In this document: positions 1 to 64,000 of the stretch, one piece after another | Numbering within the stretch: position 1 is the stretch's first letter | How the letters are laid out: the number at the start of each line of letters is the position of its first letter | DNA from: Escherichia phage Mangalyan | Sequence record: OR449013 | Reading direction: 5' to 3' (one strand) | DNA: 64,000 nucleotides | The notes under the pieces: generated by a model | Seen by the model: only the letters and a program-made list of their open reading frames with translations | Told to the model about the DNA's origin: nothing | Database searches by the model: none | Program-made: the position numbers and the translations under genes

Positions 1-841
1 CAACCAGCAAACCATACTTACCAGCTACATAGCTGAGATCTGCGCCACAAGCTTTCAGCATTTCTGCCATAATGCTTGCCGGAGCCTCGTCCATGTCAAA
101 CTCGCCATTAATGGTGTATCGGCGCTCACTGGTTCCGTCTGCGTTTTTTACCGCCTCGTCGCATATGTTAGCAGCCTCCTTGAAGGACTCCCAGTTGATG
201 GTTTCGTCAGGACATTTAAGGTACGTTCTTAAATAGTCTAGAATCACCAAGGCCGCGTTATTGGTATACACCTCTTTACTGATGCGAGGATCATAGCATT
301 TTTTACCAACCTTAACGAGTGTAACGTTTGGCAACCCAAAAGGAAACTTGTTAGGGTCAAACCTGAAGCTGGCACGTAGCCAACTGATCCCTCTACCTAT
401 CATGTCGGGTGACCATGATGGGCAGTGTGTACCCATGAAAGGATCAGATGTTTTTCTGTCGTTATGTAGCTCCCACGATACCAGATCTCCATACGAGGAA
501 ATAGGATTACCGTCGATAAGTATATCTTCTATACCTTCCAGAGGGTGATTGGCAAGAACAATAGCACAATGGAGGGTTCTGTCGCTATCCTGCTCCAAAA
601 ACGCAAGCAATCCGGATGTGCGTGTCTTCCCATACACTACAGAGCAGGGTGCAGCAGAAGATCTGAGAAGCTTTTGTCTATCTTGCTGACTTCTGTAAGA
701 TTTGTTGCCCTCAAAAATCTTATCCAGAGTTCTGGTGGTAACAGTGTTCAGGCTGTCAGCCAGAGCTGCCTTGGATGCGTTCCAGTCATAACTTGAAGAT
801 CTTGCAGAAGCAACGATGTTATCAATCATTGCAATTGGCAT
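1..841 (-). CDS. tail tip/hub protein, lambda gpJ-like central domain (5' part only; gene runs off the window start)
   Basis: Minus-strand frame open from ATG at 841-839 to position 1; start overlaps stop of upstream gene (TAATG). Translation carries NNAALVILDYL / WESFKEAANICDE / ERRYTINGEF, recalled as the gpJ-type host-specificity pattern. Plus-strand ORFs 348-1008 are shadows. Confidence 0.5.
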   Translation of the reverse strand, partial: MPIAMIDNIVASARSSSYDWNASKAALADSLNTVTTRTLDKIFEGNKSYRSQQDRQKLLRSSAAPCSVVYGKTRTSGLLAFLEQDSDRTLHCAIVLANHPLEGIEDILIDGNPISSYGDLVSWELHNDRKTSDPFMGTHCPSWSPDMIGRGISWLRASFRFDPNKFPFGLPNVTLVKVGKKCYDPRISKEVYTNNAALVILDYLRTYLKCPDETINWESFKEAANICDEAVKNADGTSERRYTINGEFDMDEAPASIMAEMLKACGADLSYVAGKYGLLV

Positions 842-1278
842 TAATACCTCCAGACATCAACAACTATAGAATCTTTCATGTCGAACATAAAGACCCCTTT
901 ATCACCTTTCGCCCAAATCTGGTTGTTCCAGAACACACCAGCGGTGAGCCCGTTCAGACCTTCGAAGATAACAATATCGCCACGCTGAACCTGTTTAGGA
1001 GTATCTAGTCGAGTCATAAAGAGATCAAAAATAGTAGGCAGGTGTGTGGTTTTGAAACGGAGCATGCACCATCTTTTGCTTTCCAACTCTGTTTTATATG
1101 TTCCTTCGAAGTTAGAAAGAAAATCTGTTCCGTATTGGGCATCAACACACTTAGCTGCAAAGGTGCAGCAATCGTGGAATCCCCATTCAAAAGGTATGGT
1201 GGCCTCTTCGTCAAACACTTTCCACAATCTTTCTTGCCAATCCACTAAACGAGGGTGTGTGCTCATTAAACCTCCCAA
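841..1278 (-). CDS. putative tail-associated NlpC/P60-like peptidase
   Basis: 145-aa ORF with HDCCTF Cys motif and later GDIVIF; lies between distal tail genes. Confidence 0.35.
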   Translation of the reverse strand: MGGLMSTHPRLVDWQERLWKVFDEEATIPFEWGFHDCCTFAAKCVDAQYGTDFLSNFEGTYKTELESKRWCMLRFKTTHLPTIFDLFMTRLDTPKQVQRGDIVIFEGLNGLTAGVFWNNQIWAKGDKGVFMFDMKDSIVVDVWRY

Positions 1279-1832
1279 ATGATCGGGCGGCTCGCCACCT
1301 GATCCACATATTTAAAAAATCTGTCATTATCGTTTCTTGAGCTGTGGCTTTCGTCCGTGTACCGATAAGGAAAACCTCTTAACCAACTGTTAAAGATGGA
1401 AGAGATGGATATGGACAAAGCGCTATTCTCACCTGTCTGAATAGCCATATCTGTTATAAGGCCGTCAAACAAGCCATTAGTTGTAACAGGCAGACCATTC
1501 TCCATAGCGGTAATGTACAACGTGGCACGACAACCAGAATACTCAGTCTTTAGCAGATCACCCACATACTTAGGATCAAACCCGTTCAATGTCGCTACCA
1601 CAGATCCGAAGTTGGTGGCATCTTTCTCAGACACAGCAGTTAACGTTGCTGATCCACCTATCCCTATAAAATGTTGCCCCTCAATTACTACAACACCAGT
1701 GCCTGAGCACACCCTGACAGTTCCTGTCGGTAGCTCCAGCTTTGCAGCAATTAAGATCTCAACACCATCAAGCTCCAGCTTTTCAAGAAATAAATTATCT
1801 AATGGCGCTCTGATCATCTTAGAAATCCTCAA
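1266..1832 (-). CDS. hypothetical distal tail/baseplate protein
   Basis: 188-aa ORF overlapping neighbours by a few nt in the late operon; no firm motif. Confidence 0.4.
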   Translation of the reverse strand: MRISKMIRAPLDNLFLEKLELDGVEILIAAKLELPTGTVRVCSGTGVVVIEGQHFIGIGGSATLTAVSEKDATNFGSVVATLNGFDPKYVGDLLKTEYSGCRATLYITAMENGLPVTTNGLFDGLITDMAIQTGENSALSISISSIFNSWLRGFPYRYTDESHSSRNDNDRFFKYVDQVASRPIIWEV

Positions 1833-2409
1833 AGAAGTTGATAACTATATTATCACCTTTTTGCATAGCATCGACTTTTTGCTTAATTTTATAAATATCT
1901 CTGATATGAAACCTACCCTTCGGGGATTGAGTTATTATCTTCATAGTGTCCCCTGCGGCAATAGGTTTTCTAAGTCTTGGAGATATGCTTATAACAGCAG
2001 ACCCAACACCATCGCTACGCACTGGAGCTGTTACCACTTTCAATTCATCATTGACAGATATTTTATCCCCAGCTCTAGCTATGTCTCTGTTTGGCTCCCA
2101 CCCAACCGTCTTCAAAAAATCGTCGTTACCAGTAGGCCCAAGGGCGATTGGCTCATTAGCTGTAACTGAGTGACCGTAAGTTTTAATAAGAAAGATGTTT
2201 CCATCTCTATACACCTGATCAACAAAGCTCTTAAGCTCCAGCAACTGTGACTCGCTGATATTGGAAACTGTCAAAGTGCCTTTCCAATTAGGTGTGGCAT
2301 AGGTTACTTTTTGCGTTTTACCTGTAAACGGACTTTTAAACGTAACAATATCTGCCAGCAGCTCCAATCTAATATCCGGAAGGTATCTAGGCCTTTCCCA
2401 TAAAAACAT
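1819..2409 (-). CDS. hypothetical distal tail/baseplate protein
   Basis: 196-aa ORF, translationally coupled to downstream gene. Confidence 0.4.
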   Translation of the reverse strand: MFLWERPRYLPDIRLELLADIVTFKSPFTGKTQKVTYATPNWKGTLTVSNISESQLLELKSFVDQVYRDGNIFLIKTYGHSVTANEPIALGPTGNDDFLKTVGWEPNRDIARAGDKISVNDELKVVTAPVRSDGVGSAVISISPRLRKPIAAGDTMKIITQSPKGRFHIRDIYKIKQKVDAMQKGDNIVINFFEDF

Positions 2410-2471
2410 TGTGCCTCCAGGTTAAACAATCATGATAGTTATTTTACCAGATTTTAAGTTAATACGCAATA

Positions 2472-2501
2472 CAAACAAAAAGCCCCCGCCGAAGCGAGGG
2501 C
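2472..2501 (-). terminator. rho-independent terminator
   Basis: Minus-strand GCCCTCGC-TTCG-GCGGGGGC hairpin followed by a T-run, just 3' of the 2508-2840 gene. Confidence 0.6.
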
Positions 2502-2507
2502 AATACT

Positions 2508-2840
2508 TTAAAGTGCTTCCAAGGTGGATACTGATGGGTCGAACATGTTCAACCTTATCGGATCTACAACTTTTCCGCTTTTAGAGACGATGTTTTCTGC
2601 ATCCTCGTCCAGAGCCAGAACGTTAACATAAAACAATTCACTTTTCTCGCAAACCGGGTAGACAACCATGTTGCCAAATTCATCTTCGGCCTCATAAGTG
2701 TCTCCAGTCTCTGTGTAAATGAACCCGACAACCTCTACAAGAAGGGTGTTTTGCAACACCTCATTCTCGTAAAAGCCGATTTCGTCCATGAAACCGTTAA
2801 AATCCTCCCTGTCAGTAAACCCAAGGGTAAAAGTATTCAT
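2508..2840 (-). CDS. hypothetical acidic protein (possible fibre assembly factor)
   Basis: 110-aa acidic ORF immediately 3' of the 1479-aa fibre gene. Confidence 0.4.
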   Translation of the reverse strand: MNTFTLGFTDREDFNGFMDEIGFYENEVLQNTLLVEVVGFIYTETGDTYEAEDEFGNMVVYPVCEKSELFYVNVLALDEDAENIVSKSGKVVDPIRLNMFDPSVSTLEAL

Positions 2841-5800
2841 TATTCAACACTCTCCATCATAAGCTGGGTGTCTGTCAGTGCAGAGTTCCAAACTCTTATG
2901 TCCTTAATATGACCAAATAAGTGTCTTTCACCTGTCGCCGTTTGACCACCAATGCGGATGAAAGCGCCTCCTGCTAGGAATTCCCAAGAAGACTGCGTTT
3001 CCGTGCTCACCAGTCCGTTAGCAAAAGAGCAGGTTTTACCGTCATCTTTTATCCTGAACCCAATTTTCAATTTACGGGCTTTAGCCATCTCGTAAACACG
3101 TCTGTTTGACCCTCCAATATCACAGTATGGATAACCGTCCTTCGCAATATTTGTTGCAGAGCCAAACCCCATGATAAATGCAGCACCGGATTGATGACCC
3201 TCTGTATCAATAACCCTAGGGGCTGCGTTAGGAGCTTTGCCCCAGCCTCTCCAGTTGGCATCAACCGTAGCGGCGATAGTGAATGGTCTGGGCGCTAGGT
3301 TATCCGTCATTGGGAATTTACAAAGATCTGCCGCCCTGGTTACAGGTGAAGACCCTGTAGGGATAAACGAGGACTCACAAGATCCCAACTCAAACTGAGG
3401 TATTGCAACGTCAACCCAATCCCCTACGGCATGTTGAGAACTCTCCGGCGGGGCAATCTGGAACTGGCAACCGATATTCCTGTCAGAGGACACTGCCTCA
3501 AACGTAGCAACAACCCTTATCCAAGCAGGTCCGGCTGTTTGCCATCTCTCAGCTTTTACTTTAATTCTCCCCGCTGCAACACCTGTTGTTTTAACTTCAA
3601 GTGTTGACAGGTTAACATAAGCATCACCTTGAAATGTTGTGGTGGATCCGTCGTACATGTCGAATCTTATACGTAATCTCCGGTTCGCTTTACCTCCCCT
3701 TGCAATAATAGACCCAGTACAGAATTTCTCAGCACCTGTTACATCGGCACCTCTGGTGGCTGGAACTGTAGCAAGGTTTAACGCTGTTGTTTCCACACCG
3801 GATGCAGTGTTTACTGTAAATCTTGCACCTTTTGTGCCGTTGGTGTTTGTCACAGTACCACCAACAGTAATCTGTTGACTGGCTCCCCATTTACTAGGGT
3901 CTTCACTGTTAAGCATTAGGTTTGTCCTTTGCCCTTCAATAAGCAGACCATCTCTTTCAAAACGTGGTTGGTTTGCTTGTGCAACAGCCATAACACCACG
4001 CTTAGTGAAATAGGTTGCTGTAGAAGGTCTGGAGAAGACCATCTCACCTTCACCCAGTGCAGGTTTTAGGTTAGAGGTTAAAGGCAACCACAAGTCAGGC
4101 ATAACTGGAGCGGTGGTGTTTTCTGGGAAGCTTGTTCTCTTCCAAGGGCTCCAAGCCATTCCGCTGCCAAGGTTATTGTAATACCTTTCCCATGTTCCAC
4201 CAAGATACATTTTATATATCTGGATACAACCTGTTCCTTCGTTAGCGGAGTTTCTAAGAACGATCAGCGTACCAGCCATCTGCTGCCCTGGTGGGTAATT
4301 TCTTTCCGCTGTGGCGTTGGCATTTGCCTCTTGATGGTAAATCCCTTCACGATCTGCCTTGTAGTCGTTAAGGTCATTAGTTCCCAACCCTTGACCACGG
4401 TGCTGAATAACTTTGTTCCACGCTCTGTGGTTTCCCTGCTCTATGGAACGAGTGTACAGCTGATCTAAACGACCTGCCATCTGGAAAGCGTAGTTTCCAG
4501 AAAATGCCACAGACAACCCACCAACAACCATCGATCCTTCAGGTCCGTTGACATTGCCTGCCATTATTTTAGAAGGGTTGTTATTCCCGAACTGGTTGTT
4601 CCAGTCTGCACCTGTGTGGCATACAAAACCACCTGGTGCTGAGAAAGTACCATCCTTGTTGAAGTTGTAGAATCTATGAGCTGTGCCTACAACATCGCGA
4701 ACAATAACTTGACCCGCTTCCGGAGTAGATCTGAACTCTGCCTGACCTTTGAGACCAGCACCATTACCGCATTTAGAGGTAAACGTACCGTTAGTCAGAT
4801 CCTCTGTCCCATCGGATGCACACTGGAATCCTGCATTAGAGAATAACGCCTTTCTAGGACTGCCGTAGCACAAATAGTCAAGACCGTCTGCCCATAGCTC
4901 GACTTTTGGCATATTCATTTTGCTCATCACAGCATAGCGTTCAGCAGAACCTATATAGTGCCACTGTGTGCCGCCACCAGTGTAGAATCCTGAAGTACCT
5001 TTGAAGTCAACAATAGGTCTGGTATTGGTGTTGTTATCTCCAAGAATAGCAAGATTCAAATCTGCTGATTGAAGAGGTGCAACGAACTTAACCCCATCCT
5101 GATTGTTTGTTACAGAGCCGACTTGATAATCTTGCTCTCTGGTAAACACTTCGACAACATTTCTACTTGCGTATATGCTGACAGGGAAAGCACGAGCCTC
5201 TGCATAGAAAGCAACATACTCTTGTTTACCCCTTGTTGGAGCAACCATCCCAAGAAGTGCTTTTTCATTCTGGTAGAAATTTACTACCCCGTAGAAAGAG
5301 TCTCCCCTGTCCGTCCAGCCGCCAGTTCTATAGTGACACTGCAGGGTGGCACAGTTCATAGGGTCATTTCCAGATGAAGACCTGGTGACTATAGTAATAT
5401 CTGTACCTGTCGAATGGGCGTAATACGGATCTGTTCTAACGATGATTGGGTAGTATTTCCCATCTTCCATTCCTGCAGTTCTTGGCAGTGTTAAGAAGTC
5501 TTTTACACCTGCTGCTATAGGAACTTTGAACAGATTCTGAGCATCTGCTAAAGTTGTAGCCCCGGTGCCACCTGCGGCTTGAGGTAGAGGTTCCCACTTG
5601 GCCTTCCGGTTGTTATAAACACCCCATTCCAGAGTGCCGTTACCGGATTCGTCCATCTCACCATCCCAGATAACCATCTTGGCGGCTTTCTTGGACCCCC
5701 AGAAGCCTCTTTCTGCTCCTGAACTACGAATCCACTCTCCAAGTCCCCAGTTTGTCAGCTGACCAGTAAGATCCCCAACCTGCATGTATTTAGGACAGTC

Positions 5801-7279
5801 TAACACGCCGTCTTCGCGGAAACCTAAATATCTATGGGTTTCAGATCCTTTTGCACCTTTGTGCAGGTGGATTGTCAACCAAGCCTTATTGTCGTTTCTT
5901 ACCTCAGAGTAGATCCTATATCCATGCTCAAGGACACCGTCAGCGCTGTATTTGTCCCCGTTAACAATACCTGATGCTGACTTAACATCAGCAGAACTTT
6001 GAGACAGGTAAAGGTGCCCGAAGGTAGGGGAGTTTCTAGACCCGAGACCGATGTGCGATCTAAAGGTATCATCGTTACGAGGTCTGACCATTGGCTGCCA
6101 TGCAGTCCACTGGTTTGTGTTGGCCTGATAGGTTCTCAAATACCAAACATCCACGTTAGAGAATGGATAGTATTCCTGACGACAACCTGTACCGCCGTTA
6201 GCATTGTTCTGCCAAACAATCAAGTGACCAGCACCAGAACCTGCAGGGTAACCATTTGCCTCAGTTGCATAAGCAGTCATCGGCTGGTAGTATACACCAT
6301 CCTGATTACCAGTCAAGTTATTGATATTGAAATTTGACTCAAGAGCTGCACGTTGCTTATAGAAAGCCCCTAAGTTAATGCGTGCACCTGCGGCATCTCT
6401 GGCCCCCGTACCGCCTTGCTCTATAGCAAGAGGCTGCCACGAGGCTGTTTGTTGGTTCCACATGCCCCAACGGCCTGTTGCGTCAAGCTGCAAGTACCCT
6501 GCCGTGTTTAAATCATCTCCAGCACGGATAACTGTTCTTGTTGGGTTGTTTGCCTCCAGGCGTTTAAATTCATCACGAAGTGCTATTCTTTTTGTTGTTG
6601 CTACACCGTTGGTTACTGCGATGGTATACATGGCTCCGGATGTAGCGCCACGGAAAATACCATCAACAGTTGTAGTATCACGACGAGATACCACACCGTT
6701 CAGAAATTTTTCACCAGCTGCTACAGAAGGGTAGTTGGTGGTTCTTCCCTCTTCAATAACTGCAGGACCCACAAAGTTATCAAGGTGAATAACATCACCT
6801 ACAGTGTGCACCGTACCAAAATCTACACGCTGTGCAAGTGCTTTAGCATCGTTAGCTGTCTGAACAGTAACATCCATTACATCCTGGACAGACTGCCCTT
6901 CGGCTGTCATGATCATAGATGCGCCAATGGTAGATTCCAGCTCCTCCCTTAGGGACGGGTCAGTATATACCATCCATGCAGCGTCAGTAATCCCACCATC
7001 GGAGTACGGTGAAGATAGTGCAGGAACAGTGTGTGGAAATTCGCCTTTCCAACGCAGGTAGAGATCTTCCTCTTCGAAATAGGCAAAATCCATTGGGCCG
7101 TTTAACTTACCACCTTCCTTAAAGGAGATTACATGAGAAACAGTCCCATCCACATGGACAACATCGCCAATTTTTACACGACGGGTCAGGTCTGGTTGTT
7201 GAACAACCAGGTAATCATCCTCTGTCACTGCGGTAGTGGCAGGAAGAGATTCAATTCTGACAACTTTAATATCAGCCAT
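2840..7279 (-). CDS. tail fibre / tailspike protein (1479 aa)
   Basis: Very long ORF with AGGAGAAA SD; N-terminal ~100 aa shares a domain with the 222-aa protein at 9914-10582 (DDYLVVQQPDLTRRVKIGDVV vs DDFLVVNQTDGTRKAKIDDVV); Gly/Thr/Asn-rich body typical of fibres. Confidence 0.65.
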   Translation of the reverse strand: MADIKVVRIESLPATTAVTEDDYLVVQQPDLTRRVKIGDVVHVDGTVSHVISFKEGGKLNGPMDFAYFEEEDLYLRWKGEFPHTVPALSSPYSDGGITDAAWMVYTDPSLREELESTIGASMIMTAEGQSVQDVMDVTVQTANDAKALAQRVDFGTVHTVGDVIHLDNFVGPAVIEEGRTTNYPSVAAGEKFLNGVVSRRDTTTVDGIFRGATSGAMYTIAVTNGVATTKRIALRDEFKRLEANNPTRTVIRAGDDLNTAGYLQLDATGRWGMWNQQTASWQPLAIEQGGTGARDAAGARINLGAFYKQRAALESNFNINNLTGNQDGVYYQPMTAYATEANGYPAGSGAGHLIVWQNNANGGTGCRQEYYPFSNVDVWYLRTYQANTNQWTAWQPMVRPRNDDTFRSHIGLGSRNSPTFGHLYLSQSSADVKSASGIVNGDKYSADGVLEHGYRIYSEVRNDNKAWLTIHLHKGAKGSETHRYLGFREDGVLDCPKYMQVGDLTGQLTNWGLGEWIRSSGAERGFWGSKKAAKMVIWDGEMDESGNGTLEWGVYNNRKAKWEPLPQAAGGTGATTLADAQNLFKVPIAAGVKDFLTLPRTAGMEDGKYYPIIVRTDPYYAHSTGTDITIVTRSSSGNDPMNCATLQCHYRTGGWTDRGDSFYGVVNFYQNEKALLGMVAPTRGKQEYVAFYAEARAFPVSIYASRNVVEVFTREQDYQVGSVTNNQDGVKFVAPLQSADLNLAILGDNNTNTRPIVDFKGTSGFYTGGGTQWHYIGSAERYAVMSKMNMPKVELWADGLDYLCYGSPRKALFSNAGFQCASDGTEDLTNGTFTSKCGNGAGLKGQAEFRSTPEAGQVIVRDVVGTAHRFYNFNKDGTFSAPGGFVCHTGADWNNQFGNNNPSKIMAGNVNGPEGSMVVGGLSVAFSGNYAFQMAGRLDQLYTRSIEQGNHRAWNKVIQHRGQGLGTNDLNDYKADREGIYHQEANANATAERNYPPGQQMAGTLIVLRNSANEGTGCIQIYKMYLGGTWERYYNNLGSGMAWSPWKRTSFPENTTAPVMPDLWLPLTSNLKPALGEGEMVFSRPSTATYFTKRGVMAVAQANQPRFERDGLLIEGQRTNLMLNSEDPSKWGASQQITVGGTVTNTNGTKGARFTVNTASGVETTALNLATVPATRGADVTGAEKFCTGSIIARGGKANRRLRIRFDMYDGSTTTFQGDAYVNLSTLEVKTTGVAAGRIKVKAERWQTAGPAWIRVVATFEAVSSDRNIGCQFQIAPPESSQHAVGDWVDVAIPQFELGSCESSFIPTGSSPVTRAADLCKFPMTDNLAPRPFTIAATVDANWRGWGKAPNAAPRVIDTEGHQSGAAFIMGFGSATNIAKDGYPYCDIGGSNRRVYEMAKARKLKIGFRIKDDGKTCSFANGLVSTETQSSWEFLAGGAFIRIGGQTATGERHLFGHIKDIRVWNSALTDTQLMMESVE

Positions 7280-7314
7280 TCTTTCTCCTGAAAGGGGGCA
7301 AACAGCCCCCTATG

Positions 7315-9912
7315 TTAAAGGTACAATCCACGGTATTGAGCATAAAGGCCCAGACCGCGAAGGATTTCGCCAGAGTGATAGCCCACCGGATCAGAAACTG
7401 CCCAGCAGCCGTTTAAAACATTATCCCCATTGATGAAGTGGTGCTTTTGCAGTAGCTTCATACAGGCTTCTACAACAATGTCTATTTGAGGTATTGTCTC
7501 TGAATACCCGCACAGACCTAGCCAGCAGCAACCTGCAAGCCATTCACCTACCACCCACATCCTGTCCCCTCTGTCTTGATAAGAATATCCCCCAGAGGTG
7601 TTAAAGTCTGTAGGCAGATTTCCTGAATGAGATGACTGGAATCTGTTGAGGAACCATGCCCATTTCTGGCAGAACAGGAACAGTCTTTCATCAACAGGTT
7701 CTTTATGTTTCTTGAGCTCATATATTGTGCGGCACGCAGCAACAAAAGATCTTGACTGGAGCTTAGAGTTATCTACCATCTCCCACCAACCAGTCAACCC
7801 TTCATTACCTCTCTGCCATACATAACGCGAGGCAACTGGACCCTCTGTCTTAAATGTATTATTATACCAGACTTGAGCGTCATACAGAAATCCTATTGTA
7901 TTTGACAATCTATGGCGATCTATGTTTTCTGCACCCATGCAGTATACTGCTGGGTATTGCATGCCAGGGTATGGCCAATTTGGCTTTTCCTCTAAGAGAT
8001 AGTTTTCCTTATCTATCACCTTTCCGGCAGGGAACACACCTGGTGTGTGCCTGTATGCACCTTGCTTGTAGTTTCTGACATAGCAATCACCAACCTTAGC
8101 GGTTGATTCTGTCTTGCTTGCCATCCATACGCTAAACCATATTAGATAAGCATCCCTATCTGCAATATAGAACTGCGGCAGCGTGTTTACGCAGTACAGA
8201 TCAAACAAGCCATTACCTATCTGCCTGTCGCTTAGGCTGAAATCTACAGAGGTGAGCCCCTTAGGATTAGCAAAGAAAGGTTTAATCTCTTCTTCGGTGT
8301 GATGAGGTTGTGTCGGATCTAGTTTGAAATCTCCTAGAGTAAGAGTTTCTGTTATCCATTGTCCATTAGTGGCATATAGATCAGCATACCATAACCACCT
8401 GTCTTTGTCAAGAAATTTGACCCTTACCATCTCATCATCTGATCGATAAGTTACTGAGTTTAAAGAAATCTCTCTTCCAAAATTGAAAGTTACTTTGCCT
8501 CTTGCTATATTACAACGGGTGAAGTTGTCAGAGTGGTTGTAAATGTCAGTAGCGTACTGCATACTAACACTGGCACCACCGCTCACGGCAATGTTTTCCT
8601 CTTTAGGTAAAAGGTACGGATTACCGTCTTTACCAACTACCTCTACGAAATCAGTAACCTTGGCAACTATTTCTGTTACCTCTGCCCCTCCAAAAGGAAC
8701 CCCTATCCTGTACTGTTTTTTGTTATTGTTGCCATCATTAAGGATGAAATGTGGCTGGAACAGAACCCCTTCTCCTCCGAAATTCATAACAATTTCAGCA
8801 TCTCTGCCTATTTTGTATGTAGTCCCTTTTTGAATTATTTCGCAAGGCTGGCGTGCGTTCATTCTAAAGTTGATATACCCGTCACTGTCTCTGCTCATGA
8901 CAGGAACTGTTCCTGCAACAAGACAAGTACCGTCTGTAAACGGTGCCTTAATCAACGTGGTCTTTCTAAACAGCTTGTCGTAGGCGTTTATATCACTGAA
9001 ATTAAGCAACTTGTTGTAAGACTGTTTAAATGCGGTGTAATACTTTTCCTCACCTGTCAGGGTGTAGAGTTGATAACAAGCGTCACACCACATTTCTTCC
9101 CCGTCCAACTCTGGGGCCTGATTATCTGCAACCACGTTTATAGGATTTACAATTACAGGGGATCCAGCAGGTATCACCGATCCGCCCTGCTCTTGAGGTA
9201 ATCTTACACAATAGGTCACCTTGTGACTGCCTGTAACACCCTTATCTTGTAATTGGATTGTGCCGAACTCTACAGACGTATGACCACTGTCGGCTATGCT
9301 ACCGTTAGCCCAATAGCGGTTACCATCCCATGCTATGTACCACTCAACCCACCAACTTAATCCGGATGTTGTCCAATCTGGGTTAGCATCTGTGCCACCG
9401 TAAACATCAGAGTCTACAGTGTTTCTTCCTAACACACCGTTATACGCTTGGAATGCCTTGTCCAGGTATTCCCCCCATGTCGGAGATCCAGCTGGGATTT
9501 TTCCTCTACCGTTGGTAAAAGACACCACCACATCTTTAAACCCACCGTGTGATGGAACCCCATCTGTGGATAGAGGGTAGTGGGACAATCTTTGCATTTT
9601 ACTTTCTACGGCATATGCACCCAGAAGATGACTATTGTAAGCTTCCCAAGCATCTTTTGCCCTATCCAGATAGAAATCGCTTTTCGATGCCCTATATGCT
9701 TCAATGTATCCCAGAATCAACACAGCTTGGGACTCATGCATTGCCCAATCATTATTTATCTTATTACCTGCCCACCCTGCAGCTATAAGACCATCAGGGT
9801 TTACTAGCTTATTTTGTGTAGGGGTGTTGGTAATACCTGTGTTGTTATCGAGGCACTTCCTGTGCCCCTCAATCATCTGAAATACGTTATCAATGTTGTG
9901 TTGAATACGCAT
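7315..9912 (-). CDS. tail fibre / tailspike protein (865 aa), possible glycan-degrading domain
   Basis: Long ORF starting 1 nt after the stop of the 222-aa anchor-domain protein; Trp/Tyr-rich composition typical of carbohydrate-active spikes. Enzymatic activity is inference. Confidence 0.5.
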   Translation of the reverse strand: MRIQHNIDNVFQMIEGHRKCLDNNTGITNTPTQNKLVNPDGLIAAGWAGNKINNDWAMHESQAVLILGYIEAYRASKSDFYLDRAKDAWEAYNSHLLGAYAVESKMQRLSHYPLSTDGVPSHGGFKDVVVSFTNGRGKIPAGSPTWGEYLDKAFQAYNGVLGRNTVDSDVYGGTDANPDWTTSGLSWWVEWYIAWDGNRYWANGSIADSGHTSVEFGTIQLQDKGVTGSHKVTYCVRLPQEQGGSVIPAGSPVIVNPINVVADNQAPELDGEEMWCDACYQLYTLTGEEKYYTAFKQSYNKLLNFSDINAYDKLFRKTTLIKAPFTDGTCLVAGTVPVMSRDSDGYINFRMNARQPCEIIQKGTTYKIGRDAEIVMNFGGEGVLFQPHFILNDGNNNKKQYRIGVPFGGAEVTEIVAKVTDFVEVVGKDGNPYLLPKEENIAVSGGASVSMQYATDIYNHSDNFTRCNIARGKVTFNFGREISLNSVTYRSDDEMVRVKFLDKDRWLWYADLYATNGQWITETLTLGDFKLDPTQPHHTEEEIKPFFANPKGLTSVDFSLSDRQIGNGLFDLYCVNTLPQFYIADRDAYLIWFSVWMASKTESTAKVGDCYVRNYKQGAYRHTPGVFPAGKVIDKENYLLEEKPNWPYPGMQYPAVYCMGAENIDRHRLSNTIGFLYDAQVWYNNTFKTEGPVASRYVWQRGNEGLTGWWEMVDNSKLQSRSFVAACRTIYELKKHKEPVDERLFLFCQKWAWFLNRFQSSHSGNLPTDFNTSGGYSYQDRGDRMWVVGEWLAGCCWLGLCGYSETIPQIDIVVEACMKLLQKHHFINGDNVLNGCWAVSDPVGYHSGEILRGLGLYAQYRGLYL

Positions 9913-9913
9913 C

Positions 9914-10582
9914 TTAGATAGCTCCTGCGATAATCAGTGCCCCGTACCAAGTTAACCCGTTGTCGTAGGTTTCCAACTTGAAAATGTCTGTTGCACCAGC
10001 TGTAAATGTTAGGATAGGATCTCTTCCGTAGGACCATTTAACATTACCAGGCCAATAGACTTTGTTGCCGCCAGAGGTCTGAGTAATGCATACGGTTATA
10101 GTTCTCGCCACCCCTTCAAGACCTTCTGTTTGATTTTCAAAAGAGATTGTGGTATTTGAAGTTAGTCGAACCTTAAAGGTATCCGCAACTTCAAGATCCA
10201 TATCAAGCTTACCACCGATAGATCCGTAATCAACTATTCTGCCAGAAGAAGTTGCAGCAAGCTCACCAAAAACAGACCAGGCATTTGCAGACACACCCCC
10301 AGCACCCTCTACAGTGGAGTCTGGGAGGATTATTTTAGGATAATCCCCGTTCCACGTGTAGTAGCGCTTAGTTTCTGGATCATAAGCAAAGTCCTTCTTG
10401 CTCTTAAGATAACCACCCTCTGTGAAATAGACTATTTTAGTAATGCTGAGATCGTTGACAACATCATCAATCTTAGCCTTTCTTGTCCCATCAGTCTGGT
10501 TGACAACCAAGAAGTCATCACTCAGGACTGTTTCTGCATCTTCAAGATCTGGAATTGGTATTGTAGGATAAGCTACAGCCAT
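9914..10582 (-). CDS. tail fibre protein with shared N-terminal anchor domain
   Basis: 222-aa ORF; N-terminus is homologous to the N-terminus of the 1479-aa fibre (DFAY, AWSVF/AWMVY blocks). Confidence 0.5.
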   Translation of the reverse strand: MAVAYPTIPIPDLEDAETVLSDDFLVVNQTDGTRKAKIDDVVNDLSITKIVYFTEGGYLKSKKDFAYDPETKRYYTWNGDYPKIILPDSTVEGAGGVSANAWSVFGELAATSSGRIVDYGSIGGKLDMDLEVADTFKVRLTSNTTISFENQTEGLEGVARTITVCITQTSGGNKVYWPGNVKWSYGRDPILTFTAGATDIFKLETYDNGLTWYGALIIAGAI

Positions 10583-10591
10583 GATTTCTCC

Positions 10592-11308
10592 TTAGTTAAC
10601 ATCGATAGCACGACCAGACTGGTTGGCAATAGCCTCATCATTGGAGGTAGCAATAACACCAGAGTATTCGCGCTCATCTGGAGCAAGAGTCCAGGTATTG
10701 CGGTTAATGGTTTGTTCTGCCTCAGTCATCAGCAGATCTTTATCCTGAGTCAACAGAGAGCCTACAGGGATCGGGTTTTCCATCTCAGGACCAGCATACT
10801 GGTTCCACCATGTGGCATCTCCGGTTCTAGGCAATCTGAAGTTGATCAGGTAGTACAGTTTATTAGCCCACTTAATCCAACCTTCATCATCACAGAGAGA
10901 GGTTGTCCCAGAATCAGGCTGTGGGTAGGTAAACTGATCAAGACCTACAAAAGCCAGCCTTACAATCTCGTTCTCTTTGGTAACAACCTCAAAGAACGCT
11001 TGGTATGTTCTCGATCTTCGATCCATGGTAGACTGGAAGTTTACGATGTTTAGCACATCCGGCTCTTGTCTTGCCACTTCCATAATCTTGTTATCAAGAA
11101 CAGTCTTCATGACCTTCTTACTGAGAAAGTCCATATAAGGGAAGCCAAACAACTCGTCAAAGTACCAGCTCCCCTTCCACGTATTAAACCTCATCCACAA
11201 GCGCTGGCGTAGACTTACCTGGTTTGAATCTATCAACTCAAGACCTTTGTCTATCGCCAAATCGCCTGTCTGTGGGTCCATCAATATATCACTATAAAGC
11301 GTAGCCAT
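10592..11308 (-). CDS. hypothetical baseplate protein
   Basis: 238-aa ORF in baseplate region. Confidence 0.4.
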   Translation of the reverse strand: MATLYSDILMDPQTGDLAIDKGLELIDSNQVSLRQRLWMRFNTWKGSWYFDELFGFPYMDFLSKKVMKTVLDNKIMEVARQEPDVLNIVNFQSTMDRRSRTYQAFFEVVTKENEIVRLAFVGLDQFTYPQPDSGTTSLCDDEGWIKWANKLYYLINFRLPRTGDATWWNQYAGPEMENPIPVGSLLTQDKDLLMTEAEQTINRNTWTLAPDEREYSGVIATSNDEAIANQSGRAIDVN

Positions 11309-11320
11309 GAAAGCCCTCTA

Positions 11321-11998
11321 TTAGTGCGGTCCACTTGTCTCGCCATCAGGGCAAGAGTGGGTATGACCTTTATATTCTGCATAGAATGAATCCAAATCCA
11401 CGCCAGCAGCAGTTATAATTCTACCAGATGGGTCTATTGTAGCACCATTCATTCTGATATTCCCATCCACAGCAGCTCGCAAATTGGCAGCCCCGTTAGT
11501 GAAAGAAAACTCCCCGCTGCTGTCGCACCGTAATGTCCCACCAGGTGTTTGAAGCTCAAAATCGCCAGAAGGTGTCAGTTTAAAATAAACCCTATCATTC
11601 CATAACTCTACGTTATCAGGATCGATCTGTAAGGCGTTTGAGTCTGAATGAACAGAGGTGATTGCCCACCCTGGAAACAGGCCGTGAGTTTGTTGATCGT
11701 CGTTATTGTTTTCATTTCTCTCTGAAAACTGCAATCCTACAACATCTCCAGCCTTAATAGGGAGTGTTAACCTTGCCTTTCCGCTGTTTGCAGACATCAC
11801 CTGAATTGGAACGTCATAGATAAGAGGGTATCTCTCCACATCTCCGTCATCAAACGTAGTTTCAGCTATTGGCTGCACGGCTGCAGAAGGTATACTGTAG
11901 TCTACACTGACAACTCTGGCCCTGATACTGGTGTGGTAGTCCCTCATTATTTTTTCTATAAAAGATCTTACAGCAGCATCTTTCCTATTTATTGCCAT
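11321..11998 (-). CDS. putative baseplate central spike (gpV/gp5-like)
   Basis: 225-aa ORF ending in GHTHSCPDGETSGPH, a C-terminal HxH apex motif as in spike proteins. Confidence 0.4.
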   Translation of the reverse strand: MAINRKDAAVRSFIEKIMRDYHTSIRARVVSVDYSIPSAAVQPIAETTFDDGDVERYPLIYDVPIQVMSANSGKARLTLPIKAGDVVGLQFSERNENNNDDQQTHGLFPGWAITSVHSDSNALQIDPDNVELWNDRVYFKLTPSGDFELQTPGGTLRCDSSGEFSFTNGAANLRAAVDGNIRMNGATIDPSGRIITAAGVDLDSFYAEYKGHTHSCPDGETSGPH

Positions 11999-13002
11999 TA
12001 TACCTCCTCAGTTTTGTCAACAACTCCACCCACTGTTTCCCCAAGGCCAAGCTCTGTAGTGTAATCACCACCTTCTATGGTGCCCTTATGATGCACCGTG
12101 ATCACCTTATAGAAGCCTGTATATTGCTTGCTTTTAAGATAAATAGTGGACTCTGGGAGGATAGCTCCGTTAAGGCATGTGGTTACAGTAAGGCCAACAT
12201 CCTCTCTCGGGTTTTTCTTTTTCTTTTTAGATGTCGAACCACCTTTGGCAGCAGCTTTAGCTTTTCGTTTTTTAGCAGGTTCTGGGTTTTTAGGGGTAGG
12301 AGATCCGTGCATCCCAGACTCTGCACTTATTTCAAACACAGAGTCCTTGAACCTTTTTCCAACCTTGGTCCAATACAAAGCCCCATCCTGAACGCTAAAT
12401 GTTGAGTTGGTCAGCCTTGCAAACCTGCGGAGGTTCTCTGCAGTGTTTCCAGAGAAAGCCATAGAGTATTGCAAAGTCTGGTTTCCAAAACCAACAACCC
12501 TACCTTTTGGCAAGTTCATATCCTTCAGTAAGTCATTAAGCACAGAGTTCAGAGGTGTGCCTTTCTGATAAGATCTTGTGCTTTGGCACTTAATGATGTT
12601 CTCAGTACCATCCCCAAAGATGAACTTAGTTTTTCTGGTCGGACCTTCCCATCTGTCTTCAACAAACTCCACAGTTCCGGAGAATATCAACTGGTTCTCA
12701 TTATCATAGCCAGCTTCAAACATAACTGCAAGGGCATCAGCCTGATGCATATCCAAATAGTTAACTGTATCGTCAGACAGGTTGTAAACTGTCACATAAC
12801 CTTTGTTTGGCTCTTTGGTATTGTCCTTTTGTATGTCAAACTCTATATTGGCAGCACCAGTGTCTGAGCTAACTTCATAAACTCCGGAATCACTCTCCCC
12901 TTTCTTTTCAACAGATTTTGGGATATTGGTTTTTGATTTACCGCCATGTTCTACAGGACGACCAAACAATAATCGCCATGTTCTACGTCTGTACTCTGCC
13001 AT
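11998..13002 (-). CDS. hypothetical baseplate/tail protein with Lys-rich segment
   Basis: 334-aa ORF with internal KKRKAKAAAKGGSTSKKKKK tract. Confidence 0.4.
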   Translation of the reverse strand: MAEYRRRTWRLLFGRPVEHGGKSKTNIPKSVEKKGESDSGVYEVSSDTGAANIEFDIQKDNTKEPNKGYVTVYNLSDDTVNYLDMHQADALAVMFEAGYDNENQLIFSGTVEFVEDRWEGPTRKTKFIFGDGTENIIKCQSTRSYQKGTPLNSVLNDLLKDMNLPKGRVVGFGNQTLQYSMAFSGNTAENLRRFARLTNSTFSVQDGALYWTKVGKRFKDSVFEISAESGMHGSPTPKNPEPAKKRKAKAAAKGGSTSKKKKKNPREDVGLTVTTCLNGAILPESTIYLKSKQYTGFYKVITVHHKGTIEGGDYTTELGLGETVGGVVDKTEEV

Positions 13003-13382
13003 TATTCTAACCCTTGCTGTTCCTTGTAAAGATCAACCGGGGTGCCGTATACAAGTTGTAGCTCAGATCTCGCCCCAAGGTTATATCTTCCAACCCTACC
13101 CCAATATTGATCGTCTTTAAACGACAGCGCCATCAGTCTACCTTTCGGTAAATCATCTCTGTAATGCAGTCCGTCTAAAATATCTTGACAAGCTGTTACT
13201 TTTCTGGTTACTAAAGGGCTGTCACCTACTGGACCAAGAGATAACCACCAGGACTCATCCCTCTCATTCCATTGCATACGCATTTCATACGTTTCATTGT
13301 CTAAAACAACACGCATGGTTTGATCAGGAAAGCCGTCAATGTCCCACACAAAGGTGATTATGCACCAATCTTTAAGCTCCAT
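13002..13382 (-). CDS. hypothetical tail protein
   Basis: 126-aa ORF translationally coupled to neighbours. Confidence 0.4.
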   Translation of the reverse strand: MELKDWCIITFVWDIDGFPDQTMRVVLDNETYEMRMQWNERDESWWLSLGPVGDSPLVTRKVTACQDILDGLHYRDDLPKGRLMALSFKDDQYWGRVGRYNLGARSELQLVYGTPVDLYKEQQGLE

Positions 13383-13393
13383 TATACTCTCCC

Positions 13394-14278
13394 TTATTTC
13401 CCGTTAACTTTGTCGTAGTTTCCCTGCTCAGATGGGACTATGGTAGAAGGTCTTCCATATTCCTGATAATACCAATCCGCAGCCGATTGGGTAACACCGT
13501 TTTCATCTGTCCACATCATGGATTTGTATGGCTGCCACTCTTCTGCAGCATTTGTGGATGCAGTGTCTGCGAATGCTCCTGTGTCCCTCTTGTTACCTAC
13601 GTTACTACCATTCTTACAGTCGTTGACAGCACCTTTTTGTTGGGTCTTGCCTACTTTCTTAGGATTGCTGTATACAGTTGCATTAACAACCTTATTCAAG
13701 TAGAATGTGCGGAACTCTGTAAGTTCTACATCAAACACCATTGCAGCGCCTTCACCAACAGACTTGCTGGCAGAAAGACTGGTTATGATGTAGTTCTCAA
13801 GAAGTTTCTCCTCGGTAACCAAAGAAACCAACTGTCGCTTATTGATAATCTCAGTCAAAGCCTCCAATGCAGCGCCTGGTCGCATAGATGCTGCAGGGTT
13901 TTTAGAGTCAGTATTCCTATCAATGTAGTTTTGCTCATAAATTATATGTGGGGATGTATTTACCCTACCAGTAAAAGAAAATACACCATCTTTAATTACA
14001 GCGTGGTCTGACAGGGTAGATTTATCTTCCACCGCAAAATCAGTCTTATCAACAGAATGTTTGAAAGAGTAGTTCTCAATCTGATCGAAGATGATGGCAA
14101 GATCGTTGGTAAAGTTTTTACCCTTCATCTCCGTATTGCGACCACCATAGTTAAGACCGCTGACAAACATAGTGTACTTTACATCGCTTTCAGTTTGCTG
14201 CTCTGCCTTTTCAGCCTTTGGAGATTTAACCTCTTGAGGCTTGTACAGGTCTTTTTCATCAACTATATTGCTTGGCAT
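13394..14278 (-). CDS. hypothetical tail protein
   Basis: Track ORF 13394-14305; internal ATG at 14278 preferred because it follows a GGAGAGG SD. Confidence 0.4.
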   Translation of the reverse strand: MPSNIVDEKDLYKPQEVKSPKAEKAEQQTESDVKYTMFVSGLNYGGRNTEMKGKNFTNDLAIIFDQIENYSFKHSVDKTDFAVEDKSTLSDHAVIKDGVFSFTGRVNTSPHIIYEQNYIDRNTDSKNPAASMRPGAALEALTEIINKRQLVSLVTEEKLLENYIITSLSASKSVGEGAAMVFDVELTEFRTFYLNKVVNATVYSNPKKVGKTQQKGAVNDCKNGSNVGNKRDTGAFADTASTNAAEEWQPYKSMMWTDENGVTQSAADWYYQEYGRPSTIVPSEQGNYDKVNGK

Positions 14279-14346
14279 AACCTCTCCAGGACACTCCGAT
14301 ACCATCTAGATATTGTATCATAAAATAGCCGTTTTTACAACACCGA

Positions 14347-14371
14347 TAAAATAAAGGGGGCCGGAGCCCCC
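14347..14371 (-). terminator. rho-independent terminator
   Basis: GGGGGCTCCGGCCCCC hairpin then T-run on minus strand, 3' of the tape measure gene. Confidence 0.6.
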
Positions 14372-14382
14372 TGCACAGTTTA

Positions 14383-16719
14383 TTACCAAAGGTCGGTAGA
14401 CATGAAGTTGATATCTTTATTGTTCTCCCACTCAAGTTTTGCATCAAATATTTTGTTAAACTCACCCTCATCTATTGAAATCGTGATTTTCCCATCACTG
14501 ATCTCTAAAGGTAGCATTTCCATAGTCCTTAATTGAGAAGCAAAACCAGGGCCACCTGGCAACGGAAGAGTCCCTCCCGGTAAGGTGTCCAAAGGATTAA
14601 CAAATCCGTTACCTCCCGATATGATATCTTTGCGAATCATATCGCTGATAGTATCCAGCTGCTGATTTCTTTCACTTAGGGGGTTGTAACGGTCATTAAA
14701 TAATTCCCCGGCGCTTAGTATTGTACCGATAATGCCCAGCTTACCGAGCAGACCAACTTTGCCACCAGGTGTCTTGAGGCCACCTCCACCTTTTCCTGCC
14801 GGAGCTCCACCACCAGACCCTTCTGTAGTAGCGGCACCCGCTGCTCCAGCTGCACCCCTTAGAGAGTTAAGGAATTTAAAGGTTTTTACAAGCATGGATG
14901 CCATGACAAAACCTTTTGTTAGGGCGTTGACTACCAGCATGATGGCAGCAGCAAACCCTGCCCATTTAGCATAACTAAAGGTGTCATGAAGCTCTTCAGA
15001 ATATTCCTTCGTCTTAGCTGTTATGAATCCCCATTTAATCCCCCATTCAAGGAAAAACATGCGGATCTTGACTATAGTGTTGTTTAGTTCACCAACTACC
15101 CAGTTAAGACCTCTCACAAACCCGCTAACAAAATCACCAGAGGCATCCCACACAAATTGCAAAGTCTCACCTGTGCGGATCAGTGTATAATAGAACTCTG
15201 TTAGTTCGTCAGACCAACGGGTGAACAGTTTCTGACGAGTCAGTTCGATAAAGGTTTTCAGTCTGTTTTCTGCCAGCACGTTAGACTTCTGCATTCTTTC
15301 ATAACCAGCTGCAGATGCCTCGTTCATGTACTTAGCCACATACTTCATGATCTTGGCTGTTTTAACCTCACCTTTCTTCATCATGTCCATGAACTGATCC
15401 ATGGAGAGTTCAGAAAGACCAAAAGCCTCTTTGGTGGCCTTGATAAAAGGTTCGTATGCACCAGGCAATGCTTCAGCAAGTTGTTGCTTCAGTTCTTCGG
15501 ACATTACTTGCCCTTTACCGAGCATTTGCTGGATTGCCATAATACCGCGCTGGTATTTTACCTCATCGGCACCATAAGCAGCAGCATACTGGGAGTATGC
15601 AGAAAACAGCTCATGCACTTCCTGATTTGTCATCTGGTTTTTGGCGTTTACCGACATCTGGGCGTAACCTTGAAGACCAGATTTGAGATCAAAACCAAGA
15701 CGCATAGCCTCTTGCTGGACAAACGCAACCTCACTGTTGGCTTTGTTTGGATCTCCAGTAACAGCAGTAAGAGCAGCACTTGCCCCCTCCATCATGTGAC
15801 CGGATCTGTTAACCGCAGCAAATCCAGAAAAAGCTGTATACGCAGCTGTTGCATTAATAACAGATCTACGTAAGTCTCTCATGGCATCGCCTAGTGTAAG
15901 CGTTTGGCTGGTGGCGCTTTTAAACCCAGACTGCAGCGCTGACAGGTGGGCGTTAAAGGTTGACTTTTTCATCTCCCCGCGAGCAAACCTAGACTCTAAC
16001 TCTGAGTATCCTGGCAAGCTTCTACGGAATCCGGCCCCATACTTGGCAGAAAGTCTTATCGCGGAGTTGTAGAGGTGGGTTCTTCTTGCCTCACGATCCG
16101 ACATAAGCCTATTATCCATACCAGCTTTACTGTCTCTTCTTAGCTGTCTATGATAACGATTCATAGCGGCTGTCTGAGCTTTCACAAGGTTAGGGTCGGA
16201 AGCCACACCACCCATATTAGGGTTACCGGGAATATATTTGAAAGCTTTGGCATTAGCCAAAACTCTTGCCTTAGGTGCCTTATAACCGCCGTAAGATACT
16301 GGTGCAGATTTGGCAGCCTTTTTGGCCTCTTTAGCTTGCTGCTGGTAGAACTTACGCATCCTAGCCATTTCTGGATTTTTAGCGGTAAGATTACCTACAG
16401 CTTGTTTACGTCTCGCATTCTCCCTACGTTCTATTGCAGCCCTTACTGCAGCCTCTTTCTTGGCCTGTGCTACGCTCTCCCTGTGCAGCTTGGCATTTGC
16501 CTGAGATTGCTGTCTGGCAACCCGCTGCATTGTCTGCTGGGTTTTAACAGCTACCGCCTGCCATCTGCTCATGGGGTTGGCTGAGTTAAAATCTTCGCCC
16601 AGTTTCCTGAACTCCCTCCCAATACTGCGAATTTTCTCTACAGCTTTTTTGTAGGAGGAGTTCTCTATCTCAAAGCCAATCTTGTTGACTGTTGTGGCAA
16701 CTATTTTGTTTGTAGCCAT
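14383..16719 (-). CDS. tail tape measure protein (778 aa)
   Basis: Long ORF directly 3' of the chaperone pair; Ala/Gln/Lys-rich N-terminal helical region and Gly-rich segment; GAGGAA SD. Confidence 0.7.
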   Translation of the reverse strand: MATNKIVATTVNKIGFEIENSSYKKAVEKIRSIGREFRKLGEDFNSANPMSRWQAVAVKTQQTMQRVARQQSQANAKLHRESVAQAKKEAAVRAAIERRENARRKQAVGNLTAKNPEMARMRKFYQQQAKEAKKAAKSAPVSYGGYKAPKARVLANAKAFKYIPGNPNMGGVASDPNLVKAQTAAMNRYHRQLRRDSKAGMDNRLMSDREARRTHLYNSAIRLSAKYGAGFRRSLPGYSELESRFARGEMKKSTFNAHLSALQSGFKSATSQTLTLGDAMRDLRRSVINATAAYTAFSGFAAVNRSGHMMEGASAALTAVTGDPNKANSEVAFVQQEAMRLGFDLKSGLQGYAQMSVNAKNQMTNQEVHELFSAYSQYAAAYGADEVKYQRGIMAIQQMLGKGQVMSEELKQQLAEALPGAYEPFIKATKEAFGLSELSMDQFMDMMKKGEVKTAKIMKYVAKYMNEASAAGYERMQKSNVLAENRLKTFIELTRQKLFTRWSDELTEFYYTLIRTGETLQFVWDASGDFVSGFVRGLNWVVGELNNTIVKIRMFFLEWGIKWGFITAKTKEYSEELHDTFSYAKWAGFAAAIMLVVNALTKGFVMASMLVKTFKFLNSLRGAAGAAGAATTEGSGGGAPAGKGGGGLKTPGGKVGLLGKLGIIGTILSAGELFNDRYNPLSERNQQLDTISDMIRKDIISGGNGFVNPLDTLPGGTLPLPGGPGFASQLRTMEMLPLEISDGKITISIDEGEFNKIFDAKLEWENNKDINFMSTDLW

Positions 16720-16737
16720 GGTTTCCTCATAATAAAA

Positions 16738-16769
16738 AGGGCCAGATCCCAGAAAAGGAATCCGGCCCT
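16738..16769 (-). terminator. terminator-like hairpin between chaperone and tape measure genes
   Basis: Imperfect 12-bp stem (AGGGCCGGATTCC / GGATCTGGCCCT) followed by TTTTTATTATG on minus strand, immediately 5' of the tape measure SD. Confidence 0.4.
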
Positions 16770-16773
16770 TAGA

Positions 16774-17022
16774 TTATCCTCTCCTGCGCTTAGCTTTCGC
16801 AGCAGCTGCGGCAGCCTTCTGCTCCCGCTCCATTTCCCTGTTTTGGACGGTATCTAGGAATTCTTCGATATCAAGATACTCACAGAGCTTCAGGAAATAC
16901 GCCATATCTGCAAGATTTAGCGATTCAAAATTTTCCCCTTTGAAATTCTTGAGCACCCTGCACCAAAGAAAGTCGAACCAGTTGAGTGAACTGTTCTTGG
17001 CTGCCCACTCACTGGCCCTCAC
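16774..17022 (-). CDS. tail assembly chaperone, putative frameshift-extension ORF
   Basis: 82-aa ORF in the -1 frame relative to 17034-17507; that frame is open across the upstream stop. Slippery site not identified. Confidence 0.4.
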   Translation of the reverse strand: MRASEWAAKNSSLNWFDFLWCRVLKNFKGENFESLNLADMAYFLKLCEYLDIEEFLDTVQNREMEREQKAAAAAAKAKRRRG

Positions 17023-17033
17023 AACAACCTTGC

Positions 17034-17507
17034 TTATTCCTGCTCTTCCGGAGTCTGATCCAGGTTGTTCACCTGCTGAATCATACCCATCTGCTGTAAC
17101 ATCTCCAGAAGGCTTCCTAAACCGTCTTGTGTGAAAAAACAGCCGTAGTTAACCTCCAGAACCTTACCTGCCAGCTTAATCATCTCCAGCAGATGCCCTG
17201 CAAACACAACATCCGGGTTAAGCTTATCCACACCATCTACGGTAATATCTTCGAACAAGATTTTAAATAGCTCTTCAATAGAGGTATCATCAAGTTCTTG
17301 GAACAGGTAAGCCAGAGCTGTAGGAAGGACCTCTGCCATATTCTGACCACCAGAGATAATAGATCCACCGATAGCACCTAGCGGGACAGCCACAATCTTA
17401 CCGATTTTAGGCATGTTTTTCATTGCTTTCATCGGTCCCCAGTGGGTGATCACAAAGTTGTGCCCTGCTAAATCAATCTCTGTTGTAGGTCTAAAGTTTA
17501 TAGCCAT
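17034..17507 (-). CDS. tail assembly chaperone
   Basis: 157-aa acidic ORF between tube-like gene and tape measure gene. Confidence 0.5.
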   Translation of the reverse strand: MAINFRPTTEIDLAGHNFVITHWGPMKAMKNMPKIGKIVAVPLGAIGGSIISGGQNMAEVLPTALAYLFQELDDTSIEELFKILFEDITVDGVDKLNPDVVFAGHLLEMIKLAGKVLEVNYGCFFTQDGLGSLLEMLQQMGMIQQVNNLDQTPEEQE

Positions 17508-17550
17508 TTTATAGCATCCTTATTAGTCATGTTGTGCACCATATTTGTGT

Positions 17551-17579
17551 ATTTTACCATGATTATGGTGCATTGTCAA
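17551..17579 (-). promoter_or_regulatory. sigma70-like promoter (TTGACA-17-TAAAAT)
   Basis: Minus-strand TTGACA at 17579-17574 and TAAAAT at 17556-17551, upstream of the chaperone gene. Confidence 0.5.
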
Positions 17580-17620
17580 TTTAACCTTTCAAGCAATTCA
17601 AGAACGTGTGTCAAAACCAT

Positions 17621-17652
17621 AAAAGCAAAAAGCCCCACCCGAAGGTGAGGCT
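17621..17652 (-). terminator. rho-independent terminator
   Basis: AGCCTCACC-TTCG-GGTGGGGCT hairpin plus T-run on minus strand, 3' of the tube-like gene. Confidence 0.6.
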
Positions 17653-17669
17653 TATGCTAAAGTGTGCCC

Positions 17670-18143
17670 TTAGATAATACCTGCAAGACCTGCTAGGCCA
17701 GTAAGAGCACCAGTGATGTTATCACGGTTGAGCCATGCATCCAGAATACCGATATCCCAGTCCAGTTGACCTACTTCGGTTCCGTAAGTCAGGTCAGGCT
17801 GTTTCTGGATCCAACCGATTGTGGAAATACCAGGACCCTGGCTACCTTCCAGCAGAACCGGGAAGAATACCAGACCAGTAATCGATGCCTGTTTCTGCCA
17901 GTCAGAAAGGTAAGCGTTCCATACAGAAGTGTTCTGCAAAGATACAGTCATAACACCAGATTGGTTACGAGACAGGGCCGCAGACATTTCGCCATCCACA
18001 CCAACGTGAGGGTAGATGTTGTCTTCGTTTCTTGAAACAACGATCTTGGTGTCAGCAGCGAAGCCAGTGACACGCTGCTGCATCAGGTACAGTTTGACCT
18101 TTTTAGGATCATAAGCATAAGGAGTTAAAATTTGAGTTTCCAT
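17670..18143 (-). CDS. putative tail tube protein
   Basis: 157-aa ORF directly 3' of the sheath-like gene. Confidence 0.45.
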   Translation of the reverse strand: METQILTPYAYDPKKVKLYLMQQRVTGFAADTKIVVSRNEDNIYPHVGVDGEMSAALSRNQSGVMTVSLQNTSVWNAYLSDWQKQASITGLVFFPVLLEGSQGPGISTIGWIQKQPDLTYGTEVGQLDWDIGILDAWLNRDNITGALTGLAGLAGII

Positions 18144-18153
18144 CTAGTCTTCC

Positions 18154-19530
18154 TTATTCAGTCATTGCAACAGCATTGGTGGATTTAGAACCAACTTTGT
18201 CCAGAAGGACGTTGATCCGGATACGAACGAAGTGCAGGGCGTTGTTATACACCAGTTCTACTTTCACACCTTCCAGAACACGAGCAGCCAACTGATTGGT
18301 TGGAATCTCTGCACGTTTAGGAACTGTGATGATCGGGTCGTAGAACACATTGTTGTCTTCGTCAAAACCTGTCAGGATCGCACCATTCTTAATGCCAGTG
18401 TTGATTGGGTTGTTCATCAGGACAGACTTGATAACCGGAAGATCATCATCAGACATCTTCATGCTTAAACCCATGTTGGAGCGACGATGCATGTACCCAA
18501 ACATAGATTCTTCAGATCTGAACTTGATCCAGTGTGCAAAACGAATAGCGTCTGCATACTGACCTGAAGCACACTTACCTTCCCAGAAAGCACCAACACC
18601 GTTAATCATTCTGTAGAAGTTAACGTGGTTTTCCCAAATAGCCATACGCTGAGTTAAAGTCAGAGACGGTGCAATCACACCTGGCATCTGTTTTAAGTGC
18701 AAGCTGTCGCCGTAAGACGGATCGTTGGATGCCATAGCACCTATGATACCACCCTCCGGGAAGTCCTTATCTGCACGAGGATCGTACATGCCGACACTGT
18801 CATATTGTGCAGCTTTCAGTTTGGTGGCGATGTTATTATCTTTACCCGTCACATCTTCTGCAGTAGAGTAGACATGCAGCTTGTAGTTAGCCTGAGCCCA
18901 CTTAGCACATGCTTCAATGTCGGTGTGGTCTTCATGGCACAGGAAGTACCAATTGTCACGCTCAGCATTGATCTTATCAACTACTGTAGAAGGTTTTTCA
19001 GCATTGGCGATATTTTTGATTGTATAGTTACCAGTATGGTAACCAACAGTACAGTCACCAGTGATGGTGAGAACACCTTCAGAAGCCTCTACAGTGATAT
19101 CGTCCAAGTTATCATCTGCTTCGATTTTAGTCTTCATTGACTCTGCAATCTGAGTTGCAGCTGTTCCACCAGAGATAGGGACTATCAAAGAGGTATTGTA
19201 GCTACCTTTTGCAATAGTCATTACGACATCGGTATCAGCTGCGGCAGCAATACCTTTAAAATCTACAGTGGTCTTTTCTTTGGCCTGTCTGCCGATCATA
19301 ACGTATTGTGGAGGGAATACACCACCAAAAGCTTTTGCTGCAAACTCATACGCTGCAGAGCCTTGTGCGAAACCATCTTCCACCATCTGATCCAGCTCTG
19401 CATATACGCGAGCTCGCTCAGTAAAGTTGTTGTGGATAGCGATGAACAGGGGAGTTTCGAAACCTACAGTGTCAATAGGCTGGGTTCCGAGGTTAACTGT
19501 AACATCTACCACTTTATCTAAATATGGCAT
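18154..19530 (-). CDS. tail sheath-like protein (458 aa)
   Basis: ATG with AGAGGAAA SD; size and C-terminal G-x-G...W-x-G pattern resemble contractile sheath proteins. Could instead be a large tube protein. Confidence 0.45.
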   Translation of the reverse strand: MPYLDKVVDVTVNLGTQPIDTVGFETPLFIAIHNNFTERARVYAELDQMVEDGFAQGSAAYEFAAKAFGGVFPPQYVMIGRQAKEKTTVDFKGIAAAADTDVVMTIAKGSYNTSLIVPISGGTAATQIAESMKTKIEADDNLDDITVEASEGVLTITGDCTVGYHTGNYTIKNIANAEKPSTVVDKINAERDNWYFLCHEDHTDIEACAKWAQANYKLHVYSTAEDVTGKDNNIATKLKAAQYDSVGMYDPRADKDFPEGGIIGAMASNDPSYGDSLHLKQMPGVIAPSLTLTQRMAIWENHVNFYRMINGVGAFWEGKCASGQYADAIRFAHWIKFRSEESMFGYMHRRSNMGLSMKMSDDDLPVIKSVLMNNPINTGIKNGAILTGFDEDNNVFYDPIITVPKRAEIPTNQLAARVLEGVKVELVYNNALHFVRIRINVLLDKVGSKSTNAVAMTE

Positions 19531-19602
19531 TTGTTTCCTCTTAATATCTGTGCACGGATATCAAACACGCAGTGTAATCATTACACTACACAATTATAAC
19601 GA

Positions 19603-20154
19603 TTACTGACCACTGTCTGTAACCGCTTTACCAGAATTGGGTGAAGGGAAGTGTGTGGTTATTTCAGCCTTAATTCCCTGAAGATCCTCAAAAGCCCCAA
19701 TGTCTGTTTCAACAAACCTTACGTTAAATGTCAGCATCACAGTGGCTCTATTTTCATACGTCTGCTTATTCAACGGCACTCTTTGAGGTGAGATTGTTGA
19801 ATTGTTAGAGTAGGCAAAGCACGATCCCAGAGGGAAATACTTGTCATAAAACATTGGAAGGTTTATTGCTTGCAATACTCTGCTAAGTGCAGCATATGCC
19901 CTGCCACGATAAGCTGTTAACAGATAAGTAACAGTGTAGCTGTGGGTGACGTAAGCATTACCCTCCGCATCTTGAAACTCATTATCTTCCCAAGTGGTGG
20001 GATTGATCGCCAAGGTTTGTAAAAGCACAAACTCACCTTCCGGCTTCGGTATGGTAGAGCTTTCTGCCAGAACTACAGTTCTTCCTGTGGCAACCTTGAC
20101 AAGCTTAGCAATGGTTGTTTCAAGATCAGAAAAAACTTTTTCGAAAGCTTCCAT
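19603..20154 (-). CDS. hypothetical head-tail joining/tail completion protein
   Basis: 183-aa ORF between head and tail modules. Confidence 0.4.
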   Translation of the reverse strand: MEAFEKVFSDLETTIAKLVKVATGRTVVLAESSTIPKPEGEFVLLQTLAINPTTWEDNEFQDAEGNAYVTHSYTVTYLLTAYRGRAYAALSRVLQAINLPMFYDKYFPLGSCFAYSNNSTISPQRVPLNKQTYENRATVMLTFNVRFVETDIGAFEDLQGIKAEITTHFPSPNSGKAVTDSGQ

Positions 20155-20579
20155 CAGTCTTCTCCTTCAGGCTCTTCTACCACAAAAAATCTATATCTCC
20201 CACCACCAGAGGTAACATATGCATCGCATTTTAAAACGGTAAACCATTTCAAGTCACCACGGATGTCAGGCAGCTGAATTTGGTCAGCCATTGCATATGT
20301 TCCTTCGTCCGGACTATACAACTTGGTTGAGGAGTACACTGTAAAAGCCTCGTACTGTCTGTCACCTTCTGGATTTATTTGAGAGGAGTAATCTTTAGCT
20401 GCCCTTCCTGTCAACGGCTGCACAACACACTCTAAGACATCAAACTCTTCATACTCGAGCTCTAACCCCTCGTTGACAAAAGGACCACCAACTGTTTTGT
20501 TATACACTCTGTGGCGACCTTTGAATGTTTTACGAGGTATTAGTCTGTTCTTTCCTATCAGCTTATAACCTGCTGCCAC
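20154..20579 (-). CDS. hypothetical head-tail protein
   Basis: 141-aa ORF, start overlaps upstream stop. Confidence 0.4.
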   Translation of the reverse strand: MAAGYKLIGKNRLIPRKTFKGRHRVYNKTVGGPFVNEGLELEYEEFDVLECVVQPLTGRAAKDYSSQINPEGDRQYEAFTVYSSTKLYSPDEGTYAMADQIQLPDIRGDLKWFTVLKCDAYVTSGGGRYRFFVVEEPEGED

Positions 20580-20594
20580 TCAACCCCCTTATTT

Positions 20595-21065
20595 TTACTG
20601 TCCGATTTTAAAGGTTGCAGATTCAAGCAGCACATCGTAATGCCGCATAGCCTCGTTGAAGCCCTTTTCTTGTGCCCACTGCTCACTAACAGTAGGATTA
20701 CTAAACTGACCAGCCTCAATAACAAACTGGATAGCTTTGGCCCCTGTGTCCCCCATCTGCTTAAGAATAGCCTCTGCACTTGATCCTCTAGCCATAGCTC
20801 TCAACAATTTTTCTGTCAAGGTCTGTAGTTGAGTGCTGTGAAATGCAAAGGCTGTCTCCATGAAATTGCGAACAGGCAGCCCGTTCCAACCGAAGTTGTG
20901 AATGGCTGCCAATGTTGCCATATTTAAGCCTGACGGGTGAGGTTCGTCATAAAAGCCGTAGGTTATTGTTTTACTTTCAAGTCTCACAAGTTCTTTGTAG
21001 AAGCTATCTAAACGCTTTAGGTTGAACCTTGTTTGACATTTAACCTTTAGCATTATATCCCTCAC
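20595..21065 (-). CDS. hypothetical head-tail protein
   Basis: 156-aa ORF. Confidence 0.4.
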   Translation of the reverse strand: MRDIMLKVKCQTRFNLKRLDSFYKELVRLESKTITYGFYDEPHPSGLNMATLAAIHNFGWNGLPVRNFMETAFAFHSTQLQTLTEKLLRAMARGSSAEAILKQMGDTGAKAIQFVIEAGQFSNPTVSEQWAQEKGFNEAMRHYDVLLESATFKIGQ

Positions 21066-21106
21066 TAATGTATTTTACCACAAAGATACATCAAAAGCAA
21101 CAATTT

Positions 21107-21727
21107 TTAAAAACTGCGTTTGCGTCTTGGGTGGCGAGGAGGTTGGTTATTTAGACCACTGATAGGTGTAATACCCTGGACATCGAACGGCCCGTTGCTG
21201 TTTTCATTAAATTTAACCCGAATTCCTTCATCTACACGAACACCACCAATGATAATCATTCTGCTGTAAGCATCTAGCTCAGAATCTACATAGTCAGGGT
21301 GTGCCAGCAGCCAATCAAGGAAATCTTTCCATTGGGCGTAGGAAGATCCACCACGAATCTCTATGGTCTCATCACCTATTTTTTCCAGACGGGAAGTTAT
21401 ACTTGCATTACCGCTGGAAACTTCCTGCATCATCAGCCATCGCACAAGCTGCACAAGCACATTGTACTTAAGCAGTGGTAGCTTATCAGGGTCTGCCGGA
21501 TAATTTAGTTTCAGCTTCTCCATATCAAGGAATGTTTTAATTACCTCATCAGGGAGTGTTTCCTCATCAACATTGCCAAGCAATAACCTCATAATATCAA
21601 TAAGAGGTTGGTCTGGATCAGGTTCCGGAGGTACAGGATCTTCTTTTGGTGGCTCTTCTGGGGTATCGACTACACCATCATGGTTAGGCGGGGACGGGAT
21701 AATATCTTCATCTTCATACCATGCCAT
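21107..21727 (-). CDS. hypothetical virion protein
   Basis: Track ORF 21107-21784; ATG at 21727 preferred (GAGGT SD). Confidence 0.4.
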   Translation of the reverse strand: MAWYEDEDIIPSPPNHDGVVDTPEEPPKEDPVPPEPDPDQPLIDIMRLLLGNVDEETLPDEVIKTFLDMEKLKLNYPADPDKLPLLKYNVLVQLVRWLMMQEVSSGNASITSRLEKIGDETIEIRGGSSYAQWKDFLDWLLAHPDYVDSELDAYSRMIIIGGVRVDEGIRVKFNENSNGPFDVQGITPISGLNNQPPRHPRRKRSF

Positions 21728-21751
21728 TTGAAAATACCTCGTAAAAATAAA

Positions 21752-21776
21752 GCCCCATTCCTGATTTGGAAGGGGC
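21752..21776 (-). terminator. terminator-like hairpin
   Basis: GGCCCCTTCC / GGAATGGGGCT hairpin followed by a T-rich run on minus strand, just 5' of the SD of the 21727 gene. Confidence 0.4.
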
Positions 21777-21786
21777 CTTAACAAAA

Positions 21787-22605
21787 TTATGCCAGTGCAG
21801 CCTCAAAATCTTTCATCATATTTTGGAAAGTTTTTGCCTTACTTAAGGTAACACCGTGCTCTTTAGCGAAGGTTTGGAGTGCATCTTTTGAACCACTTTT
21901 GTCATCTTCGTTGTTAAGAGCTGCGGCCTGTTTAAGGATTTCATCCTTATTCTCAACAGCTGCAGATGCGAAAGAGGCTACAGCCACATCTTGTGGATCT
22001 GCTACAGGACCTTCACCGTCACCCTCTCCAGGCGGCTCAGGCTCTGGTTCAGGCTCAGGTTCAGGTGCTACTGTAGAAGTCAAACCCAGATTTATAACCT
22101 GAGAACGTTTCTTAGGCCACTCAATGGTGAAAGTTTGGGTATCTTCTTCATAAACAATGTTGCATTGCTCATCGTTTATGGTCACTTTTTTAGGCATTCC
22201 TGCAGGGTCCCATAGATGGCCCTCTGCCACGGAAACCTTGAAAGCAGCATCTACCTCTTTAAACACTGAAGGGGTAAGTGTAATGTTGACATCACCACTT
22301 TGAAGTGTTAAAGTGCTTTCATCAAGGTTCTCTGTGAAGAACAGAAGAATAACACCCATACGGATAGTTGAGATACCAGTATCAATTGGCAGGCCTGTGT
22401 GTTTTGCAATCTTCTCGAAGAAGTCTACAATCGTTCTGCATGGATAGTGAACACTTCCAATAACGAACTCTGTTGGTGGCAGCAGGGCTGATAAACCAAC
22501 ATTGATTTCTGGATTGTATTGTGCTAAAAATTGATAAAAACTTAACTGATTGTTGAAAACTCTTAATAGAGGATCATACTCGACTGGATATACAACTCTA
22601 TTCAC
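21787..22605 (-). CDS. hypothetical virion protein with PEPEPEPEPEP linker
   Basis: 272-aa ORF; internal (PE)n linker. Confidence 0.4.
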   Translation of the reverse strand: MNRVVYPVEYDPLLRVFNNQLSFYQFLAQYNPEINVGLSALLPPTEFVIGSVHYPCRTIVDFFEKIAKHTGLPIDTGISTIRMGVILLFFTENLDESTLTLQSGDVNITLTPSVFKEVDAAFKVSVAEGHLWDPAGMPKKVTINDEQCNIVYEEDTQTFTIEWPKKRSQVINLGLTSTVAPEPEPEPEPEPPGEGDGEGPVADPQDVAVASFASAAVENKDEILKQAAALNNEDDKSGSKDALQTFAKEHGVTLSKAKTFQNMMKDFEAALA

Positions 22606-22638
22606 GGGACACTCCTGTTAAACCCTAATAAATAAAAA

Positions 22639-22662
22639 GGGGAGGGGGAGAACCCCCTCCCC
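22639..22662 (-). terminator. rho-independent terminator
   Basis: GGGGAGGGGG-TTCT-CCCCCTCCCC hairpin then TTTTTATTTATT on minus strand, 3' of the capsid gene. Confidence 0.65.
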
Positions 22663-22686
22663 ATATGGGATGAATCACCTTAGTGA

Positions 22687-23691
22687 TTAGTCACCACCTT
22701 TCAGAGTTGCTTTAACAACCAGCTCTGGACGGGTGTTAACTGCCAGCATAGAGGTTTCAGATTCGATTTTCTGTTCTCTCAGGTAGGCAGAGTGTTTATA
22801 CCACATATACAGCTCTTGAGCTGGGGTATTTGCATCTTCCACAGTGTCAGCCGGGGCAAAGTGCAGCTGGAACATCTGATCGATACCCATAGGCATCAGG
22901 CGAGCCTCACCGTCCGGAATGTTGCCAGAAATATCTTCGATAAAGGTCATACCCTTGTGTTCAAACACACGGTAAATGCTTTGTTCGCCACCTGCACCCA
23001 GACGACGACGCAGCGGTTCCTGAGAAGAGCTGTAGTAGGTGTAGGCCAGCTCTACCAGTGGGTGATGAACCAGTGCAGAGAAGAATTTCGGAGAGCACAG
23101 CGCGATGATGTTATAAGCACCAGCGTTGTCACCAGCCTGCAGAGCAATGTGCAGACGTGCATCTTCGATTACTTCCATCGGGTCCTGTGCTGCATTTTTA
23201 GGATCGATTTCGATAGATTTCTGAGAAACGCCCCACAGCGTGTAATAGTCATACTGGCAAGTTTTGTCACCAGGTGCATAGGATTTACCCAGAATTGCAG
23301 AAAAAAGAGCTTTTTCACGCAGGGTTTCGTGGCTCAGACGAATACGACGAACTACACGAGTAACCACGTCTTGCACAGTTTTCGGTGCATCTGGGGTGAA
23401 GTAGCGACGAAAGTTCTGAACGTCCGCAGCAGTAATGCCCTTATCCAGCGGGAAGAACGGGATGTTCAGGTTTTTGATCTGTGCACGTTCGCTATCGACG
23501 TAGTTACGTTCACCACCACGACGGCGAGCGGCGATATCACCAACCACTTCATCAACACGTTCGATCTGTGCGATTGTTGAGGTGCCGAGATGGGTTTCAA
23601 ACAGATCCATACCAGTGATCAGGCGATATTGGCGCGGAACCAGTTCAAGAGTAGCACCTAAATCAACAATACCAAAATCATCTTTACGCAT
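22687..23691 (-). CDS. major capsid protein (lambda gpE-like)
   Basis: ATG at 23691 with GGAGAA SD (track starts at an upstream TTG, 23703); sequence style matches E-type capsid proteins; flanked by decoration and scaffold genes. Confidence 0.75.
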   Translation of the reverse strand: MRKDDFGIVDLGATLELVPRQYRLITGMDLFETHLGTSTIAQIERVDEVVGDIAARRRGGERNYVDSERAQIKNLNIPFFPLDKGITAADVQNFRRYFTPDAPKTVQDVVTRVVRRIRLSHETLREKALFSAILGKSYAPGDKTCQYDYYTLWGVSQKSIEIDPKNAAQDPMEVIEDARLHIALQAGDNAGAYNIIALCSPKFFSALVHHPLVELAYTYYSSSQEPLRRRLGAGGEQSIYRVFEHKGMTFIEDISGNIPDGEARLMPMGIDQMFQLHFAPADTVEDANTPAQELYMWYKHSAYLREQKIESETSMLAVNTRPELVVKATLKGGD

Positions 23692-23737
23692 TATTTTCTC
23701 CAAATAACTTTAAAATTTGTTTCCCAAAGATCTAGGA

Positions 23738-24112
23738 TTATTCCTGAACTTTGTTGCCTTTGGCTTCGAGAGCTTCCAGAACTGCAGCAGGTGCAGCTTC
23801 GCCGCTGGCTACTTTCAGGTGTTTTTTAGCGAAAGTAACGCCACGAACAGCAACGACTAATTTGTATTTCTGACCCACAGTCAGAGGCTCTGCCAGATTA
23901 ACTTTGCCAGCAGAGTCCGGCAGAAGTGCACGGTCAACCAGAACACCAAATGTGTCTGTGCCATCTTTGTTAGCCAGAGTGCCAGTTTTGGTAACTACTG
24001 CGCCAGCAACGTGATCAGCAGTAAGGGTAATTTCAATCTCTTTAAAGTTGAAACCTGCATCGCTTGCATCTACTTTGCCGAGCACGATATCAGAATATTG
24101 AGTGGTGATCAT
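23738..24112 (-). CDS. head decoration protein (gpD-like)
   Basis: 124-aa Ala/Gly/Val-rich ORF immediately upstream of the capsid gene. Confidence 0.55.
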   Translation of the reverse strand: MITTQYSDIVLGKVDASDAGFNFKEIEITLTADHVAGAVVTKTGTLANKDGTDTFGVLVDRALLPDSAGKVNLAEPLTVGQKYKLVVAVRGVTFAKKHLKVASGEAAPAAVLEALEAKGNKVQE

Positions 24113-24133
24113 TATTTTCCCCTATTAAGCAGA

Positions 24134-25114
24134 TTATTTATTAGATTCTTTACGTGCACGAGCCAGAGCTTTAGCGACGTTTTCAGCAATAATATCTTCA
24201 GCAGATTTAGCAATGTCATCTACTACGACATCACCATCTTTGCCTTGCTCGGTGGTTGCGAACTCTTCTTTAGCTTTTTCAACTTTAGCTTCCAGTTCAG
24301 CAATACGAGCTTGAGCTTTTTCCAGCAATTCAACAACAGGAGCGTTAGCTTTATCCAGCATGAATTCGACCAGAGATGCGTGGTCTTCTTCAGTGGTGAA
24401 GCTTAACGCCTGAGCTTTTTCCAGCATTTTAGCTTTTTCAACTTCTACCTGAGCCTTGATGATTTCTTCAGCTTTTTCATTGGTAGCTTTCAGTTCTTCG
24501 AACTGTTTCAGCAGGTCCAGGTACTCTTGAGACTTGGTTACGTCTTCCACCGGATTCTCCTCGGTATTTGCGGATTTATCAACATTGTCCACAGCGTCTG
24601 TAACAACTTCTTCTGTGGTTTCCTGCGCCGCTTTAATAAGTTTCCCTTCTTCATCGAAGAGATCAGCGGTCATCTGCTCAAAAACTTGTTGGGTTTTCAA
24701 CAGAGTGTATTGGTCAACAATACTTAAATCTTTACCTTCTTTAGCAGCTTTGTGAATGGTTACGTTATCACAACGTTCTTCTAACCACTGCACACAAGCC
24801 TCTGCATCAGCCTGTGCCCACTCCCAATCTGGGTGTTCTTTTGCCCAAGCTTCTTCCTCAATCTCGAACCCAAGCAGGTGAGCCAGTGCCTTAGCATCGT
24901 CATACCACATATCGAAAAAACGACGCAGGTATTCTTCAAAACTGAGCTCCACAGTAACTTGGCGAAGTGCCTTAACAATATCGTCTGTTAACTGCTCAGG
25001 CTTAAGATCGCTCTTCATTAAAAGAGATACAGGCCGATTGTTAGCGCTATAGCCTTGCGCCTTATGGCACAGGGCAATACCCTTCTCTTTAATAGTGATT
25101 GTTTTTTCAGACAT
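24134..25114 (-). CDS. putative scaffolding protein
   Basis: 326-aa Glu/Lys/Ala-rich helical ORF between portal and capsid genes. Confidence 0.5.
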   Translation of the reverse strand: MSEKTITIKEKGIALCHKAQGYSANNRPVSLLMKSDLKPEQLTDDIVKALRQVTVELSFEEYLRRFFDMWYDDAKALAHLLGFEIEEEAWAKEHPDWEWAQADAEACVQWLEERCDNVTIHKAAKEGKDLSIVDQYTLLKTQQVFEQMTADLFDEEGKLIKAAQETTEEVVTDAVDNVDKSANTEENPVEDVTKSQEYLDLLKQFEELKATNEKAEEIIKAQVEVEKAKMLEKAQALSFTTEEDHASLVEFMLDKANAPVVELLEKAQARIAELEAKVEKAKEEFATTEQGKDGDVVVDDIAKSAEDIIAENVAKALARARKESNK

Positions 25115-25545
25115 TATTCATTGCCCTCTTCTACAACACTGATCCCGAAATTTACATTGGTAATTTCGCCCGTCTCTTCATCAACATTACCTGTTGCCTG
25201 AATGCTTAGGCCACCAACAATGCCAGCCTTCTTAGCTTCCCATAATTCAGGATTATTGTATTTAACTTTAGCAACCCAAGAGCCAGCCTTGATGACCTGC
25301 TCAGTACCAATTACTACAACATCAAACTCTTCTTGAATCCACGTCTTTTCAATAGTGAAAGCATCTGTAGAGGTCAAGTGGAAAAGGTTTTCAGAAACTA
25401 GGCCTGCGGCGTATGCTGCGTCCCAATTATCTTTAGCCTTTTTGATGGTGTCTTTACTCATCCACTCACCGTGAGCGTCTTTAGTGTCCGGTTCGTAGAT
25501 GATTTCGTAGGAAATCATTTCTTCCTGTGGCATCTTATTCCCCAT
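25114..25545 (-). CDS. hypothetical head morphogenesis protein (possible small prohead protease)
   Basis: Track ORF 25114-25689 overlaps the portal 3' end; internal ATG 25545/25533 preferred. Confidence 0.3.
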   Translation of the reverse strand: MGNKMPQEEMISYEIIYEPDTKDAHGEWMSKDTIKKAKDNWDAAYAAGLVSENLFHLTSTDAFTIEKTWIQEEFDVVVIGTEQVIKAGSWVAKVKYNNPELWEAKKAGIVGGLSIQATGNVDEETGEITNVNFGISVVEEGNE

Positions 25546-25600
25546 GTGGATTATTTTATCACGCCAAAGGAGGTTTTGCAACCCCCTGTGTTGATAATTT

Positions 25601-27157
25601 TTAATTTTCCATGTTGGATATGGAATTATCTCTGGTTGATGACATCTTAGAAGTGCCGTTGCCAGTGGATCCTGCAGCCATTCCATCACCAGCCCTGCTG
25701 ATATCCTGGCCCAAGAGCTTCATCAGCTCTTCTTGATCCATGTCCTCGTCAAATCTTTCATCAAACCCACCTACTTCAAGAATCTTATTAATTACTGCAG
25801 GAGTTTTTGGCAAGTAACCTACAGCACCGATCCTCTGGACAAACTTGGAGAAGCTCTCCATGTCCACCTCTTCAATCAGGCCAGGTTTCAGTTTAGGCAT
25901 ATCATCATCTTCAAGGATGATACCATTCAATGCCAGAAGCTGTGGAATAAGATCTTTATTGAAGGCCTCAGTGATAATATCTATATCACGCTGAACAAAA
26001 TGACCATGGATAGACTGTTTTGACTCAGACAGAGAGAAGGATCCGACGTTATCGTTACCGAGGTTAATAAAGCCAGCACCGAAACGGTCAAGAATCGCCT
26101 TCTTACGGGCATCAATCAAATCTTTAGTGGAATACTGCTTGCCCATACCGTCAACCCCCTTCAGGGTCATGGAGTAAAGCTCTTTACCAGACTTATCTCT
26201 ATCAGACGGAAGTATAAAGAAACTTTGCTCCCCACTATGGGCGTTTGCTGCGTCAAGCATAAGATCTGCAACCATTCTCCCTTCCATTGAATTCGGGTCA
26301 ATACTGGCCTTGTTCAAAATATTGGAAGGAATTTTCAGCTCAAGCACACCACCAAGGTCTTTGGAACAGCCAACAACCTCAAGGTTTTCAATCAAAACTT
26401 TCTCACGGAAAGATCTGTAGCAACCTATCATCGGTGACACACCTGCAGGGTTAGATTCTGTTCCTGACAGAGTCATGAGCATAAGCTTTTTAGCAGGGAT
26501 GAAAATTTCAGGCTCATTAAAGCCTTTTGAAGGCATTGCAGCGAGAGGACCAGCCCAGCGTGCATTCTGCGTGTTTAGAAATGCATTAGGTGATTGATAA
26601 ATACCTGTCAGTGTTCTACTATTCTTGTCAAAGACAAACGGCTCTGATCTGGACAAACTGGCCTGTGGTCGGAACGCAATCTTATCAATAAGAAGCATCC
26701 CGGCGTATTTACCTTCTTTCTCTCTGCGGTATACTTTCTCAAACAGTGAAAAACCATACTCGTTAAAGGTAGCTGCGCTTCTTGCAATATCTCGAAGAGT
26801 TTGTTGGTTTGCCAAATTACGCAAAGAATACTCTATAAGCTCGGCAGCTTTCTTAGAGTCTTCACTTTTAACATTATAAAGGATCTTAAAATCATTAAAT
26901 GCTTTCGTGATGAAAACATATTTTGTATCTAAGGCAGTAGCAACTGTGGAATCACATTTCATAGTCTCCACTGTGGCAATCAGTTGAGGCCAACGCAATT
27001 CCTCAACCATCATAGATTGTGATTCTGCCATAATTTGGGAAAGTGCGCCAGAACCGATCTCACTCATACGAACATTATGAGTTGGTGCGCCTGCGTTCCC
27101 AGATTTATTCACAGTTTTGGCTGTGGCGTTGTGTTTCCTGCGGTTCTTTTTGGACAC
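25601..27157 (-). CDS. portal protein
   Basis: 518-aa ORF directly 3' of the terminase; start appears to be GTG. Confidence 0.7.
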   Translation of the reverse strand: MSKKNRRKHNATAKTVNKSGNAGAPTHNVRMSEIGSGALSQIMAESQSMMVEELRWPQLIATVETMKCDSTVATALDTKYVFITKAFNDFKILYNVKSEDSKKAAELIEYSLRNLANQQTLRDIARSAATFNEYGFSLFEKVYRREKEGKYAGMLLIDKIAFRPQASLSRSEPFVFDKNSRTLTGIYQSPNAFLNTQNARWAGPLAAMPSKGFNEPEIFIPAKKLMLMTLSGTESNPAGVSPMIGCYRSFREKVLIENLEVVGCSKDLGGVLELKIPSNILNKASIDPNSMEGRMVADLMLDAANAHSGEQSFFILPSDRDKSGKELYSMTLKGVDGMGKQYSTKDLIDARKKAILDRFGAGFINLGNDNVGSFSLSESKQSIHGHFVQRDIDIITEAFNKDLIPQLLALNGIILEDDDMPKLKPGLIEEVDMESFSKFVQRIGAVGYLPKTPAVINKILEVGGFDERFDEDMDQEELMKLLGQDISRAGDGMAAGSTGNGTSKMSSTRDNSISNMEN

Positions 27158-27180
27158 AAGCTTTACCCCTCAAAACAGTA

Positions 27181-27207
27181 TAACAAAATAGCCCTCGTCA
27201 GAGGGCT
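27181..27207 (-). terminator. terminator-like hairpin
   Basis: AGCCCTC-TGAC-GAGGGCT hairpin plus U-rich tail between terminase and portal genes. Confidence 0.35.
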
Positions 27208-27257
27208 AGTATCTCCAATTACTTTATTGTACCACATCTAATTAAGATTGGCAACAC

Positions 27258-28379
27258 TTAGATAAAACGCTTAAACATAGAAGGTGATGAGATTGATGGA
27301 ATCACACAAGGAAGTGCTACCTCCTCTTTCTCCAGGAAATTAATCGCAGAAGCTACACAGTCGGCCCAGTCGTCTTTTCTGTTAAATGTTGATCTTTCCC
27401 CGTTGAATTTTTCAAGTTCAGTCAGAAATGCTTCCAAAGTATCAGGATGGAAACTGGATTTTACAATCCTCACCATTCCTTGTTGGGCAAGATTGGCAAA
27501 AGGTGAGAACCTTGTCAGTTTAGATTTGTTGGAAGGCATTGGGTCTTCTTCAACCCTAAACCCTTCGGCGAGCAAGGATCTGGAGGAGGTTAAGAACTCA
27601 CTCTTACCTGCCTGACCGGGGTCCACAGAGAATACGATTATACAATCATCACCATCAAACTGCGCCTGTTTCCTGATGATCACATCTCGTTCACCAGCCT
27701 TTTTACAAAACTTACCTTCCAGACCTGTGGAATACCTCCCGTCATCCACGTTCTCAGGACAATAATCACCGGACAGGTAATAAAAGCCGTCACTATCTTT
27801 ACTTACCTTAACACTGGCGGTAAAGTCAGGAAATTTATTACCGGAAGTTCTCTCGGTTCCTGCCTTATCCCATGCTCTGCAAGATACTGATCCAAGGGGT
27901 ACTCTATCGGCATCACGAAGGAAAGATCTTTGAAAATAGTTTGCACCCTCAGGCTTTGCAAACCAGTTACCATGGAGAAGCTGAGCTTTTTCCAGCTCTG
28001 GTAGACCTTCGAGGAAAGCAAGGTATTCTGGGTTGTCTCTCAAACAGACAGGATTATCGAATATTGTTGCGCCTATGAACGAGAATGACAACGGTCTTGG
28101 CTTGATCTCTACACCCAGTCCGTTAACCGTGGTGTATTTCTCTATCAACTCTTCCTTAGAGTCTCCCCAAATAAATTCACCGTCGCGTCGGATAAAATAT
28201 CTTTTCTTACCGCATTTCTCAGGATCTGGATACCCTTCATCGTCCAACCACCATCTAACCAGTTTGGCAAGCATGTGTTCTGAATCGGGGTTACAGCTGA
28301 TAACCATTCTTGATGGATACTTTGACTGAGATCGCAGACGAGACATCAGATAGTCTATCTGCTCCCATTCGAATTGTGT
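27258..28379 (-). CDS. terminase large subunit, exon 2 (nuclease domain)
   Basis: Frame continues terminase reading after the predicted intron; Asp-rich nuclease-domain motifs. Exon 5' boundary (28379) is predicted, not proven. Confidence 0.75.
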   Translation of the reverse strand, partial: TQFEWEQIDYLMSRLRSQSKYPSRMVISCNPDSEHMLAKLVRWWLDDEGYPDPEKCGKKRYFIRRDGEFIWGDSKEELIEKYTTVNGLGVEIKPRPLSFSFIGATIFDNPVCLRDNPEYLAFLEGLPELEKAQLLHGNWFAKPEGANYFQRSFLRDADRVPLGSVSCRAWDKAGTERTSGNKFPDFTASVKVSKDSDGFYYLSGDYCPENVDDGRYSTGLEGKFCKKAGERDVIIRKQAQFDGDDCIIVFSVDPGQAGKSEFLTSSRSLLAEGFRVEEDPMPSNKSKLTRFSPFANLAQQGMVRIVKSSFHPDTLEAFLTELEKFNGERSTFNRKDDWADCVASAINFLEKEEVALPCVIPSISSPSMFKRFI

Positions 28380-28698
28380 CGTTTATGTTCGGGCAAGGTC
28401 GCTAGTCTTGCCCCGCCATTTTCAGGCAGCTGCATGTCTCCATGCAGACCAGACTATATCTTATAAGCGACAAAAACCGCTTACCCTCCCGTTTCGAATC
28501 GCTTGATTCTACGTCTCTCGACTAGTCGTTGAACGTTCATCCTCTCGGATGCTTCGCTGCGGATTATCTAAATTAACACACTGTTACCATACCTTCGATC
28601 TCTCTTCGAAGCCTCTATAATGTTACCATGACAGGTTGGTGGTGTCAATAATAAAGATTTCCCCGCAATTAGGGAGGTTTTACGAGAGCTACAAATTA
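28380..28698 (-). ncRNA. group I intron (ORF-less) in terminase large subunit gene
   Basis: Minus-strand P (AATTGCGGGGAAA, 28656-28671), Q (AATCCGCAGC, 28551-28565), R (GTTCAACGACTAGTC, 28520-28534), S (AAGATATAGTCTGG, 28449-28462); P1 pairing exon GAGGGU with intron GCUCUC; in-frame TAA right after exon 1. Confidence 0.8.
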
Positions 28699-29124
28699 AC
28701 CCTCATCGAAGCAAACCATGGTGTACTCAAGCCCTTGGTGGTTAAGCTTATCTTGTACATACTCCATGTGGCAGTATTTTACAACAGCCCCCTTTTTGCT
28801 TCTATCCCACTTGCCAGTGTTCGGATCAAACCGTGGAAAAATGAACTTATGATCCTTCTCTCTGAACTTTGGCTTAATGTTTTCAGGCAGATCACTATAA
28901 ATAGCTACTGCTTTAGGCCATAGTCCACCCTCACCTTCCAACTGTGGGGTTGTTCTTCGGAACATAACCACAGAGCTGTGGGGGTCATCAATAATTTTAA
29001 GCGGCATCAACTGCAAGAGGAACGACTTGCCAGACCCAGCTGCACCGCCGATTACCAAAATATCTGCATCGTTTTCGAGGATCATCTTCTGCTTTTCAGA
29101 ACACGGTCCGTAAATCTTAGACAT
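28699..29124 (-). CDS. terminase large subunit, exon 1 (ATPase domain)
   Basis: Walker A GGAAGSGKS and Walker B VCFDEG; ORF terminates in intron. Confidence 0.8.
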
Positions 29125-29411
29125 TAACCTCTCTCCTTTGGAAAAAGTGTTCTAATATAGTCTTGCAAAATGATCAATTTAGCTCTATCATTGCTACAAG
29201 ACAGATTATTGTCCCTCATAATGCCAGAGTTCACCGCATCTGGCGCACCTTTCTTCAAAGGCATAGCTTTAGCAGGTGGTTTCATGGCACCTTCTGGTGG
29301 TTTAACAATCAACCTTCCTACATCCGGAGGGTCAATCTTGTATTCTCTCTCAACGCTGGTTGCACACCCACATAATAACAAGCACGCAATAAACAGTGTA
29401 GCAACTCTCAT
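29124..29411 (-). CDS. putative o-spanin (outer-membrane lipoprotein)
   Basis: 95-aa ORF with signal peptide and Cys-rich lipobox-like LLLCGC; overlaps neighbours (ATGA). Confidence 0.5.
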   Translation of the reverse strand: MRVATLFIACLLLCGCATSVEREYKIDPPDVGRLIVKPPEGAMKPPAKAMPLKKGAPDAVNSGIMRDNNLSCSNDRAKLIILQDYIRTLFPKERG

Positions 29412-29806
29412 CGATCCTCCTGATTGATACTCTCATTATAAATATCTATAAGCTGATCAGGGAGTGTTGACTTATTACCTTCAGGTGATTGGAGGTAGAT
29501 AATCTGCTTTTCTCTACCTTCCCTCTCAGCTATATTTAATTTATCCTGCAGATCAGAAAGAGATTTTTCAAGGTTTTTAACCTCCTCTGCGTGGCCCATT
29601 TTAATTTTGTCTGCCTGCTTTTGTTGCTGATCAAGGATCCGTTCCCACTTTAACTCTGTTGCTGACACACCCTCTTGGTAGGCATCATTAAGCTTAGAGT
29701 TAAACCAATACACGGCCCCAAGATAAGCTGTACCTATAGCCGCTGCAAAAACTAAACCTTTTATGATCCCTCTATACCTACTCAGCCATGTTAAACCTGA
29801 AATCAT
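29408..29806 (-). CDS. putative i-spanin
   Basis: 132-aa ORF with N-terminal transmembrane segment then charged coiled-coil region; coupled to the lipoprotein gene. Confidence 0.5.
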   Translation of the reverse strand: MISGLTWLSRYRGIIKGLVFAAAIGTAYLGAVYWFNSKLNDAYQEGVSATELKWERILDQQQKQADKIKMGHAEEVKNLEKSLSDLQDKLNIAEREGREKQIIYLQSPEGNKSTLPDQLIDIYNESINQEDR

Positions 29807-29823
29807 TTTAAGGCTCCAGAAAC

Positions 29824-29858
29824 GAAAAAACCCCGCAGCTATACAGCTAACGGGGCGG
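29824..29858 (-). terminator. rho-independent terminator
   Basis: CCCCG...CGGGG hairpin with palindromic loop followed by TTTTTTCGTTT on minus strand. Confidence 0.55.
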
Positions 29859-29911
29859 GTTAAAATTGAGTAACCTAAATAGATCGAAACTAACTAAAAG
29901 GAGACTAATAC

Positions 29912-30181
29912 TTATCGAGGCACTCGGTGGATGATTCTAACAGTAACTGCATTTTCATTCATCAAGTATGCATCTACATCTCTGTAAATATAAAACTTCT
30001 GCTCACTATCAACAACACAAGCTACCGCCCCTTCAGAGTTGTCTTCAAAAAAGACCACCACTGCATCGCAGCTGAGTTCATGATATGACTCTCGAAGATT
30101 TACAGCCAGAGGATTGAAATCGTCACGAAAATCTACGGTATGGGTTGGATTTACACGCTCTACAATTTTAAGTGTATACAT
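29912..30181 (-). CDS. hypothetical protein
   Basis: 89-aa ORF. Confidence 0.4.
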   Translation of the reverse strand: MYTLKIVERVNPTHTVDFRDDFNPLAVNLRESYHELSCDAVVVFFEDNSEGAVACVVDSEQKFYIYRDVDAYLMNENAVTVRIIHRVPR

Positions 30182-30227
30182 TTTAAAGGTTCCTTTTGTT
30201 TATATATGTTTAAAGTATAACTGAAAG

Positions 30228-30304
30228 TGGTCTCCACGGAGTGATTCGAACACTCGACCTCCTGATCCCAAATCAGGCGCTCTACCAAGCTGAGCTACGC
30301 GGAG
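30228..30304 (-). tRNA. tRNA-Pro (anticodon TGG)
   Basis: Cloverleaf folded by hand on minus strand: acceptor CTCCGCG/CGTGGAG, anticodon loop TTTGGGA, T-loop GTTCGAATC, encoded CCA. Confidence 0.8.
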
Positions 30305-30315
30305 TATTTACTATT

Positions 30316-30390
30316 TGGTGGCCCTGGGTGGAATTGAACCACCGTCTGGCGATTATGAGTCGCTTGCTTGAACCTTCCAGCTACAGGGCC
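30316..30390 (-). tRNA. tRNA-Met/fMet/Ile2 (anticodon CAT)
   Basis: Acceptor GGCCCTG/CAGGGCC, anticodon loop CTCATAA, T-loop TTCAATT, CCA encoded. Confidence 0.8.
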
Positions 30391-30391
30391 T

Positions 30392-30467
30392 TGGTGCTAA
30401 TGGCAGGACTTGAACCTGCAACCTATTGATTACAAATCAATTGCACTACCAATTGTGCTACATCAGC
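30392..30467 (-). tRNA. tRNA-Thr (anticodon TGT)
   Basis: Acceptor GCTGATG/CATTAGC, anticodon stem ATTGA/TCAAT with loop TTTGTAA, T-loop TTCAAGT, CCA encoded. Confidence 0.8.
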
Positions 30468-30472
30468 AAAAA

Positions 30473-30571
30473 GGTGCTAGGTGATGGAATCGAACCATCT
30501 ATGTATTCAACGACTACCTCGTCTATTTTCAGGATTAAAAATCCTCGCCCTTGCCAAAGGGCTTACCTAGC
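30473..30571 (-). ncRNA. atypical 99-nt tRNA-like gene (Lys-type UUU anticodon loop, ~30-nt variable region)
   Basis: Acceptor GCTAGGT/ACCTAGC, D-arm GCCC-TTTGGCAA-GGGC, anticodon loop TTTTTAA, canonical T-arm GATGG-TTCGATT-CCATC, but ~30 nt lie between anticodon stem and T-stem. Confidence 0.45.
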
Positions 30572-30669
30572 TCAGTATGTTGACCATGTTGCTAGTCGGC
30601 GATGACGACTGTAACATTTGATAATCCGGTTCTGCTTCCGGCTTTCGCTTAATTACAAGGTCAACAATG

Positions 30670-30760
30670 TGGCGGAGAGTAATGGAATCGAACCATCATC
30701 GAGTCATCCTCAATGGGACGGTTTTCAAGACCGCTTGAGCACCATTGCTCCCTACTCTCC
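30670..30760 (-). tRNA. tRNA-Ser (anticodon TGA), class II
   Basis: Acceptor GGAGAGT/ACTCTCC, anticodon loop CTTGAAA, long variable arm, T-loop GGTTCGATTCC, CCA encoded. Confidence 0.8.
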
Positions 30761-30874
30761 TTTATAAATTATACTGATAATGACACTGATTTTCGAGCAG
30801 TTAGTGACTAGTATAAACGACGATAAATATCAATGCCATTATCTGTATTATTTATGCATCTAAAAATATAAATT

Positions 30875-30961
30875 TGGTGGGGAGTGGTGGAGTCGAACCA
30901 CCCGAGTCGCAATGACAATAGATTTACAGTCTACACCGCTACCTCTACGGGATAACTCCCC
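30875..30961 (-). tRNA. tRNA-Tyr (anticodon GTA), class II
   Basis: Acceptor GGGGAGT/ACTCCCC, anticodon stem GTAGA/TCTAT with loop CTGTAAA, long variable arm, T-loop GGTTCGACTCC. Confidence 0.8.
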
Positions 30962-30965
30962 AATT

Positions 30966-31040
30966 TGGCACCCCGTACTGGACTCGAACCAGTGTCAACG
31001 GCTTAGAAGGCCGCTGCTTTATCCACTAAGCTAACAGGGC
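30966..31040 (-). tRNA. tRNA-Arg (anticodon TCT)
   Basis: Acceptor GCCCTGT/ACGGGGT, anticodon stem GCGGC/GCCGT with loop CTTCTAA, T-loop GGTTCGAGTCC. Confidence 0.8.
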
Positions 31041-31098
31041 ACTGGGTGGCTTTCTTTTACACCTTAGCCGCCAGAAAAGGTGGGAGACCATGTTTACA

Positions 31099-31127
31099 AT
31101 ATTACACTGTTAAGCAAAGTTTGTCAA
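31099..31127 (-). promoter_or_regulatory. sigma70-like promoter upstream of tRNA cluster (TTGACA-17-TAATAT)
   Basis: Minus-strand TTGACA (31127-31122) and TAATAT (31104-31099), ~55 nt upstream of tRNA-Arg. Confidence 0.5.
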
Positions 31128-31136
31128 GAAAATATT

Positions 31137-31475
31137 TTAGCTATTGCTAACAGGCTGTATTTCTGTAGTAAATGGCATAAAAGGTGCTGGTTTTTCAGCC
31201 TCTTCTACTACCACCTCTTCCTCTTCACCAAACATCTCATCATATTCTTCCTGCATTCGGTCTGCCTTATCAAGAACATACTCTGCAATGCTTTGACGAA
31301 TATTTTGTTTGGTTTTCGGGTCCAACATCAGCTCTCTTAAAACTTTGTGAGCTTCTGGAACCATCGCTATAAAAGATTCCTTCATATCAAGGATGTTCTT
31401 CTCTAGCTGAATGGCGTTGGACTCCTCTTTCAGAGGTCTGCCTCTACGGCGACGCTTTTTAGTTGTATCCGCCAT
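31137..31475 (-). CDS. hypothetical basic DNA-binding protein (possible small terminase subunit or regulator)
   Basis: ATG at 31475 with GGAGGAAA SD (track ORF extends spuriously to 31595); N-terminal KKRRRRGRP basic tract, acidic C-terminus. Confidence 0.4.
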   Translation of the reverse strand: MADTTKKRRRRGRPLKEESNAIQLEKNILDMKESFIAMVPEAHKVLRELMLDPKTKQNIRQSIAEYVLDKADRMQEEYDEMFGEEEEVVVEEAEKPAPFMPFTTEIQPVSNS

Positions 31476-31486
31476 GTTTCCTCCAT

Positions 31487-31498
31487 TATCACGTGATA
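31487..31498. promoter_or_regulatory. perfect 12-bp palindrome TATCACGTGATA between promoter -10 and SD (candidate operator)
   Basis: Palindrome sits between the -10 element and the SD of the 31475 gene. Confidence 0.4.
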
Positions 31499-31503
31499 GG
31501 TGG

Positions 31504-31532
31504 ATTTTATCATAGCAAATACTGATTGTCAA
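31504..31532 (-). promoter_or_regulatory. sigma70-like promoter (TTGACA-17-TAAAAT)
   Basis: Minus-strand TTGACA (31532-31527) and TAAAAT (31509-31504) upstream of the 31475 gene. Confidence 0.5.
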
Positions 31533-31534
31533 GT

Positions 31535-31760
31535 TCGCCGCAGGGTGGTATTCCCTGCGACTTGTCCAGCGTCCTGGACCAGCAAGACCAAACAAGTGGG
31601 TTACCAGAGGCCTATTACCCGCGCTTCGGCTCGACCTTGTTACAGGTTGGCTGGGGTCACATCGTCATGTGCTGGCTGCCCCTACCATTTTAAGTGTGGT
31701 GCACTATCAAGCCCTCTAAGGGGAACTCAGCCTTCTCCGAACCCTGTTTCAAAGCATCCG
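31535..31760. other. GC-rich ORF-free island A (candidate structured RNA or regulatory element)
   Basis: Visibly GC-rich versus flanks; hairpins such as GCAGGG-TGGTATT-CCCTGC; only shadow ORFs. Confidence 0.3.
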
Positions 31761-31821
31761 GAGATAAAGCCATCAAATTCATCTTTAAATTGGATATTCA
31801 TCATGATACACGAAAACAACC

Positions 31822-32064
31822 TCATTGTAAAGCACAAATAAATAAAACATACTTAATTTGTTTGTTATCAGGCTCAGGGTAGAAGTAGAAGATCTTGCTA
31901 TCACCGATCTGAACACCACCATCCCAACAGCATAGCCCATAACCTGTATTCATACAAGCTAAGTCGTTGGCAAAATCTATTGCATCATCCAGTGCACGAA
32001 ATTCACCTTCATCTTCTAAATAATCCTCATTCATGGAACGAAAAACGAGCTTAACCTTAAACAT
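31822..32064 (-). CDS. hypothetical protein
   Basis: 80-aa ORF. Confidence 0.35.
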   Translation of the reverse strand: MFKVKLVFRSMNEDYLEDEGEFRALDDAIDFANDLACMNTGYGLCCWDGGVQIGDSKIFYFYPEPDNKQIKYVLFICALQ

Positions 32065-32140
32065 AGCATTACCTGTAGACCTCGTAAGTTAAAATTGCAT
32101 CACATCATATTGCAGATCTTATCAGGTAACACTATTTTTG

Positions 32141-32329
32141 TCAACAGATTCCGGCCTTATCCTTCCTGTCTGCGTATTCTTTAATCGCAACCTCATCTGC
32201 ATTAGTGACCAGGTCTTCAAAGTAACTCTCAAGCTCCTCGTCAATGTCAGGAGACCAGCTCTTTTTCCTGTCAGTGTGAATTGCAGACTTGTTGAACTTA
32301 TTACAGTTCTTTGCTACCGGGTTGTTCAT
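32141..32329 (-). CDS. hypothetical protein
   Basis: 62-aa ORF, coupled to upstream gene. Confidence 0.3.
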   Translation of the reverse strand: MNNPVAKNCNKFNKSAIHTDRKKSWSPDIDEELESYFEDLVTNADEVAIKEYADRKDKAGIC

Positions 32330-32339
32330 TAAGCGCTCC

Positions 32340-32918
32340 TCAGCGTTCGTAGTAGATTTTATTTAACATTACCTCATCTTTTGCAGAAAGAATACCGAGA
32401 TATGCATCACCGAATCTACCTGCAACAACCTCTGCATGATACATCACTTCGTTAATATCGTCAAGAGTGATAACTGGATGACCGTATCTCTCTGAGTATT
32501 GTCTCAGAGTGCGATGTAGAGAGTCATCATCATAGGCAGACTTTTTAATATCACAAACACGACGAATAGCCTTGATGTCGAAAAACCCTGTACGATACCA
32601 ACCAAGAAAAAGGTTTCGTGCAGTGTCAACATCCACATCAATACCATCAAGAACCTTATCTACAAGATAGCTGTCATCCTTTGGACCTGCTTCCTTAGTG
32701 CGAATGTAGTTGCCATCTTTTCCAGGTGACAGCTCCTTCTCATCACCAACCTGCATGCCATCATTTGGCGGTGTTAACCACTTATCCGGATGCTTACGAT
32801 CACGAGCGTTAGAATGATTACGCTGGAAACCGGGCTTCCACTTGAAAGTTTTCTCCATCTGTTCTTCATTCTGATAACGTTTTGCAATCTTTTCACGGTC
32901 ATCTTTGCGTGAACCCAT
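32340..32918 (-). CDS. hypothetical protein
   Basis: 192-aa ORF with GAGGAGG SD. Confidence 0.45.
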   Translation of the reverse strand: MGSRKDDREKIAKRYQNEEQMEKTFKWKPGFQRNHSNARDRKHPDKWLTPPNDGMQVGDEKELSPGKDGNYIRTKEAGPKDDSYLVDKVLDGIDVDVDTARNLFLGWYRTGFFDIKAIRRVCDIKKSAYDDDSLHRTLRQYSERYGHPVITLDDINEVMYHAEVVAGRFGDAYLGILSAKDEVMLNKIYYER

Positions 32919-33039
32919 AGCTGCCTCCTCTTCAAGTTATAGAAAAACTCACTGTATCGCTTTGTAACGAGCTTTTCTATCAAACTGGTGCGATTGCATT
33001 ACCTGGTATAGTTTATATAGCTGTGGAGCGATTTAGGGG

Positions 33040-33290
33040 CCTTCTTGTCAGTTTCCACACATAAACTTCATCCAAGCTCGCGCGGGAGACTCTCAACCGA
33101 CTCCTTACGGCGCTGGCAAGCTTTCGTCGGTGGTCCACATCAGTGCTCGGCCTTTGGCCTGCGCTATAGCTTCGCTCCCACACATGTTAACAGACCTGCA
33201 TGTGTGCACTTCTGTTATTGTGTGCACCAAGGAGGCCCGGCATCTCGCCCCTCGTAGGCGAGTGCCAATGAAGGGCCGACACTGCCCATA
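33040..33290. other. GC-rich ORF-free island B (candidate structured RNA or regulatory element)
   Basis: Visibly GC-rich versus the adjacent AT-rich segment; several hairpins (e.g. CTCGCC-CCTCGTA-GGCGAG at ~33244-33262); only a low-complexity shadow ORF. Confidence 0.3.
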
Positions 33291-33300
33291 GTAAGTAATA

Positions 33301-33420
33301 AATTTAAAACATGGTACTTAGGATCTAGTATATTCTACATAAGTTAAGTATATGTACTTAGTACCATAAGTACTAGATCTTTTATTTTTTTATTATTTAG
33401 TTATTTTAGTTATATTCTTT
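33301..33420. promoter_or_regulatory. AT-rich segment with inverted repeats (candidate DNA unwinding element or promoter region)
   Basis: Inverted repeat GATCTAGTA (33322-33330) / TACTAGATC (33371-33379), repeated GTACTTAG motifs, poly-T/A tracts. Confidence 0.4.
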
Positions 33421-33423
33421 ATG

Positions 33424-33505
33424 TGTCCGTATCACGGACAGTTAGTGTCCGTATTACGGGCAGATGTGTCCGCGTGACGGACAGTAGTGTCCGTATCACG
33501 GACAG
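33424..33505. repeat. four tandem 17-bp palindromes (TGTCCGT-N3-ACGGACA) at 21-22-bp spacing
   Basis: Copies at 33424-33440, 33446-33462, 33467-33483, 33489-33505 (first and fourth identical); a degenerate fifth follows. Confidence 0.75.
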
Positions 33506-33579
33506 TTAATAGTATCCGTTCCATGGCGAACATAAAACATACGAATCCTTATAGTATAGATATTTAAGTTTTTACTGGT

Positions 33580-33930
33580 CTAACCAGTTGTTGACATCCG
33601 AATAACTTCTTCTGGTGGCAAAACTTTGGAAAATGTGCATCTTTTACCTCTCCCTTGTGTGGATGTTTCAACCACTCCTGCACATTCTAAAGTTTTAACG
33701 CACGCTGCTGCTTTTGTTTTCTTTATCCCAACATCTGCTGCAATTTTCCTTGTGCTTGGTGTGAAGCGTGAATTTCCTCCAAGCTTATACCAGTTGTGCA
33801 GGTAGCAGTATACGATCTTGTCATACAAGTCAAGAACAACAACCTCCCCAGTTGTGTCATTCAAAACTTTTGACATAGATAGTATTTCAAGGGGGACTTT
33901 AAGATATAGCAGCTTATCCCCATCTTTCAT
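33580..33930 (-). CDS. hypothetical DNA-binding protein (candidate binder of the adjacent palindromic repeats)
   Basis: 116-aa ORF with AGGAG SD; helix-turn-helix-like segment TPSTRKIAADVGIKKTKAAACVKTLECAGVV; repeats lie ~75 bp 3' of its stop. Binding is inference. Confidence 0.4.
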   Translation of the reverse strand: MKDGDKLLYLKVPLEILSMSKVLNDTTGEVVVLDLYDKIVYCYLHNWYKLGGNSRFTPSTRKIAADVGIKKTKAAACVKTLECAGVVETSTQGRGKRCTFSKVLPPEEVIRMSTTG

Positions 33931-33977
33931 ATCTCCTGATTCTCCTTGTGTGGCAATTTTCTTTAAAATAGCAGGGA

Positions 33978-34532
33978 TTACTCCCTACTGTCAATATCAA
34001 AACTCATTGCAATACGGTATGCCTCCTCTAATGGTAAGAGTCTCCCCCACACATCCCAACCGACATCAAGCTGCCTGCCAAACAACTGTTGTGTGGTTCC
34101 GTGAGCATGACCGAACAGTTGGACTGATCCGTGAGGCTTTCTGTTCCACTTTGCAAACTGGTAATGGCTCATACAGATCAAATTCTTGTTGTGGCGAAGC
34201 TCGTAATAATCTACAACCTCATGACCGAACTCTTTCATAATTCTGACAGTCGTCCTTGTGTCATGGTTGCCACGAACAAGAATAATATGTCCGTTCAACA
34301 TATTTAGAATATCTGGAAGTAAGTTGTTGATATTCTTATCATTAGTGCACGCAATATCTCCCAAGTGGAACACAGTGTCTGCAGGTGACACAACAGAGTT
34401 CCACTTGGCGATGATTCCCGCATTCATACTGTCAAGATTGTGATCATACTGAGATCTGTGTTTTTGACATGAATCAAACTCCATGACCCGCTGATGGAGA
34501 AAGTGTGTGTCGCTTGTTACAAAGTATTTCAT
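33978..34532 (-). CDS. calcineurin-like metallophosphoesterase (putative polynucleotide 3'-phosphatase)
   Basis: ATG at 34532 with GAGGA SD (track ORF starts upstream); motifs SDTHF, GDI, GNHD; starts 7 nt after the kinase stop. Confidence 0.6.
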   Translation of the reverse strand: MKYFVTSDTHFLHQRVMEFDSCQKHRSQYDHNLDSMNAGIIAKWNSVVSPADTVFHLGDIACTNDKNINNLLPDILNMLNGHIILVRGNHDTRTTVRIMKEFGHEVVDYYELRHNKNLICMSHYQFAKWNRKPHGSVQLFGHAHGTTQQLFGRQLDVGWDVWGRLLPLEEAYRIAMSFDIDSRE

Positions 34533-34539
34533 ACATTCC

Positions 34540-34950
34540 TCATTTAAGTTTAATGCAGTTTTTAAGCTGGCGTTCCATACGATCCACAACCTTGTCTGGA
34601 ACATCATGAATGCTTTTATTACCGTGGCGGTTTTCAACCACGATCACGGTATAACTATACCCATGACTGATTGCCATGTCAACATATTCCTGCACATGTT
34701 TTTCTTTTGTAAACGTATTACTTACCACGATACGGTCGTATCCCATACGCATCATATCTTCTACGTTATCTTTGCACCATTTTGCTGCGAGTGTTACTTT
34801 ACTTGCATCCCAGTTGTAATTGCCGTCATCGTCATACCAGAACATGTCGTTCTCAAAATGTGGATACAGACCCTCTAAAGATAGCGCATTTGCCAGTGTT
34901 GATTTGCCAGACCCTGGTAGACCACGCACGATATATAGCATTTTAGACAT
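34540..34950 (-). CDS. polynucleotide 5'-kinase-like P-loop protein
   Basis: ATG at 34950 with GGAGGG SD; P-loop GLPGSGKST resembles the T4 Pnk kinase domain. Confidence 0.6.
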   Translation of the reverse strand: MSKMLYIVRGLPGSGKSTLANALSLEGLYPHFENDMFWYDDDGNYNWDASKVTLAAKWCKDNVEDMMRMGYDRIVVSNTFTKEKHVQEYVDMAISHGYSYTVIVVENRHGNKSIHDVPDKVVDRMERQLKNCIKLK

Positions 34951-34978
34951 AGTGACCCTCCGTTTTAATTTCAACGGT

Positions 34979-35007
34979 AGTATACCTGACTGTTTTGTTA
35001 ATTTCAA
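34979..35007 (-). promoter_or_regulatory. sigma70-like promoter (TTGAAA-17-TATACT) for kinase/phosphatase operon
   Basis: Minus-strand elements in the divergent intergenic region. Confidence 0.45.
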
Positions 35008-35071
35008 GTGTTGACACTAGGTTATTTGTGTGGCAGGATAGACTGACAAAATGACAAATGAGGAACGTATA

Positions 35072-35986
35072 ATGAAGTATTTTAATGCAGACGACCTAGT
35101 TGACAAAGGTCTTGTAACCAGTAGGTATTACCCAGATCTCGGGCTAAAGATCTATAAATATGCCAGAAAAGTATTCTACAACAATCTGTGGCATTTGTCT
35201 CCGCGTTTACTGGAGTGCCGAGGTATTGTTGTTGGCAATGAGGGGAATGTTGTGGCATGGCCTTTCACAAAAGTATTCAACTTAGGAGAAAACTCCACCA
35301 ACCTACCGGACAGTAAACTTGTTACTGCGGTAGAGAAAAAGAACGGATTCCTCGGTGTGGTATCATCTCATAAAGGTGACCTATTGTTCTCAACAACCGG
35401 GTCTCTTGATTCTCCATATTGTAACCTTGCAAAGGAAACCATCCAAGAGCAATGTGGTAATTTAGATCTTATCAAGAAGGTTATGGGCAATGAAAACATG
35501 ACATTCATGTTTGAAATTTGTCACCCTTCAGATCCGCATATTGTTCAAGAAGACCATGGCGCATATTTGATAGGTTGCAGATATAATGATTCTGGAATAA
35601 TGCTACCAGAAGCAGCTTTAGATGGGATTGCCAAATACCTTGGTGCAAAACGTCCTCACACTGTGCGTGAAATTCCGTTCAGCTATGCAAAAGAGTTAGC
35701 TGCAGAAACAAGAGGTGAAGGATATATGATTCGTAAGCCTTACTACCCTTATGATCTGCAGTTGAAGATCAAGTCTCCATACTATCTGGCACGAAAGGCC
35801 GTAATGAGGGGTAAAGCTTGGAAGATTTGGGATGATGATATCTTTAAACGTGTTGACGAAGAGTTTTACGGCATGGTAAACTTCATTCGTAACAACTACA
35901 CAGAGGATGTATGGAACTGCCTCCTGGAGCAGGAACGCCGTGAGATACTTGACTGCTATTTCCACAACGAGGACTATATGCAATGA
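35072..35986 (+). CDS. putative RNA ligase (nucleotidyltransferase)
   Basis: Motif I EKKNGF (K-x-N-G), motif IV EGYMIR, motif V LKIKSP; second ATG 35072 preferred (GAGG SD) over track start 35051. Confidence 0.55.
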   Translation: MKYFNADDLVDKGLVTSRYYPDLGLKIYKYARKVFYNNLWHLSPRLLECRGIVVGNEGNVVAWPFTKVFNLGENSTNLPDSKLVTAVEKKNGFLGVVSSHKGDLLFSTTGSLDSPYCNLAKETIQEQCGNLDLIKKVMGNENMTFMFEICHPSDPHIVQEDHGAYLIGCRYNDSGIMLPEAALDGIAKYLGAKRPHTVREIPFSYAKELAAETRGEGYMIRKPYYPYDLQLKIKSPYYLARKAVMRGKAWKIWDDDIFKRVDEEFYGMVNFIRNNYTEDVWNCLLEQERREILDCYFHNEDYMQ

Positions 35987-36333
35987 AGAAGTTGATTGTG
36001 TGGCTGGATGACTTGAGAGATCCGTCAAATTACGGGCTCCAAGACGCTGTTTGGCTAAAGAATTCCTCCGAGTTTATAGATTTTATTAACGATAATAGAA
36101 AGCTCTACAGACGCGTTTCTGAGTGGCACATGGACAACGACCTTGGAGAGTTGTTCGAAGGGTACGATTGCCTATCTATGTTGGAGGAAAAATTTGTATT
36201 TGGTAAGCCCCCTGTAGTTGACAACGTGAAGATTTTCGTGCATACTTCTAACCCATCAGCGGCTCGTAAATTCATGCTTGCAGCTGACTCGTTTAAAAAG
36301 TTTGGAATAGAGATTAAACAAAACATCTACTGA
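35983..36333 (+). CDS. hypothetical protein coupled to RNA ligase and Sir2-like genes
   Basis: 116-aa ORF whose ATG overlaps the ligase stop. Confidence 0.45.
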   Translation: MKKLIVWLDDLRDPSNYGLQDAVWLKNSSEFIDFINDNRKLYRRVSEWHMDNDLGELFEGYDCLSMLEEKFVFGKPPVVDNVKIFVHTSNPSAARKFMLAADSFKKFGIEIKQNIY

Positions 36334-36341
36334 GGACACTT

Positions 36342-37103
36342 ATGCGACGACTGATTATTATCTCCGGTGCTGGTTTGAGCGCTGAATCTGGTATTCCCAC
36401 TTTCCGATCTGGTAGCACTGCAATGTGGGAGAATTTCAGCATCGATGAGGTGTGCAACATCCACACCTTTGCCAAGAACTACTACAAGGTGCATGACTTT
36501 TACAATGCACGTCGTGTAGCTCTAGGCGGTGTTGAGCCTAACCTTGCACATCTTCGGATCGCTGAGTGGTATTCCCGCTGGTCTGGTCGTGTGATCAACC
36601 TTACCACCAATGTAGATGATTTGCTGGAGCGTGCTGGTGTAAAACATGAAGATATTTTACATGTTCACGGGTATTTGCCAGAAATAGTCTATGAGGACGA
36701 TGAAGGAAGTGACGTCATTAAGGACATTGGATACTCTGAGGTAGATGCAGGAAAGTATACCTGGGTTAAACCTAATGTGGTGTTCTTCGGAGAAGTAGCT
36801 CCGAAGTATACAGACATGTATGACCTGTTGACTTCTCTTACAAGCAATGATATGGTTATCCTTGTAGGGTGTTCCAACACAGTTATCAATTTTAACTGGG
36901 AGCTATTCCCTGCCTGCAATAAGGGCACCAAACTGCTGATCGTTAACAAATACGACTCACAGCATCTAGAGGAGAATGGCATTTCACGTAGTGATATTTA
37001 CCAGTACGAGGATCGCGGCATCCCGGTTTGGTTTAACGGGGCGGTTGACGCTTTCTCTGATAAAACATTCATTGAGACCGTAGAAAACTTTATGGAACTT
37101 TAA
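36342..37103 (+). CDS. Sir2-family NAD-dependent protein (sirtuin-like, lacks Zn-ribbon cysteines)
   Basis: Rossmann motif ISGAGLSAESGIPTFR, TTNVDDL, catalytic HVHG, VVFFGE; no CxxC...CxxC zinc module. Confidence 0.7.
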   Translation: MRRLIIISGAGLSAESGIPTFRSGSTAMWENFSIDEVCNIHTFAKNYYKVHDFYNARRVALGGVEPNLAHLRIAEWYSRWSGRVINLTTNVDDLLERAGVKHEDILHVHGYLPEIVYEDDEGSDVIKDIGYSEVDAGKYTWVKPNVVFFGEVAPKYTDMYDLLTSLTSNDMVILVGCSNTVINFNWELFPACNKGTKLLIVNKYDSQHLEENGISRSDIYQYEDRGIPVWFNGAVDAFSDKTFIETVENFMEL

Positions 37104-37116
37104 AAGGAGACCTTTA

Positions 37117-37830
37117 ATGCTGAATACTAAACTGATCGACAACCTGGAAAAACTGTCTCAGCCTGAAAACTACCTTTGGTCTGCCAACTGGGTGGAAAAC
37201 TGGAACCGTGTGGCAGCTAAAGTGAAAAAATCATACACACCATTCGAATTACAGCTTAGCTTCATTGAGGAAGAGTTCAATGAGGTTTTGGAAGAGCTGG
37301 AGAAAGGTGATGGTGGAGATCACCTGCTAAAAGAGGCCTGCGATCTTCACGTTGTCACAAGTTATGCCGCTTATCTTGTTAATGATAATCACGAAAAGTG
37401 GTCAAACCTGTTTGATAATCCACGAGGTCTTAAGTTCAAGATCGGTGAGTTCTATGATACACTGATCGCTGCGAAAAACACATCCAAGCAAAGAGCGTCA
37501 GCTTACCGCTTAGCGGAGTTGTCAACAGCTTTGCTGTTCCAGCTTCGCGGCGATGTGTGTGGGATGATGCGGAAGGTTCTCAAATCTAATGACAGCAAGT
37601 TTGCACGGATCAACCATCTACGATATTCTCACGGTGCCAGTGCAGATATGTCTACTGAATTGCTCATAGAGTTAGAGATTGAAGATCTTGAGCGTCGTTT
37701 TGGTGGTCGCTACGAAGGTTTCGTTGCTAAAGAGGAGTTCTACAACGGTAATAAAGTTATTATATTCCTTGACAGTAAAGGTAAGATTATGAAGCCTTCG
37801 AGCTTCAAGGATGTAACAGAGTATATTTAA
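37117..37830 (+). CDS. MazG-like nucleoside triphosphate pyrophosphohydrolase domain protein
   Basis: EEEFNEVLEELEKGDGGDHLLKEACDL acidic metal-binding helix pair; extra C-terminal domain of unknown function. Confidence 0.45.
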   Translation: MLNTKLIDNLEKLSQPENYLWSANWVENWNRVAAKVKKSYTPFELQLSFIEEEFNEVLEELEKGDGGDHLLKEACDLHVVTSYAAYLVNDNHEKWSNLFDNPRGLKFKIGEFYDTLIAAKNTSKQRASAYRLAELSTALLFQLRGDVCGMMRKVLKSNDSKFARINHLRYSHGASADMSTELLIELEIEDLERRFGGRYEGFVAKEEFYNGNKVIIFLDSKGKIMKPSSFKDVTEYI

Positions 37831-37836
37831 CAACAT

Positions 37837-37862
37837 AGCCGGGATTACCCGGCTTTACTTAT
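37837..37862 (+). terminator. terminator-like hairpin
   Basis: AGCCGGG-ATTA-CCCGGCT followed by TTTACTTATT. Confidence 0.35.
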
Positions 37863-37892
37863 TATGGAAAGTATGCAGTGAGGTAGTTAGTT

Positions 37893-38201
37893 ATGTACAA
37901 GCATTCCAGAGATCTTGAAAAAGATGCTGTGTTTGGCGACCAGATGAAGGAGCTGATCAAACTTATAGGTAGAATGGAAGATAAGTTTGACACTAAAATC
38001 TACATCGATAGCAAGATCTTCAACCACAAAATATGGACAAATGTGTGTGTTGGGCTACATGGTGATAAAGATATTGTAAATTTGGTTGTAATAAAGTTCA
38101 TAGTGTGGCAGAATAGGACTATACGTTATTCCGATCCACACTTACTTGTTTATCCTATAAAAGACCTACTACAGAAGGAGGACTGCAATGCCGTTATTTA
38201 A
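37893..38201 (+). CDS. hypothetical protein
   Basis: 102-aa ORF. Confidence 0.4.
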   Translation: MYKHSRDLEKDAVFGDQMKELIKLIGRMEDKFDTKIYIDSKIFNHKIWTNVCVGLHGDKDIVNLVVIKFIVWQNRTIRYSDPHLLVYPIKDLLQKEDCNAVI

Positions 38202-38457
38202 TCTTGCTAAACCTGTAGAAGCACACCAGTTTGATGGAAGCTCTTCATCAGTATCTGATCTGCAACGGTGGATTGATACAGGTGTGTTTACATCGTCACC
38301 TGTTCGGACCAGAGATATTCGTCGCATGTGTGAGCTTGTTGAGCCGTTTGGTAACCTTGTCCTGTACCAGGGAGATTGGCTAGTTGACTTTATGGGAGAC
38401 TGGTTGGTAATGAGTAAAGAAGAGATGTTTAAAATTTTTAAGGAAGAGGCCGAGTAA
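38188..38457 (+). CDS. hypothetical protein
   Basis: 89-aa ORF with AGGAGG SD. Confidence 0.4.
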   Translation: MPLFNLAKPVEAHQFDGSSSSVSDLQRWIDTGVFTSSPVRTRDIRRMCELVEPFGNLVLYQGDWLVDFMGDWLVMSKEEMFKIFKEEAE

Positions 38458-39740
38458 TGCATCAAATCAAAACAACACTGTACGCACTGAACAAAGATGG
38501 CAGCTACCAACAGTGGAAAGTATTCACTGATGGCGAAAAGGTTATCGTAGAGTTTGGCAAGCTTGACGGTAAATTGCAGTACAAAGAGACGGTATGCACA
38601 CCTAAGAACGTAGGTCGTGCCAATGAGACTACAGCTGAGCAACAGGCCGAGCTTGAGGCTATCAGCAAGTGGGAAAAACAAGTCCGTCTGGGGTATGTTG
38701 AAAACATGGAAGATTGCGAGCAGGGTGTTGATCTTTTACCCATGCTGGTGCATGACTACCTGAAGCGTGGCAAGGCACTTAAACTACCTTGCTGGATCTT
38801 GCGTAAGTTAGATGGCCTTCGTCTGCTTGTTGTTTTCCAAAATGGTGAGCCTAAATTTATTTCCCGTGGTAATAAGTCCTACCCTATTCAAGGAAAGCTT
38901 TTAGAGCAACTTCGTTCTTTCCATTCTACCACTGGGATTAAACAACTTGATGGGGAACTATACATTCATGGTCTTCCTTTGCAGAAAATAGTGTCTCTTG
39001 CTAAACGGTGGCGCACACAGGAAGAGATTCAGGCCGAGATCGATAAAGACTATGAGGCAGATAAAAAACGCCGTCATGCCGCAATTAAGTCCGGCTTATC
39101 AACATACAAAAACTTCAACAAGGTAGATATTCCTGTCGATGTTGAGCCTGTTCGTGATGATTTGCGTTACGGTGGGTACTGTAGCTACGATCTGGAGTAT
39201 CACATTTTTGATATTCCTAGCGACAAGGTGTGGTGGGATCCCGAAACAGAGTCTGGACGCTGCAAGGATCTTATGGATGCAGAGGATACCGTTACCACTC
39301 TGATGCTTGACCATATCAAGGTTGTTGACGCAGAGCTTGCGTACACAGTTGATCATTGCGAAGAATCTGTTGGTATATTCATGTCCGAAGGATATGAAGG
39401 TACCATTATGCGTAACTTCTGTGGTAAATATGAGTACGGTCAGAGAACATCTGAAGCATTGAAATGGAAAAAGTTCAACGACGCAGAGGTGAAAGTTATT
39501 GACGTTGAGAAAGATAAGAATGATGAAGGTGTTCTTATCTGTGTTGACAAGGAAGGTATTGTTGTTAAAATGAAGATGAAAGGTACGCACGAGGAGCGTA
39601 GCTATGACAGAATGCAGGAAATGATCGGCAAGTTTGTCACCTTCAAATATCAAGCAAGGACAGAAGACAACAACTACCAATTCCCTGTCGGTATCTGCGT
39701 CCGAAATGTTAACCCAGACACTTGGGAGGTGCTGGAATAA
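38457..39740 (+). CDS. ATP-dependent DNA ligase
   Basis: Motif I LRKLDGLR (KxDG), motif IV EGTIMR, motif V LKWKKF; 427 aa. Confidence 0.7.
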   Translation: MHQIKTTLYALNKDGSYQQWKVFTDGEKVIVEFGKLDGKLQYKETVCTPKNVGRANETTAEQQAELEAISKWEKQVRLGYVENMEDCEQGVDLLPMLVHDYLKRGKALKLPCWILRKLDGLRLLVVFQNGEPKFISRGNKSYPIQGKLLEQLRSFHSTTGIKQLDGELYIHGLPLQKIVSLAKRWRTQEEIQAEIDKDYEADKKRRHAAIKSGLSTYKNFNKVDIPVDVEPVRDDLRYGGYCSYDLEYHIFDIPSDKVWWDPETESGRCKDLMDAEDTVTTLMLDHIKVVDAELAYTVDHCEESVGIFMSEGYEGTIMRNFCGKYEYGQRTSEALKWKKFNDAEVKVIDVEKDKNDEGVLICVDKEGIVVKMKMKGTHEERSYDRMQEMIGKFVTFKYQARTEDNNYQFPVGICVRNVNPDTWEVLE

Positions 39741-39882
39741 TTTAGGTATGTTTAGTAGCCAATTGAATAAGTGTTTTCAATTTGCACCTACATATGCCCT
39801 GATGTATGAACTGTGCAACCTAGCCACACCACACAGTGGTGCTGATCGGGGCTCGTTATGAGTGAACTGGAGAGTATGAAAA

Positions 39883-40353
39883 ATGAAACTTGATAAAAAT
39901 GTTCAACGAAAGGCTTTCTTGGATATGATCGCATATTCGGAAGGCACAGATAATGGTAGACAACCTACCAAGGATCGGGGATACGATGTCATAGTCGGAG
40001 GCAAGCTGTTCAGCGATTACAGCAAGCATCCCGGTGTTTACGTTAAGCTAAATGCTAAACTTACCTCCTCCGCTGCTGGGCGTTACCAGGTTTTGGAGAA
40101 GTTTGCTAAACACTACATGGAACAGTTAGGATTGCCAGATTTTGGCCCTGCCAGTCAGGACAAGATTGCGTTGCAACTGATCCGTGAGTGCAAGGCTCTC
40201 GCCGACATTGACGAAGGGCGTATCCACGAGGCTATCCATAAATGCCGTTCCCGCTGGGCTTCGTTGCCTGGTGCTGGATATGGTCAGCATGAACAGAAGA
40301 TTGAGAAGTTGATCGAGGTGTTTAAAAAGGCAGGCGGTGTTGTCCTTGATTGA
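39883..40353 (+). CDS. endolysin, lambda R-like lytic transglycosylase
   Basis: Near-collinear similarity recalled to lambda R (KAFLDMIAYSEGTDNGRQ..., GYDVIVGG, SAAGRYQ, WASLPGAGYGQHE). Confidence 0.8.
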   Translation: MKLDKNVQRKAFLDMIAYSEGTDNGRQPTKDRGYDVIVGGKLFSDYSKHPGVYVKLNAKLTSSAAGRYQVLEKFAKHYMEQLGLPDFGPASQDKIALQLIRECKALADIDEGRIHEAIHKCRSRWASLPGAGYGQHEQKIEKLIEVFKKAGGVVLD

Positions 40354-40356
40354 TCA

Positions 40357-40385
40357 TTGACATAACCACACGGACGTGGTATTGT
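40357..40385 (+). promoter_or_regulatory. sigma70-like promoter (TTGACA-17-TATTGT)
   Basis: Upstream of the 40417 gene. Confidence 0.5.
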
Positions 40386-40416
40386 TACCTCATAAAATGT
40401 TTAGGAGGGTTTAACC

Positions 40417-40623
40417 ATGAAAGACTTTCTGTTGGCAATTTTGTTCATGGCAGCATGTCTGGCCTGTGGTGTCGTGTTTGCAGGTGAAACAGCGTATCTT
40501 GTCGATGTATATCGGGACAATGGTAAACGTATTTGCCTTTATGAGACAAGTCAAGGTGAGCTCTACGAGCTTGTGAAACAAGGCGAGGCTGGATCTTGTC
40601 CTCGCACCCATTTCTTTGAGTGA
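40417..40623 (+). CDS. small secreted/membrane protein next to endolysin (possible lysis accessory)
   Basis: 68-aa ORF with hydrophobic N-terminus FLLAILFMAACLACGVVFAG; AGGAGGG SD. Confidence 0.4.
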   Translation: MKDFLLAILFMAACLACGVVFAGETAYLVDVYRDNGKRICLYETSQGELYELVKQGEAGSCPRTHFFE

Positions 40624-40632
40624 GGAGAATAC

Positions 40633-41097
40633 GTGGAAGACGGACGTTTAATGAAGTCTGAACGCAGGCTTATTGTGCAACTGATCCCAGAAACAGCTTG
40701 GTATAATAACCTCCGAAACGCTGTGAAGAAGAGTGAGTGGGATAAGATCCGCAAGAAGTGCTATAGAGAAGCCAACTACACCTGTGAGGTGTGCGGCGGT
40801 AAAGGCAGCAAACACCCAGTGGAGTGTCATGAACTTTACACTTTCGAAGAGGGAGTGATCCGGCTTGTCGGACTGATAGCGTTGTGCCCAGATTGTCACA
40901 CATCGGTGCATCCTGGGTTAGCAAATATCCGTGGAAAGTATGCTCAGGCAGTTAGTCAGTTAGCTAAGGTGAATAAGATCACCAAGGGTATGGCAGAGGC
41001 CTATTACCGAGACTGCTTTGCAGAGTGGCGTGAGCTTAGTAAAGTTCCAGAATGGAAGACTGACTTTTCGTGGATAGAGGGTTACCTTGATGGCTAA
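40633..41097 (+). CDS. HNH-family nuclease-like protein
   Basis: CEVCGG...ECHE...CPDCH...H zinc/HNH-like arrangement. Confidence 0.4.
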   Translation: MEDGRLMKSERRLIVQLIPETAWYNNLRNAVKKSEWDKIRKKCYREANYTCEVCGGKGSKHPVECHELYTFEEGVIRLVGLIALCPDCHTSVHPGLANIRGKYAQAVSQLAKVNKITKGMAEAYYRDCFAEWRELSKVPEWKTDFSWIEGYLDG

Positions 41098-41380
41098 GAA
41101 ACCTGTAAAAGAGAAATTCGATAAGACAGCTTTTGTATTCGATACACCTCTGGACGATATCATCAGAGGTATGCAAGCCTTGTATCGGAAGGCTGAATCT
41201 GAGCAGTTGTCTGAATCAGAACTTTACTGGCTTGGTTGGTGGGAGTTAAACCTGCCTAAAGCTGAAAGTTCTTGTCTGAGAACTGTTAAAACGTGCGCCC
41301 AAGAAAACGCTGCACTTGGAATCTACCACAAAAGGAAAAGATCAACAAAAAGCTCTCCAAGAAAGACTAAAAAGTCTTGA
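41087..41380 (+). CDS. hypothetical protein
   Basis: 97-aa ORF with basic C-terminus. Confidence 0.35.
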   Translation: MMAKKPVKEKFDKTAFVFDTPLDDIIRGMQALYRKAESEQLSESELYWLGWWELNLPKAESSCLRTVKTCAQENAALGIYHKRKRSTKSSPRKTKKS

Positions 41381-41406
41381 CAAAAGTGTTATTAATCTGA
41401 TATTAT
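41377..41406 (+). promoter_or_regulatory. sigma70-like promoter (TTGACAAA-N-TATTATCGG family)
   Basis: TTGACA 41377-41382, TATTAT 41401-41406, upstream of the 41440 gene. Confidence 0.55.
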
Positions 41407-41439
41407 CGGTCAGATATCTATAAACTAGGAGAACTAGAT

Positions 41440-41748
41440 ATGCTTAAAATTTTTATTATTGAAGATAAAGATATTGTCCAGTTGTATGCAAACGAGAATC
41501 ATAAAGGTATGATTCTGAAGAAGGCAAGCAACCTTCATGAAAACACAATTCAACCTGGCGATGTAATTAAGATCTGTGGTTATATGATACCAGACTCCTT
41601 GATGAAAATAACCCACCACTGGGGGTCTAATCCGTTCCTTTTTGAAAAGTATTGGGATGTTGAGTCACTTATTGCAGAGAGTGATGATGCATTCCATTAC
41701 AGCATCCAACCATCTTGCAGAATAACTAACAGGAGGGTCTTTGAGTAG
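41440..41748 (+). CDS. hypothetical protein
   Basis: 102-aa ORF with AGGAG SD. Confidence 0.4.
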   Translation: MLKIFIIEDKDIVQLYANENHKGMILKKASNLHENTIQPGDVIKICGYMIPDSLMKITHHWGSNPFLFEKYWDVESLIAESDDAFHYSIQPSCRITNRRVFE

Positions 41749-42880
41749 AGAATATCCACTTATTGAGTCCATAGATTGTCTGGCTGATCTTCTTGAACCT
41801 GACGCTATAGTTTATTATGACTTCGATCAGGTTGCATATCAAGCTGCAGCAAGTTGTGAAAAAAGGACAATTGAGGTAACACACAAAGCCTCCGGACGTA
41901 AGAAGATGTTTAAAACACGAACAGAGTTCTGGGGGCGGCAGAAGAACACCGTTGGTGGTTGGTTAAAAGCTGAGAATACCAACCGTGAAGCTGCATGTAA
42001 AAAGGCTGGCAAGGAGTTTATTCCGTGGACACGAGAAGATTTCGATGTCTTGGATATCCAAACCCCAGATCCTGTAGAGAACTGCTTGCACACAATTAAG
42101 TGTAAAGCTAATGCAGTCCTTAATTATCTCGGTATTCCGGAAGATCGGTGCGTTGGGGTGCTGGGAGGCACAGGTAACTTCAGACTAGATCTCCCAATGC
42201 CGGAAAGATATAAAGCCAACCGTAACAATACTCTTCGACCACTGCTGCTTGGAGATGCAAGGCAGTATCTCCAAAAGCAGTATAATGCTCAAGTGATCAA
42301 CGGTATCGAGGCTGACGACTGGTTAGCTATCCAGCAATTTGAAGGTTGGAACCACTACCAAAAAACAGGTAAGTTCAACAAGTTTATTATCTCTATTGAT
42401 AAGGACCAAAGAACACTACCGGGGCTTGTGTTCGATCCCATGCGAAATGATAAGGGAGATTTTGTAAGGGAAACCCCTATGCTGATCGATAACGGTATGG
42501 GTAACATCTTCATGAAGCCTAATGGAGAGGTTGGTGGTTACGGAATGCTGTTCTTCGGATACCAAATGCTGTGTGGTGACTCTGCTGACAACATCAAGCC
42601 GTATCAAGGACTTATCGGTAAGGGTAAGTTCGGGGATGCCTCAGCATTCTACCTACTGTCTCAGTGCAGCACTCCAAAGGAGATGTGGGCGGCTATTATT
42701 GATCAGTACAAGAAGTGGTTCCCGAAAGGTGTTGTTAAGTATACTGACTTCAATGGTATTGATCGTAGAATTTCCGTAGGTCAGTGGATGAGTATAATTT
42801 TTGACTGTTTGTATATGAAGCGAACATTCAATGATCGAACAAAACTTGTTAACGTTCTTAGAAATGTTGGAGCAATTTGA
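41741..42880 (+). CDS. 5'-3' exonuclease / flap endonuclease-like protein
   Basis: GIEADDWLA matches the G-x-EADD motif of FEN/Pol I 5'-nucleases. Confidence 0.55.
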   Translation: MSREYPLIESIDCLADLLEPDAIVYYDFDQVAYQAAASCEKRTIEVTHKASGRKKMFKTRTEFWGRQKNTVGGWLKAENTNREAACKKAGKEFIPWTREDFDVLDIQTPDPVENCLHTIKCKANAVLNYLGIPEDRCVGVLGGTGNFRLDLPMPERYKANRNNTLRPLLLGDARQYLQKQYNAQVINGIEADDWLAIQQFEGWNHYQKTGKFNKFIISIDKDQRTLPGLVFDPMRNDKGDFVRETPMLIDNGMGNIFMKPNGEVGGYGMLFFGYQMLCGDSADNIKPYQGLIGKGKFGDASAFYLLSQCSTPKEMWAAIIDQYKKWFPKGVVKYTDFNGIDRRISVGQWMSIIFDCLYMKRTFNDRTKLVNVLRNVGAI

Positions 42881-43212
42881 TGACTAAAAATTCTGTAGAT
42901 AATGCAATTATGGAAGCTGTTTTTGAGGATGATCATACAACAGGGACCATTAAAACAAAAAATACATTTATTGTTGCCACAGGTATGTGGCGGTTGTATG
43001 AAGATGACACTATTTCATACATCCTGTACACAGATGATTACGCAGATGACCGTGTATGGTCTGCTGTTTTAAAAGAGGATTGTGAGTTGATTGAGGGCGA
43101 GCGGTTATGCATGTTCACCAGTGTGGAAACAGATGTTAAGCTTTGCTCTCTCGTCTTGTTCAAAGATAAGGCTTATGCTCCTGATGAAGGAGAGGAGGAT
43201 GAGGAAGCATGA
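42877..43212 (+). CDS. hypothetical acidic protein
   Basis: 111-aa ORF. Confidence 0.4.
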   Translation: MMTKNSVDNAIMEAVFEDDHTTGTIKTKNTFIVATGMWRLYEDDTISYILYTDDYADDRVWSAVLKEDCELIEGERLCMFTSVETDVKLCSLVLFKDKAYAPDEGEEDEEA

Positions 43213-43838
43213 GAGAGCGTCTATTATCCATAGACCAGTCGTTGACACACACAGCTTGCGTTGTATGGGACGATGGAAAGCCTGTTCATAAGGTTGTGTT
43301 ACGAACTCAAAGCTCATCTGCAAAAGAGAAGAAACCAGGGACGGTTTCTTTTGCAACAGCTGCTGAGCGTATTGACTGGATCTGCAAACAGGTCAGATAT
43401 TATATCCACACGCATCACGTTGACACCGTGGTTATGGAAGGGCTTTCCTTTGGATCACGCGGGGATGCCACACGTGAACTGGCTGGGTTGTTTTACGGTC
43501 TTGAAATTATGCTTTGGGATGCCTTAGCTGATTGTGAAAATGACGGCCTGTTTAAGGTCCACACAGTGACACCAACAACTGCCAAAAAGTTTGCTCGTAG
43601 TCATCTTCCTGAAGAACTTGCTTTTGAGGAGAAGAAAAAGCTTGACAAAAAGACAGGTAAAGAGCATACTGTGAAGAAACCTGTTACAATGGATAAAAAG
43701 TTGATGGTTAAGGCCTGCGAAGTATCTGAACCTGGGTTCCTAGACGGGATCAATTTGGTACAAGGTAAGGCCGATCTCGCAGATGCTTATTGGATAGGCA
43801 GGGCTCATCTGGAGGGATTATCGCAAAGCGTAAAATAA
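43209..43838 (+). CDS. RuvC-like Holliday junction resolvase
   Basis: N-terminal LSIDQSL...CVVWDDG and C-terminal ADLADAYWIG resemble RuvC-fold catalytic motifs. Confidence 0.55.
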   Translation: MRERLLSIDQSLTHTACVVWDDGKPVHKVVLRTQSSSAKEKKPGTVSFATAAERIDWICKQVRYYIHTHHVDTVVMEGLSFGSRGDATRELAGLFYGLEIMLWDALADCENDGLFKVHTVTPTTAKKFARSHLPEELAFEEKKKLDKKTGKEHTVKKPVTMDKKLMVKACEVSEPGFLDGINLVQGKADLADAYWIGRAHLEGLSQSVK

Positions 43839-44395
43839 GAAAGAAAGCTGTCAAAGCCCCAGTTCATAACGGGTGGTTAAAAGATTCTAAGGACATAGCC
43901 AACTTTCGAAAAGAATTGTCAGAGGAGCAGGATGGTCTTGATCCGATCTTGTGCGAGCCACTTCGTAAGCCTTGTTTAGATCATGATCATCTGACTGGTC
44001 GTTGCAGGGGTGTTTTGTCTCAATGCACTAATACCTTTGAGGGGTATGTGCTTAAATACTGGATGAAATACTGTAACGAGTATACAGATTGCAGTTTATC
44101 AGAGGCGTTGCGCCGGATGGCTGACTATTTGGAGAAAGACTACAGCGACTTCCCGCTCCACAAAAACTACAGAGATGATATGACAAAGTTCTTGAGGAGA
44201 TGCTCTAAAGCTACGATTATTGCACGAGCAGAATCAGATCTCAATCTTGTCATTAATCCAGAGTGCACCAAGCATGAGGCTATTGAGCTCTACATGCAGG
44301 AGTTTATAAAGAAAACTGAGGAGAGAGATTTCTATGGGGATGAAAAAGGTATTCAATCCTTGCGACTCAGTCCTGATCAGGATGAAATACCGTAA
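43790..44395 (+). CDS. endonuclease VII-like (HNH) protein
   Basis: CLDHDHLTGRCRGVLSQCTN matches the Endonuclease_7 zinc/HNH signature; start uncertain (overlaps upstream gene). Confidence 0.55.
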   Translation: MDRQGSSGGIIAKRKIRKKAVKAPVHNGWLKDSKDIANFRKELSEEQDGLDPILCEPLRKPCLDHDHLTGRCRGVLSQCTNTFEGYVLKYWMKYCNEYTDCSLSEALRRMADYLEKDYSDFPLHKNYRDDMTKFLRRCSKATIIARAESDLNLVINPECTKHEAIELYMQEFIKKTEERDFYGDEKGIQSLRLSPDQDEIP

Positions 44396-44555
44396 CTGGA
44401 AAGGTGTTGTTGCAGATCGCTGCGTTACTGAGCCTAATTTATGGTTTGGCTCTACAGAGTATCATAAAGAAGAGCAGTGGTTGATGCGTGCCTTCGATGT
44501 AGACAAGGGCGAATATCGTGACTTCGCTTTAAAAGACATTCTTCAGTTTTACTAA
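44334..44555 (+). CDS. hypothetical protein
   Basis: 73-aa ORF with GAGGAGAG SD. Confidence 0.35.
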   Translation: MGMKKVFNPCDSVLIRMKYRNWKGVVADRCVTEPNLWFGSTEYHKEEQWLMRAFDVDKGEYRDFALKDILQFY

Positions 44556-44567
44556 GGAATCTTAACG

Positions 44568-45551
44568 ATGATGACAAAGTTAACTCTTGAGCAAATTTTA
44601 ACACTAAAGCAACAAGGATACACTAATAGACAAATTGCTCGTGAATTTTTAGGCCGTGAGTCACGTGAGAGCTGGATCCGACTACAGCTTAAACGTGCAC
44701 AAGAGAATATGTCAGAGATTGTAGGAGAAGCAACGGAGCGCTTCCTTGAAGAGCACAAAGGTGCTAAAGTTTGGGTGTATGATACAGAGACATCCCCAAC
44801 AAACGGCTGGTTCTTTGGGCACTATAAGACCAACATTCAAACCTGTGGTATTGAAGTTATGCCCTATATGCTAACTTTCGCAGGTAAGTGGTTAGACAGC
44901 TCTAGTGTGGTTGACTGCGCTCTTCCAGATTACAAAATGTGGGATGAGGATATTCACAATGATCTCGAATTGATTCAGGATTTGTGGTATTATCTGGATA
45001 AATGCGATGTCGCAGTAGCCCACAATTCAGGTTTTGACTGCGGGTGGGCCAACCAACGATTTGCATTTCACGGGTTGCCTCCAACAAGCCCCTACAAAGA
45101 GGTTGACACCCTTAAAATGATCAAGAAGGCATTCCGTTTGAATGCAAACACTTTAGAGTATGCATGCAAATACTTCCAACTGGCCCGACAGAAACTGATT
45201 GACCACACATTTGAAATGTGGATCAAGTGTGTCCATGGCGATCTTGAGGCATTTAAACAGATGCGGGAGTATAATGTTGGTGATATCCTGTCTCTGGAAG
45301 GCTTGTATTTGCTGGCTCGCCCGTTTGCTAAGCAGCACCCAAACATGTCATTGTACTACCAGGACGAGGAGCCAAAGGTTCGTTGCCCACGCTGTGGTGG
45401 AGAACACCTTCACGAGGAAGAAGCTTTGGCGTATACTCAGCTGAGTGCATTTAAAACATACCGCTGCGAAGGTTGTGGATCTGTTGTTCGTGATCGTAAC
45501 AACATCCGTACCAGAGAAGAGATGAAAAACACCCTGATTCAGATAATCTAA
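44568..45551 (+). CDS. DnaQ-like 3'-5' exonuclease with N-terminal HTH and C-terminal zinc ribbon
   Basis: Exo motifs VYDTETS, HNSGFD, YNVGD; HTH-like TNRQIAREF; CPRCGG...CEGCG. Confidence 0.5.
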   Translation: MMTKLTLEQILTLKQQGYTNRQIAREFLGRESRESWIRLQLKRAQENMSEIVGEATERFLEEHKGAKVWVYDTETSPTNGWFFGHYKTNIQTCGIEVMPYMLTFAGKWLDSSSVVDCALPDYKMWDEDIHNDLELIQDLWYYLDKCDVAVAHNSGFDCGWANQRFAFHGLPPTSPYKEVDTLKMIKKAFRLNANTLEYACKYFQLARQKLIDHTFEMWIKCVHGDLEAFKQMREYNVGDILSLEGLYLLARPFAKQHPNMSLYYQDEEPKVRCPRCGGEHLHEEEALAYTQLSAFKTYRCEGCGSVVRDRNNIRTREEMKNTLIQII

Positions 45552-45558
45552 CAAGTAG

Positions 45559-45587
45559 AGGGAGGCTTGCGCCTCCCTTTTCCTTTT
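45559..45587 (+). terminator. rho-independent terminator
   Basis: AGGGAGGC-TTGC-GCCTCCCT hairpin followed by TTTTCCTTTT. Confidence 0.6.
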
Positions 45588-45596
45588 GGAGGCACT

Positions 45597-46415
45597 TTGA
45601 GCAAGAAAGAGTCTAACGACAAGTATTACACAAACCCAGGGTATGCAGAATATCTTGTTGGTAAAGTAAAAGATAAGTATGGGAATTGTGCATACGTTGA
45701 GCCTTCTGCTGGAAGAGGTTCTTTTTCAAAACTATTTTCAGAGATACTGTCGTACGATTTAGTACCAGATCCTGAATTTGAAGGACCAACACCGTGCATT
45801 CAGGCAAACTTCTTGGAGATGCACCCCAAGGCAGATGTCTTCATAGGTAACCCACCATTTGGCAAGAATTCATCTTTAGCTTGCAAATTCTTTAACCATT
45901 GTGCATCATTGCTAGAGCTTGGCGGGGCTATAGCCTTCATCTTGCCACGGACATTTGAAAAAATATTTTTTTCAAACAAACTGGACATGTCTATGCACCT
46001 TGTCTACAGCGAAAGGTGCCCTAAGAACTCGTTTTTACTTAATGGCAAACCTTATGACGTGCCATGTGTTTTCCAAATTTGGGAGAAAAAGGCGTGCAAT
46101 AGGGATCCTGTAGAGATTGGAGAGAATAAGTTATTTTCTTTTAGCACACCGGATGACTACGACTTCTGTGTAAGACGTGTTGGGTATAACGCTGGAAAAG
46201 TATTGGGTGATGATGATCCAAAATCTGAAGAATCTACATATTTCATAAAATCTTTAGTTGACGGTGTTGACAGAGTGTTTGCTGAATGCTATTCTTCTTT
46301 TCAAGAAGAAGCAGGTAAGACTGCTGGAATGAAGAGTATAGGCAAGAAAGAACTACAATACATTTTGGAGACCCGGTATGATCAAAAGCATAGACTTGAC
46401 CAAAGAACTTGCTGA
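45597..46415 (+). CDS. N6-adenine DNA methyltransferase
   Basis: Motif I EPSAGRGSF and motif IV NPPF; TTG start at 45597 after GGAGG preferred over track start inside the terminator hairpin. Confidence 0.6.
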   Translation: MSKKESNDKYYTNPGYAEYLVGKVKDKYGNCAYVEPSAGRGSFSKLFSEILSYDLVPDPEFEGPTPCIQANFLEMHPKADVFIGNPPFGKNSSLACKFFNHCASLLELGGAIAFILPRTFEKIFFSNKLDMSMHLVYSERCPKNSFLLNGKPYDVPCVFQIWEKKACNRDPVEIGENKLFSFSTPDDYDFCVRRVGYNAGKVLGDDDPKSEESTYFIKSLVDGVDRVFAECYSSFQEEAGKTAGMKSIGKKELQYILETRYDQKHRLDQRTC

Positions 46416-46836
46416 TGCAAAAGCTTTTGGTGAGACAGCGGTACAAAGAGGCCAGGCTATGGGACTGGCACTACCTTTCGTCTTAAAAGAGCACTTTACA
46501 GATTTTCAACTTATCAAGGGTGATAAGGGAATTCTTATCCTGGAGCATAAGTTGAGTAAGAAACGCTATAAAGTTGTTTTTAATTCTAAAGCTCCAACAA
46601 AACTGGGATTCAGAACTTACAATCTTAACCCATCCTACACTAAGGGTGTAGGAAGAGTAGAACAACAGCATTTCAGTGCTAGAGCTTCTTTAGCCCCCTT
46701 GATGCTAAATTTTTCAGGGGTGGCTTTAGGATACCTTGACAAGAAAAGAGTTCTTCATGTCCGTTTCACAGACTTTGTAACGCTTTTAGCTAACAATGAG
46801 GTAGATGAAAAGGGACGTGTAAAAACAAACTTCTAA
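46378..46836 (+). CDS. hypothetical protein
   Basis: 152-aa ORF. Confidence 0.4.
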   Translation: MIKSIDLTKELADAKAFGETAVQRGQAMGLALPFVLKEHFTDFQLIKGDKGILILEHKLSKKRYKVVFNSKAPTKLGFRTYNLNPSYTKGVGRVEQQHFSARASLAPLMLNFSGVALGYLDKKRVLHVRFTDFVTLLANNEVDEKGRVKTNF

Positions 46837-46851
46837 TAACGCATAGTATGA

Positions 46852-47055
46852 TTGGAGACCGCAATGACACTAAAGTTAACAGTTCCAGACAGCTTTTCAG
46901 AAAACTTTATCCCAGAAATGATGGATAAGATGCGATCATTGCTTGATCAGATTGAAGAGGCTGTTTGGGAAGACGATGCTGTAGTGGCTAACGAGCTGGT
47001 AGATAAGTGTAAAAGTATTATTGATGCAGTTGAAGAATACCACGGAGGTTTTTGA
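46852..47055 (+). CDS. hypothetical acidic protein
   Basis: 67-aa ORF. Confidence 0.35.
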   Translation: METAMTLKLTVPDSFSENFIPEMMDKMRSLLDQIEEAVWEDDAVVANELVDKCKSIIDAVEEYHGGF

Positions 47056-47669
47056 TGGATATTATTGTTCTTAACGCCCCACCTAGTAGTGGTAAGGATC
47101 ACATTGCAGATCTCTTGTTGGAAGCTATTCCTAACTCACACCATCGTGAGGTTAAGGAGATGCTCTTCAGCGTGGCAATTAAGGCAGCTGGTGTAACTCC
47201 TCAACTCTGGAATGCACTTTATGACCGCCACTACAAAGAAGAGCCTTGCCCTTTCTTAATGATAGACGGTAAGCATGTTTCTCCGCGAGAGTGGATGATC
47301 CATTGTAGTGAAAATCTGATTAAACCTATCTTTGGTGAAGATGCTTTCGGTAAGGCCGCAGTCACATCCTTGAAGAAAGATTTCCCTAAAGGTAAAGGGG
47401 TTGTTGTTTACTCCGATGGTGGATTCAAAGAGGAGCTGGCATGCCTTAGTGAGTACGCATACAGCACAGGTGGAGATCTGTTGTTGTTCCGTATTCACCG
47501 TGTCGGATATGACTGGGGAAATGATTCCAGAACCTATCTAAGTCTGGAAAAGAACGGAATAAAAGGGATTGAGTTCGATGTTGTAAACCCTGAAGGTGCA
47601 CCTTGGGAGTGTGCATCGGAGATTGTGTGCAAGTATATTGATGCTAAAGAGGCCCAAGAAGAATGTTAA
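47052..47669 (+). CDS. P-loop nucleotide kinase (dNMP kinase-like)
   Basis: N-terminal P-loop NAPPSSGKDHIA resembling phage deoxynucleotide monophosphate kinases. Confidence 0.5.
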   Translation: MMDIIVLNAPPSSGKDHIADLLLEAIPNSHHREVKEMLFSVAIKAAGVTPQLWNALYDRHYKEEPCPFLMIDGKHVSPREWMIHCSENLIKPIFGEDAFGKAAVTSLKKDFPKGKGVVVYSDGGFKEELACLSEYAYSTGGDLLLFRIHRVGYDWGNDSRTYLSLEKNGIKGIEFDVVNPEGAPWECASEIVCKYIDAKEAQEEC

Positions 47670-48256
47670 TCGGAATTGATGTAGATTTGACACTGGTAGA
47701 TTCAGGAACAGCATGGTGGGAGTGGTTGGAGCGTTTGTATGGTCCAGCCAGTAAGACAGTCGCTAAACCTTCTAATGGACTGATGTATTACGATCTGTCA
47801 AAGTATTGGCCTGATCGCCCCAAAGAAAACATCATAGGGCCTTTTGATTTCTGGAGTGACCCATTCCTCTACGACTTTCTTAAGCCTGAAGAGGGGGCTA
47901 TTGAGGTTATGAAAGATTTGGTGGCTCGTGGTCACAAGCTTGCATTTATCTCGGTATGCAAGAAAGGTCACCTTGCATCTAAATCAAGGTTCTTAAAGCG
48001 TTGGACCAGTGATTTTATGGATCTGGACGATCACACCCAGGGTCACGGCTTCTACGCCACACATTTCAAAGGAAATGTGGCTGTAGATGTTATAATTGAC
48101 GACAGGCATGAATACCTTAACCAATTCGCTTCACGACCTGAAGTTATTAAAATCCTAAAAGATACGCCTTATGAGCAATTCGAGGAGTTAAAGGTCAGTG
48201 TTGACTATACCGCCAATAGCTGGTATAAAATAGGAAAGTTTTTAGAAGGTATTTGA
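47663..48256 (+). CDS. HAD-superfamily phosphatase (putative nucleotidase)
   Basis: Motif I IGIDVDLTLVD (DxDxT). Confidence 0.45.
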   Translation: MLIGIDVDLTLVDSGTAWWEWLERLYGPASKTVAKPSNGLMYYDLSKYWPDRPKENIIGPFDFWSDPFLYDFLKPEEGAIEVMKDLVARGHKLAFISVCKKGHLASKSRFLKRWTSDFMDLDDHTQGHGFYATHFKGNVAVDVIIDDRHEYLNQFASRPEVIKILKDTPYEQFEELKVSVDYTANSWYKIGKFLEGI

Positions 48257-48257
48257 A

Positions 48258-48458
48258 ATGGGCAGATGTTCTAAAGGTGGCGATCCTGTAGTCAGATACG
48301 GTGACTGGCTGGAGGTATATGATCTGGGAGGTAAGCTAGTGTATGCCTCCAGGATCACCCAAGACATGTGCTCTGATATGTTTAACAGATACCTTGCATT
48401 TAAGGCCAACATAAACCCAGACGAAATTTCCAAAATTAAAACAAGGAGAGCTAAATAA
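48258..48458 (+). CDS. hypothetical protein
   Basis: 66-aa ORF. Confidence 0.35.
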   Translation: MGRCSKGGDPVVRYGDWLEVYDLGGKLVYASRITQDMCSDMFNRYLAFKANINPDEISKIKTRRAK

Positions 48459-49441
48459 TGCTAAAACTGTGCACTGCAAAGATCATTGCTGACAGCATTT
48501 CCGAGAAAGGTAAGCGTATCACCACTTTTGAGCTAGAGTATCCTCGAATTATTCACTCAGAGCTTATGACGCACCGAGTGTTCAGCCGAAACGCCATGTC
48601 TTCCCGTGCAGTTCCTGTCGGCAAGATGCTGCAGCAGATTGTGGAGAATCCGGCAATGCCAGTTCGCTTCGGTGTAAATAAGCGAGGTATGGAAGATGGT
48701 GGAGAACACGATCAAAAGATCCGTGTAGAGTACACTGACATGGAGCTAACCCCTGAAGAGTTTTGGAAAGAAGCTGCAAAAAACGCCGCTTGGCATGCAG
48801 AGAAGTTCGCCCTTGCTGGTTACCATAAACAAGTATGTAACCGCTTAGTGGAGCCGTTTCAGCGCATGAAAACAGTTGTAACAAGCACAGAGTGGAATAA
48901 TTTTTTCCATCTCCGTTGCTGGCACGATGCGGATCCTACGATTCAGATGTTGGCTAATTGTATGTGGGAAGCTCTTGTGAATAGCACTCCTGAAATCCTT
49001 AAACCATGGCAATGGCACACTCCATATGTAGAGCACGTTTATTTGGACGGAGAGTTTAACTACGCTGTACGTGACACAGAAGGAAAGCTCTGCATTCTCG
49101 ATACTAAAGAAGCTCTGTCTATCAGTGCTAGTTGCTGTGCACAAGTATCTTATCGAAATATTGACAGCACGTTTGAAAAGGCAGACAGTGTGGCTAAAAA
49201 ATTGATTGGTGGGGATCGTATCCATGCAAGCCCTTACGAGCACCAGGCAACACCTATGGATCACGATAACGCAATGGAACGTTTAAACTACTACCTGTCT
49301 TCATGTGAAATCACACAAGACAGCTGTGTTTGGCAGGAAGGTGTAACCCATCAAGACCGTGATGGTAAATTCTGGTCTGCCAACTTTTGTGGGTGGGTTC
49401 AGCACAGACAACTGCTTAATAACCACTTCGTGAAAGGTTAA
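48458..49441 (+). CDS. thyX: flavin-dependent thymidylate synthase ThyX-like
   Basis: HRVFSRNAMSSR matches the ThyX RHR...S...S-R signature region. Confidence 0.65.
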   Translation: MLKLCTAKIIADSISEKGKRITTFELEYPRIIHSELMTHRVFSRNAMSSRAVPVGKMLQQIVENPAMPVRFGVNKRGMEDGGEHDQKIRVEYTDMELTPEEFWKEAAKNAAWHAEKFALAGYHKQVCNRLVEPFQRMKTVVTSTEWNNFFHLRCWHDADPTIQMLANCMWEALVNSTPEILKPWQWHTPYVEHVYLDGEFNYAVRDTEGKLCILDTKEALSISASCCAQVSYRNIDSTFEKADSVAKKLIGGDRIHASPYEHQATPMDHDNAMERLNYYLSSCEITQDSCVWQEGVTHQDRDGKFWSANFCGWVQHRQLLNNHFVKG

Positions 49442-49470
49442 TCCTATCACAGCGATAGGTAACTTTTGTG

Positions 49471-49499
49471 TTGACTAATAGTATCAGATAATCTATAAT
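49471..49499 (+). promoter_or_regulatory. sigma70-like promoter (TTGACT-17-TATAAT)
   Basis: Consensus-like elements upstream of the 49528 gene. Confidence 0.55.
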
Positions 49500-49527
49500 A
49501 ATGGCTCACTTTGTTGGTGAGCCAGAA

Positions 49528-50001
49528 ATGGAGACAGATATGAGTAATGTTATGATTCCTAAAAAGACATTTATTTCAGTTACTTTAGATTTCCTAGCTA
49601 CCGTCCCTGGGTTTAACGTTCGCACACGAAACGGTCTCCGAGCTGCACTCTTTGCCGTAGGGTTTGATTTAAAAAGTATTGATGTTCTTCGTGGAAAAAA
49701 CGTTCGATGCAAAAATAAGCCAACACATTATCGAAAGGCAGATGTATTTGCTGGTGTTATGCGTGCAGACTTTAGATACCCGCAAATGTATAACGGTGTA
49801 GATATTTTAGATGTGGATAAAGCACCTGGTGAGGCAATGCTTGTTCAAGATCTCCCGTATGATATCCCAGTAGAGGATCGTGTTAATGTAAGAAAGTATA
49901 CAAAACAATCTGAAAAGGCTGAAGATATTCATATTGTTGATGAACCTTTCAATTTTGAAGATCTGCATCGCCTGGAAAAATTATTCGGTATTGAAAGCTA
50001 A
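49528..50001 (+). CDS. hypothetical protein
   Basis: Track ORF 49501-50001 starts 2 nt after the -10 element, so the internal ATG 49528 is preferred. Confidence 0.35.
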   Translation: METDMSNVMIPKKTFISVTLDFLATVPGFNVRTRNGLRAALFAVGFDLKSIDVLRGKNVRCKNKPTHYRKADVFAGVMRADFRYPQMYNGVDILDVDKAPGEAMLVQDLPYDIPVEDRVNVRKYTKQSEKAEDIHIVDEPFNFEDLHRLEKLFGIES

Positions 50002-50011
50002 GGTGGTGAAG

Positions 50012-50242
50012 ATGAGCCATAACTCCAAGTGGAAGGATCTTGGTTTTGCAAGTCGGGCAGAGTATGTTGGTTGGCTTTGGTTCAACGGCCTGACAAACGA
50101 TATTAAAATGTATGATGATGTTTATTATGACGAGTATACAGGTAAAATTATAAATATCTCTGTAGAAGAGGATACCTTTATCCAGCAAGATACTGATACC
50201 TGCCTTGATAAATACGTTAATGAAGTGGAGGAAGCAAATTGA
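50012..50242 (+). CDS. hypothetical protein
   Basis: ATG 50012 with AAGGTGG SD (track ORF starts upstream at 49934). Confidence 0.35.
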   Translation: MSHNSKWKDLGFASRAEYVGWLWFNGLTNDIKMYDDVYYDEYTGKIINISVEEDTFIQQDTDTCLDKYVNEVEEAN

Positions 50243-52554
50243 TCACCAAGGTAATTAAAAGCAACGGATGTGAGGTAGCATTCGATCCAGAACGTTTAAA
50301 TAAGGCAGCTATTTTCGGTGACGACGGTAACGGCAATTGGTCACATATTGCACTGGATGCATACAAACGACTGTATGATGGATGTACAACCAAAGAAGTT
50401 AACCAAGCTATCATAGACTCCTGTGTTAGCCGTAAAGACGAAGCACATTCCCGTATGGCTGGTCGTGTTCTTATTGGTCAGATTTATAAAGAGGCTTTTG
50501 GAGGGTTTACAAAGATCCCTTCCTTACCATCATTTTACAATACCATGGTTGAGAAAGGGTATTGGGAGGATATGGGCTATAGCTTTACCGAGCTAAACAC
50601 TTTAGACGCTGTTATTGACCACAGTAAAGATCTCGGTTATGGCTATGCAGTCCTTAAACAGTTTCGCGACAAATACGGGATCAAGGATACTCTTAAAGAC
50701 ACCTTGTTTGAATCTCCCCAGATGATGTTTATGGGGATAGCAATGGCTGTCATGAAGAATATGCCGAAAGAACGTCGTATCAACGATGTTGTAAAATTAT
50801 ACACTTATCTGTCCGACTTAAAGATCAATGCCCCGACACCGTACTTAAACGGGCTGCGCACAGGTAAGACAGGGTATGCATCTTGTTGTGTAATAAAAGC
50901 TGACGATACAGCAAAATCTATTGGTGTGGCACGTGAAGTTGCGTACACAATGACGGTTAACCAAGCAGGTATCGGCTACTATTTATCATCAAGATCTGCA
51001 GGCGATGGTGTTCGTGGTAACACTATTAAACACATGGGTAAGATTCCATATTATCGAGGTATTGATGCTGGGGTTAAGGAGAACAGACAACAATCACGTG
51101 GCGGTTCTGCAACAGTATCATTTCTTGCACTAGACCCGCAGATTGATGAGCTAATCCGTTTGAGAAACCCTATGACTGTTGCTTCAAAAAGAATCAACAC
51201 CATGGACTACTCCATCGGTATTAATAGGTCGTTTATCAACCGTGTGGCTAAGAATTTGGATTGGATGCTTGTTTCTTATAAGCACGCGCCTCAACTGCAT
51301 GAGGGTATCTTCACCATGTCTATGGAGGAGTTTGATGCAGAGGTTGATCGTATTGCTAAAGATGACAGTATTCCTAAAACATGGATCCGGGCCAGAGATC
51401 TTGCTGTTGAACTGATCACGCAGCGTACTGAGGTGGGAAGGCTGTATGTATACTGGACAGATGAGATGAATAGACATACACCTTTTAAAGATGTGATCTA
51501 TTCAAGTAACCTGTGTGCAGAAATAGCCCTCCCGACAAAAGGCTATTCAGATATGCGTAATATCTTCAAGTACGATGCTGATGATGGAGAGGTTGCATTG
51601 TGCTTCCTGTCATCTCTTGTAGCTGGGAGGGTTACTCCAGAGGAGTATGAGGATGTTGCATACTATACGGTGCTTATGATTGACAATGTTATGGAAATCA
51701 TGACATATCCGTATGAAAATATGGAAAGCACAGTTAAAAAACGCAGATCCATCGGGGTTGGCCTTACCAATGTTGCACATTTTATTGCCAGCCACAAGGT
51801 TACTTACGGATCTCCTGAAAGTAAACAGCTCGTTCACGATCTTGCAGAACTTCACAGCTACAGCTTGCATAAGGCAAGTTTACGGTTGGCAAAAGAGCGT
51901 GGTGTCTGCGAGTGGATGCATAAAACAAAATATCCAGAAGGTTGGTTACCAATCGACACCTATAACAAAGAGGTCGATAGCGTGGTGAAAGATCCTTCTC
52001 TTAAACAGGATTGGGAAGGGTTACGTAAAGAAATCATTGAAAATGGTGGGCTACGTAATAGCGTTCTTGAAGCATATATGCCTAATGAAAGCTCTTCGCT
52101 GGCAACAAACACCACTAACGGGGTCTATCCTGTCCGTGAGCACATTATCTTTAAAAAGTCGCCACAAGGGCAGGTGCTGTTTATCGTTCCTGACTATGAT
52201 GAGTTGAAAGAGTATTACACTTCGGCTTGGGACGTTGATACTAACGACATGATCGATATGTATGCTGTGATTCAAAAATTCACAGGTCAGGCAATCAGCG
52301 CGGATTTGTACATAGACTACACCAAGTTGAAAGATGGTAAAATTTCAATGAAGGAGCAGCTAGGGTACCTTATCCGTGCCACTAAATTCGGAATGAAGAC
52401 ATGGTATTATTTAAACTCTAGGGTTGGTGCTGGCGACTCCTTGGCAGAGGAACTTCATGCCAAGAAACAGGCTGAAGATGAAACCAGAAAGAACTATCCT
52501 TTGAATGCAGATAGTTCAGTTGAAGATCAGTATTGCGAAAGTTGTGCACTATAA
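50239..52554 (+). CDS. nrdA: ribonucleotide reductase class Ia large subunit
   Basis: ATP-cone VIKSNGCEVAFDPERL at N-terminus, 771 aa, followed by nrdB; TTG start. Confidence 0.85.
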   Translation: MITKVIKSNGCEVAFDPERLNKAAIFGDDGNGNWSHIALDAYKRLYDGCTTKEVNQAIIDSCVSRKDEAHSRMAGRVLIGQIYKEAFGGFTKIPSLPSFYNTMVEKGYWEDMGYSFTELNTLDAVIDHSKDLGYGYAVLKQFRDKYGIKDTLKDTLFESPQMMFMGIAMAVMKNMPKERRINDVVKLYTYLSDLKINAPTPYLNGLRTGKTGYASCCVIKADDTAKSIGVAREVAYTMTVNQAGIGYYLSSRSAGDGVRGNTIKHMGKIPYYRGIDAGVKENRQQSRGGSATVSFLALDPQIDELIRLRNPMTVASKRINTMDYSIGINRSFINRVAKNLDWMLVSYKHAPQLHEGIFTMSMEEFDAEVDRIAKDDSIPKTWIRARDLAVELITQRTEVGRLYVYWTDEMNRHTPFKDVIYSSNLCAEIALPTKGYSDMRNIFKYDADDGEVALCFLSSLVAGRVTPEEYEDVAYYTVLMIDNVMEIMTYPYENMESTVKKRRSIGVGLTNVAHFIASHKVTYGSPESKQLVHDLAELHSYSLHKASLRLAKERGVCEWMHKTKYPEGWLPIDTYNKEVDSVVKDPSLKQDWEGLRKEIIENGGLRNSVLEAYMPNESSSLATNTTNGVYPVREHIIFKKSPQGQVLFIVPDYDELKEYYTSAWDVDTNDMIDMYAVIQKFTGQAISADLYIDYTKLKDGKISMKEQLGYLIRATKFGMKTWYYLNSRVGAGDSLAEELHAKKQAEDETRKNYPLNADSSVEDQYCESCAL

Positions 52555-52561
52555 TTTTAAA

Positions 52562-52580
52562 GGGGCTTCGGCCCCATTTT
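52562..52580 (+). terminator. intergenic hairpin (attenuator-like) between nrdA and nrdB
   Basis: GGGGC-TTCG-GCCCC followed by ATTTTA. Confidence 0.45.
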
Positions 52581-52593
52581 AGAGGTTAGAATA

Positions 52594-53682
52594 ATGGCTG
52601 TATTTAATGCTGAGAACACCGCTCATAAAACTGGTGACTATCCGCTGTTTCTAGGACAGCAAATGGGTATGTACGACTCTATCAACAAAAAATATCCACA
52701 ACTGTTTGAACTATACAAAAAACAAAAAGAACAAGACTGGGCAGAGGATGAAGTGGATTTGTCGCAATCTATTTCAGATTTTGTAACATGCTCAAAGTCA
52801 ACTTATGACGTGATGGTGCAGACCTTGATGTGGCAATGGGAGGCTGATAGCGTTGCGGCAAGATCTATCATTTGTCTGTTTTCACCATTTATCACCAATA
52901 GTGAGCTTTTCACTCTATTGATGAAACAGTCAGAGATTGAAGTTCTTCACGCACTAACTTACTCAGAGATTGTTAGACAATGCCTCCCCAATGCCCGTGA
53001 GATTATAGAAGAGATTCAGGAAAACCAAAACGTTCTGAGCAGATCCGGCGTTATTGTCAAATACATGCAAGAGCTTGAGGTTATTGGTGCAAAATACCGA
53101 CTGGATCCTTCTAGTGTTGAAGAAGATGTTGTGCGGAAATGCATTCTTAGAGCGCTTTTTGCACTTTTAGCTCTGGAAAGTATTGAGTTTATTGCAAGTT
53201 TTGCATGCACTTTCGCAGTAGCTGAGCAGGGTATCTTTGTTCAGGTGGCGCAGCTTGTTCAAAAAATCATGCTTGACGAAATGCTACATTCGAAAGGTGA
53301 TTTTGCCATCATTGATATCCTGCTTAATGATCCCGCATGGGAGAAAAGCTTCCTTGAGATAAAAGGGGAGTTAAAAGAGATTCTTGATGAAGTACGAACC
53401 AAAGAGTACGGTTGGAGTGACTATATTTTCAGCGAAGGAAGAGCGATTATAGGTCTTAACTCACCGTTGCTTAAAGAATGGGTTGACTATAACTGCTCAC
53501 CGATTTATGATTACTACGACATCGACAAAGACTTTGTGCCGCCAACAAAGGACCCTCTACCGTTTATGCAGGTGTGGATGAAACCTTCATTGCAACAGAC
53601 GGCGAACCAAGAAATGTCGAACACTGACTACCGCGTCAACACAACTGTTAACGACGCTGAAGAAGAAATTTGGGAGTTTTAA
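52594..53682 (+). CDS. nrdB: ribonucleotide reductase small subunit
   Basis: 362 aa, di-iron R2-type pattern (EIEVLHALTYSEIV), directly after nrdA. Confidence 0.8.
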   Translation: MAVFNAENTAHKTGDYPLFLGQQMGMYDSINKKYPQLFELYKKQKEQDWAEDEVDLSQSISDFVTCSKSTYDVMVQTLMWQWEADSVAARSIICLFSPFITNSELFTLLMKQSEIEVLHALTYSEIVRQCLPNAREIIEEIQENQNVLSRSGVIVKYMQELEVIGAKYRLDPSSVEEDVVRKCILRALFALLALESIEFIASFACTFAVAEQGIFVQVAQLVQKIMLDEMLHSKGDFAIIDILLNDPAWEKSFLEIKGELKEILDEVRTKEYGWSDYIFSEGRAIIGLNSPLLKEWVDYNCSPIYDYYDIDKDFVPPTKDPLPFMQVWMKPSLQQTANQEMSNTDYRVNTTVNDAEEEIWEF

Positions 53683-53685
53683 TAC

Positions 53686-53964
53686 ATGAGCTGTGAAAAA
53701 TCTTTTTTCTTTATTATTTACGGTAAAGATAACTGCCCACATTGTGTAAGAGCAAAAGAATTTGCAGTCAGTAAGGGTCTGCCTTTTGTATATAAGACAC
53801 TTGGCGAGGGTTACACAAAAGAAGAGCTTATTGAGAAGTGCAGTCCAATCGTACCCAGAACGTTGCCGCAGATCTTCTTAGAAAGTAATCTTGAAAGTGT
53901 CCATATAGGCGGTGCCGACGATTTCATCTCTTTTGTTAAGAATGGTTTTGGAGAGAAAAAGTGA
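53686..53964 (+). CDS. glutaredoxin (NrdH/Grx-like)
   Basis: CPHC redox motif near N-terminus; 92 aa; between nrdB and nrdD. Confidence 0.7.
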   Translation: MSCEKSFFFIIYGKDNCPHCVRAKEFAVSKGLPFVYKTLGEGYTKEELIEKCSPIVPRTLPQIFLESNLESVHIGGADDFISFVKNGFGEKK

Positions 53965-54821
53965 AAGTTGTAAAACGGGACGGTAGAGAAGAGGTCTATA
54001 ACGGAATTAAGGTGATCAAGGCGGCAGAGTCCGCCTTACTTGAGTCTGGACATACTGAAGAAGAAGCTTACCGGATCGCCTGCGCGGTTAATGAAGTTGT
54101 TGCTAACACTCTACCAACCGACCAGTGCACGATCTCTGTAAAAAATATCCATATCCTTGTTGAAGACGCTCTTATGGATATGGGTTTAAAATGTGCAGCC
54201 AGAGAATACATCCAGTATAGGCAGACAAGAGATAATAATAGAGAGGCAGGTGGAAAACTGCTTGCAGATATTAGTGGCTTCTTGGATCGCACTTGTGATG
54301 AATTTACAAAAGAAAACGCAAATAAGCCTACCAATCATGTACACACTCATCGTGACCTGCTTGCAGGCATCCTTAGCAAACACCTTGCATCAACACAGAT
54401 CCTGCCAGACCGTGTCTCAGAAGAGCACAATAGAGGCTTCATCCATGTGCATGATCTTGACTACTTGATCAGTCCGTTAACAAACTGTTGTTTGGTAAAT
54501 TATCCAGATATGTTGGAAAACGGATTCAACATTGGTAACGCCCATGTCAGTAAGCCGAAGTCAATAGGGGTTGCAACAACAATCCTTAGCCAAATCTCTA
54601 GTGCAGTAGCTAGTGCTCAATATGGTGGTCAGACTATGAGCCATATTGATCATTATCTGGCACAGTATGCTGAAGCGACCTATGAGAAGAACCTTAAATT
54701 TTGCCAGGAACATTGGTTGCCAGATGCTGAGACTGTTGCAATGCAAATGACAGATAAAGACGTATTTGACAGCATGCAGACTTTGCTCTATCAAATCAAT
54801 ACGTTAACTTCTGTCAACGGT
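53961..54821 (+). CDS. nrdD: anaerobic ribonucleoside-triphosphate reductase, exon 1
   Basis: ATP-cone VVKRDGREEVYNGIKV; ORF ends with TAA at the first intron codon. Confidence 0.8.
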
Positions 54822-54975
54822 TAACAAACTGGCCGTTGTAAAACTCTCCTAACCTCATAAGAGGGGTCGGTAAATCCGGCTAACGGGGAACGCTAAGGCG
54901 AAAGCTATGCCAATCCCGTGACTAGTTCTTACAGGAGTTGGAACGGTTGTAACGACTAACGAAAGGCAGAGATGC

Positions 54976-55004
54976 TTGACAAACATTTCTGAACCAAGTA
55001 GTGT
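54976..55004 (+). promoter_or_regulatory. promoter-like element inside intron upstream of homing endonuclease ORF (TTGACA-17-TAGTGT)
   Basis: TTGACAAA motif as in other phage promoters here; weak -10. Confidence 0.35.
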
Positions 55005-55045
55005 AGGGGTTAGTTGAAATACTAACTTCGAAATGGAGAGGCTCT

Positions 55046-55579
55046 ATGAAAAAGATCATTCTTAATGGTGAAGAATCAAACTATGTGATTGATGAGGTTG
55101 GAAACGTATACGGAAAACGTGGAATGCTACACCCAATATTGTGGGGAGGTTATGGAAAAGGTAAAAAGCATGTTAAACGCCGTTATATGTACTCTTTCAA
55201 CCACAAAGGTAAAAAGATTCGAATCCAAACCTCAAGGATTGTTGCCTTGTATTGTTTGCCGGATGTCCCAGAAGACCCTGAAAACTGGGAAGTGAATCAT
55301 AAAGATGGCAATACATTGAATGATCATCCGTCTAACCTAGAGTGGGTTTTGCCGGAAGATAATAAGAGACATGCTTTCCGAACAGGACTTTGTCCAGGTA
55401 AGTGCTATAGGAAAGTGCAGGCATACAAAGGGAAAACCTTGGTGGGTGAATATCCTTCACTCTATGCCTGTGCAAAAGCCTTAAATTTGAACGTAGGTAA
55501 CGTTCATAGGGCTATCGAAGGAAATGCCGAAGGTAAGCATCTCACAATAAAGGGTTATTATCTTATTGAAGTAGAGTAA
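55046..55579 (+). CDS. HNH homing endonuclease (intron-encoded)
   Basis: VNHKDGNTLNDHPSNLEWV...EDNKRH HNH motif; GGAGAGG SD; stop abuts the intron S element. Confidence 0.7.
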   Translation: MKKIILNGEESNYVIDEVGNVYGKRGMLHPILWGGYGKGKKHVKRRYMYSFNHKGKKIRIQTSRIVALYCLPDVPEDPENWEVNHKDGNTLNDHPSNLEWVLPEDNKRHAFRTGLCPGKCYRKVQAYKGKTLVGEYPSLYACAKALNLNVGNVHRAIEGNAEGKHLTIKGYYLIEVE

Positions 55580-55639
55580 GAGATAGTCTGGCCCTGTGGA
55601 AACACAGGGAGGAGACAGCAGACTCCATTCATCACATTG

Positions 55640-56881
55640 AGTTTAGGACTGGATACCTCGGTCTTTGGTAGAATGATTACCAAAAACTACTTGAAAGTCC
55701 ACAAAATGGGTCTTGGTGAAGAACGTATTACACCTGTATTCCCTAAAGTGCTGTTCTTCCTGGAAGAGGGTGTTAACATGAACCCTGGGGATCCTAACTA
55801 TGATTTGAAACGATTAGCTCTGGAATGCTGTGCAGAACGTATCTACCCTGACTTCGTATCTGTACCACTAAATAGAAAAGTGACAGGCTCGACAGATGGC
55901 AAAGTAACGAGCATGGGTTGCCGGAGTTTTCTTAGCAAATATAATGACTTGGAAACAGGTGAGGAAAAATACCTTGGCAGATTCAACTTGGGTGTTGTTA
56001 GCCTTAACCTGCCAATGATTGCGGCAAAAGCTAAGACGGAAGGTGTTGATTTCTTTGCAGTTCTTGACGAATACTTGGATCTTGCATACGAGGCTCACCT
56101 TGTAAGGGTTAACCGTCTAAAAGGAACAAAGGCAGGGCAGAACCCCATCATGTGGTGTGAAGGCGCTCTTGCTCGCCTGGATCCTGAAGAAAGTATTGAT
56201 AAACTCTTCTATGACGGGTACGCTTCCATCAGCATTGGGTATATTGGTGTGTATGAAACCTGTCAGATTTTGGGCAGAGAGGGTGACAAGGCTTTAGCTC
56301 TTGGAATCCTTCAGCACATGAGAGATGCTTGTGAGCGATACAAGAAGGAAAGTAGACTAGCGTTTAGCTTGTACGGCACCCCTTCTGAGAGTCTATGCTA
56401 TAAAGCTGCAACCTGTCTGGATCGTGAATATCCTGAAGTGTTGAAGCACGAGCATGAATATCTCACCAACAGTTTCCATCAGCCAGTATGGATCAATAGC
56501 TCTCCTTTTGATAAGTGGGCGTATGAGGAAGGTTTTGCTATGATCTCCTCTGGTGGCAACATCGGATATGTAGAGACACCGAATCTGAAAAACAACTTAG
56601 ATGCTTTAGAGGCTCTTGTTGACTTCGGGTATAAACACATTATGTATTTTGGTATTAACCAACCTGTGGATAAATGTCTCAAGTGTGGTTTCTCTGGGGA
56701 GTTCAGTGCAACAGCTAAAGGCTTTGTATGCCCAGAGTGTGGAAACCATGAAGAGGGAACGATCAGTGTGATCAGACGTGTGTCTGGATACCTTTCCAGT
56801 CCTAACTCCCGTCCTTATAATAAAGGTAAGCAAGCGGAAGTTATCGAGCGAGTTAAGCACTATGGAAGTTGTAGTTGCTGA
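55640..56881 (+). CDS. nrdD: anaerobic ribonucleoside-triphosphate reductase, exon 2
   Basis: Glycyl-radical motif RVSGYL and zinc ribbon CLKCGF...CPECG; predicted 3' splice site after G at 55639 (P10 AGUUU / AAACU). Confidence 0.8.
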   Translation, partial: SLGLDTSVFGRMITKNYLKVHKMGLGEERITPVFPKVLFFLEEGVNMNPGDPNYDLKRLALECCAERIYPDFVSVPLNRKVTGSTDGKVTSMGCRSFLSKYNDLETGEEKYLGRFNLGVVSLNLPMIAAKAKTEGVDFFAVLDEYLDLAYEAHLVRVNRLKGTKAGQNPIMWCEGALARLDPEESIDKLFYDGYASISIGYIGVYETCQILGREGDKALALGILQHMRDACERYKKESRLAFSLYGTPSESLCYKAATCLDREYPEVLKHEHEYLTNSFHQPVWINSSPFDKWAYEEGFAMISSGGNIGYVETPNLKNNLDALEALVDFGYKHIMYFGINQPVDKCLKCGFSGEFSATAKGFVCPECGNHEEGTISVIRRVSGYLSSPNSRPYNKGKQAEVIERVKHYGSCSC

Positions 56882-56945
56882 TACTTGACAAAAGCCACAA
56901 GGATGTGGCACCATACAGATGTTTAGGGAAGTTAGGAAACAAGAG

Positions 56946-58079
56946 ATGGCTAAATTATCGACAGAAGAGTTTATAGAGAAGGCGAAAATCATTCACGGTT
57001 ATAAATACAATTACAAGAAAACAGTGTACGTGGATTGCTATGCGAAGGTTTGCATTACCTGTCAAATCCATGGAGATTTTATGCAAGCACCTTGTCAACA
57101 CTTGCAAGGTCGTGGTTGTCCTTTTTGTGCAAAACTTTCTCGTGCTACAAAGTGTAATAAAGGTCTTAAATTTGTAGAAAGAGCCAAAGAAATCCATGGA
57201 GATAACTATGACTACTCTCTCGTATACTACAAGACTTGCAAAGATAAAGTAGAAATAATCTGCAATACTTGTGGAAATCACTTTACACAGACACCTGACA
57301 ATCATATAAATTTGAAAAGAGGTTGTCCAGTTTGCAAGGGGTCAAGAATCTCACAAAGCAAAACCAAACCTCATGAAAAGTGGGTTGAGGACATAGAGAA
57401 GAAAAATACTTATATTGAAATATTAGAAGAGATCACCACTGGGTGGAATAAAGTATTATGTCGTTGCAAAGTTTGCAACCACGAATGGTCAGCTACGCCT
57501 GTTATCCTTAAGCGTGGTCACGGCTGCCCCGGATGTGGCGGATCTATGAAAAAGACCACTGAAGAGTTTATCCAGGACGCTGTGGCTATCCACGGGAACA
57601 AGTATGATTACTCTAAAGTGAGGTATGTGAATTCACACATCAAGGTTACAATTGTTTGCACAGATCATGGAGATTTCTGTCAATCCCCTACCCAGCATTT
57701 AGGAGGGGGAGGGTGTCCTAAATGCACCAAAAGAGGATTTTTATCCCACGATTGTGGTAAACTTTACATTATGGTTGATGATCCGGAAGTGCCTACATTT
57801 ATGAAAATAGGTGTCAGTCATAATGAAAGTAAGCGAAGAGACCAGATACTTAAAAGTGCACAAAGATCTGGAGCTGGTATCTGCGATCTGTACATAGTGA
57901 AAACGTTGGAAGGATCAACTGAAAACATGCTGGCTGTAGAAAAATCTATGCACAAAGCCTTCAGTAAATATAAAATAAACTTCCCTGTAAAATTTGATGG
58001 TAGCACCGAATTCTTCTACTACAGGCCTGAGGTGTTCAGCACAGTGGAAGCAGCGTACAAAGAGATCTGCGGTAAATGA
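56946..58079 (+). CDS. zinc-ribbon repeat protein with C-terminal T5orf172/GIY-YIG-like domain (putative freestanding homing endonuclease)
   Basis: Three repeats of HG-x-Y-x-Y...C-x-HG-F...GCP-x-C and C-terminal KLYIMVDDP...MKIGVS; located between nrdD and nrdG. Confidence 0.4.
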   Translation: MAKLSTEEFIEKAKIIHGYKYNYKKTVYVDCYAKVCITCQIHGDFMQAPCQHLQGRGCPFCAKLSRATKCNKGLKFVERAKEIHGDNYDYSLVYYKTCKDKVEIICNTCGNHFTQTPDNHINLKRGCPVCKGSRISQSKTKPHEKWVEDIEKKNTYIEILEEITTGWNKVLCRCKVCNHEWSATPVILKRGHGCPGCGGSMKKTTEEFIQDAVAIHGNKYDYSKVRYVNSHIKVTIVCTDHGDFCQSPTQHLGGGGCPKCTKRGFLSHDCGKLYIMVDDPEVPTFMKIGVSHNESKRRDQILKSAQRSGAGICDLYIVKTLEGSTENMLAVEKSMHKAFSKYKINFPVKFDGSTEFFYYRPEVFSTVEAAYKEICGK

Positions 58080-58131
58080 TCGTAGAAAGATACACATATC
58101 TTAAACATGCTATAAACTAAGGAGGTACAGT

Positions 58132-58248
58132 ATGTCTACAGGCATTTATAAAATTTGCAAGTGTGGTTGTCGTTGCAATCTTCGTTGGTGCAAGGCACTG
58201 GACGATTTTATTTGGCATTGTCCTGAATGCGATGCAGAGTACTTATAA
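58132..58248 (+). CDS. 38-aa cysteine-rich micro-protein (MSTGIYKICKCGCRCNLRWCKALDDFIWHCPECDAEYL)
   Basis: ATG preceded by AAGGAGG; 8 Cys in 38 aa; below track size cutoff. Confidence 0.4.
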   Translation: MSTGIYKICKCGCRCNLRWCKALDDFIWHCPECDAEYL

Positions 58249-58263
58249 GCATAAGGGGTCGAA

Positions 58264-58368
58264 ATGCGGAAATCTATCAAGAAAATCAAGATAAAATTGT
58301 TAGCACTGAAGCGTAAGTATAAAAAGTTATACGGCTTCATCAAATGGACTTTTATAAGTTTATCTTGA
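58264..58368 (+). CDS. 34-aa basic micro-ORF (MRKSIKKIKIKLLALKRKYKKLYGFIKWTFISLS)
   Basis: ATG with AAGGGG SD; may be non-coding. Confidence 0.25.
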   Translation: MRKSIKKIKIKLLALKRKYKKLYGFIKWTFISLS

Positions 58369-58399
58369 ATAGAAGCACACCACAGAAGAGAGGTTCCTT

Positions 58400-58636
58400 A
58401 TGGTAGGTGTCTGTGTAAAAGCTAACAGATGGTTTACATTCGGCAAGGATTACGAAATTATCTTTCATTCGGACAGAGCCACAACAGTAGAAAGCGATGA
58501 TGGGTGCTACTGGTTCGTTAGTTACCAGGGTGATGGGTATTATAGATCTACTGATTCCAGAGGGGAAGAAGCTGTTTTCTTAGATAGAGCTTATTGTGGG
58601 CCTGAATATCCCTACCTCAAAGAGGGTAAGGAATGA
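58400..58636 (+). CDS. hypothetical protein
   Basis: 78-aa ORF; stop overlaps nrdG start. Confidence 0.4.
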   Translation: MVGVCVKANRWFTFGKDYEIIFHSDRATTVESDDGCYWFVSYQGDGYYRSTDSRGEEAVFLDRAYCGPEYPYLKEGKE

Positions 58637-59106
58637 ATGTTGTTAATATTATAGAGTGTAGCATGGTTGACGGCCCAGGCATTAGGACAACGGTGTTCTG
58701 TTCTGGTTGTCCACATCACTGCGTTGGTTGCCAAAACAAAAGTGTTTGGTCACCCGCTAAAGGGGAACCGTTAACAAATGACACAATTGAGAGTATACTT
58801 CACTCTATAGAGCCGAAACATATTACTGGCGTTACATTATGCGGTGGCGAACCTTTAGCGCCTTACAATATCGATGGTATGTACTCGATCATTCTCGCTA
58901 TCCGTGAACGCTTCGGCAACACAAAAACTATCTGGGTGTACACAGGGTATTTGTTTGAAGAAGTCCCAGGTTATATTAAAGATAGTGTCGATTACATTAT
59001 GGATGGTAAGTACGAAAAAGATAACCCCACCAAAAAACCATTCAGAGGTAGTGATAACCAAAGAATGTTTAAAAAAGTATCAGGCGGTTGGGTTCAGGTA
59101 GACTAG
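58633..59106 (+). CDS. nrdG: anaerobic ribonucleotide reductase activating protein (radical SAM)
   Basis: CSGCPHHCVGC cluster motif; 157 aa. Confidence 0.8.
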   Translation: MNVVNIIECSMVDGPGIRTTVFCSGCPHHCVGCQNKSVWSPAKGEPLTNDTIESILHSIEPKHITGVTLCGGEPLAPYNIDGMYSIILAIRERFGNTKTIWVYTGYLFEEVPGYIKDSVDYIMDGKYEKDNPTKKPFRGSDNQRMFKKVSGGWVQVD

Positions 59107-59109
59107 CTG

Positions 59110-59139
59110 TTGACAAAGCTTTGTTTAGATAGGTATAAT
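59110..59139 (+). promoter_or_regulatory. strong sigma70-like promoter (TTGACA-18-TATAAT)
   Basis: TTGACAAAGC...TATAATTATCG, immediately upstream of the 59171 micro-ORF. Confidence 0.6.
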
Positions 59140-59170
59140 TATCGTAAAATGAAAGCAGAGGAGGTGCCAA

Positions 59171-59284
59171 ATGGCTAAAAAAGCCTTGAAGAAGGCGTAC
59201 AAAAAAGAAATTGCGCTTGAGCTCAAGAAAAAACACAAGCGTGAAAAGAAACATCATGAGGATGAAGAGGAGCTGCAACAGTGA
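59171..59284 (+). CDS. 37-aa highly basic micro-protein (MAKKALKKAYKKEIALELKKKHKREKKHHEDEEELQQ)
   Basis: ATG with AGAGGAGG SD directly downstream of the strongest promoter; stop overlaps next gene GTG start. Confidence 0.35.
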   Translation: MAKKALKKAYKKEIALELKKKHKREKKHHEDEEELQQ

Positions 59285-59631
59285 CACAAGAACGTATCGA
59301 TTTGGCTAATAAGTTTGTAGATCTCATTTTGCCACGGTTAGTTACTCAACATGCAGACGCTATTTCTACTAATCTTGATGGCTTACGCCTAATGCTGAAT
59401 CGCACAGATGACCCTCGCATTCGGGCTGATTTAGAAGCCTCTGCCAACAAACTGGAAAAGTTCTTGCAAGTAGATACGCAAGAAGCCTTACACAAGATTA
59501 TGGTGGAAGGTTTCTCTAAAGAATTTACCATTAAAGAGCTTAAGGAGCTGATCCACCAAGAAGAGATGAATATCCGAGTTCAGGCTGTTGCAAGCAGCAT
59601 GGAAGCGGCTATTGAAAAACTGTTGCAGTAA
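59281..59631 (+). CDS. hypothetical protein
   Basis: 116-aa ORF, GTG start. Confidence 0.4.
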   Translation: MTQERIDLANKFVDLILPRLVTQHADAISTNLDGLRLMLNRTDDPRIRADLEASANKLEKFLQVDTQEALHKIMVEGFSKEFTIKELKELIHQEEMNIRVQAVASSMEAAIEKLLQ

Positions 59632-59669
59632 AAGTACTTGGCACATCTCAATCTGAAAGGAGTCCCAAC

Positions 59670-60458
59670 ATGGGTCGAGCTAAAGAAACAAAACGCATGC
59701 GTGATGAAGCTAGAGAGGCTCGCAAATCTGATCGCCTGCGCAAGGCTGCTGAGAAATTTGCTGACGAAAGAGAGCACACCGCTCCAGCTCTCCGACCAAT
59801 GAATAAGAAGCAGCAAAAGTATCTTGATTATCTAGGGTCACGTAAGATTATCATTGTAAACGGTGTGTTTGGATCCGGTAAGACATTCATGGCATCTGCA
59901 TATGCAGGTGATCTTCTGCGTAAGAACGAGATTGATAAGATCATTGTTGCACGTCCTTACGTTCAGACAGGAAAGACTTCAGGATTTAAACCTGGAAATG
60001 CAATGCAGAAACTGTGGCCCTATCTTCGAAGCATGATGGACACGATTTGTCGTCGTGTTGGCAAAGGTGCTTTTGCCGCAATGCTGGGAGACGGTCAGAA
60101 CAGTCGTATCGAGATTTGTGAAGTTGAAAGCATTCGTGGTCGTAGTTTCGATGAGCGATGCTTTGTCCTGATTGACGAGGCACAGCAAACTAACCCTGAA
60201 GAAATGTTGTCAATTATCACAAGGATCTCTGATCAGGCCACCCTTGTAATCATGGGCGATAATAGCCAACGTGACATCCCTGGTAAATCTGGACTTGCAT
60301 GGGTGACGGATTTCTTTACTCGTCATCCAGATCCTGAGGTTGGAATGATCAGCTTTGATAGTCCAGACGATGTCGTTCGTTCCGGATTGGGTCGTCAGAT
60401 TGCACTCAATCTTATTGAGGATCGTGCAAATCATATTTGGACCCCTGTTTCCGAGTAA
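59670..60458 (+). CDS. phoH: PhoH-like ATPase
   Basis: Walker A GVFGSGKT, Walker B LIDEAQ; 262 aa. Confidence 0.8.
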   Translation: MGRAKETKRMRDEAREARKSDRLRKAAEKFADEREHTAPALRPMNKKQQKYLDYLGSRKIIIVNGVFGSGKTFMASAYAGDLLRKNEIDKIIVARPYVQTGKTSGFKPGNAMQKLWPYLRSMMDTICRRVGKGAFAAMLGDGQNSRIEICEVESIRGRSFDERCFVLIDEAQQTNPEEMLSIITRISDQATLVIMGDNSQRDIPGKSGLAWVTDFFTRHPDPEVGMISFDSPDDVVRSGLGRQIALNLIEDRANHIWTPVSE

Positions 60459-60502
60459 CACAGAAGGGTGGTTATTCCACCCTTAGATATCTAAAACAGT
60501 TG

Positions 60503-60531
60503 TTGACAAACAGGTAAGCTTTAGATATTAT
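60503..60531 (+). promoter_or_regulatory. sigma70-like promoter (TTGACA-17-TATTAT)
   Basis: TTGACAAAC...TATTATTATCGG upstream of the 60557 gene. Confidence 0.6.
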
Positions 60532-60556
60532 TATCGGACAAGGAGAAGGAGATAGT

Positions 60557-60868
60557 ATGGCTACAGTACAAGAGAAACTGAATAAAATATACTGCCTGTT
60601 TGTCTATAACGGCGAGACAATTCTGGCATATAAAGGATCCAAGAATGTATGGATCAAGGACAGTGGTGGTAATATAATCAACTTAGCGTTGCTACGTGAG
60701 CGCCGACACAGATTCTTTATCGAGTCTCGGATTATTGAAAGCAGCACCTGCTACAGAACAGGCGATAAAGTAATTGTTGACAATGATACGTGGTATGTGG
60801 TAGACTGGCAATCACTGAGCTGTGATGCTTCTGACAATCGTAAGTACTCTATAGTGATTGCTAAATAA
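60557..60868 (+). CDS. hypothetical protein
   Basis: 103-aa ORF with AAGGAGAAGGAG SD. Confidence 0.4.
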   Translation: MATVQEKLNKIYCLFVYNGETILAYKGSKNVWIKDSGGNIINLALLRERRHRFFIESRIIESSTCYRTGDKVIVDNDTWYVVDWQSLSCDASDNRKYSIVIAK

Positions 60869-60928
60869 AGGTAAATGTGAATCAGGTTTAAATAAATAGC
60901 TTTCAACTTCCAATATTAAGGATCTCTC

Positions 60929-61978
60929 ATGAATTTAACACCTCGCAGCACCATGGTACACGGCATGAAAGAAAAACAGAACGGTTTCGAACCTATGAGT
61001 AATAAAATGTTTGGTATGCCGGGGGGTATTATGGAAACATATAGCTACCCAACACCTGTTGTTGACCACGTTCTTTATATCGACGATTTGGAAGACTTAC
61101 AAGATCATATGTCTCGTCTGCAGACGATCCGTATGGCTCAGCCGGAAGAAAGCATTCGGGTGATCATCAATAGCCCAGGGGGCTGCGTGCACATTGCAAT
61201 GGCTTATTTGCAGGCATTCCGCGAGTCTCAGGCAAGCGTTGTTGCACACGCTGAAGGGATGTGCTGCTCGGCAGGAACAATCTTATGGCTGGGCTGCAAA
61301 GAACGAACTGTGGCTCCGGACACAGAATTTATGTTCCACTACTATCAAGGTGGCACCTATGGTAACGGTGTGAACATGAATACCCAGATCAACTACTGGA
61401 AGAAACGTTTTGAACGCCTGATCGAAAAATACTACGGTGGGGTGTTAACAGAAGATGAGATCGCATCCATCACAGCTGGCGGTGAAGTGTGGTTAGATGG
61501 AGAAGAACTGGCATCTAGAACTGGTGCTATCATTCTGGACGATGAAAACATTCAGCGCATTCAGAATGGACAGAAACCGAAAAAGCTTTTGGCAAAAAGT
61601 GATGAAGAAGGTGTGCTAGGCGAAGCAGGCCTGCCAGAGATTCACCAATGCACATCTCTGGACGAGCTGGTTCATGCTGTTGAGTCTGCAAAAGCAAATG
61701 GTATGAAAGATGATGTTCACACTGTGTTCCTGAATCTGCAGATGGAAAGTGGCGAGACCGTCCGGATCGCCCTGGGTGAAATTACTTCAGAAGATCTGCA
61801 GCGATTCTCTGTCGTCGAACTTCAGGATATTCTGTCTCAATTGAAGACTACTCTGAACGGCGGTGAAGAGGTTAAGGTGAAAGACAAGACCCGCAAGCGT
61901 CTGATGGACAATATCATTAAAACAGCAAAAGAGCTCAATGAAAAAATCCTGGGTGCAGGAATTGTCGAAGAAGCTTAA
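60929..61978 (+). CDS. ClpP-like serine protease (S14 family) with C-terminal extension
   Basis: INSPGGCV, catalytic-Ser context MCCSAGT and His context MFHYY match the ClpP family; ~130-aa helical C-terminal extension. Confidence 0.6.
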   Translation: MNLTPRSTMVHGMKEKQNGFEPMSNKMFGMPGGIMETYSYPTPVVDHVLYIDDLEDLQDHMSRLQTIRMAQPEESIRVIINSPGGCVHIAMAYLQAFRESQASVVAHAEGMCCSAGTILWLGCKERTVAPDTEFMFHYYQGGTYGNGVNMNTQINYWKKRFERLIEKYYGGVLTEDEIASITAGGEVWLDGEELASRTGAIILDDENIQRIQNGQKPKKLLAKSDEEGVLGEAGLPEIHQCTSLDELVHAVESAKANGMKDDVHTVFLNLQMESGETVRIALGEITSEDLQRFSVVELQDILSQLKTTLNGGEEVKVKDKTRKRLMDNIIKTAKELNEKILGAGIVEEA

Positions 61979-61991
61979 ACATTAATTCTAA

Positions 61992-62013
61992 AGCCCTCTT
62001 CGGAGGGCTTTTA
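61992..62013 (+). terminator. rho-independent terminator
   Basis: AGCCCTC-TTCG-GAGGGCT followed by TTTTAT. Confidence 0.6.
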
Positions 62014-62029
62014 TGATCTGGAGATTTGC

Positions 62030-62563
62030 ATGACTTGTGCTAGAAAACCTGATGAACAACGTAACGCCTACGATGAGTATGTGACACCGGAGTGGTGTGC
62101 AGAAGGGCTGTATGACCTTATTCCGTTCCCAGAAGACTGGACCTACTTAGAGCCTTGCAGGAATAGTGCCTCAGGTGTGTTCTACTCCCGTATGCCGTTA
62201 GGATCTGCATGGGGAGAAATACAAGAAGGTGTTGACTATCTGAATACAGAATACAACCATGTTGACTGTATTATCACCAACCCACCATACAGCCTGGCTC
62301 GTGAGTTTGTAGACAAGGCGTTGAAAGATGCTGACGTAGTTATTATGCTTTTGCGTCTTAATTTTCTGGAAAGCAAAGCCAGATTTGAATGGTGGCTTGA
62401 TAATGCACCTACTACTGTGATCACAATATCTAAGCGTCCATCATTTCAATCAAACGGCAGAACTGACGGGCAAGCATATGCATATTTTGTGTGGGATAAG
62501 AAAAACCGTTTAGACTTGCCGCCGTTTATGTGGTTGGCACCCCCAGAGGTAGACCTGAAATGA
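62030..62563 (+). CDS. small N6-adenine DNA methyltransferase (phage Dam-like)
   Basis: Catalytic motif IITNPPYS; N-terminal YDEYVTPEW; 177 aa. Confidence 0.6.
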   Translation: MTCARKPDEQRNAYDEYVTPEWCAEGLYDLIPFPEDWTYLEPCRNSASGVFYSRMPLGSAWGEIQEGVDYLNTEYNHVDCIITNPPYSLAREFVDKALKDADVVIMLLRLNFLESKARFEWWLDNAPTTVITISKRPSFQSNGRTDGQAYAYFVWDKKNRLDLPPFMWLAPPEVDLK

Positions 62564-62844
62564 AAATGAGTGCTAAGGACAAATTACACCAGCTAGCGCT
62601 AAAACGCCCTGTAACGCTCCCTGACGAGCTTAACTCCATTTATGATGCGATTGTAGGGGAGATACAAAATAAAGCGTTAGCAGGCTTTCTGGGGTGCGGA
62701 TTTTCGATAAATCTACCCTCGCATCTCTCAGATTACTTCCCGCACATTGTTGGAGATTTAAGGGCAGGAGGTCTGCAGGTAGATGTTGTTGGCATCTCCC
62801 CAGAGAAAAATAATACGGTTGCCTACTTGACAGTAACCTGGTAG
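62560..62844 (+). CDS. hypothetical protein
   Basis: ATG 62560 overlapping the methyltransferase stop (ATGA) with GAGGT SD. Confidence 0.35.
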   Translation: MKMSAKDKLHQLALKRPVTLPDELNSIYDAIVGEIQNKALAGFLGCGFSINLPSHLSDYFPHIVGDLRAGGLQVDVVGISPEKNNTVAYLTVTW

Positions 62845-62880
62845 TTGTGTATTGTTGTTTTCAACAAGAGGGGGTCATTT

Positions 62881-63120
62881 ATGTACAAGTCATTTTCAAT
62901 CTACTCAAGACAGGCGAAACACTACACAGAGATCCTGATCACTCAGAAAAAATCTGTGGAAGGTGAGTGGGAATATCACCATAAAATGTTGCGTCCAGAC
63001 TGGGTTTTTGATAGACTTATTGCTATGATCCCTCTCGGAGAAGTATACCCTCTGACAGCCCATCGCGATGCTTGGGATTTAATTGATTACATAGATTCAT
63101 TTAAGGAGCCTAGATTATGA
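62881..63120 (+). CDS. hypothetical protein
   Basis: ATG 62881 with AGAGGGGG SD. Confidence 0.35.
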   Translation: MYKSFSIYSRQAKHYTEILITQKKSVEGEWEYHHKMLRPDWVFDRLIAMIPLGEVYPLTAHRDAWDLIDYIDSFKEPRL

Positions 63121-63515
63121 AGATTGAGATTACTAAAGAAGGTAAGAAAGTGTCCGGCAACTATGCAACAGTAATTCGGGATTTAATGTTTGAAGCCACC
63201 AAGATCGGTACATCTAAAGTTGGTCAAACTGTTAGTGTGAAAAGTAATATCTCCACAGGAGAGAAGGTATTCATTGTGGTCAAAGGGCAGGATCCCGTGG
63301 AAGGAACAGTGGGCCGAGGTGGCTACCTGTGCATTTCTGAAGAGCCGCGTATGTTAGTGGCTGACGCTACTATGGGTGGGAAACGTGTGTGCGAGGCGGA
63401 TGAGGTAATGATTATCCAACCTGTTGATCCAGATGACCCAGCAACTTGGGTGGTAGGAAATGAAATCTTCTCTTTAGAAGAGTTATCCTTCCCAGCACCG
63501 CGCTCTGTTCAGTAA
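63117..63515 (+). CDS. hypothetical protein
   Basis: 132-aa ORF coupled to upstream gene. Confidence 0.4.
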   Translation: MKIEITKEGKKVSGNYATVIRDLMFEATKIGTSKVGQTVSVKSNISTGEKVFIVVKGQDPVEGTVGRGGYLCISEEPRMLVADATMGGKRVCEADEVMIIQPVDPDDPATWVVGNEIFSLEELSFPAPRSVQ

Positions 63516-63554
63516 TAATTTATCTTACCAGGGACGGTAGAAGCAGGAGGTAGC

Positions 63555-63788
63555 ATGAAAGTTAAATTTCTTACAGATTTAGGGTACCCTTCCTTGGTTG
63601 ACTGCGTTGGTAAAATTGTGGAAGCAAAACGGCTATCTGCAAACGAGAATGTTGTCCTGGTTAAGGGAAAGGATTTACTAGCTGCAGGTGCAGAGTCTGG
63701 CAGGATCTCTCCTGACTATACATATTACCTATCTTTAAGTAATCTGCCAGAACGAGGCGGCAAAGGCCTTGAAGTTGTGGAGGAGTGA
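63555..63788 (+). CDS. hypothetical protein
   Basis: 77-aa ORF with AGGAGG SD. Confidence 0.4.
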   Translation: MKVKFLTDLGYPSLVDCVGKIVEAKRLSANENVVLVKGKDLLAAGAESGRISPDYTYYLSLSNLPERGGKGLEVVEE

Positions 63789-63794
63789 CAGGTA

Positions 63795-64000
63795 TGCTTC
63801 TTATTAACTGGGAAGACCTCTATGGGGACAAAGACCCTGTTGCGTTTGTTGATCGTAGATGGAGATATACTGAAGAACAACTGGCTGCAAAAAATTTAAC
63901 TGCGAAACGCAGAAAGATTATCCAGTGCAAGTACAAATACGCACAGTTTGCTGCAAAAGTGTCTCCACAAATCGAGAGCTTTGTACTTAAATTGTATGAC
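63795..64000 (+). CDS. hypothetical protein (5' part; runs off window end)
   Basis: ATG at 63795 after GGAGGAG; frame open to the window end. Confidence 0.35.

What the first reader, a model, noticed from the sequence alone, without database searches (positions are those of the whole stretch)
33978..35986. Split RNA-repair cassette: P-loop polynucleotide kinase, metallophosphatase and RNA ligase in divergent arrangement
A Pnk-like P-loop kinase (GLPGSGKST) and a calcineurin-type metallophosphoesterase (SDTHF, GDI, GNHD) are separate tightly coupled minus-strand genes, divergent from a nucleotidyltransferase with RNA-ligase-type motifs. Functionally this equals the T4 Pnk plus Rnl healing-and-sealing pathway, but with the phosphatase as a separate metallophosphoesterase rather than a fused HAD domain, an architecture better known from bacterial Pnkp systems.
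Basis: partly seen in the sequence, partly recalled or inferred. Interest (0 to 1): 0.6.

Follow-up and report, generated by a model that had tools for sequence, protein, structure and literature searches.

The report
Phage tRNA-repair gene cassette, already described
The three genes are real and almost certainly let this rV5-type E. coli phage mend cut RNA (probably tRNA), but the cassette is already annotated in over 100 near-identical phage genomes and a 2022 comparative-genomics paper described it using this very phage as the prototype.

Summary
The window is a Vequintavirus (98.9% identical to Escherichia phage HdK5). It carries a calcineurin-type metallophosphoesterase (MPE, 33978-34532, minus), a 136-aa P-loop kinase (34540-34950, minus, 7 nt apart), and a divergently transcribed Rnl1-family RNA ligase (35072-35986).

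The ligase keeps every T4 Rnl1 catalytic residue, and its model matches T4 Rnl1 and fungal Trl1 best. The kinase model matches the T4 Pnk and bacterial Pnkp kinase domains best. The MPE has a complete metal site.

Across 38 dereplicated ligase lineages, 33 keep the MPE nearby and 31 keep the kinase. Gene order is shuffled, and some lineages carry kinase::ligase fusions, which argues for a functional unit.

- The ligase heads an operon with cREC, a Zn-less Sir2 and a MazG-like gene.
- The divergent layout is a genus-specific rearrangement.
- The MPE belongs to the aq_1665 clade, not the Pnkp/lambda-phosphatase clade.

Iyer et al. 2022 (PMC9503650) already describe this neighbourhood, "prototyped by Escherichia phage V5". 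I found no biochemistry. The result is ordinary, and interest is low.

The parts
33978..34532 (-). Calcineurin-type metallophosphoesterase, 184 aa (aq_1665 / PHROG 547 family). Predicted 3'-end healing enzyme: a 2',3'-cyclic phosphodiesterase and/or 3'-/2'-phosphomonoesterase.
   Evidence: Matches Pfam Metallophos_2 and Metallophos above gathering and PHROG 547 at 2e-51. The profile hits PDB 1xm7 at 9e-25. Across 40 homologues D8, H10, G58, D59, G88, N89, H90, D91, H123, G141, H142 and H144 are invariant. An MPE is present next to the ligase in 33 of 38 lineages. Family members are fused to RNA_ligase (PF09414) and to HAD_SAK_2.
34540..34950 (-). Stand-alone P-loop kinase, 136 aa. Predicted polynucleotide 5'-OH kinase.
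34951..35071 (.). 121-bp divergent intergenic region between the kinase-MPE operon and the ligase operon. It lies at the genome-wide switch of gene orientation and GC skew.
   Evidence: The sequence and RBSs are. There is a sigma-70-like site on the minus strand (TTGAAA-17-TATACT, 35007-34979) upstream of the kinase, which is a consensus match only. The GC skew changes sign at about 34-36 kb.
35072..35986 (+). Rnl1-family ATP-dependent RNA ligase, 304 aa (311 aa if started at 35051), with a short all-helical C-terminal domain.
   Evidence: Matches Pfam RNA_lig_T4_1 at 1.5e-14. The profile hits T4 Rnl1 2c5u at 2e-13, with the LECRG, K-x-F, K-x-x-G, FE, EG and KIKS motifs aligned. Invariant residues include R57, K74, F76, K96, G99, E155, E223, G224, K239 and K241 (311-aa numbering; full list). 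The AF2 model has pLDDT 92. Foldseek top hits are Trl1-LIG and T4 Rnl1 at E about 1e-12, whereas cellular DNA ligases and a Rhizobium phage ligase score only E>=3e-3 (ASFV DNA ligase about 1e-5).
35983..36333 (+). cREC protein (cyclic-phosphate-processing receiver-like domain), 116 aa. Its start overlaps the ligase stop by 4 nt.
   Evidence: Matches Pfam PF20274 cREC_REC at 3e-15 and PHROG 1479. Iyer et al. 2021 and 2022 predicted it to be a cyclic phosphodiesterase.
36342..37103 (+). Sir2-family protein, 253 aa. The GAGxS, TxNxD and HG motifs are present, but no cysteine lies between the HG motif and KPNVVFFGE, where I recall canonical sirtuins carry the four Zn-ribbon cysteines.
   Evidence: Matches Pfam SIR2 at 5.5e-27 and PHROG 2162 at 3e-109. 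It falls below all NCBIfam CobB cutoffs. The sequence was read directly. Iyer et al. predicted it to act like KptA/Tpt1 on RNA 2'-phosphate.
37117..37830 (+). MazG-like nucleotide pyrophosphohydrolase, 237 aa. It is the last gene of the ligase operon.
   Evidence: Matches PHROG 671 'nucleotide pyrophosphohydrolase' at 6e-22. It has no Pfam hit. Iyer et al. 2022 list it as part of the neighbourhood.
37837..37854 (+). GC-rich hairpin terminator that closes the ligase-cREC-Sir2-MazG operon.
   Evidence: Found by the terminator scan. The same site is annotated as a terminator in HdK5.

Best explanation
This is a phage RNA (most likely tRNA) end-healing and sealing system.

The proposed sequence of events is as follows. 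A metal-independent ribonuclease, such as an anticodon nuclease from a host defence system or a toxin, cuts an RNA and leaves 2',3'-cyclic-phosphate and 5'-OH ends. The stand-alone binuclear metallophosphoesterase opens and removes the 3'-terminal phosphate. The small P-loop kinase phosphorylates the 5'-OH. The Rnl1-type ligase, adenylylated on K96 (K89 from the 35072 start), joins the 3'-OH to the 5'-PO4.

In Vequintavirinae the ligase is also co-transcribed with cREC, a Zn-less Sir2 and a MazG-like pyrophosphatase. These probably add an NAD+-dependent branch that deals with 2'-phosphate or cyclic-phosphate products.

What is shown here: gene structure, family assignments, intact catalytic residues, structural neighbours, and conserved linkage and fusions. 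What is inferred: every enzymatic step, the substrate (tRNA), and the biological trigger.
For: - Ligase: all residues that I recall as essential in T4 Rnl1 are invariant and align. The high-confidence model's best matches are tRNA ligases.
- Kinase: its best structural matches are polynucleotide and tRNA-linked kinases. The general-base Asp aligns with T4 Pnk D35.
- MPE: the metal-binding motif set is complete.
- Linkage: in 38 ligase lineages below 70% identity, the MPE is within 8 kb in 33, the kinase in 31, and both in 29. Orders vary (MPE-LIG-KIN, KIN-LIG-MPE, LIG-KIN-MPE).
- Fusions: kinase::ligase in 11 loci, and MPE::RNA_ligase and MPE::HAD_SAK_2.
- Substitution: in Streptomyces phages the same ligase sits near a T4-type bifunctional Pnk instead, which suggests functional equivalence.
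- A separate ATP-dependent DNA ligase lies at 38457-39740, so the Rnl1-like enzyme is not needed for DNA.
- A seven-gene tRNA cluster lies 3 kb away.
- An independent published prediction describes the same neighbourhood in phage V5.
- There is precedent for MPE-type 2',3'-cyclic phosphodiesterase healing in CthPnkp and lambda phosphatase (PMC2190708, listed).
Against: - I found no biochemical or genetic data for any member of these three subfamilies.
- The MPE's only close solved relative, aq_1665, has no known function.
- The ligase scores far below the T4 RnlA equivalog cutoff (37 bits against 242) and has a much shorter C-terminal domain than T4 Rnl1, so tRNA specificity is not established.
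- A DNA ligase is also a frequent neighbour (12 of 38 lineages).
Confidence: 0.75

Rival explanations
1. The kinase and MPE process small molecules rather than RNA ends. Candidates are NAD+/ADP-ribose derivatives or cyclic-nucleotide immune signals. Under this reading the block is an NAD/ADPr or anti-signalling module that merely sits next to an RNA ligase.
For: - Iyer et al. call the kinase a 'nucleotide kinase' and allow the phosphoesterases to process ADPr>P.
- The more distant MPE relatives found in the PDB are phosphodiesterases that act on small substrates, such as GpdQ, Rv0805, YfcE and ApaH.
- Frequent neighbours are PRPP-synthetase-like (16 of 38 lineages), Nampt-like (15 of 38) and Macro (6 of 38) genes, plus Sir2 here.
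Against: - The kinase is covalently fused to the RNA ligase in 11 loci.
- The MPE family is fused to an RNA ligase and to an RNA-repair HAD domain.
- Linkage to the ligase holds in 29 of 38 lineages, whereas Sir2 and cREC are present in only 4-5.
- The best structural neighbours of the kinase act on polynucleotides or tRNA.
Confidence: 0.12
2. The kinase and MPE heal DNA ends (5'-OH and 3'-phosphate) for the neighbouring ATP-dependent DNA ligase during replication or repair. The Rnl1-like protein would then be accessory.
For: - A DNA ligase is within 8 kb in 12 of 38 lineages and in the window (38457-39740).
- There is a weak similarity of the MPE to the ligase-associated DNA-damage endonuclease PdeM (TIGR04123, E 2.6e-4, 20 bits against a cutoff of 150).
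- T4 Pnk also acts on DNA (my own knowledge).
- The block lies at the GC-skew minimum next to a putative origin.
Against: - The PdeM match is far below threshold.
- The fusions are to RNA ligases, not DNA ligases.
- Linkage to the RNA ligase is much tighter and more frequent than linkage to the DNA ligase.
Confidence: 0.06
3. The ligase serves mainly a non-catalytic or developmental role. One possibility is tail-fibre attachment, as for T4 gp63. Another is routine maturation of the phage's own tRNAs. Neither would be counter-defence repair.
For: - Many GenBank records and PHROG 562 label the protein 'RNA ligase and tail fiber protein attachment catalyst'.
- A phage tRNA cluster that includes an aberrant 99-nt tRNA-like gene lies 3 kb away.
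Against: - The tail-fibre label is transferred by homology only.
- All ligase catalytic residues are invariant across the family, which implies selection for catalysis.
- The partners are end-healing enzymes.
- The ARAGORN intron search gave only a dubious 5-nt 'intron', so there is no evidence for protein-dependent tRNA splicing.
Confidence: 0.05

Closest known systems
Phage sirtuin-centred RNA-repair neighbourhood, type 2, 'prototyped by Escherichia phage V5 and Proteus phage Mydo' (Iyer, Burroughs, Anantharaman, Aravind 2022, Viruses 14:1977, PMC9503650, section 3.7.3 and Fig. 5f)
   Same: It is the same locus in the same phage genus: a T4-like tRNA ligase, cREC, a kinase, Sir2, MazG and a calcineurin-like phosphoesterase (one search compared).
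   Different: Nothing of substance differs. The paper is centred on the sirtuin and calls the phosphoesterase 'occasional'. A census centred on the ligase shows that the MPE and kinase are the constant partners (33 and 31 of 38 lineages) and that Sir2 and cREC are the lineage-restricted additions (4-5 of 38). The paper's functions are predictions, not experiments.
Bacteriophage T4 Pnk (PseT) + Rnl1 (gp63) tRNA repair pathway that counters the PrrC anticodon nuclease
   Different: - The kinase is a 136-aa stand-alone protein without the HAD phosphatase domain.
- The phosphatase is an unrelated binuclear MPE.
- The ligase is about 70 aa shorter, has a different and small C-terminal domain, and scores only 37 bits against the 242-bit cutoff of the T4 RnlA equivalog model.
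- The kinase lacks the R38 equivalent.
Bacterial Pnkp (Clostridium thermocellum Pnkp/Hen1; Capnocytophaga Pnkp1-Rnl-Hen1)
   Same: It uses a P-loop kinase, a metallophosphoesterase and an ATP-dependent ligase for RNA end healing and sealing. The kinase profile and model hit the CthPnkp and Pnkp1 kinase domains.
   Different: - Here there are three separate proteins rather than one polypeptide.
- No Hen1 methyltransferase was seen among the genes examined around the cassette (Pfam/PHROG scans and the HdK5 annotation).
- The ligase is Rnl1-type. By my own recollection, the Pnkp ligase is Rnl4-type.
- The MPE belongs to the aq_1665 clade, and the profile search gave no hit to a Pnkp phosphatase or lambda-phosphatase chain at E<=1.
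Fungal/plant Trl1 + Tpt1 tRNA splicing ligation (cyclic phosphodiesterase, kinase, Rnl1-like ligase, then NAD+-dependent 2'-phosphate removal)
   Same: The ligase model's top Foldseek hits are Trl1 ligase domains. The operon contains a predicted cyclic phosphodiesterase (cREC) and an NAD+-using enzyme (Sir2), which parallels CPD and Tpt1.
   Different: The enzymes are unrelated: cREC is not a 2H CPD, and a sirtuin is not a KptA/Tpt1 ART. Dependence of the ligase on a 2'-PO4 is untested. Most lineages with this ligase lack Sir2 and cREC.

Membership tests
Rnl1-family ATP-dependent RNA ligase (Pfam RNA_lig_T4_1; T4 Rnl1 / Trl1-LIG) | Sequence match to the family model above the curated threshold | tested here: met
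   PF09511 scores 54.8 bits against a gathering score of 28.3, E 1.5e-14. The profile of 37 homologues hits T4 Rnl1 2c5u at E 2.3e-13.
Rnl1-family ATP-dependent RNA ligase (Pfam RNA_lig_T4_1; T4 Rnl1 / Trl1-LIG) | Nucleotidyltransferase motifs I (KxxG lysine nucleophile), III, IV and V, plus the Rnl1-specific upstream Arg and K-x-F | tested here: met
   R57, K74, F76, K96, G99, E155, E223, G224, K239 and K241 are invariant in 37 sequences. They align with T4 R54, K75, F77, K99, G102, E159, E227, G228, K240 and K242. The list of essential T4 residues comes from my memory of Wang, Ho and Shuman 2003.
Rnl1-family ATP-dependent RNA ligase (Pfam RNA_lig_T4_1; T4 Rnl1 / Trl1-LIG) | Fold closest to Rnl1/Trl1 rather than to DNA ligases or Rnl2 | tested here: met
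   In Foldseek against the PDB, Trl1-LIG and T4 Rnl1 score E 4e-12 to 1.5e-11, Rnl3 about 1e-11 to 1e-9, Rnl5 and Rnl2 1e-6 to 1e-4, ASFV DNA ligase about 1e-5, and cellular DNA ligases and a Rhizobium phage ligase at or above 3e-3.
Rnl1-family ATP-dependent RNA ligase (Pfam RNA_lig_T4_1; T4 Rnl1 / Trl1-LIG) | T4 RnlA equivalog (same function and same tRNA-specific C-terminal domain) | tested here: not met
   TIGR02308 scores 37.4 bits against a cutoff of 242. The C-terminal domain is about 65 aa of short helices, compared with about 120 aa in T4 Rnl1 by my own recollection.
Rnl1-family ATP-dependent RNA ligase (Pfam RNA_lig_T4_1; T4 Rnl1 / Trl1-LIG) | ATP-dependent sealing of RNA 3'-OH/5'-PO4 ends | not testable with these tools
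   This requires an enzyme assay.
Polynucleotide 5'-hydroxyl kinase (T4 Pnk / CthPnkp kinase-domain clade) | P-loop GxxGxGKS/T and the general-base Asp about 20 residues downstream | tested here: met
   GLPGSGKST is present, and D35 is invariant. D35 aligns with T4 Pnk D35.
Polynucleotide 5'-hydroxyl kinase (T4 Pnk / CthPnkp kinase-domain clade) | Structure closest to Pnk kinase domains | tested here: met
Polynucleotide 5'-hydroxyl kinase (T4 Pnk / CthPnkp kinase-domain clade) | Arg that contacts the 5'-nucleotide phosphate (T4 R38) and the lid Arg (T4 R126) | tested here: inconclusive
   The position equivalent to R38 is W38 (F or Y in homologues). An invariant R108 in the ENRHG motif may correspond to the lid Arg, but it lies outside the aligned region.
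Polynucleotide 5'-hydroxyl kinase (T4 Pnk / CthPnkp kinase-domain clade) | Phosphorylation of 5'-OH RNA or DNA ends | not testable with these tools
   Only contextual support is available: fusion to the RNA ligase in 11 loci.
Bacterial Pnkp-type phosphatase (lambda-phosphatase-like MPE of CthPnkp) | Binuclear metallophosphoesterase motifs DxH, GD, GNH(D/E), H and GHxH | tested here: met
   D8, H10, G58, D59, G88, N89, H90, D91, H123, G141, H142 and H144 are invariant.
Bacterial Pnkp-type phosphatase (lambda-phosphatase-like MPE of CthPnkp) | Specific sequence relationship to the Pnkp / lambda-phosphatase clade | tested here: not met
   The profile of 40 homologues hits only aq_1665 (1xm7, 9e-25) strongly. 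GpdQ, Rv0805, YfcE and ApaH appear weakly. No Pnkp phosphatase or lambda-phosphatase chain appears at E<=1. That such entries exist in the PDB (4J6O, 1G5B) is my own recollection.
Bacterial Pnkp-type phosphatase (lambda-phosphatase-like MPE of CthPnkp) | Single kinase-phosphatase-ligase polypeptide partnered with Hen1 | tested here: not met
   There are three separate genes. No Hen1-type methyltransferase was seen in the scans of flanking ORFs (roughly 31.1-39.7 kb) or in the HdK5 annotation of the wider region.
Phage sirtuin/cREC RNA-repair neighbourhood (Iyer et al. 2022, type 2) | Co-located T4-like tRNA ligase, cREC, kinase, Sir2 and MazG, with or without a calcineurin-like phosphoesterase | tested here: met
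   All six are found at 33978-37830. The paper names phage V5 as the prototype. The window is 98-99% identical to rV5-type genomes.

The most novel reading that the evidence does not exclude
In Vequintavirinae the pathway may not be a simple T4-style repair. It may instead be a bacterial-virus analogue of eukaryotic Trl1/Tpt1 ligation. Under this reading, cREC (or the MPE) opens the 2',3'-cyclic phosphate to a 2'-phosphate, and the Rnl1/Trl1-like ligase seals the break. The Zn-less sirtuin then uses NAD+ to remove the junction 2'-phosphate, and the MazG-like enzyme clears the by-product. An RNA 2'-phosphotransferase activity has never been demonstrated for any sirtuin. Iyer et al. 2022 proposed this, but it is untested.
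Probability: 0.2. Interest if true: 0.65.

Novelty: already known. Interest (0 to 1): 0.22.

Why it matters
tRNA-cleaving defences, such as PrrC, RloC, PARIS and retron- or OLD-type effectors, are increasingly recognised. Only the T4 Pnk/Rnl1 repair route has been studied experimentally.

This cassette is a widespread alternative. The ligase occurs in 662 isolate phage genomes, including the Vequintavirinae and Pakpunavirus groups that are used therapeutically. Biochemical characterisation would therefore be useful, and it could assign a function to the large aq_1665 MPE family and to the 130-aa kinase family.

As a discovery, however, the finding adds little. The genes are already annotated, and the neighbourhood has been published with this phage as its example.

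Tried and rejected
- Single-sequence phmmer against the PDB found nothing meaningful for the ligase or the kinase. Profiles were needed.
- NCBIfam gave no above-threshold names for any of the six proteins.
- Five literature searches looked for experimental work on the rV5-type ligase, kinase or MPE, or for Vequintavirus RNA repair. None was found.
- A search for aq_1665/COG4186 function found nothing relevant.
- I tested the idea that the cassette splices an intron-containing phage tRNA. ARAGORN in intron mode reports only a forced 5-nt 'intron' in the aberrant 99-nt tRNA-like gene, so I rejected the idea as unsupported.
- I looked for a substitute phosphoesterase in the kinase::ligase fusion loci that lack the MPE. 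Pfam found none within the flanks of L053.
- I checked whether the 'divergent arrangement' defines the system. It does not, because every locus outside Vequintavirus proper is co-directional.
- I scanned the flanking small ORFs (31137-32918 and 37893-38457). All belong to PHROGs of unknown function.
Full report
**Identity of the window.** The 3-kb stretch around the finding is 98.9% identical to Escherichia phage vB_EcoM_HdK5. It is 95-99% identical to 109 phage records, almost all rV5-like Vequintavirus. In HdK5 the three genes are already annotated as 'putative phosphoesterase or phosphohydrolase', 'polynucleotide kinase' and 'RNA ligase A'.

**Observation.**
- The kinase runs from ATG 34950 (RBS GGAGGG) to the stop at 34540-34542.
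- The metallophosphoesterase (MPE) starts at ATG 34532 (RBS GAGGAA), 7 nt after the kinase stop, and ends at 33978. The two are a coupled minus-strand pair.
- The ligase most likely starts at ATG 35072, not 35051. This start has an RBS, agrees with the GenBank CDS, and matches the homologue consensus 'MKF.VDDL'. The first five residues of the longer ORF are disordered in the model.
- Pfam matches are Metallophos_2/Metallophos for the MPE, AAA_33 for the kinase and RNA_lig_T4_1 for the ligase, all above gathering thresholds. PHROGs agree.

**Ligase.**
- A search of 5.8 billion proteins found 1,680 relatives, nearly all about 300 aa.
- In an alignment of 37 relatives at 42-49% identity, the invariant residues include R57, G58, K74, F76, K96, N98, G99, E155, E223, G224, K239 and K241 (full list).
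- The profile hits T4 Rnl1 (2c5u, E 2.3e-13). These positions align with LECRG, K-F-F, K-E-D-G, F-E, E-G and K-I-K. By my recollection of the T4 Rnl1 mutational analysis, these are the residues essential for ligase activity.
- The AlphaFold model is confident (pLDDT 92.3).
- Its best Foldseek matches are fungal Trl1 ligase domains and T4 Rnl1 (E about 1e-12), followed by archaeal Rnl3. Cellular DNA ligases and a Rhizobium phage ligase appear only at or above E 3e-3; ASFV DNA ligase scores about 1e-5.
- It is not a T4 RnlA equivalog (37 bits against a cutoff of 242), and its helical C-terminal domain is only about 65 aa.
- The phage has a separate ATP-dependent DNA ligase at 38457-39740.

**Kinase.**
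- The 136-aa protein belongs to a very large family of stand-alone kinases of about 130 aa (more than 7,989 hits).
- Invariant residues include the P-loop, D35, N78-T79 and the E106-N107-R108-H109 motif.
- Its profile hits Pnkp1, PSTK, T4 Pnk and the CthPnkp kinase domain at E 4e-5 to 1e-3. D35 aligns with T4 Pnk D35.
- The T4 R38 equivalent is not conserved.

**MPE.**
- An exhaustive search found 11,557 representative clusters.
- The classical DxH, GD, GNHD, H and GHxH residues are invariant.
- The only strong solved relative is Aquifex aq_1665 (1xm7, E 9e-25), a structural-genomics protein of unknown function. No Pnkp-type or lambda-phosphatase chain is hit.
- Longer family members are informative: MPE+HAD_SAK_2 (the 'Swiss-army-knife' RNA-repair HAD), MPE+RNA_ligase (PF09414), MPE+HD and MPE+EndoVII.

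**Comparative context.** Using the ligase alignment, I fetched 80 IMG/VR loci and searched their ORFs with the window's proteins.
- The MPE was found in 63 of 81 loci and the kinase in 67 of 81. Some absences are truncated contigs.
- After dereplication to 38 ligase lineages below 70% identity, the counts are MPE 33, kinase 31, both 29, cREC 4, Sir2 5, MazG-like 5 and DNA ligase 12.
- Gene order varies (MPE-LIG-KIN, KIN-LIG-MPE, LIG-KIN-MPE, LIG-MPE-KIN), but the three stay together.
- Eleven loci encode a single kinase::ligase protein of about 430 aa. Pfam confirmed both domains for L053.
- Every locus outside Vequintavirus proper is co-directional. The divergent arrangement occurs only in HdK5 and in the one IMG/VR Vequintavirus locus, L002. 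It coincides with the genome-wide switch of gene orientation and GC skew.
- Among isolates, the ligase is in 662 phage records, including Vequintavirinae, Pakpunavirus, Otagovirus-like, Vibrio, Acinetobacter and Streptomyces phages.
- PaP1 has phosphoesterase ... ligase-'ATPase'-PRPP synthetase-Nampt.
- A Streptomyces phage pairs the ligase with a T4-type bifunctional Pnk instead.
- Other recurrent neighbours are PRPP-synthetase-like (16 of 38), Nampt-like (15 of 38), Macro (6 of 38) and dCMP deaminase (6 of 38) genes.

The ligase is the first gene of a tight operon.
- cREC (35983-36333) overlaps the ligase stop by 4 nt and matches PF20274 at 3e-15.
- Sir2 (36342-37103) matches at 5.5e-27. No cysteine lies between the HG motif and KPNVVFFGE, where I recall canonical sirtuins carry the Zn-ribbon cysteines.
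- The MazG-like pyrophosphohydrolase (37117-37830) matches PHROG 671.
- The operon is closed by a hairpin terminator at 37837-37854.

**Literature.** Iyer, Burroughs, Anantharaman and Aravind (2022, PMC9503650) describe exactly this neighbourhood. [quoted passage not shown] They propose that the sirtuin acts like KptA on RNA 2'-phosphates. Their 2021 jumbo-phage paper defines cREC and notes that calcineurin-like phosphatases can replace HAD phosphatases in phage RNA repair. I found no experimental work on these proteins.

**Mechanism.** The best-supported model is end healing and sealing of RNA cut by metal-independent ribonucleases.
1. The MPE removes the 2',3'-cyclic or 3'-phosphate. CthPnkp and lambda phosphatase provide a precedent (PMC2190708, listed).
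2. The kinase phosphorylates the 5'-OH.
3. The Rnl1-type ligase seals the break.
4. In Vequintavirinae, cREC, Sir2 and MazG add a predicted NAD+-dependent branch.

Family assignment, catalytic-site integrity, structural neighbours, linkage and fusions are shown here. Every catalytic step, the tRNA substrate and the counter-defence role are inferred. The rival explanations have some contextual support but fit the fusions and linkage less well. They are small-molecule NAD/ADPr or signal processing, DNA-end healing for the neighbouring DNA ligase, and tail-fibre attachment or tRNA maturation.

**Verdict.** This analysis adds three modest points:
- In a ligase-centred view, the MPE and kinase are the core partners, while Sir2 and cREC are lineage-specific add-ons.
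- Natural kinase::ligase and MPE::ligase fusions exist.
- The divergent layout is a Vequintavirus-specific rearrangement.

Novelty is 'already known', and interest is low.

Noticed in passing
window 33423-33508 (within the non-coding stretch 32920-33580): There are four tandem 21-22-nt copies of a palindromic unit, GTGTCCGTATCACGGACAGTTA (core TGTCCG-N5-CGGACA). They lie just 3' of the 116-aa HTH gene at 33580-33930 (Pfam HTH_36/DUF6945; PHROG 12838 'replication initiation protein'). They also sit next to the cumulative GC-skew minimum and strand switch (about 34-36 kb). The array looks like iterons or operators and is a candidate replication origin.
   Followed up: partly
window 30473-30571 (minus strand), within the tRNA cluster 30228-31040: This is an aberrant 99-nt tRNA-like gene. 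ARAGORN reports a 4-base anticodon 'atcc', or Gln with a 5-nt 'intron'. Rfam scores it at 37.5 bits for tRNA, above gathering. The anticodon arm AGGA-UUUUUAA-UCCU could present a UUU (Lys) anticodon, and there is a long variable arm. By my own knowledge, tRNA-Lys(UUU) is the target of PrrC and PARIS. The gene could therefore be a cleavage-resistant or decoy tRNA that is relevant to the repair cassette.
   Followed up: partly
L038, L040, L043, L045, L046, L048, L050, L053, L054, L057, L058 (e.g. L053:7527-8825): These metagenomic phage contigs encode a single protein of about 430 aa, with the small kinase fused N-terminally to the Rnl1-type ligase (AAA_33 + RNA_lig_T4_1). No MPE is detectable within 8 kb.
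   Followed up: partly
P0385, P0272, P0321, P0389 (relatives of the window MPE): Members of the aq_1665-type MPE family occur fused to an Rnl2/5-type RNA ligase domain (PF09414), to HAD_SAK_2, to an HD_4 domain and to endonuclease VII.
   Followed up: no
L082 (Pseudomonas phage PaP1) and 15-16 of 38 ligase lineages, e.g. L039:11754-12623 and L028:4671-6266: The MPE-ligase-kinase trio frequently sits beside PRPP-synthetase-like and Nampt-like NAD+ salvage genes. In 6 lineages it also sits beside a Macro-domain gene. This NAD+ link extends beyond the Sir2-bearing Vequintavirinae.
   Followed up: partly
window 36342-37103: The phage Sir2 has the GAGxS, TxNxD and catalytic HG motifs. No cysteine lies between HVHGY and KPNVVFFGE, where I recall canonical sirtuins carry the four Zn-ribbon cysteines. 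It also falls below all NCBIfam CobB cutoffs.
   Followed up: no
GenBank records MG0656xx ('Campylobacter phage C2, C12, A12a ...'): In the two searches, 18 and 23 unannotated records labelled as Campylobacter jejuni phages were 97-98% identical to E. coli rV5-type phages over this region. This host label is surprising and may reflect contamination or mislabelling.
   Followed up: no
L004/L005 (Phapecoctavirus-like) versus L003/L006/L008 (Seunavirus-like): Within Vequintavirinae the accessory set varies. phi92/Phapecoctavirus-type loci keep cREC and MazG but lack Sir2. Some loci (L007, L009, L013) keep Sir2 and MazG but lack a detectable cREC.
   Followed up: no

What the first reader, a model, noticed from the sequence alone, without database searches (positions are those of the whole stretch)
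35983..37103. Phage-encoded minimal Sir2-like protein coupled to an unknown 116-aa partner and the RNA ligase
The 253-aa protein has the sirtuin Rossmann motif GAGLSAESGIPTFR, the catalytic HG histidine and the VVFFGE block, but lacks the zinc-ribbon cysteines of canonical sirtuins. It is translationally linked to an uncharacterised 116-aa protein whose start overlaps the RNA ligase stop. Sir2 domains are NAD-consuming effectors in several bacterial defence systems; a phage-borne, zinc-less version next to RNA-repair genes could be an anti-defence factor, an ADP-ribosyltransferase or a novel NAD-dependent RNA-modifying enzyme.
Basis: partly seen in the sequence, partly recalled or inferred. 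Interest (0 to 1): 0.7.

Follow-up and report, generated by a model that had tools for sequence, protein, structure and literature searches.

The report
Known phage RNA-repair cassette with sirtuin
The two genes are a zinc-less sirtuin and a small receiver-fold enzyme (cREC) inside the tRNA-repair gene cluster of an rV5-like E. coli phage. This arrangement was described computationally in 2022 with phage V5 as its prototype, but it has never been tested at the bench.

Summary
Window 35983-36333 encodes a 116-aa protein whose ATG overlaps the RNA-ligase stop codon. Window 36342-37103 encodes a 253-aa sirtuin with GAGLSAESGIPTFR, HG and VVFFGE motifs and no zinc-ligand cysteines.

The window is a Vequintavirus (rV5-like phage), 98.7% identical to published genomes.

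The "unknown partner" belongs to Pfam PF20274, cREC (cyclic-phosphate processing receiver domain). Its predicted structure is a receiver fold with the acidic active-site residues kept.

The operon is RNA ligase, cREC, Sir2, MazG-like, then a terminator. A polynucleotide-kinase-like P-loop protein and a calcineurin-like phosphoesterase are transcribed divergently.

Iyer et al. 2022 (PMC9503650) describe this neighbourhood, "prototyped by Escherichia phage V5". They predict that the sirtuin removes RNA 2'-phosphates with NAD+, as Tpt1/KptA does.

My comparisons refine this. cREC travels with the RNA ligase. Sir2 sits inside the module only in Vequintavirinae-type phages. It is unlinked, or has no ligase, in Phapecoctavirus, phi92-like and T5-like phages.

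The sirtuin core, including the acyl-lysine tunnel and the SIRT5-type Tyr/Arg pair, is intact. An ordinary deacylase role therefore remains a serious rival.

No experimental study was found. Novelty: already known. Interest: low to moderate.

The parts
35983..36333 (+). cREC: a stand-alone receiver-fold protein of 116 aa, the predicted phosphoesterase for cyclic-phosphate ends
36342..37103 (+). Zinc-less class-III-like sirtuin of 253 aa
35072..35986 (+). T4 Rnl1-family RNA ligase. The ORF is open from 35051; the start at 35072 matches homologues and the EdH4 annotation.
   Evidence: Pfam RNA_lig_T4_1 E 1.5e-14. phrog_562 E 3.5e-66. Invariant K96-x-N98-G99, E223-G224 and K239/K241 among four lineages. 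EdH4 CDS 35072-35986.
37117..37830 (+). MazG/HisE-like all-alpha nucleotide pyrophosphohydrolase with a C-terminal extension (237 aa)
   Evidence: phrog_671 'nucleotide pyrophosphohydrolase' E 5.7e-22. 30% identical (E 4e-15) to FBKp34 gp219, which hits Pfam PRA-PH at 1.3e-5. AGGAG lies 13 nt after the Sir2 stop.
37837..37854 (+). Terminator-like GC hairpin that closes the four-gene operon
   Evidence: 7-bp stem, 6 GC pairs. Annotated as a terminator in EdH4.
34540..34950 (-). P-loop polynucleotide-kinase-like protein, divergently transcribed. The ORF is open to 35007.
   Evidence: Pfam AAA_33 E 1.8e-10. phrog_505 polynucleotide kinase E 7.6e-10. Annotated 'polynucleotide kinase' in MaxBurger. 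Co-linear with Rnl and cREC in Mydo, FBKp34 and Phapecoctavirus.
33978..34532 (-). Calcineurin-like metallophosphoesterase. The ORF is open to 34637.
   Evidence: Pfam Metallophos_2 E 1.8e-6 and Metallophos E 6e-6. phrog_547 E 1.8e-52. Conserved next to Rnl in four lineages.
30228..31040 (-). Cluster of seven phage tRNA genes about 4 kb upstream. These are context: likely beneficiaries or substrates of repair.
   Evidence: ARAGORN and Rfam tRNA hits.

Best explanation
The two genes belong to the RNA (tRNA) break-repair cassette of an rV5-like phage. The cassette counters host ribonucleases that cut tRNA or mRNA and leave 2',3'-cyclic-phosphate and 5'-OH ends.

Shown by sequence and structure prediction: the cassette encodes an Rnl1-type ligase, a P-loop polynucleotide-kinase-like protein, a calcineurin-like phosphoesterase, a receiver-fold protein with an intact Asp-based active site (cREC), a catalytically intact sirtuin, and a MazG-like pyrophosphatase. 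Four of these form one operon.

Inferred, following Iyer et al. 2022:
1. cREC and/or the metallophosphoesterase open or remove the cyclic phosphate.
2. The kinase phosphorylates the 5'-OH.
3. The ligase seals the break.
4. If a 2'-phosphate remains, as in the yeast/plant pathway, the sirtuin transfers ADP-ribose from NAD+ onto it. [quoted passage not shown]
5. cREC and the MazG-like enzyme then break down that by-product.

The role of cREC in the cassette is well supported. The sirtuin step is the weakest link.
For: Domain identities. Operon structure: ATGA overlap, 8-nt and 13-nt spacers with Shine-Dalgarno sequences, and a terminator hairpin straight after the fourth gene.

cREC has a receiver fold and conserved acidic residues plus extra invariant R, H, N and K residues. 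It abuts or overlaps the RNA ligase in Vequintavirus, Mydovirus and FBKp34, and lies within 1.1 kb of it in Phapecoctavirus.

The sirtuin keeps all NAD+-binding and catalytic residues across 40 homologues.

The sirtuin lies next to RNA-end-processing genes in three different arrangements. It sits inside the ligase module here and in Mydo and FBKp34. In T5 it lies two genes from a HAD_SAK_2 'Swiss-army-knife RNA repair' phosphatase (E 4e-20). Iyer et al. report it with 2H, Nudix, cREC and PIN in jumbo phages (PMC9503650).

NAD+-supply genes lie nearby in relatives: NAMPT plus a PRPP-synthetase-like gene in Mydo, and NadR-like plus PnuC in FBKp34. A tRNA cluster lies 4 kb away.
Against: No experiment on this sirtuin clade or on cREC was found.

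The kinase, metallophosphoesterase and Rnl1 ligase already make a complete T4-type heal-and-seal set that leaves no 2'-phosphate.

Sir2 is not faithfully linked to the module. It is about 33 kb from it in Phapecoctavirus. It has no detectable repair neighbour within 6 kb in phage muut and in one metagenomic phage contig (L010). In the other two contigs (L011, L012) the only candidate within that range is a calcineurin-like phosphoesterase. It is present in many more phage records than this ligase or cREC: 1009 records against 759 and 356, and for Salmonella phages 289 against 14 and 14.

The acyl-lysine tunnel residues (V91, H109, VVFFGE, V181-I182) and the SIRT5-type Y54/R57 pair are conserved. 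The best structural matches are protein deacylases. The clade is acidic, with pI 4.6-5.9.
Confidence: 0.45

Rival explanations
1. The sirtuin is a genuine NAD+-dependent protein lysine deacylase of CobB/SIRT5 type (deacetylase or desuccinylase). It resets acylation of host or phage proteins during infection. Its place beside the RNA-repair genes in Vequintavirinae reflects shared early/middle expression rather than shared chemistry. cREC still belongs to RNA repair.
For: The closest sequence matches are CobB and SIRT5 and the closest folds are deacylase sirtuins. The acyl-lysine tunnel residues and the Y54/R57 pair, which in SIRT5 binds acidic acyl groups, are invariant. Sir2 occurs without this ligase or cREC in most records that carry it, and is unlinked in several lineages. 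Skliros et al. 2016 argued for this role for Vibrio-phage homologues (PMC5107563).
Against: All CobB equivalog models score far below their cut-offs. The peptide-stapling V-Y-P segment is replaced by invariant V-I-N-F, the zinc module has lost its ligands, and the TQNID Gln is replaced by Thr. RNA-end-processing genes recur next to the gene in independent arrangements. E. coli already has CobB.
Confidence: 0.3
2. Sir2, cREC and the MazG-like enzyme together act on small NAD+/ADP-ribose-derived molecules rather than on RNA. Examples would be destroying cyclic-ADPR-type immune signals or toxic ADPr-phosphates, which would make this an anti-defence metabolite sink.
For: cREC is predicted to open cyclic phosphates on ADPr derivatives as well as on RNA, and is often fused to Nudix in jumbo phages (PMC9503650 and PMC7824862). 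A pyrophosphohydrolase follows Sir2 directly. NAD+-salvage genes lie near the cassette in relatives.
Against: No known sirtuin hydrolyses such signals. cREC is tied to the RNA ligase, not to Sir2. There are no PADLOC or anti-defence family hits. There is no direct evidence.
Confidence: 0.1
3. The sirtuin is an NADase of the defence type, depleting NAD+ for host shut-off or superinfection exclusion.
For: Sir2 domains are NADases in several defence systems.
Confidence: 0.03

Closest known systems
Phage sirtuin-centred RNA-repair neighbourhood, type 2 of Iyer, Burroughs, Anantharaman & Aravind 2022 (Viruses 14:1977; prototypes Escherichia phage V5 and Proteus phage Mydo)
   Same: The components are identical: sirtuin, T4-like tRNA ligase, cREC, nucleotide kinase, MazG-superfamily pyrophosphatase and calcineurin-like phosphoesterase. 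The window is an rV5-like phage, 98.7% identical to published Vequintavirus genomes.
   Different: There is no difference in content. This is the same system in another isolate. The function is still a prediction.
T4 Pnkp + Rnl1 tRNA-repair pathway (counter to PrrC)
   Same: An Rnl1-family ligase, a 5'-kinase and a 3'-end phosphoesterase are encoded together by a lytic coliphage.
   Different: The kinase is a separate small protein. The HAD phosphatase domain of Pnkp is absent, and a calcineurin-like enzyme and cREC stand in its place. The ligase scores far below the T4 RnlA equivalog cut-off (37 against 242 bits). The sirtuin and the MazG-like protein have no T4 counterpart.
Tpt1/KptA RNA 2'-phosphotransferase (yeast/plant-type tRNA ligation)
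   Same: The proposed chemistry is the same: NAD+-dependent ADP-ribosyl transfer to an RNA 2'-phosphate, giving Appr>p. The gene context is also the same, with ligase, kinase and cyclic-phosphate-opening enzymes (PMC9503650).
   Different: The fold is unrelated: a Rossmann-fold sirtuin against an ART fold. The activity has not been shown for any sirtuin. This is a functional analogy only.
Class III sirtuins (E. coli CobB, human SIRT5, Sir2Af1)
   Different: The Cys4 zinc ligands are lost, TQNID has become TTNVD, and V-Y-P has become V-I-N-F. The protein scores below every CobB equivalog cut-off.
CheY-like receiver (REC) domains
   Different: There is no histidine kinase and no output domain. 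It is always in RNA-repair or NAD-related contexts. It carries extra invariant R12, H87, N90 and K96. It is predicted to be an enzyme, not a signalling switch (PMC7824862).

Membership tests
Sirtuin superfamily (Pfam SIR2, PF02146) | Score above the Pfam gathering threshold | tested here: met
   95.3 bits against a cut-off of 24, E 5.5e-27.
Sirtuin superfamily (Pfam SIR2, PF02146) | Rossmann GAGxS NAD+ motif, the N-x-D motif and the catalytic His | tested here: met
   G9-A10-G11..S16, N90/D92 and H109 are invariant in 40 homologues. The Gln of TQNID is replaced by invariant T89.
Sirtuin superfamily (Pfam SIR2, PF02146) | Cys4 zinc-binding module | tested here: not met
   There are no Cys in residues 111-142. 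Of the 40 clade members, 24 have none and 16 have one. The module length is retained. The nearest relatives with four or more Cys appear at about 40-45% identity.
Sirtuin superfamily (Pfam SIR2, PF02146) | Sirtuin fold | tested here: met
Sirtuin superfamily (Pfam SIR2, PF02146) | NAD+-dependent deacylase or ADP-ribosyltransferase activity | not testable with these tools
   This needs biochemistry.
CobB protein deacylase (NCBIfam equivalogs NF040867, NF001755 and others) | Score above the curated equivalog cut-off | tested here: not met
   The best score is 122.4 bits against a cut-off of 243. NF040867 gives 102.7 against 320.
Defence-type SIR2 NADases (ThsA, DSR, HerA-Sir2, pAgo-Sir2) | Match to models of defence-system proteins, and an associated sensor or partner | tested here: not met
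cREC (Pfam PF20274) | Score above the gathering threshold | tested here: met
   57.1 bits against a cut-off of 27, E 3.1e-15. All 54 full-length homologues carry PF20274.
cREC (Pfam PF20274) | Receiver fold with conserved aspartates | tested here: met
cREC (Pfam PF20274) | Genomic linkage to RNA ligase or NAD-processing genes, never to a histidine kinase | tested here: met
   It overlaps the Rnl stop codon here and in Mydo and FBKp34, and lies near Rnl in Phapecoctavirus.
cREC (Pfam PF20274) | Cyclic-phosphate phosphoesterase activity | not testable with these tools
   This is a prediction only (PMC7824862, PMC9503650). No experimental paper was found.
Type-2 phage sirtuin RNA-repair neighbourhood (Iyer et al. 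2022) | Sirtuin, T4-like ligase, cREC, nucleotide kinase and MazG, with or without a calcineurin-like phosphoesterase, all in one neighbourhood | tested here: met
   All six lie within window 33978-37830.
Tpt1/KptA | ART fold | tested here: not met
   The protein is a Rossmann-fold sirtuin. Only a functional analogy is proposed.
Tpt1/KptA | RNA 2'-phosphotransferase activity | not testable with these tools
   This needs an assay on 2'-PO4 RNA with NAD+.
T4 Rnl1 (RnlA) RNA ligase | Pfam RNA_lig_T4_1 domain with the lysine nucleophile motif | tested here: met
   54.8 bits against a cut-off of 28.3. K96-x-N-G is invariant. The NCBIfam T4 RnlA equivalog cut-off is not met (37 against 242).

The most novel reading that the evidence does not exclude
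The zinc-less phage sirtuin could be the first sirtuin whose physiological substrate is a nucleic-acid phosphate. In this reading it is a Tpt1-analogous RNA 2'-phosphotransferase, and the Tyr54/Arg57 pocket that binds acidic acyl groups in SIRT5 has been re-used for phosphate. The receiver-fold cREC would then be a new class of aspartate-based 2',3'-cyclic phosphodiesterase working with the Rnl1 ligase. This has been predicted in silico but never shown.
Probability: 0.3. Interest if true: 0.65.

Novelty: already known. Interest (0 to 1): 0.3.

Why it matters
If the prediction holds, sirtuin chemistry would extend from protein acyl-lysines to RNA ends. It would also add a receiver-fold enzyme to the RNA-healing toolkit. 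And it would explain how more than 1000 sequenced coliphage, Salmonella and Klebsiella phage genomes, T5 among them, spend NAD+ to survive tRNA-cleaving defences.

As a scan result, however, this locus is a re-sighting of a published, computationally described cassette in a well-sequenced phage genus. Its value is as a ready experimental target, because BASEL phage Bas54 (MaxBurger) carries a near-identical cassette with an identical Sir2 protein. It is not a discovery.

Tried and rejected
- PADLOC scan of the four operon proteins: no hits. The defence-type NADase reading was rejected.
- The first homologue search timed out and was repeated.
- Three metagenomic Sir2 contexts and Pfam scans of their neighbours showed no ligase, cREC or HAD_SAK. 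Only calcineurin-like phosphoesterases lay 1.6-2.3 kb away. This weakens the universal link between Sir2 and RNA repair rather than strengthening it.
- Literature searches for experimental work on phage sirtuins, cREC, or sirtuin activity on RNA 2'-phosphate found only the in-silico papers and one transcript/modelling study.
- I looked for NAD+-salvage genes in the rV5-like genome itself through the EdH4 and MaxBurger annotations. None is annotated in the regions read.
- 'Minimal' sirtuin: rejected. The length and the small module are normal for prokaryotic sirtuins.
Full report
**What is there.** The window is part of a Vequintavirus (rV5-like E. coli myophage). The 3-kb stretch 35000-38000 is 98.7% identical to Escherichia phages EdH4, rV5_ev168 and MaxBurger (Bas54). 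In all, 118 phage records cover at least 80% of it.

The ORF list confirms both genes of the finding: 35983-36333 (+, 116 aa) and 36342-37103 (+, 253 aa).
- The ATG of the 116-aa gene overlaps the TGA of the upstream RNA-ligase gene (caATGAag).
- Eight nucleotides carrying GAGGA separate the 116-aa stop from the Sir2 start.
- Thirteen nucleotides carrying AGGAG separate the Sir2 stop from a fourth gene, 37117-37830.
- A GC-rich hairpin at 37837-37854 follows that gene directly. EdH4 annotates it as a terminator.

The transcription unit is therefore ligase, 116-aa protein, Sir2, 237-aa protein. A P-loop kinase (34540-34950) and a calcineurin-like phosphoesterase (33978-34532) are transcribed divergently from the same intergenic region. 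Seven tRNA genes lie 4 kb upstream.

**The sirtuin.**
- Family scores. Pfam SIR2 scores 95.3 bits (E 5.5e-27) and PHROG 2162 gives E 3e-109.
- Motifs.
- Closest solved relatives by sequence. These are E. coli CobB (4e-21) and human SIRT5 (6e-21). The alignment puts Y54 and R57 on SIRT5 Y102 and R105, the pair that binds acidic acyl groups. Both are invariant in the clade.
- Zinc ligands. Where CobB has its Cys cluster, the phage protein has a Cys-free segment of similar length.
- Other scans. PADLOC finds nothing. All NCBIfam CobB models score far below their cut-offs, the best being 122 against 243.
- Wider relatives. In a search of 1.84 billion representatives, 76 proteins score E<=1e-30 and 1521 score E<=1e-10. 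Among the nearest 40 representatives, 23 have no Cys in the module. Among ranks 81-150, 50 of 70 have four or more. Module length is about the same in both groups.

The protein is therefore a CobB/SIRT5-like sirtuin that lost its zinc ligands but kept the module. It is neither "minimal" nor an NADase of the defence kind. Three clade-specific changes touch the substrate side: TQNID has become TTNVD, the peptide-stapling V-Y-P has become V-I-N-F, and the zinc is lost. The clade is acidic, with pI 4.6-5.9.

**The 116-aa partner.** It is not family-less.
- Family scores. It matches Pfam PF20274, cREC_REC ("cyclic-phosphate processing receiver domain"), at 57.1 bits against a cut-off of 27, and PHROG 1479. 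Recent GenBank records already use that name.
- Active site. The alignment of 40 homologues conserves D9 and D10 after strand 1, D51 and D53 after strand 3, and T88 and S89 after strand 4. It also conserves residues that classical receivers lack: R12, P14, W24, H87, N90, P91 and K96.

This pattern suits an enzyme that uses aspartyl-phosphate chemistry better than it suits a signalling switch. That last point is an inference.

**The other cassette genes.**
- The ligase is of the T4 Rnl1 family (Pfam 54.8 bits), with invariant K96-x-N-G, E223-G224 and K239/K241.
- The 237-aa protein hits PHROG 671, "nucleotide pyrophosphohydrolase" (5.7e-22). It is 30% identical to a Klebsiella-phage protein that hits the MazG-like PRA-PH family.
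- The kinase hits AAA_33 and the PHROG polynucleotide kinase family.
- The phosphoesterase hits Metallophos.

[quoted passage not shown] That is exactly this locus.

They propose that the sirtuin acts like KptA/Tpt1, removing 2'-phosphates left after cyclic-phosphate opening. The other enzymes would open the cyclic phosphate or process the ADPr>P by-product. cREC was defined in their 2021 jumbo-phage paper (PMC7824862), and they note it is experimentally uncharacterised.

Skliros et al. 2016 (PMC5107563) had already noted that Vibrio-phage Sir2/CobB proteins replace the zinc ligands with salt bridges. They argued for a protein-deacetylase role. I found no experimental study of either protein.

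**What my comparisons add.** tblastn against 50,697 phage records finds the sirtuin clade in 1009 records, this ligase in 759 and this cREC in 356. For Salmonella phages the counts are 289, 14 and 14. Most T5-like phages therefore carry the sirtuin without this ligase or cREC.

| Lineage | Gene order |
|---|---|
| This window (Vequintavirus) | phosphoesterase and kinase (divergent); Rnl, cREC, Sir2, MazG-like, ..., DNA ligase |
| Mydo and FBKp34 | phosphoesterase, Rnl, cREC, kinase, small ORF, Sir2, ..., DNA ligase, MazG-like |
| Phapecoctavirus | cREC, ..., phosphoesterase, Rnl, kinase, ..., DNA ligase; Sir2 about 33 kb away |
| T5 | Sir2 two genes upstream of a HAD_SAK_2 "Swiss-army-knife RNA repair" phosphatase (E 4e-20); no ligase in the region read |
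| Phage muut and three metagenomic phages | Sir2 with no recognisable repair neighbour within 6 kb, apart from calcineurin-like phosphoesterases in two |

The stable module is phosphoesterase, ligase, cREC and kinase. cREC is the ligase's partner, not the sirtuin's. The sirtuin is a mobile addition that lands next to RNA-end-processing genes repeatedly but not always. In relatives, NAD+-supply genes lie a few kb from the cassette: NAMPT plus a PRPP-synthetase-like gene in Mydo, and NadR-like plus PnuC in FBKp34.

**Most likely mechanism.** I adopt the published model with graded confidence.
- About 0.8: this is an RNA break-repair cassette, and cREC is one of its end-healing enzymes.
- About 0.3-0.4: the sirtuin performs a Tpt1-like 2'-phosphate removal.
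- 0.45: the combined statement as submitted.

Four points count against the sirtuin step:
- The kinase, metallophosphoesterase and Rnl1 ligase are already sufficient for T4-type repair.
- The sirtuin keeps its acyl-lysine tunnel and resembles deacylases most.
- It is acidic.
- It is often unlinked from the module.

The main rival (0.3) is therefore a CobB/SIRT5-like protein deacylase that happens to be co-expressed with the repair genes. A role in destroying NAD-derived immune signals or toxic ADPr-phosphates together with cREC and the MazG-like enzyme is possible but unsupported (0.1). A defence-type NADase role is nearly excluded (0.03).

The system is already known from comparative genomics, with this phage genus as the prototype. 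Its biochemistry is still open. Interest is 0.3. It would rise to about 0.65 if the sirtuin were shown to act on RNA.

Noticed in passing
window 28374-28699 (- strand); Rfam hit 28430-28708: A group I intron (RF00028, 83.8 bits, E 7e-20) splits the terminase large-subunit gene into ORFs 28696-29124 and 27258-28346. It is a 326-nt insertion relative to phage EdH4, whose terL is continuous. MaxBurger's terL is already annotated as a two-piece join with a homing endonuclease inside, so terL introns are known in this genus. This copy has no endonuclease ORF.
   Followed up: partly
window 30473-30571 (- strand): An unusually long tRNA-like gene of 97-99 nt. ARAGORN calls a 4-base anticodon (atcc), Rfam tRNA scores 37.5 bits, and MaxBurger annotates it as tRNA-Lys. 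By eye the anticodon loop reads UUUUUAA (anticodon UUU, Lys), followed by an extra arm of about 30 nt, which is atypical for tRNA-Lys. From my own knowledge, tRNA-Lys(UUU) is a classic target of anticodon nucleases such as PrrC. The gene lies 4 kb from the repair cassette.
   Followed up: partly
GenBank records MG0656xx found with window 35000-38000 and the three proteins: About 18-25 records named 'Campylobacter phage' (host C. jejuni) match this E. coli rV5-like sequence: about 96% DNA identity for the one listed, and 84-99% at the protein level for Sir2, cREC and the ligase. The host labels are probably wrong or come from mixed lysates.
   Followed up: no
L006 (Proteus phage Mydo) 1-1124; L003 (Klebsiella phage FBKp34) 65-2006: NAD+-supply genes lie 4-5 kb upstream of the ligase-cREC-kinase-Sir2 cassette in relatives. 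Mydo has a nicotinamide phosphoribosyltransferase plus a ribose-phosphate pyrophosphokinase-like gene. FBKp34 has a NadR-like ribosylnicotinamide kinase/adenylyltransferase plus a PnuC transporter. No equivalent is annotated in the parts of the rV5-like genomes that I read.
   Followed up: partly
window 38457-39740 (+): An ATP-dependent DNA ligase lies 1.3 kb downstream of Sir2. In Mydo its start overlaps the Sir2 stop, and it also follows the RNA-repair module in FBKp34 and Phapecoctavirus. The RNA-ligase and DNA-ligase genes thus form one conserved 'nick-sealing' block.
   Followed up: no
L002 (phage T5) 8651-9481: In T5, two paralogous DUF7415 proteins (T5p104 and T5p105, E about 1e-30) directly follow the HAD_SAK_2 phosphatase downstream of the T5 sirtuin. 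Their function is unknown.
   Followed up: no

What the first reader, a model, noticed from the sequence alone, without database searches (positions are those of the whole stretch)
40357..60531. Family of near-consensus promoters with a shared extended motif
At least five plus-strand promoters (40357, 41377, 49471, 59110, 60503) have TTGACA/TTGACT followed by A-rich sequence, a 17-18-nt spacer and TATAAT/TATTAT; three of them continue with TTATCGG after the -10 element. The conserved extension suggests a phage-specific promoter class, possibly recognised by a phage factor together with host sigma70.
Basis: seen in the sequence. Interest (0 to 1): 0.4.

Follow-up and report, generated by a model that had tools for sequence, protein, structure and literature searches.

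The report
Known sigma-70 promoters of rV5-like phage
The five sites are ordinary host-type (sigma-70) promoters of an rV5-like E. coli phage that were already listed for phage rV5 in 2013, and the extra "TTATCGG" motif is not a conserved part of them.

Summary
The window is a Vequintavirus (rV5-like E. coli myophage; 99.3% identical to phage PDX over window 40000-50000). All five sites exist at the stated coordinates. They are far more than chance: five matches of at least 11/12 on the coding strand against 0.52 expected, all in the 5.5% of non-coding sequence, each 25-40 nt upstream of a Shine-Dalgarno sequence and ATG. They match promoters P090, P093, P107, P118 and P121 predicted for rV5 by Kropinski et al. 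2013, Table S4.

The proposed extension fails every test:
- TTATCGG is exact at only two sites; the third has TTATCGT.
- It sits in different registers relative to the -10 element.
- It occurs in 2 of 27 promoters genome-wide.
- It lies in the most variable stretch of the orthologous promoters (40% variable columns, against 0/30 in the -35 hexamers). At P60503, 11 genomes show six different states.

The real extra features are conventional RNA-polymerase contacts: TG before the -35 (TGTTGAC), an A-rich upstream tract, and an extended -10 (TGn). The TGTTGAC core and upstream A-tract match the consensus published for the sister genus Certrevirus. Three of the five promoters keep their position in other genera of the subfamily.

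Verdict: a real but ordinary and already described promoter family. I found no evidence for a phage-specific class or a phage co-factor. No transcription start mapping was found.

The parts
40357..40385 (+). Promoter matching rV5 P090: -35 TTGACA (40357-40362), 17-nt spacer, TGn, -10 TATTGT (40380-40385). It lies 3 nt after the endolysin stop and 31 nt before the ATG at 40417 (68-aa protein, phrog_4641).
   Evidence: Both hexamers are invariant in 9 genomes, even where the upstream gene differs. rV5 itself has TATTTT.
41377..41406 (+). Promoter matching rV5 P093: -35 TTGACA (its TGA is the stop codon of ORF 41087-41380), 18-nt spacer, TGn, -10 TATTAT. The ATG at 41440 is 33 nt downstream. TTATCGG at 41403-41409 overlaps the -10.
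   Evidence: CGG changes to CGT or CAG in 4 of 8 relatives, while the hexamers are invariant.
49471..49499 (+). Promoter matching rV5 P107: TTGACT-17-TATAAT. It sits between thyX (stop at 49441) and the gene that starts at 49540.
   Evidence: Hexamers are invariant in 9 genomes. A TTGACA-17-TATCTT promoter sits at the same place in 8 loci of other genera.
59110..59139 (+). Promoter matching rV5 P118: TTGACA-18-TATAAT (12/12). It lies after nrdG (stop at 59106) and 31 nt before the ATG at 59171 (37-aa ORF, phrog_7670). It is followed by TATCGT.
   Evidence: 8 of 18 spacer columns vary and the 2 nt after the -10 are hypervariable, yet the hexamers are invariant. Orthologous TTGACA-17/18-TATGAT, TAAGAT or TATCAT promoters occur in 9 loci of other genera.
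60503..60531 (+). Promoter matching rV5 P121: TTGACA-17-TATTAT, followed by TATCGG. It lies after phoH (stop at 60458) and 25 nt before the ATG at 60557 (103-aa protein, phrog_5456).
   Evidence: In 11 genomes TTGACA and TATTAT are kept, while the next 6 nt take six states.
39544..39571 (+). Additional candidate of the same family, inside the 3' end of the DNA ligase gene: TGTTGACA-16-TGt-TAAAAT (11/12). It lies 312 nt upstream of the endolysin gene.
   Evidence: It is not in the rV5 list, and function is not tested.
48201..48229 (+). Additional family member matching rV5 P105 apart from two spacer substitutions: TGTTGACT-17-(TGg)TATAAA. It is intragenic, just upstream of ORF 48258-48458.
46267..46295 (+). 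Candidate intragenic family member: TGTTGACA-17-(TGc)TATTCT.
60777..60806 (+). Candidate intragenic family member: TGTTGACA-18-(TGg)TAGACT, upstream of the ClpP-like gene (60929).
49443..49459 (+). Terminator-like hairpin plus T-run between the thyX stop and the -35 of the 49471 promoter.
   Evidence: Fold energy is -8.8 kcal/mol, z -2.6.
49502..49524 (+). Stem-loop that starts 3 nt after the -10 of the 49471 promoter, so at about the 5' end of the predicted transcript.
   Evidence: Fold energy is -15.2 kcal/mol, z -3.4. It is unchanged in 9 Vequintavirus genomes. Other genera have different GC-rich hairpins at the same place.
60464..60483 (+). Terminator-like hairpin after phoH, 20 nt upstream of the -35 of the 60503 promoter.
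   Evidence: Fold energy is -13.7 kcal/mol, z -3.0. The EdH4 record lists a 'terminator' feature under a match to window 60470-60541.

Best explanation
The five sites are conventional sigma-70-type promoters, read by unmodified E. coli RNA polymerase holoenzyme. They belong to a genome-wide set of about 30 such promoters in rV5-like phages.

In this window they divide the 29-kb rightward block of nucleotide and DNA metabolism genes into successive operons. That block holds ligase, exonucleases, thyX, nrdAB, nrdDG and phoH. Two of the promoters sit directly after a terminator-like hairpin, so they would restart transcription.

Sigma region 4 reads TTGACA and region 2 reads TATAAT. The two sites with weaker -10 hexamers carry TGn (region 3 contact). 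Several sites have an A-rich tract at about -40 to -45 (alpha-CTD contact). These assignments follow from established knowledge of sigma-70 promoters.

Shown here: the sequence features, statistical enrichment, position relative to genes, selective constraint on the hexamers, and positional conservation across genera. Inferred: that transcription starts about 7 nt after each -10, that host holoenzyme alone suffices, and that expression is early or middle.

The shared (A)TTATCG(G/T) is best explained as a coincidence of this one genome. It may be helped by sequence relatedness or short-patch recombination between the 59110 and 60503 promoter regions. It is not a functional element.
For: - Matches of 10-12 out of 12 with 17-18 nt spacers.
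- 5 hits of at least 11/12 against 0.52 expected on the coding strand, none on the other strand.
- All five lie in the 5.5% intergenic sequence, 25-40 nt from a GGAG-type Shine-Dalgarno sequence and ATG.
- In 9 Vequintavirus genomes the -35 hexamers show 0/30 variable columns. The -10 hexamers show 3/30, all from one 3-nt deletion that regenerates TATTAT. This compares with 23% in spacers, 27% upstream and 40% in the 7 nt after the -10. Fisher test for hexamers against the rest: p=3e-4.
- Hexamers are kept in 11 genomes at P60503, even where the upstream gene is replaced.
- Orthologous promoters occur at three of the five positions in other genera, with nothing but the hexamers alignable.
- The 27-promoter profile from PDX shows G at -36 (14/27, p=6e-4), T at -37, A-rich -40 to -45 and the TGn G (17/27, p=5e-6). 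It shows nothing at +1 to +5 after the -10.
- TGTTGAC occurs 33 times against 11.9 expected.
- The same five sites are published as rV5 P090, P093, P107, P118 and P121. The matching consensus AAAA-N3-4-TGTTGAC-N17-19-TATAAT is published for Certrevirus.
- The rV5 authors report no homologs of T4 gp33, gp45 or gp55, the T4 late-transcription proteins (PMC3606486).
Against: - No transcription start site, RNA-seq or in vitro transcription data for any Vequintavirus turned up in the searchable literature. Promoter activity and timing are therefore inferred.
- ATTATCG shared by three of five sites is nominally unusual under a simple null: P(at least 3 sharing a 7-mer)=0.0066, before correcting for the choice of region.
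- The 59110 and 60503 regions resemble each other more than shuffles do: p=0.002, uncorrected for 10 pairs. Some non-random cause for the resemblance cannot be excluded.
- rV5 encodes an Srd-like putative anti-sigma protein, so some modulation of sigma-70 use during infection is possible.
Confidence: 0.85

Rival explanations
1. One reading: the sites form a phage-specific promoter class defined by a conserved extension (TTATCGG after the -10, A-rich after the -35), recognised by a phage-encoded factor together with host sigma-70.
For: Three of the five sites share ATTATCG near the -10, with null P=0.0066. Two of them also have the window's only two copies of the palindrome AGATATCT next to them. 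rV5-like phages encode an Srd-like putative anti-sigma protein.
Against: - The motif is in different registers at different sites.
- It occurs in 2 of 27 family members.
- TTATCGG is at background frequency in the window.
- It lies in the most variable promoter segment among relatives.
- rV5 itself has TTATCGT at P093 and PDX has TGCCGT at P118.
- Of the 9 genomes compared at all five sites, only this window has all three copies intact.
- AGATATCT is broken in 4 of 8 relatives at P41377 and in 6 of 8 at P60503.
- It is absent from orthologous promoters of other genera.
- The A after the -35 is weak genome-wide.
Confidence: 0.04
2. The family-wide TGTTGAC extension (TG at -37/-36), conserved across Vequintavirinae genera, marks promoters that need or are tuned by a phage factor. 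It would not then be a plain host-polymerase preference.
For: G at -36 occurs in 14/27 promoters and T at -37 in 14/27. TGTTGAC occurs 33 times against 11.9 expected. The same TGTTGAC core is in the Certrevirus consensus. G at -36 is kept in nearly all orthologous promoters of other genera.
Against: The sites already match the host consensus at 10-12 of 12 positions. From memory, not tested here, GTGTTGAC also precedes the -35 of lambda PL and PR, which host polymerase uses alone. No candidate factor was identified.
Confidence: 0.06
3. The sites are chance consensus matches without promoter function.
For: The tool's loose scan (at least 9/12) finds no excess over shuffles: 48 against 41.4, and 28 against 30.1. 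There is no experimental evidence.
Against: There is a strong excess at 10/12 or better and 11/12 or better, on the coding strand only. Location is intergenic. The hexamers are invariant amid variable flanks. Position is conserved in other genera.
Confidence: 0.03

Closest known systems
Predicted sigma-70-like promoters of phage rV5 (Kropinski et al. 2013, Virol J 10:76, Additional file 4 Table S4): P090, P093, P107, P118, P121
   Same: These are the same five promoters in a sister strain. The -35 hexamers are identical, the -10 hexamers identical or nearly so, and the flanking genes are the same. That paper lists 33 such promoters across the genome. It concludes they resemble host consensus promoters, 11 of them with extended -10 regions.
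   Different: There are strain-level substitutions. P090 has -10 TATTTT in rV5 and TATTGT here. P093 is followed by CGT in rV5 and CGG here. The P118 spacer differs, and rV5's closest relatives (rV5_ev156, PDX) have TGCCGT after the -10 where the window has TATCGT. None of the rV5 promoters was verified experimentally either.
Certrevirus putative early sigma-70-like promoter, consensus AAAA(N3-4)TGTTGAC(N17-19)TATAAT (Buttimer et al. 2020, PMC7344957)
   Same: Both come from the same phage subfamily (Vequintavirinae). Both show TG before TTGAC, an upstream A-tract and a consensus -10. In both, the promoters are concentrated in early and DNA-metabolism regions.
   Different: It is a different genus with different hosts (Pectobacterium, Cronobacter). 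The sequences outside the core are not alignable, and orthology of individual promoters was not examined for Certrevirus.
Strong early promoters of classical coliphages (lambda PL/PR, T7 A1-A3, T5 N25), used by unmodified host sigma-70 holoenzyme
   Same: Both have near-consensus -35 and -10 hexamers with a spacer of about 17 nt, often with A-rich upstream tracts. They drive phage genes without a phage RNA polymerase. This comparison rests on established knowledge recalled from memory, not tested here.
   Different: Those promoters are experimentally characterised. There is no sequence homology to the sites here, and the timing and strength of the present sites are unknown.
T4 middle (MotA/AsiA) and late (gp55/gp33/gp45) promoters; rV5 putative late motif TGGTAAAATA
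   Same: An rV5-type late-like motif is enriched in this window (17 against 6.2 expected), with 10 of the 17 copies on the - strand of the structural-gene block.
   Different: The five sites keep a canonical TTGACA at -35. T4 middle promoters replace the -35 with a MotA box, and late promoters lack a -35 (from established knowledge of T4 promoters). rV5 has no gp33, gp45 or gp55 homologs.

Membership tests
Bacterial sigma-70 (housekeeping) -35/-10 promoter | -35 hexamer close to TTGACA | tested here: met
   TTGACA at four sites and TTGACT at one.
Bacterial sigma-70 (housekeeping) -35/-10 promoter | -10 hexamer close to TATAAT, with A at position 2 and T at position 6 | tested here: met
   TATAAT at two sites, TATTAT at two and TATTGT at one. 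The sites at 40357 and 41377 also carry TGn.
Bacterial sigma-70 (housekeeping) -35/-10 promoter | Spacer of 17 +/- 1 nt | tested here: met
   Spacers are 17, 18, 17, 18 and 17 nt.
Bacterial sigma-70 (housekeeping) -35/-10 promoter | Located upstream of, and co-oriented with, a gene, in non-coding DNA, and more often than chance | tested here: met
   All five lie in intergenic gaps (5.5% of the block), 25-40 nt from a Shine-Dalgarno sequence and ATG. There are 5 hits against 0.52 expected on the coding strand and 0 on the other strand.
Bacterial sigma-70 (housekeeping) -35/-10 promoter | Selective constraint on the hexamers relative to spacer and flanks | tested here: met
   Variable columns: -35 0/30, -10 3/30 (all from a deletion that regenerates TATTAT), spacers 20/87, upstream 27/100. 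The hexamers are kept in 11 genomes and at orthologous sites in other genera.
Bacterial sigma-70 (housekeeping) -35/-10 promoter | Transcription initiates 6-8 nt downstream of the -10 with sigma-70 holoenzyme | not testable with these tools
   No TSS or in vitro data were found in the literature searches.
Published rV5 / Vequintavirus promoter set (Kropinski 2013, Table S4) | Sequence and position correspond to listed promoters | tested here: met
   The sites at 40357, 41377, 49471, 59110 and 60503 correspond to P090, P093, P107, P118 and P121, with identical -35 hexamers and flanks.
   TTATCG occurs within 20 nt of the -10 start in 2 of 27 PDX promoters. There is no information at positions +1 to +5 after the -10.
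   The motif starts 20, 23 and 22 nt after the -35, and 2, 5 and 5 nt from the start of the -10.
   14/35 columns vary, the most variable class. There are six states in 11 genomes at P60503. The motif is absent in other genera.
T4-type middle promoter (MotA/AsiA sigma appropriation) | A MotA box centred at about -30 replaces the -35 hexamer | tested here: not met
   All five sites have a canonical TTGACA/T at -35. The definition of the MotA box comes from established knowledge.
T4-type late promoter / rV5 putative late motif (TGGTAAAATA, no -35) | An extended TATAAATA-like -10 without a -35 element | tested here: not met
   The five sites have -35 hexamers, and none of the 17 TGGTAAAATA-like matches coincides with them.

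The most novel reading that the evidence does not exclude
The subfamily-wide extended -35 (TGTTGAC), or in this lineage the ATTATCG(G/T) and AGATATCT sequences around P41377, P59110 and P60503, could be a contact for a phage-encoded regulator that tunes otherwise host-type promoters during infection. That would make them a factor-modulated sigma-70 promoter class.
Probability: 0.05. Interest if true: 0.4.

Novelty: already known. Interest (0 to 1): 0.1.

Why it matters
It matters little beyond annotation. The result confirms by comparative evidence that the rV5-type promoters predicted in 2013 are under selection. It also shows that three of the five are positionally conserved across Vequintavirinae genera. 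This supports the view that these phages run their nucleotide and DNA metabolism genes from host-type promoters. These strong, compact promoters could serve as parts for engineering the therapeutic or biocontrol phages of this group. The proposed new motif should not be carried forward.

Tried and rejected
- TTATCGG as a word: 7 in the window against 4.4 expected, not enriched.
- A-rich tract after the -35: only the first spacer position is weakly A-biased (12/27, p=0.05).
- AGATATCT palindrome. Its only two copies in the window flank P41377 and P60503, which looked like a possible operator. It is broken by substitutions in 4 of 8 relatives at P41377 and 6 of 8 at P60503, so I rejected it.
- RNA structure formed by the TTATCGG-containing leaders: none. 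The folds give z-scores of +0.29, +0.36 and -0.34.
- Paralogy among the promoters. Only P59110 against P60503 (p=0.002) and P40357 against P59110 (p=0.0055) stand out of 10 pairs, uncorrected. The window and FFH2 version of the P59110 spacer looks like a short patch resembling P60503. S127 has TATCGT without that patch, so the history is not simple. I did not pursue this.
- Literature searches for transcriptomics or TSS mapping of Vequintavirus found nothing relevant. One search was badly specified and returned only generic papers.
- IMG/VR held no close Vequintavirus loci, only 10 loci of other genera. Close relatives were therefore taken from GenBank phage records.
- In one search the locus L008 gave an out-of-range coordinate and a meaningless long printout for one gene. 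I ignored that row.
Full report
**What the window is.** Window 40000-50000 is 99.3% identical to Escherichia phage PDX. It is 95-99% identical to more than 100 other Vequintavirus (rV5-like) myophages. GC skew and ORF orientation show a leftward block (about 1-34 kb: structural genes, tRNAs) and a rightward block (35-64 kb). Transferred annotation from FFH2 and WalterGehring identifies the rightward block as nucleotide and DNA metabolism genes. It holds ligase, endolysin, exonucleases, thyX, nrdAB, grx, nrdDG, phoH and a ClpP-like gene.

| Site | -35 | Spacer (nt) | -10 | Match | TGn |
|---|---|---|---|---|---|
| 40357 | TTGACA | 17 | TATTGT | 10/12 | yes |
| 41377 | TTGACA | 18 | TATTAT | 11/12 | yes |
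| 49471 | TTGACT | 17 | TATAAT | 11/12 | no |
| 59110 | TTGACA | 18 | TATAAT | 12/12 | no |
| 60503 | TTGACA | 17 | TATTAT | 11/12 | no |

The description of the extension is loose. TTATCGG is exact only at 41377 and 60503, and 59110 has TTATCGT. At 41377 the motif overlaps the -10 hexamer, starting 2 nt into it. At the other two it starts 5 nt into it.

**More than chance.** The tool's permissive scan (at least 9/12) shows no excess over shuffles. High-scoring matches do.
- In 35000-64000 the + strand has 5 hits of at least 11/12 against 0.52 expected, and 0 of 200 dinucleotide-preserving shuffles reach 5.
- It has 18 hits of at least 10/12 against 6.9 expected.
- The opposite strand has 0 and 8.
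- Intergenic DNA is only 5.5% of this block, yet all five sites lie in gaps.
- Each -10 ends 25-40 nt before an ATG that is preceded by a GGAG-type Shine-Dalgarno sequence.
- Two sites follow terminator-like hairpins, at 49443-49459 and 60464-60483. The phage EdH4 record lists a 'terminator' feature under a match to window 60470-60541, which overlaps the second hairpin.

**Already described.** Additional file 4 (Table S4) of Kropinski et al. 2013 (PMC3606486) lists 33 putative sigma-70-like promoters of rV5. P090, P093, P107, P118 and P121 match the five sites, with identical -35 hexamers and flanks. The authors noted strong similarity to E. coli consensus promoters, 11 of them with extended -10 regions. 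They suggested that T4-like modification of host polymerase might not occur. They also described a separate putative late motif, TggTAaAAtA. For the sister genus Certrevirus a consensus AAAA(N3-4)TGTTGAC(N17-19)TATAAT has been published (PMC7344957).

**Is the extension real?** Five tests were made.
- *Word frequency.* TTATCGG occurs 7 times in the window against 4.4 expected, and 17 of 100 shuffles reach 7.
- *Family-wide profile.* I collected 27 intergenic, co-oriented promoters from the complete PDX genome. Positions +1 to +5 after the -10 carry no information. TTATCG occurs near the -10 in only 2 of the 27, the P093 and P121 homologues.
- *Conservation in close relatives.* I aligned the five regions from 9 Vequintavirus genomes: the window, PDX, FFH2, WalterGehring, FV3, JEP1, HMD-6, S127 and rV5_ev156. 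The variable columns are tabulated below.
- *Substitutions at each site.* At P41377, CGG becomes CGT or CAG in 4 of 8 relatives. At P59110, TATCGT becomes TGCCGT, TAGCGT or TGTCGT in 6 of 8. At P60503, 11 genomes show six states (TATCGG, TATTGG, TACCGG, TACTGG, CATCGG, and a deletion giving CGA), while TTGACA and TATTAT are kept.
- *Other genera.* In loci with NrdA 74-83% identical, the orthologous promoters carry no such motif.

| Promoter segment | Variable columns |
|---|---|
| -35 hexamers | 0/30 |
| -10 hexamers | 3/30 (all from one 3-nt deletion in S127 that regenerates TATTAT) |
| Spacers | 20/87 |
| 20 nt upstream | 27/100 |
| 7 nt after the -10 | 14/35 |

The 7 nt after the -10, where the extension lies, are the most variable class. 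Of the 9 genomes compared at all five sites, only the window has all three ATTATCG copies intact.

The resemblance in this one genome is not trivial. Three of the five sites share the 7-mer ATTATCG, with a simple-null P of 0.0066 before look-elsewhere correction. The 59110 and 60503 regions are more alike than shuffles (p=0.002, one of 10 pairs). The likeliest reading is coincidence. Relatedness or short-patch exchange between two neighbouring promoter regions may have contributed. It is not selection for a binding site.

**What the real shared features are.** The 27-promoter profile shows:
- G at -36 (14/27, p=6e-4) and T at -37 (14/27), that is TGTTGAC;
- an A-rich tract at about -40 to -45;
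- the G of an extended -10 TGn (17/27, p=5e-6).

TGTTGAC itself occurs 33 times in the window against 11.9 expected, and 0 of 100 shuffles reach 33. In the rightward block many of these sites are followed at the correct distance by a TGn-TAnnnT element: 39544, 48201 (matching rV5 P105), 46267, 60777, 36828 and 35853. The family in this block is therefore larger than five and includes intragenic members. The TGTTGAC core and upstream A-tract match the published Certrevirus consensus. The A-tract (UP-element-like) and TGn are recognised contact points of host RNA polymerase; that statement rests on established knowledge.

**Deep conservation.** In the other genera, the orthologues of three genes keep promoters at the same position, although nothing else in the intergenic regions aligns:
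- the gene at 40417 keeps TTGACA-17/18-TATCAT;
- the gene at 49540 keeps TTGACA-17-TATCTT;
- the gene at 59171 keeps TTGACA-17/18-TATGAT, TAAGAT or TATCAT.

The gene at 60557 has no such promoter there, and the gene at 41440 has no orthologue. In FV3 and rV5_ev156 at P40357, and in navn and YP-6 at P60503, homology to the window begins only a few bases upstream of the -35. The upstream gene is different in those phages. The promoter therefore travels with the downstream gene module.

**Mechanism.** The best-supported model is recognition by unmodified host sigma-70 holoenzyme. The promoters would re-initiate transcription at intervals along the metabolic gene block. Sequence, enrichment, position and selective constraint are shown here. 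Start sites, timing and sufficiency of host polymerase are inferred. No TSS mapping or transcriptome for a Vequintavirus was found. The first genes downstream of the five promoters belong to PHROGs families. Four have no known function and one is labelled 'transposase'.

**Rivals.**
- A phage-specific class defined by TTATCGG is contradicted by register, family-wide absence and free evolution of the motif.
- A factor that reads the TGTTGAC extension cannot be excluded. Nothing requires it, and no candidate factor was identified.
- Chance occurrence is excluded by strand-specific enrichment, intergenic location and hexamer conservation.

**Verdict.** This is a real promoter family, correctly spotted, but it is ordinary and already published for rV5. 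The claimed conserved extension and the phage-factor interpretation are not supported. Novelty: already known. Interest: 0.1.

Noticed in passing
window 28430-28708 (- strand); ORFs 27258-28346 and 28696-29124: Rfam finds a full-length group I intron (RF00028, 83.8 bits, E 7e-20). It lies between two - strand ORFs at the position where FFH2 has an uninterrupted terminase large-subunit gene. This phage therefore appears to carry an intron in terL.
   Followed up: partly
window 53961-58079: nrdD is split (53961-54824 and 55637-56881) by an HNH endonuclease ORF (55046-55579). WalterGehring annotates this as a joined CDS with a homing endonuclease inside, but Rfam reports no group I intron here at the gathering threshold. 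A further 386-aa ORF (56919-58079) is absent from FFH2 and rV5, and WalterGehring calls the ORF at the corresponding position (331 aa as annotated there) a 'putative homing endonuclease'. Homing-endonuclease content varies a good deal between relatives (JEP1 has two inserts in nrdD; S127 and rV5_ev156 have none).
   Followed up: partly
window 49502-49524: A 9-bp stem-loop (-15.2 kcal/mol, z -3.4) starts 3 nt after the -10 of the 49471 promoter, at the predicted 5' end of the mRNA. It is unchanged in 9 Vequintavirus genomes. Other genera have different GC-rich hairpins at the same place between promoter and Shine-Dalgarno sequence. It may be a 5' stabiliser or a regulatory element.
   Followed up: partly
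window 49501 vs 49540: FFH2, FV3, HMD-6 and WalterGehring start the gene after thyX at the ATG at 49501, which lies 2 nt after the -10 and inside the hairpin. JEP1, S127 and rV5_ev156 use the ATG at 49540, which has a GGAG upstream. The 153-aa version covers PHROG 5557 end to end, so 49540 is the likelier start.
   Followed up: partly
window, mainly - strand 299-28784: The rV5 'late' motif TGGTAAAATA (one mismatch allowed) occurs 17 times against 6.2 expected, and 0 of 100 shuffles reach 17. Ten of the 17 copies are on the - strand in the structural-gene block. This class lacks a -35 element and, unlike the five sites, is the more plausible candidate for factor-dependent transcription.
   Followed up: partly
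window 41412-41419 and 60485-60492: The 8-bp palindrome AGATATCT occurs only twice in the window, both times beside the two TTATCGG-carrying promoters. One copy is downstream of the -10 and the other is upstream of the -35. In most relatives it is broken by substitutions, so it is probably not an operator.
   Followed up: yes
window 40354-40357 and about 60495; loci L016, L020, L021, L022: Mosaic breakpoints lie a few bases upstream of the -35 hexamers. FV3 and rV5_ev156 have a different upstream gene before P40357 (annotated as a putative HNH endonuclease in FV3). navn and YP-6 have an unrelated gene before P60503. Promoters seem to mark module boundaries.
   Followed up: partly
window 41377-41382: The stop codon (TGA) of ORF 41087-41380 lies inside the -35 hexamer TTGACA of the 41377 promoter.
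   Followed up: no
window 59116-59145 vs 60516-60540: The window and FFH2 version of the P59110 spacer and downstream sequence (TTTAGATAGGTATAATTATCGT) differs from PDX and rV5_ev156 (TTGAGTTGGTTATAATTGCCGT) by six clustered substitutions and a 2-nt indel. By my reading of the sequences, most of the window-specific bases match P60503. This suggests a short-patch exchange between the two promoters.
   Followed up: partly
loci L005, L006, L012 (upstream of the g40417 orthologue) and L011 (upstream of the g59171 orthologue): In these other-genus phages the -10 hexamer lies between imperfect inverted repeats, for example CCCGGTGAT...ATCATCGGG and CCCAGCCGA...TCGGGCTGGG. These could be operators, or hairpins in the DNA or RNA.
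   Followed up: no
GenBank records MG0656xx: About 20 records named 'Campylobacter phage' with host C. jejuni are 97-98.5% identical to E. coli Vequintaviruses over this region. The host attribution of those records looks doubtful.
   Followed up: no
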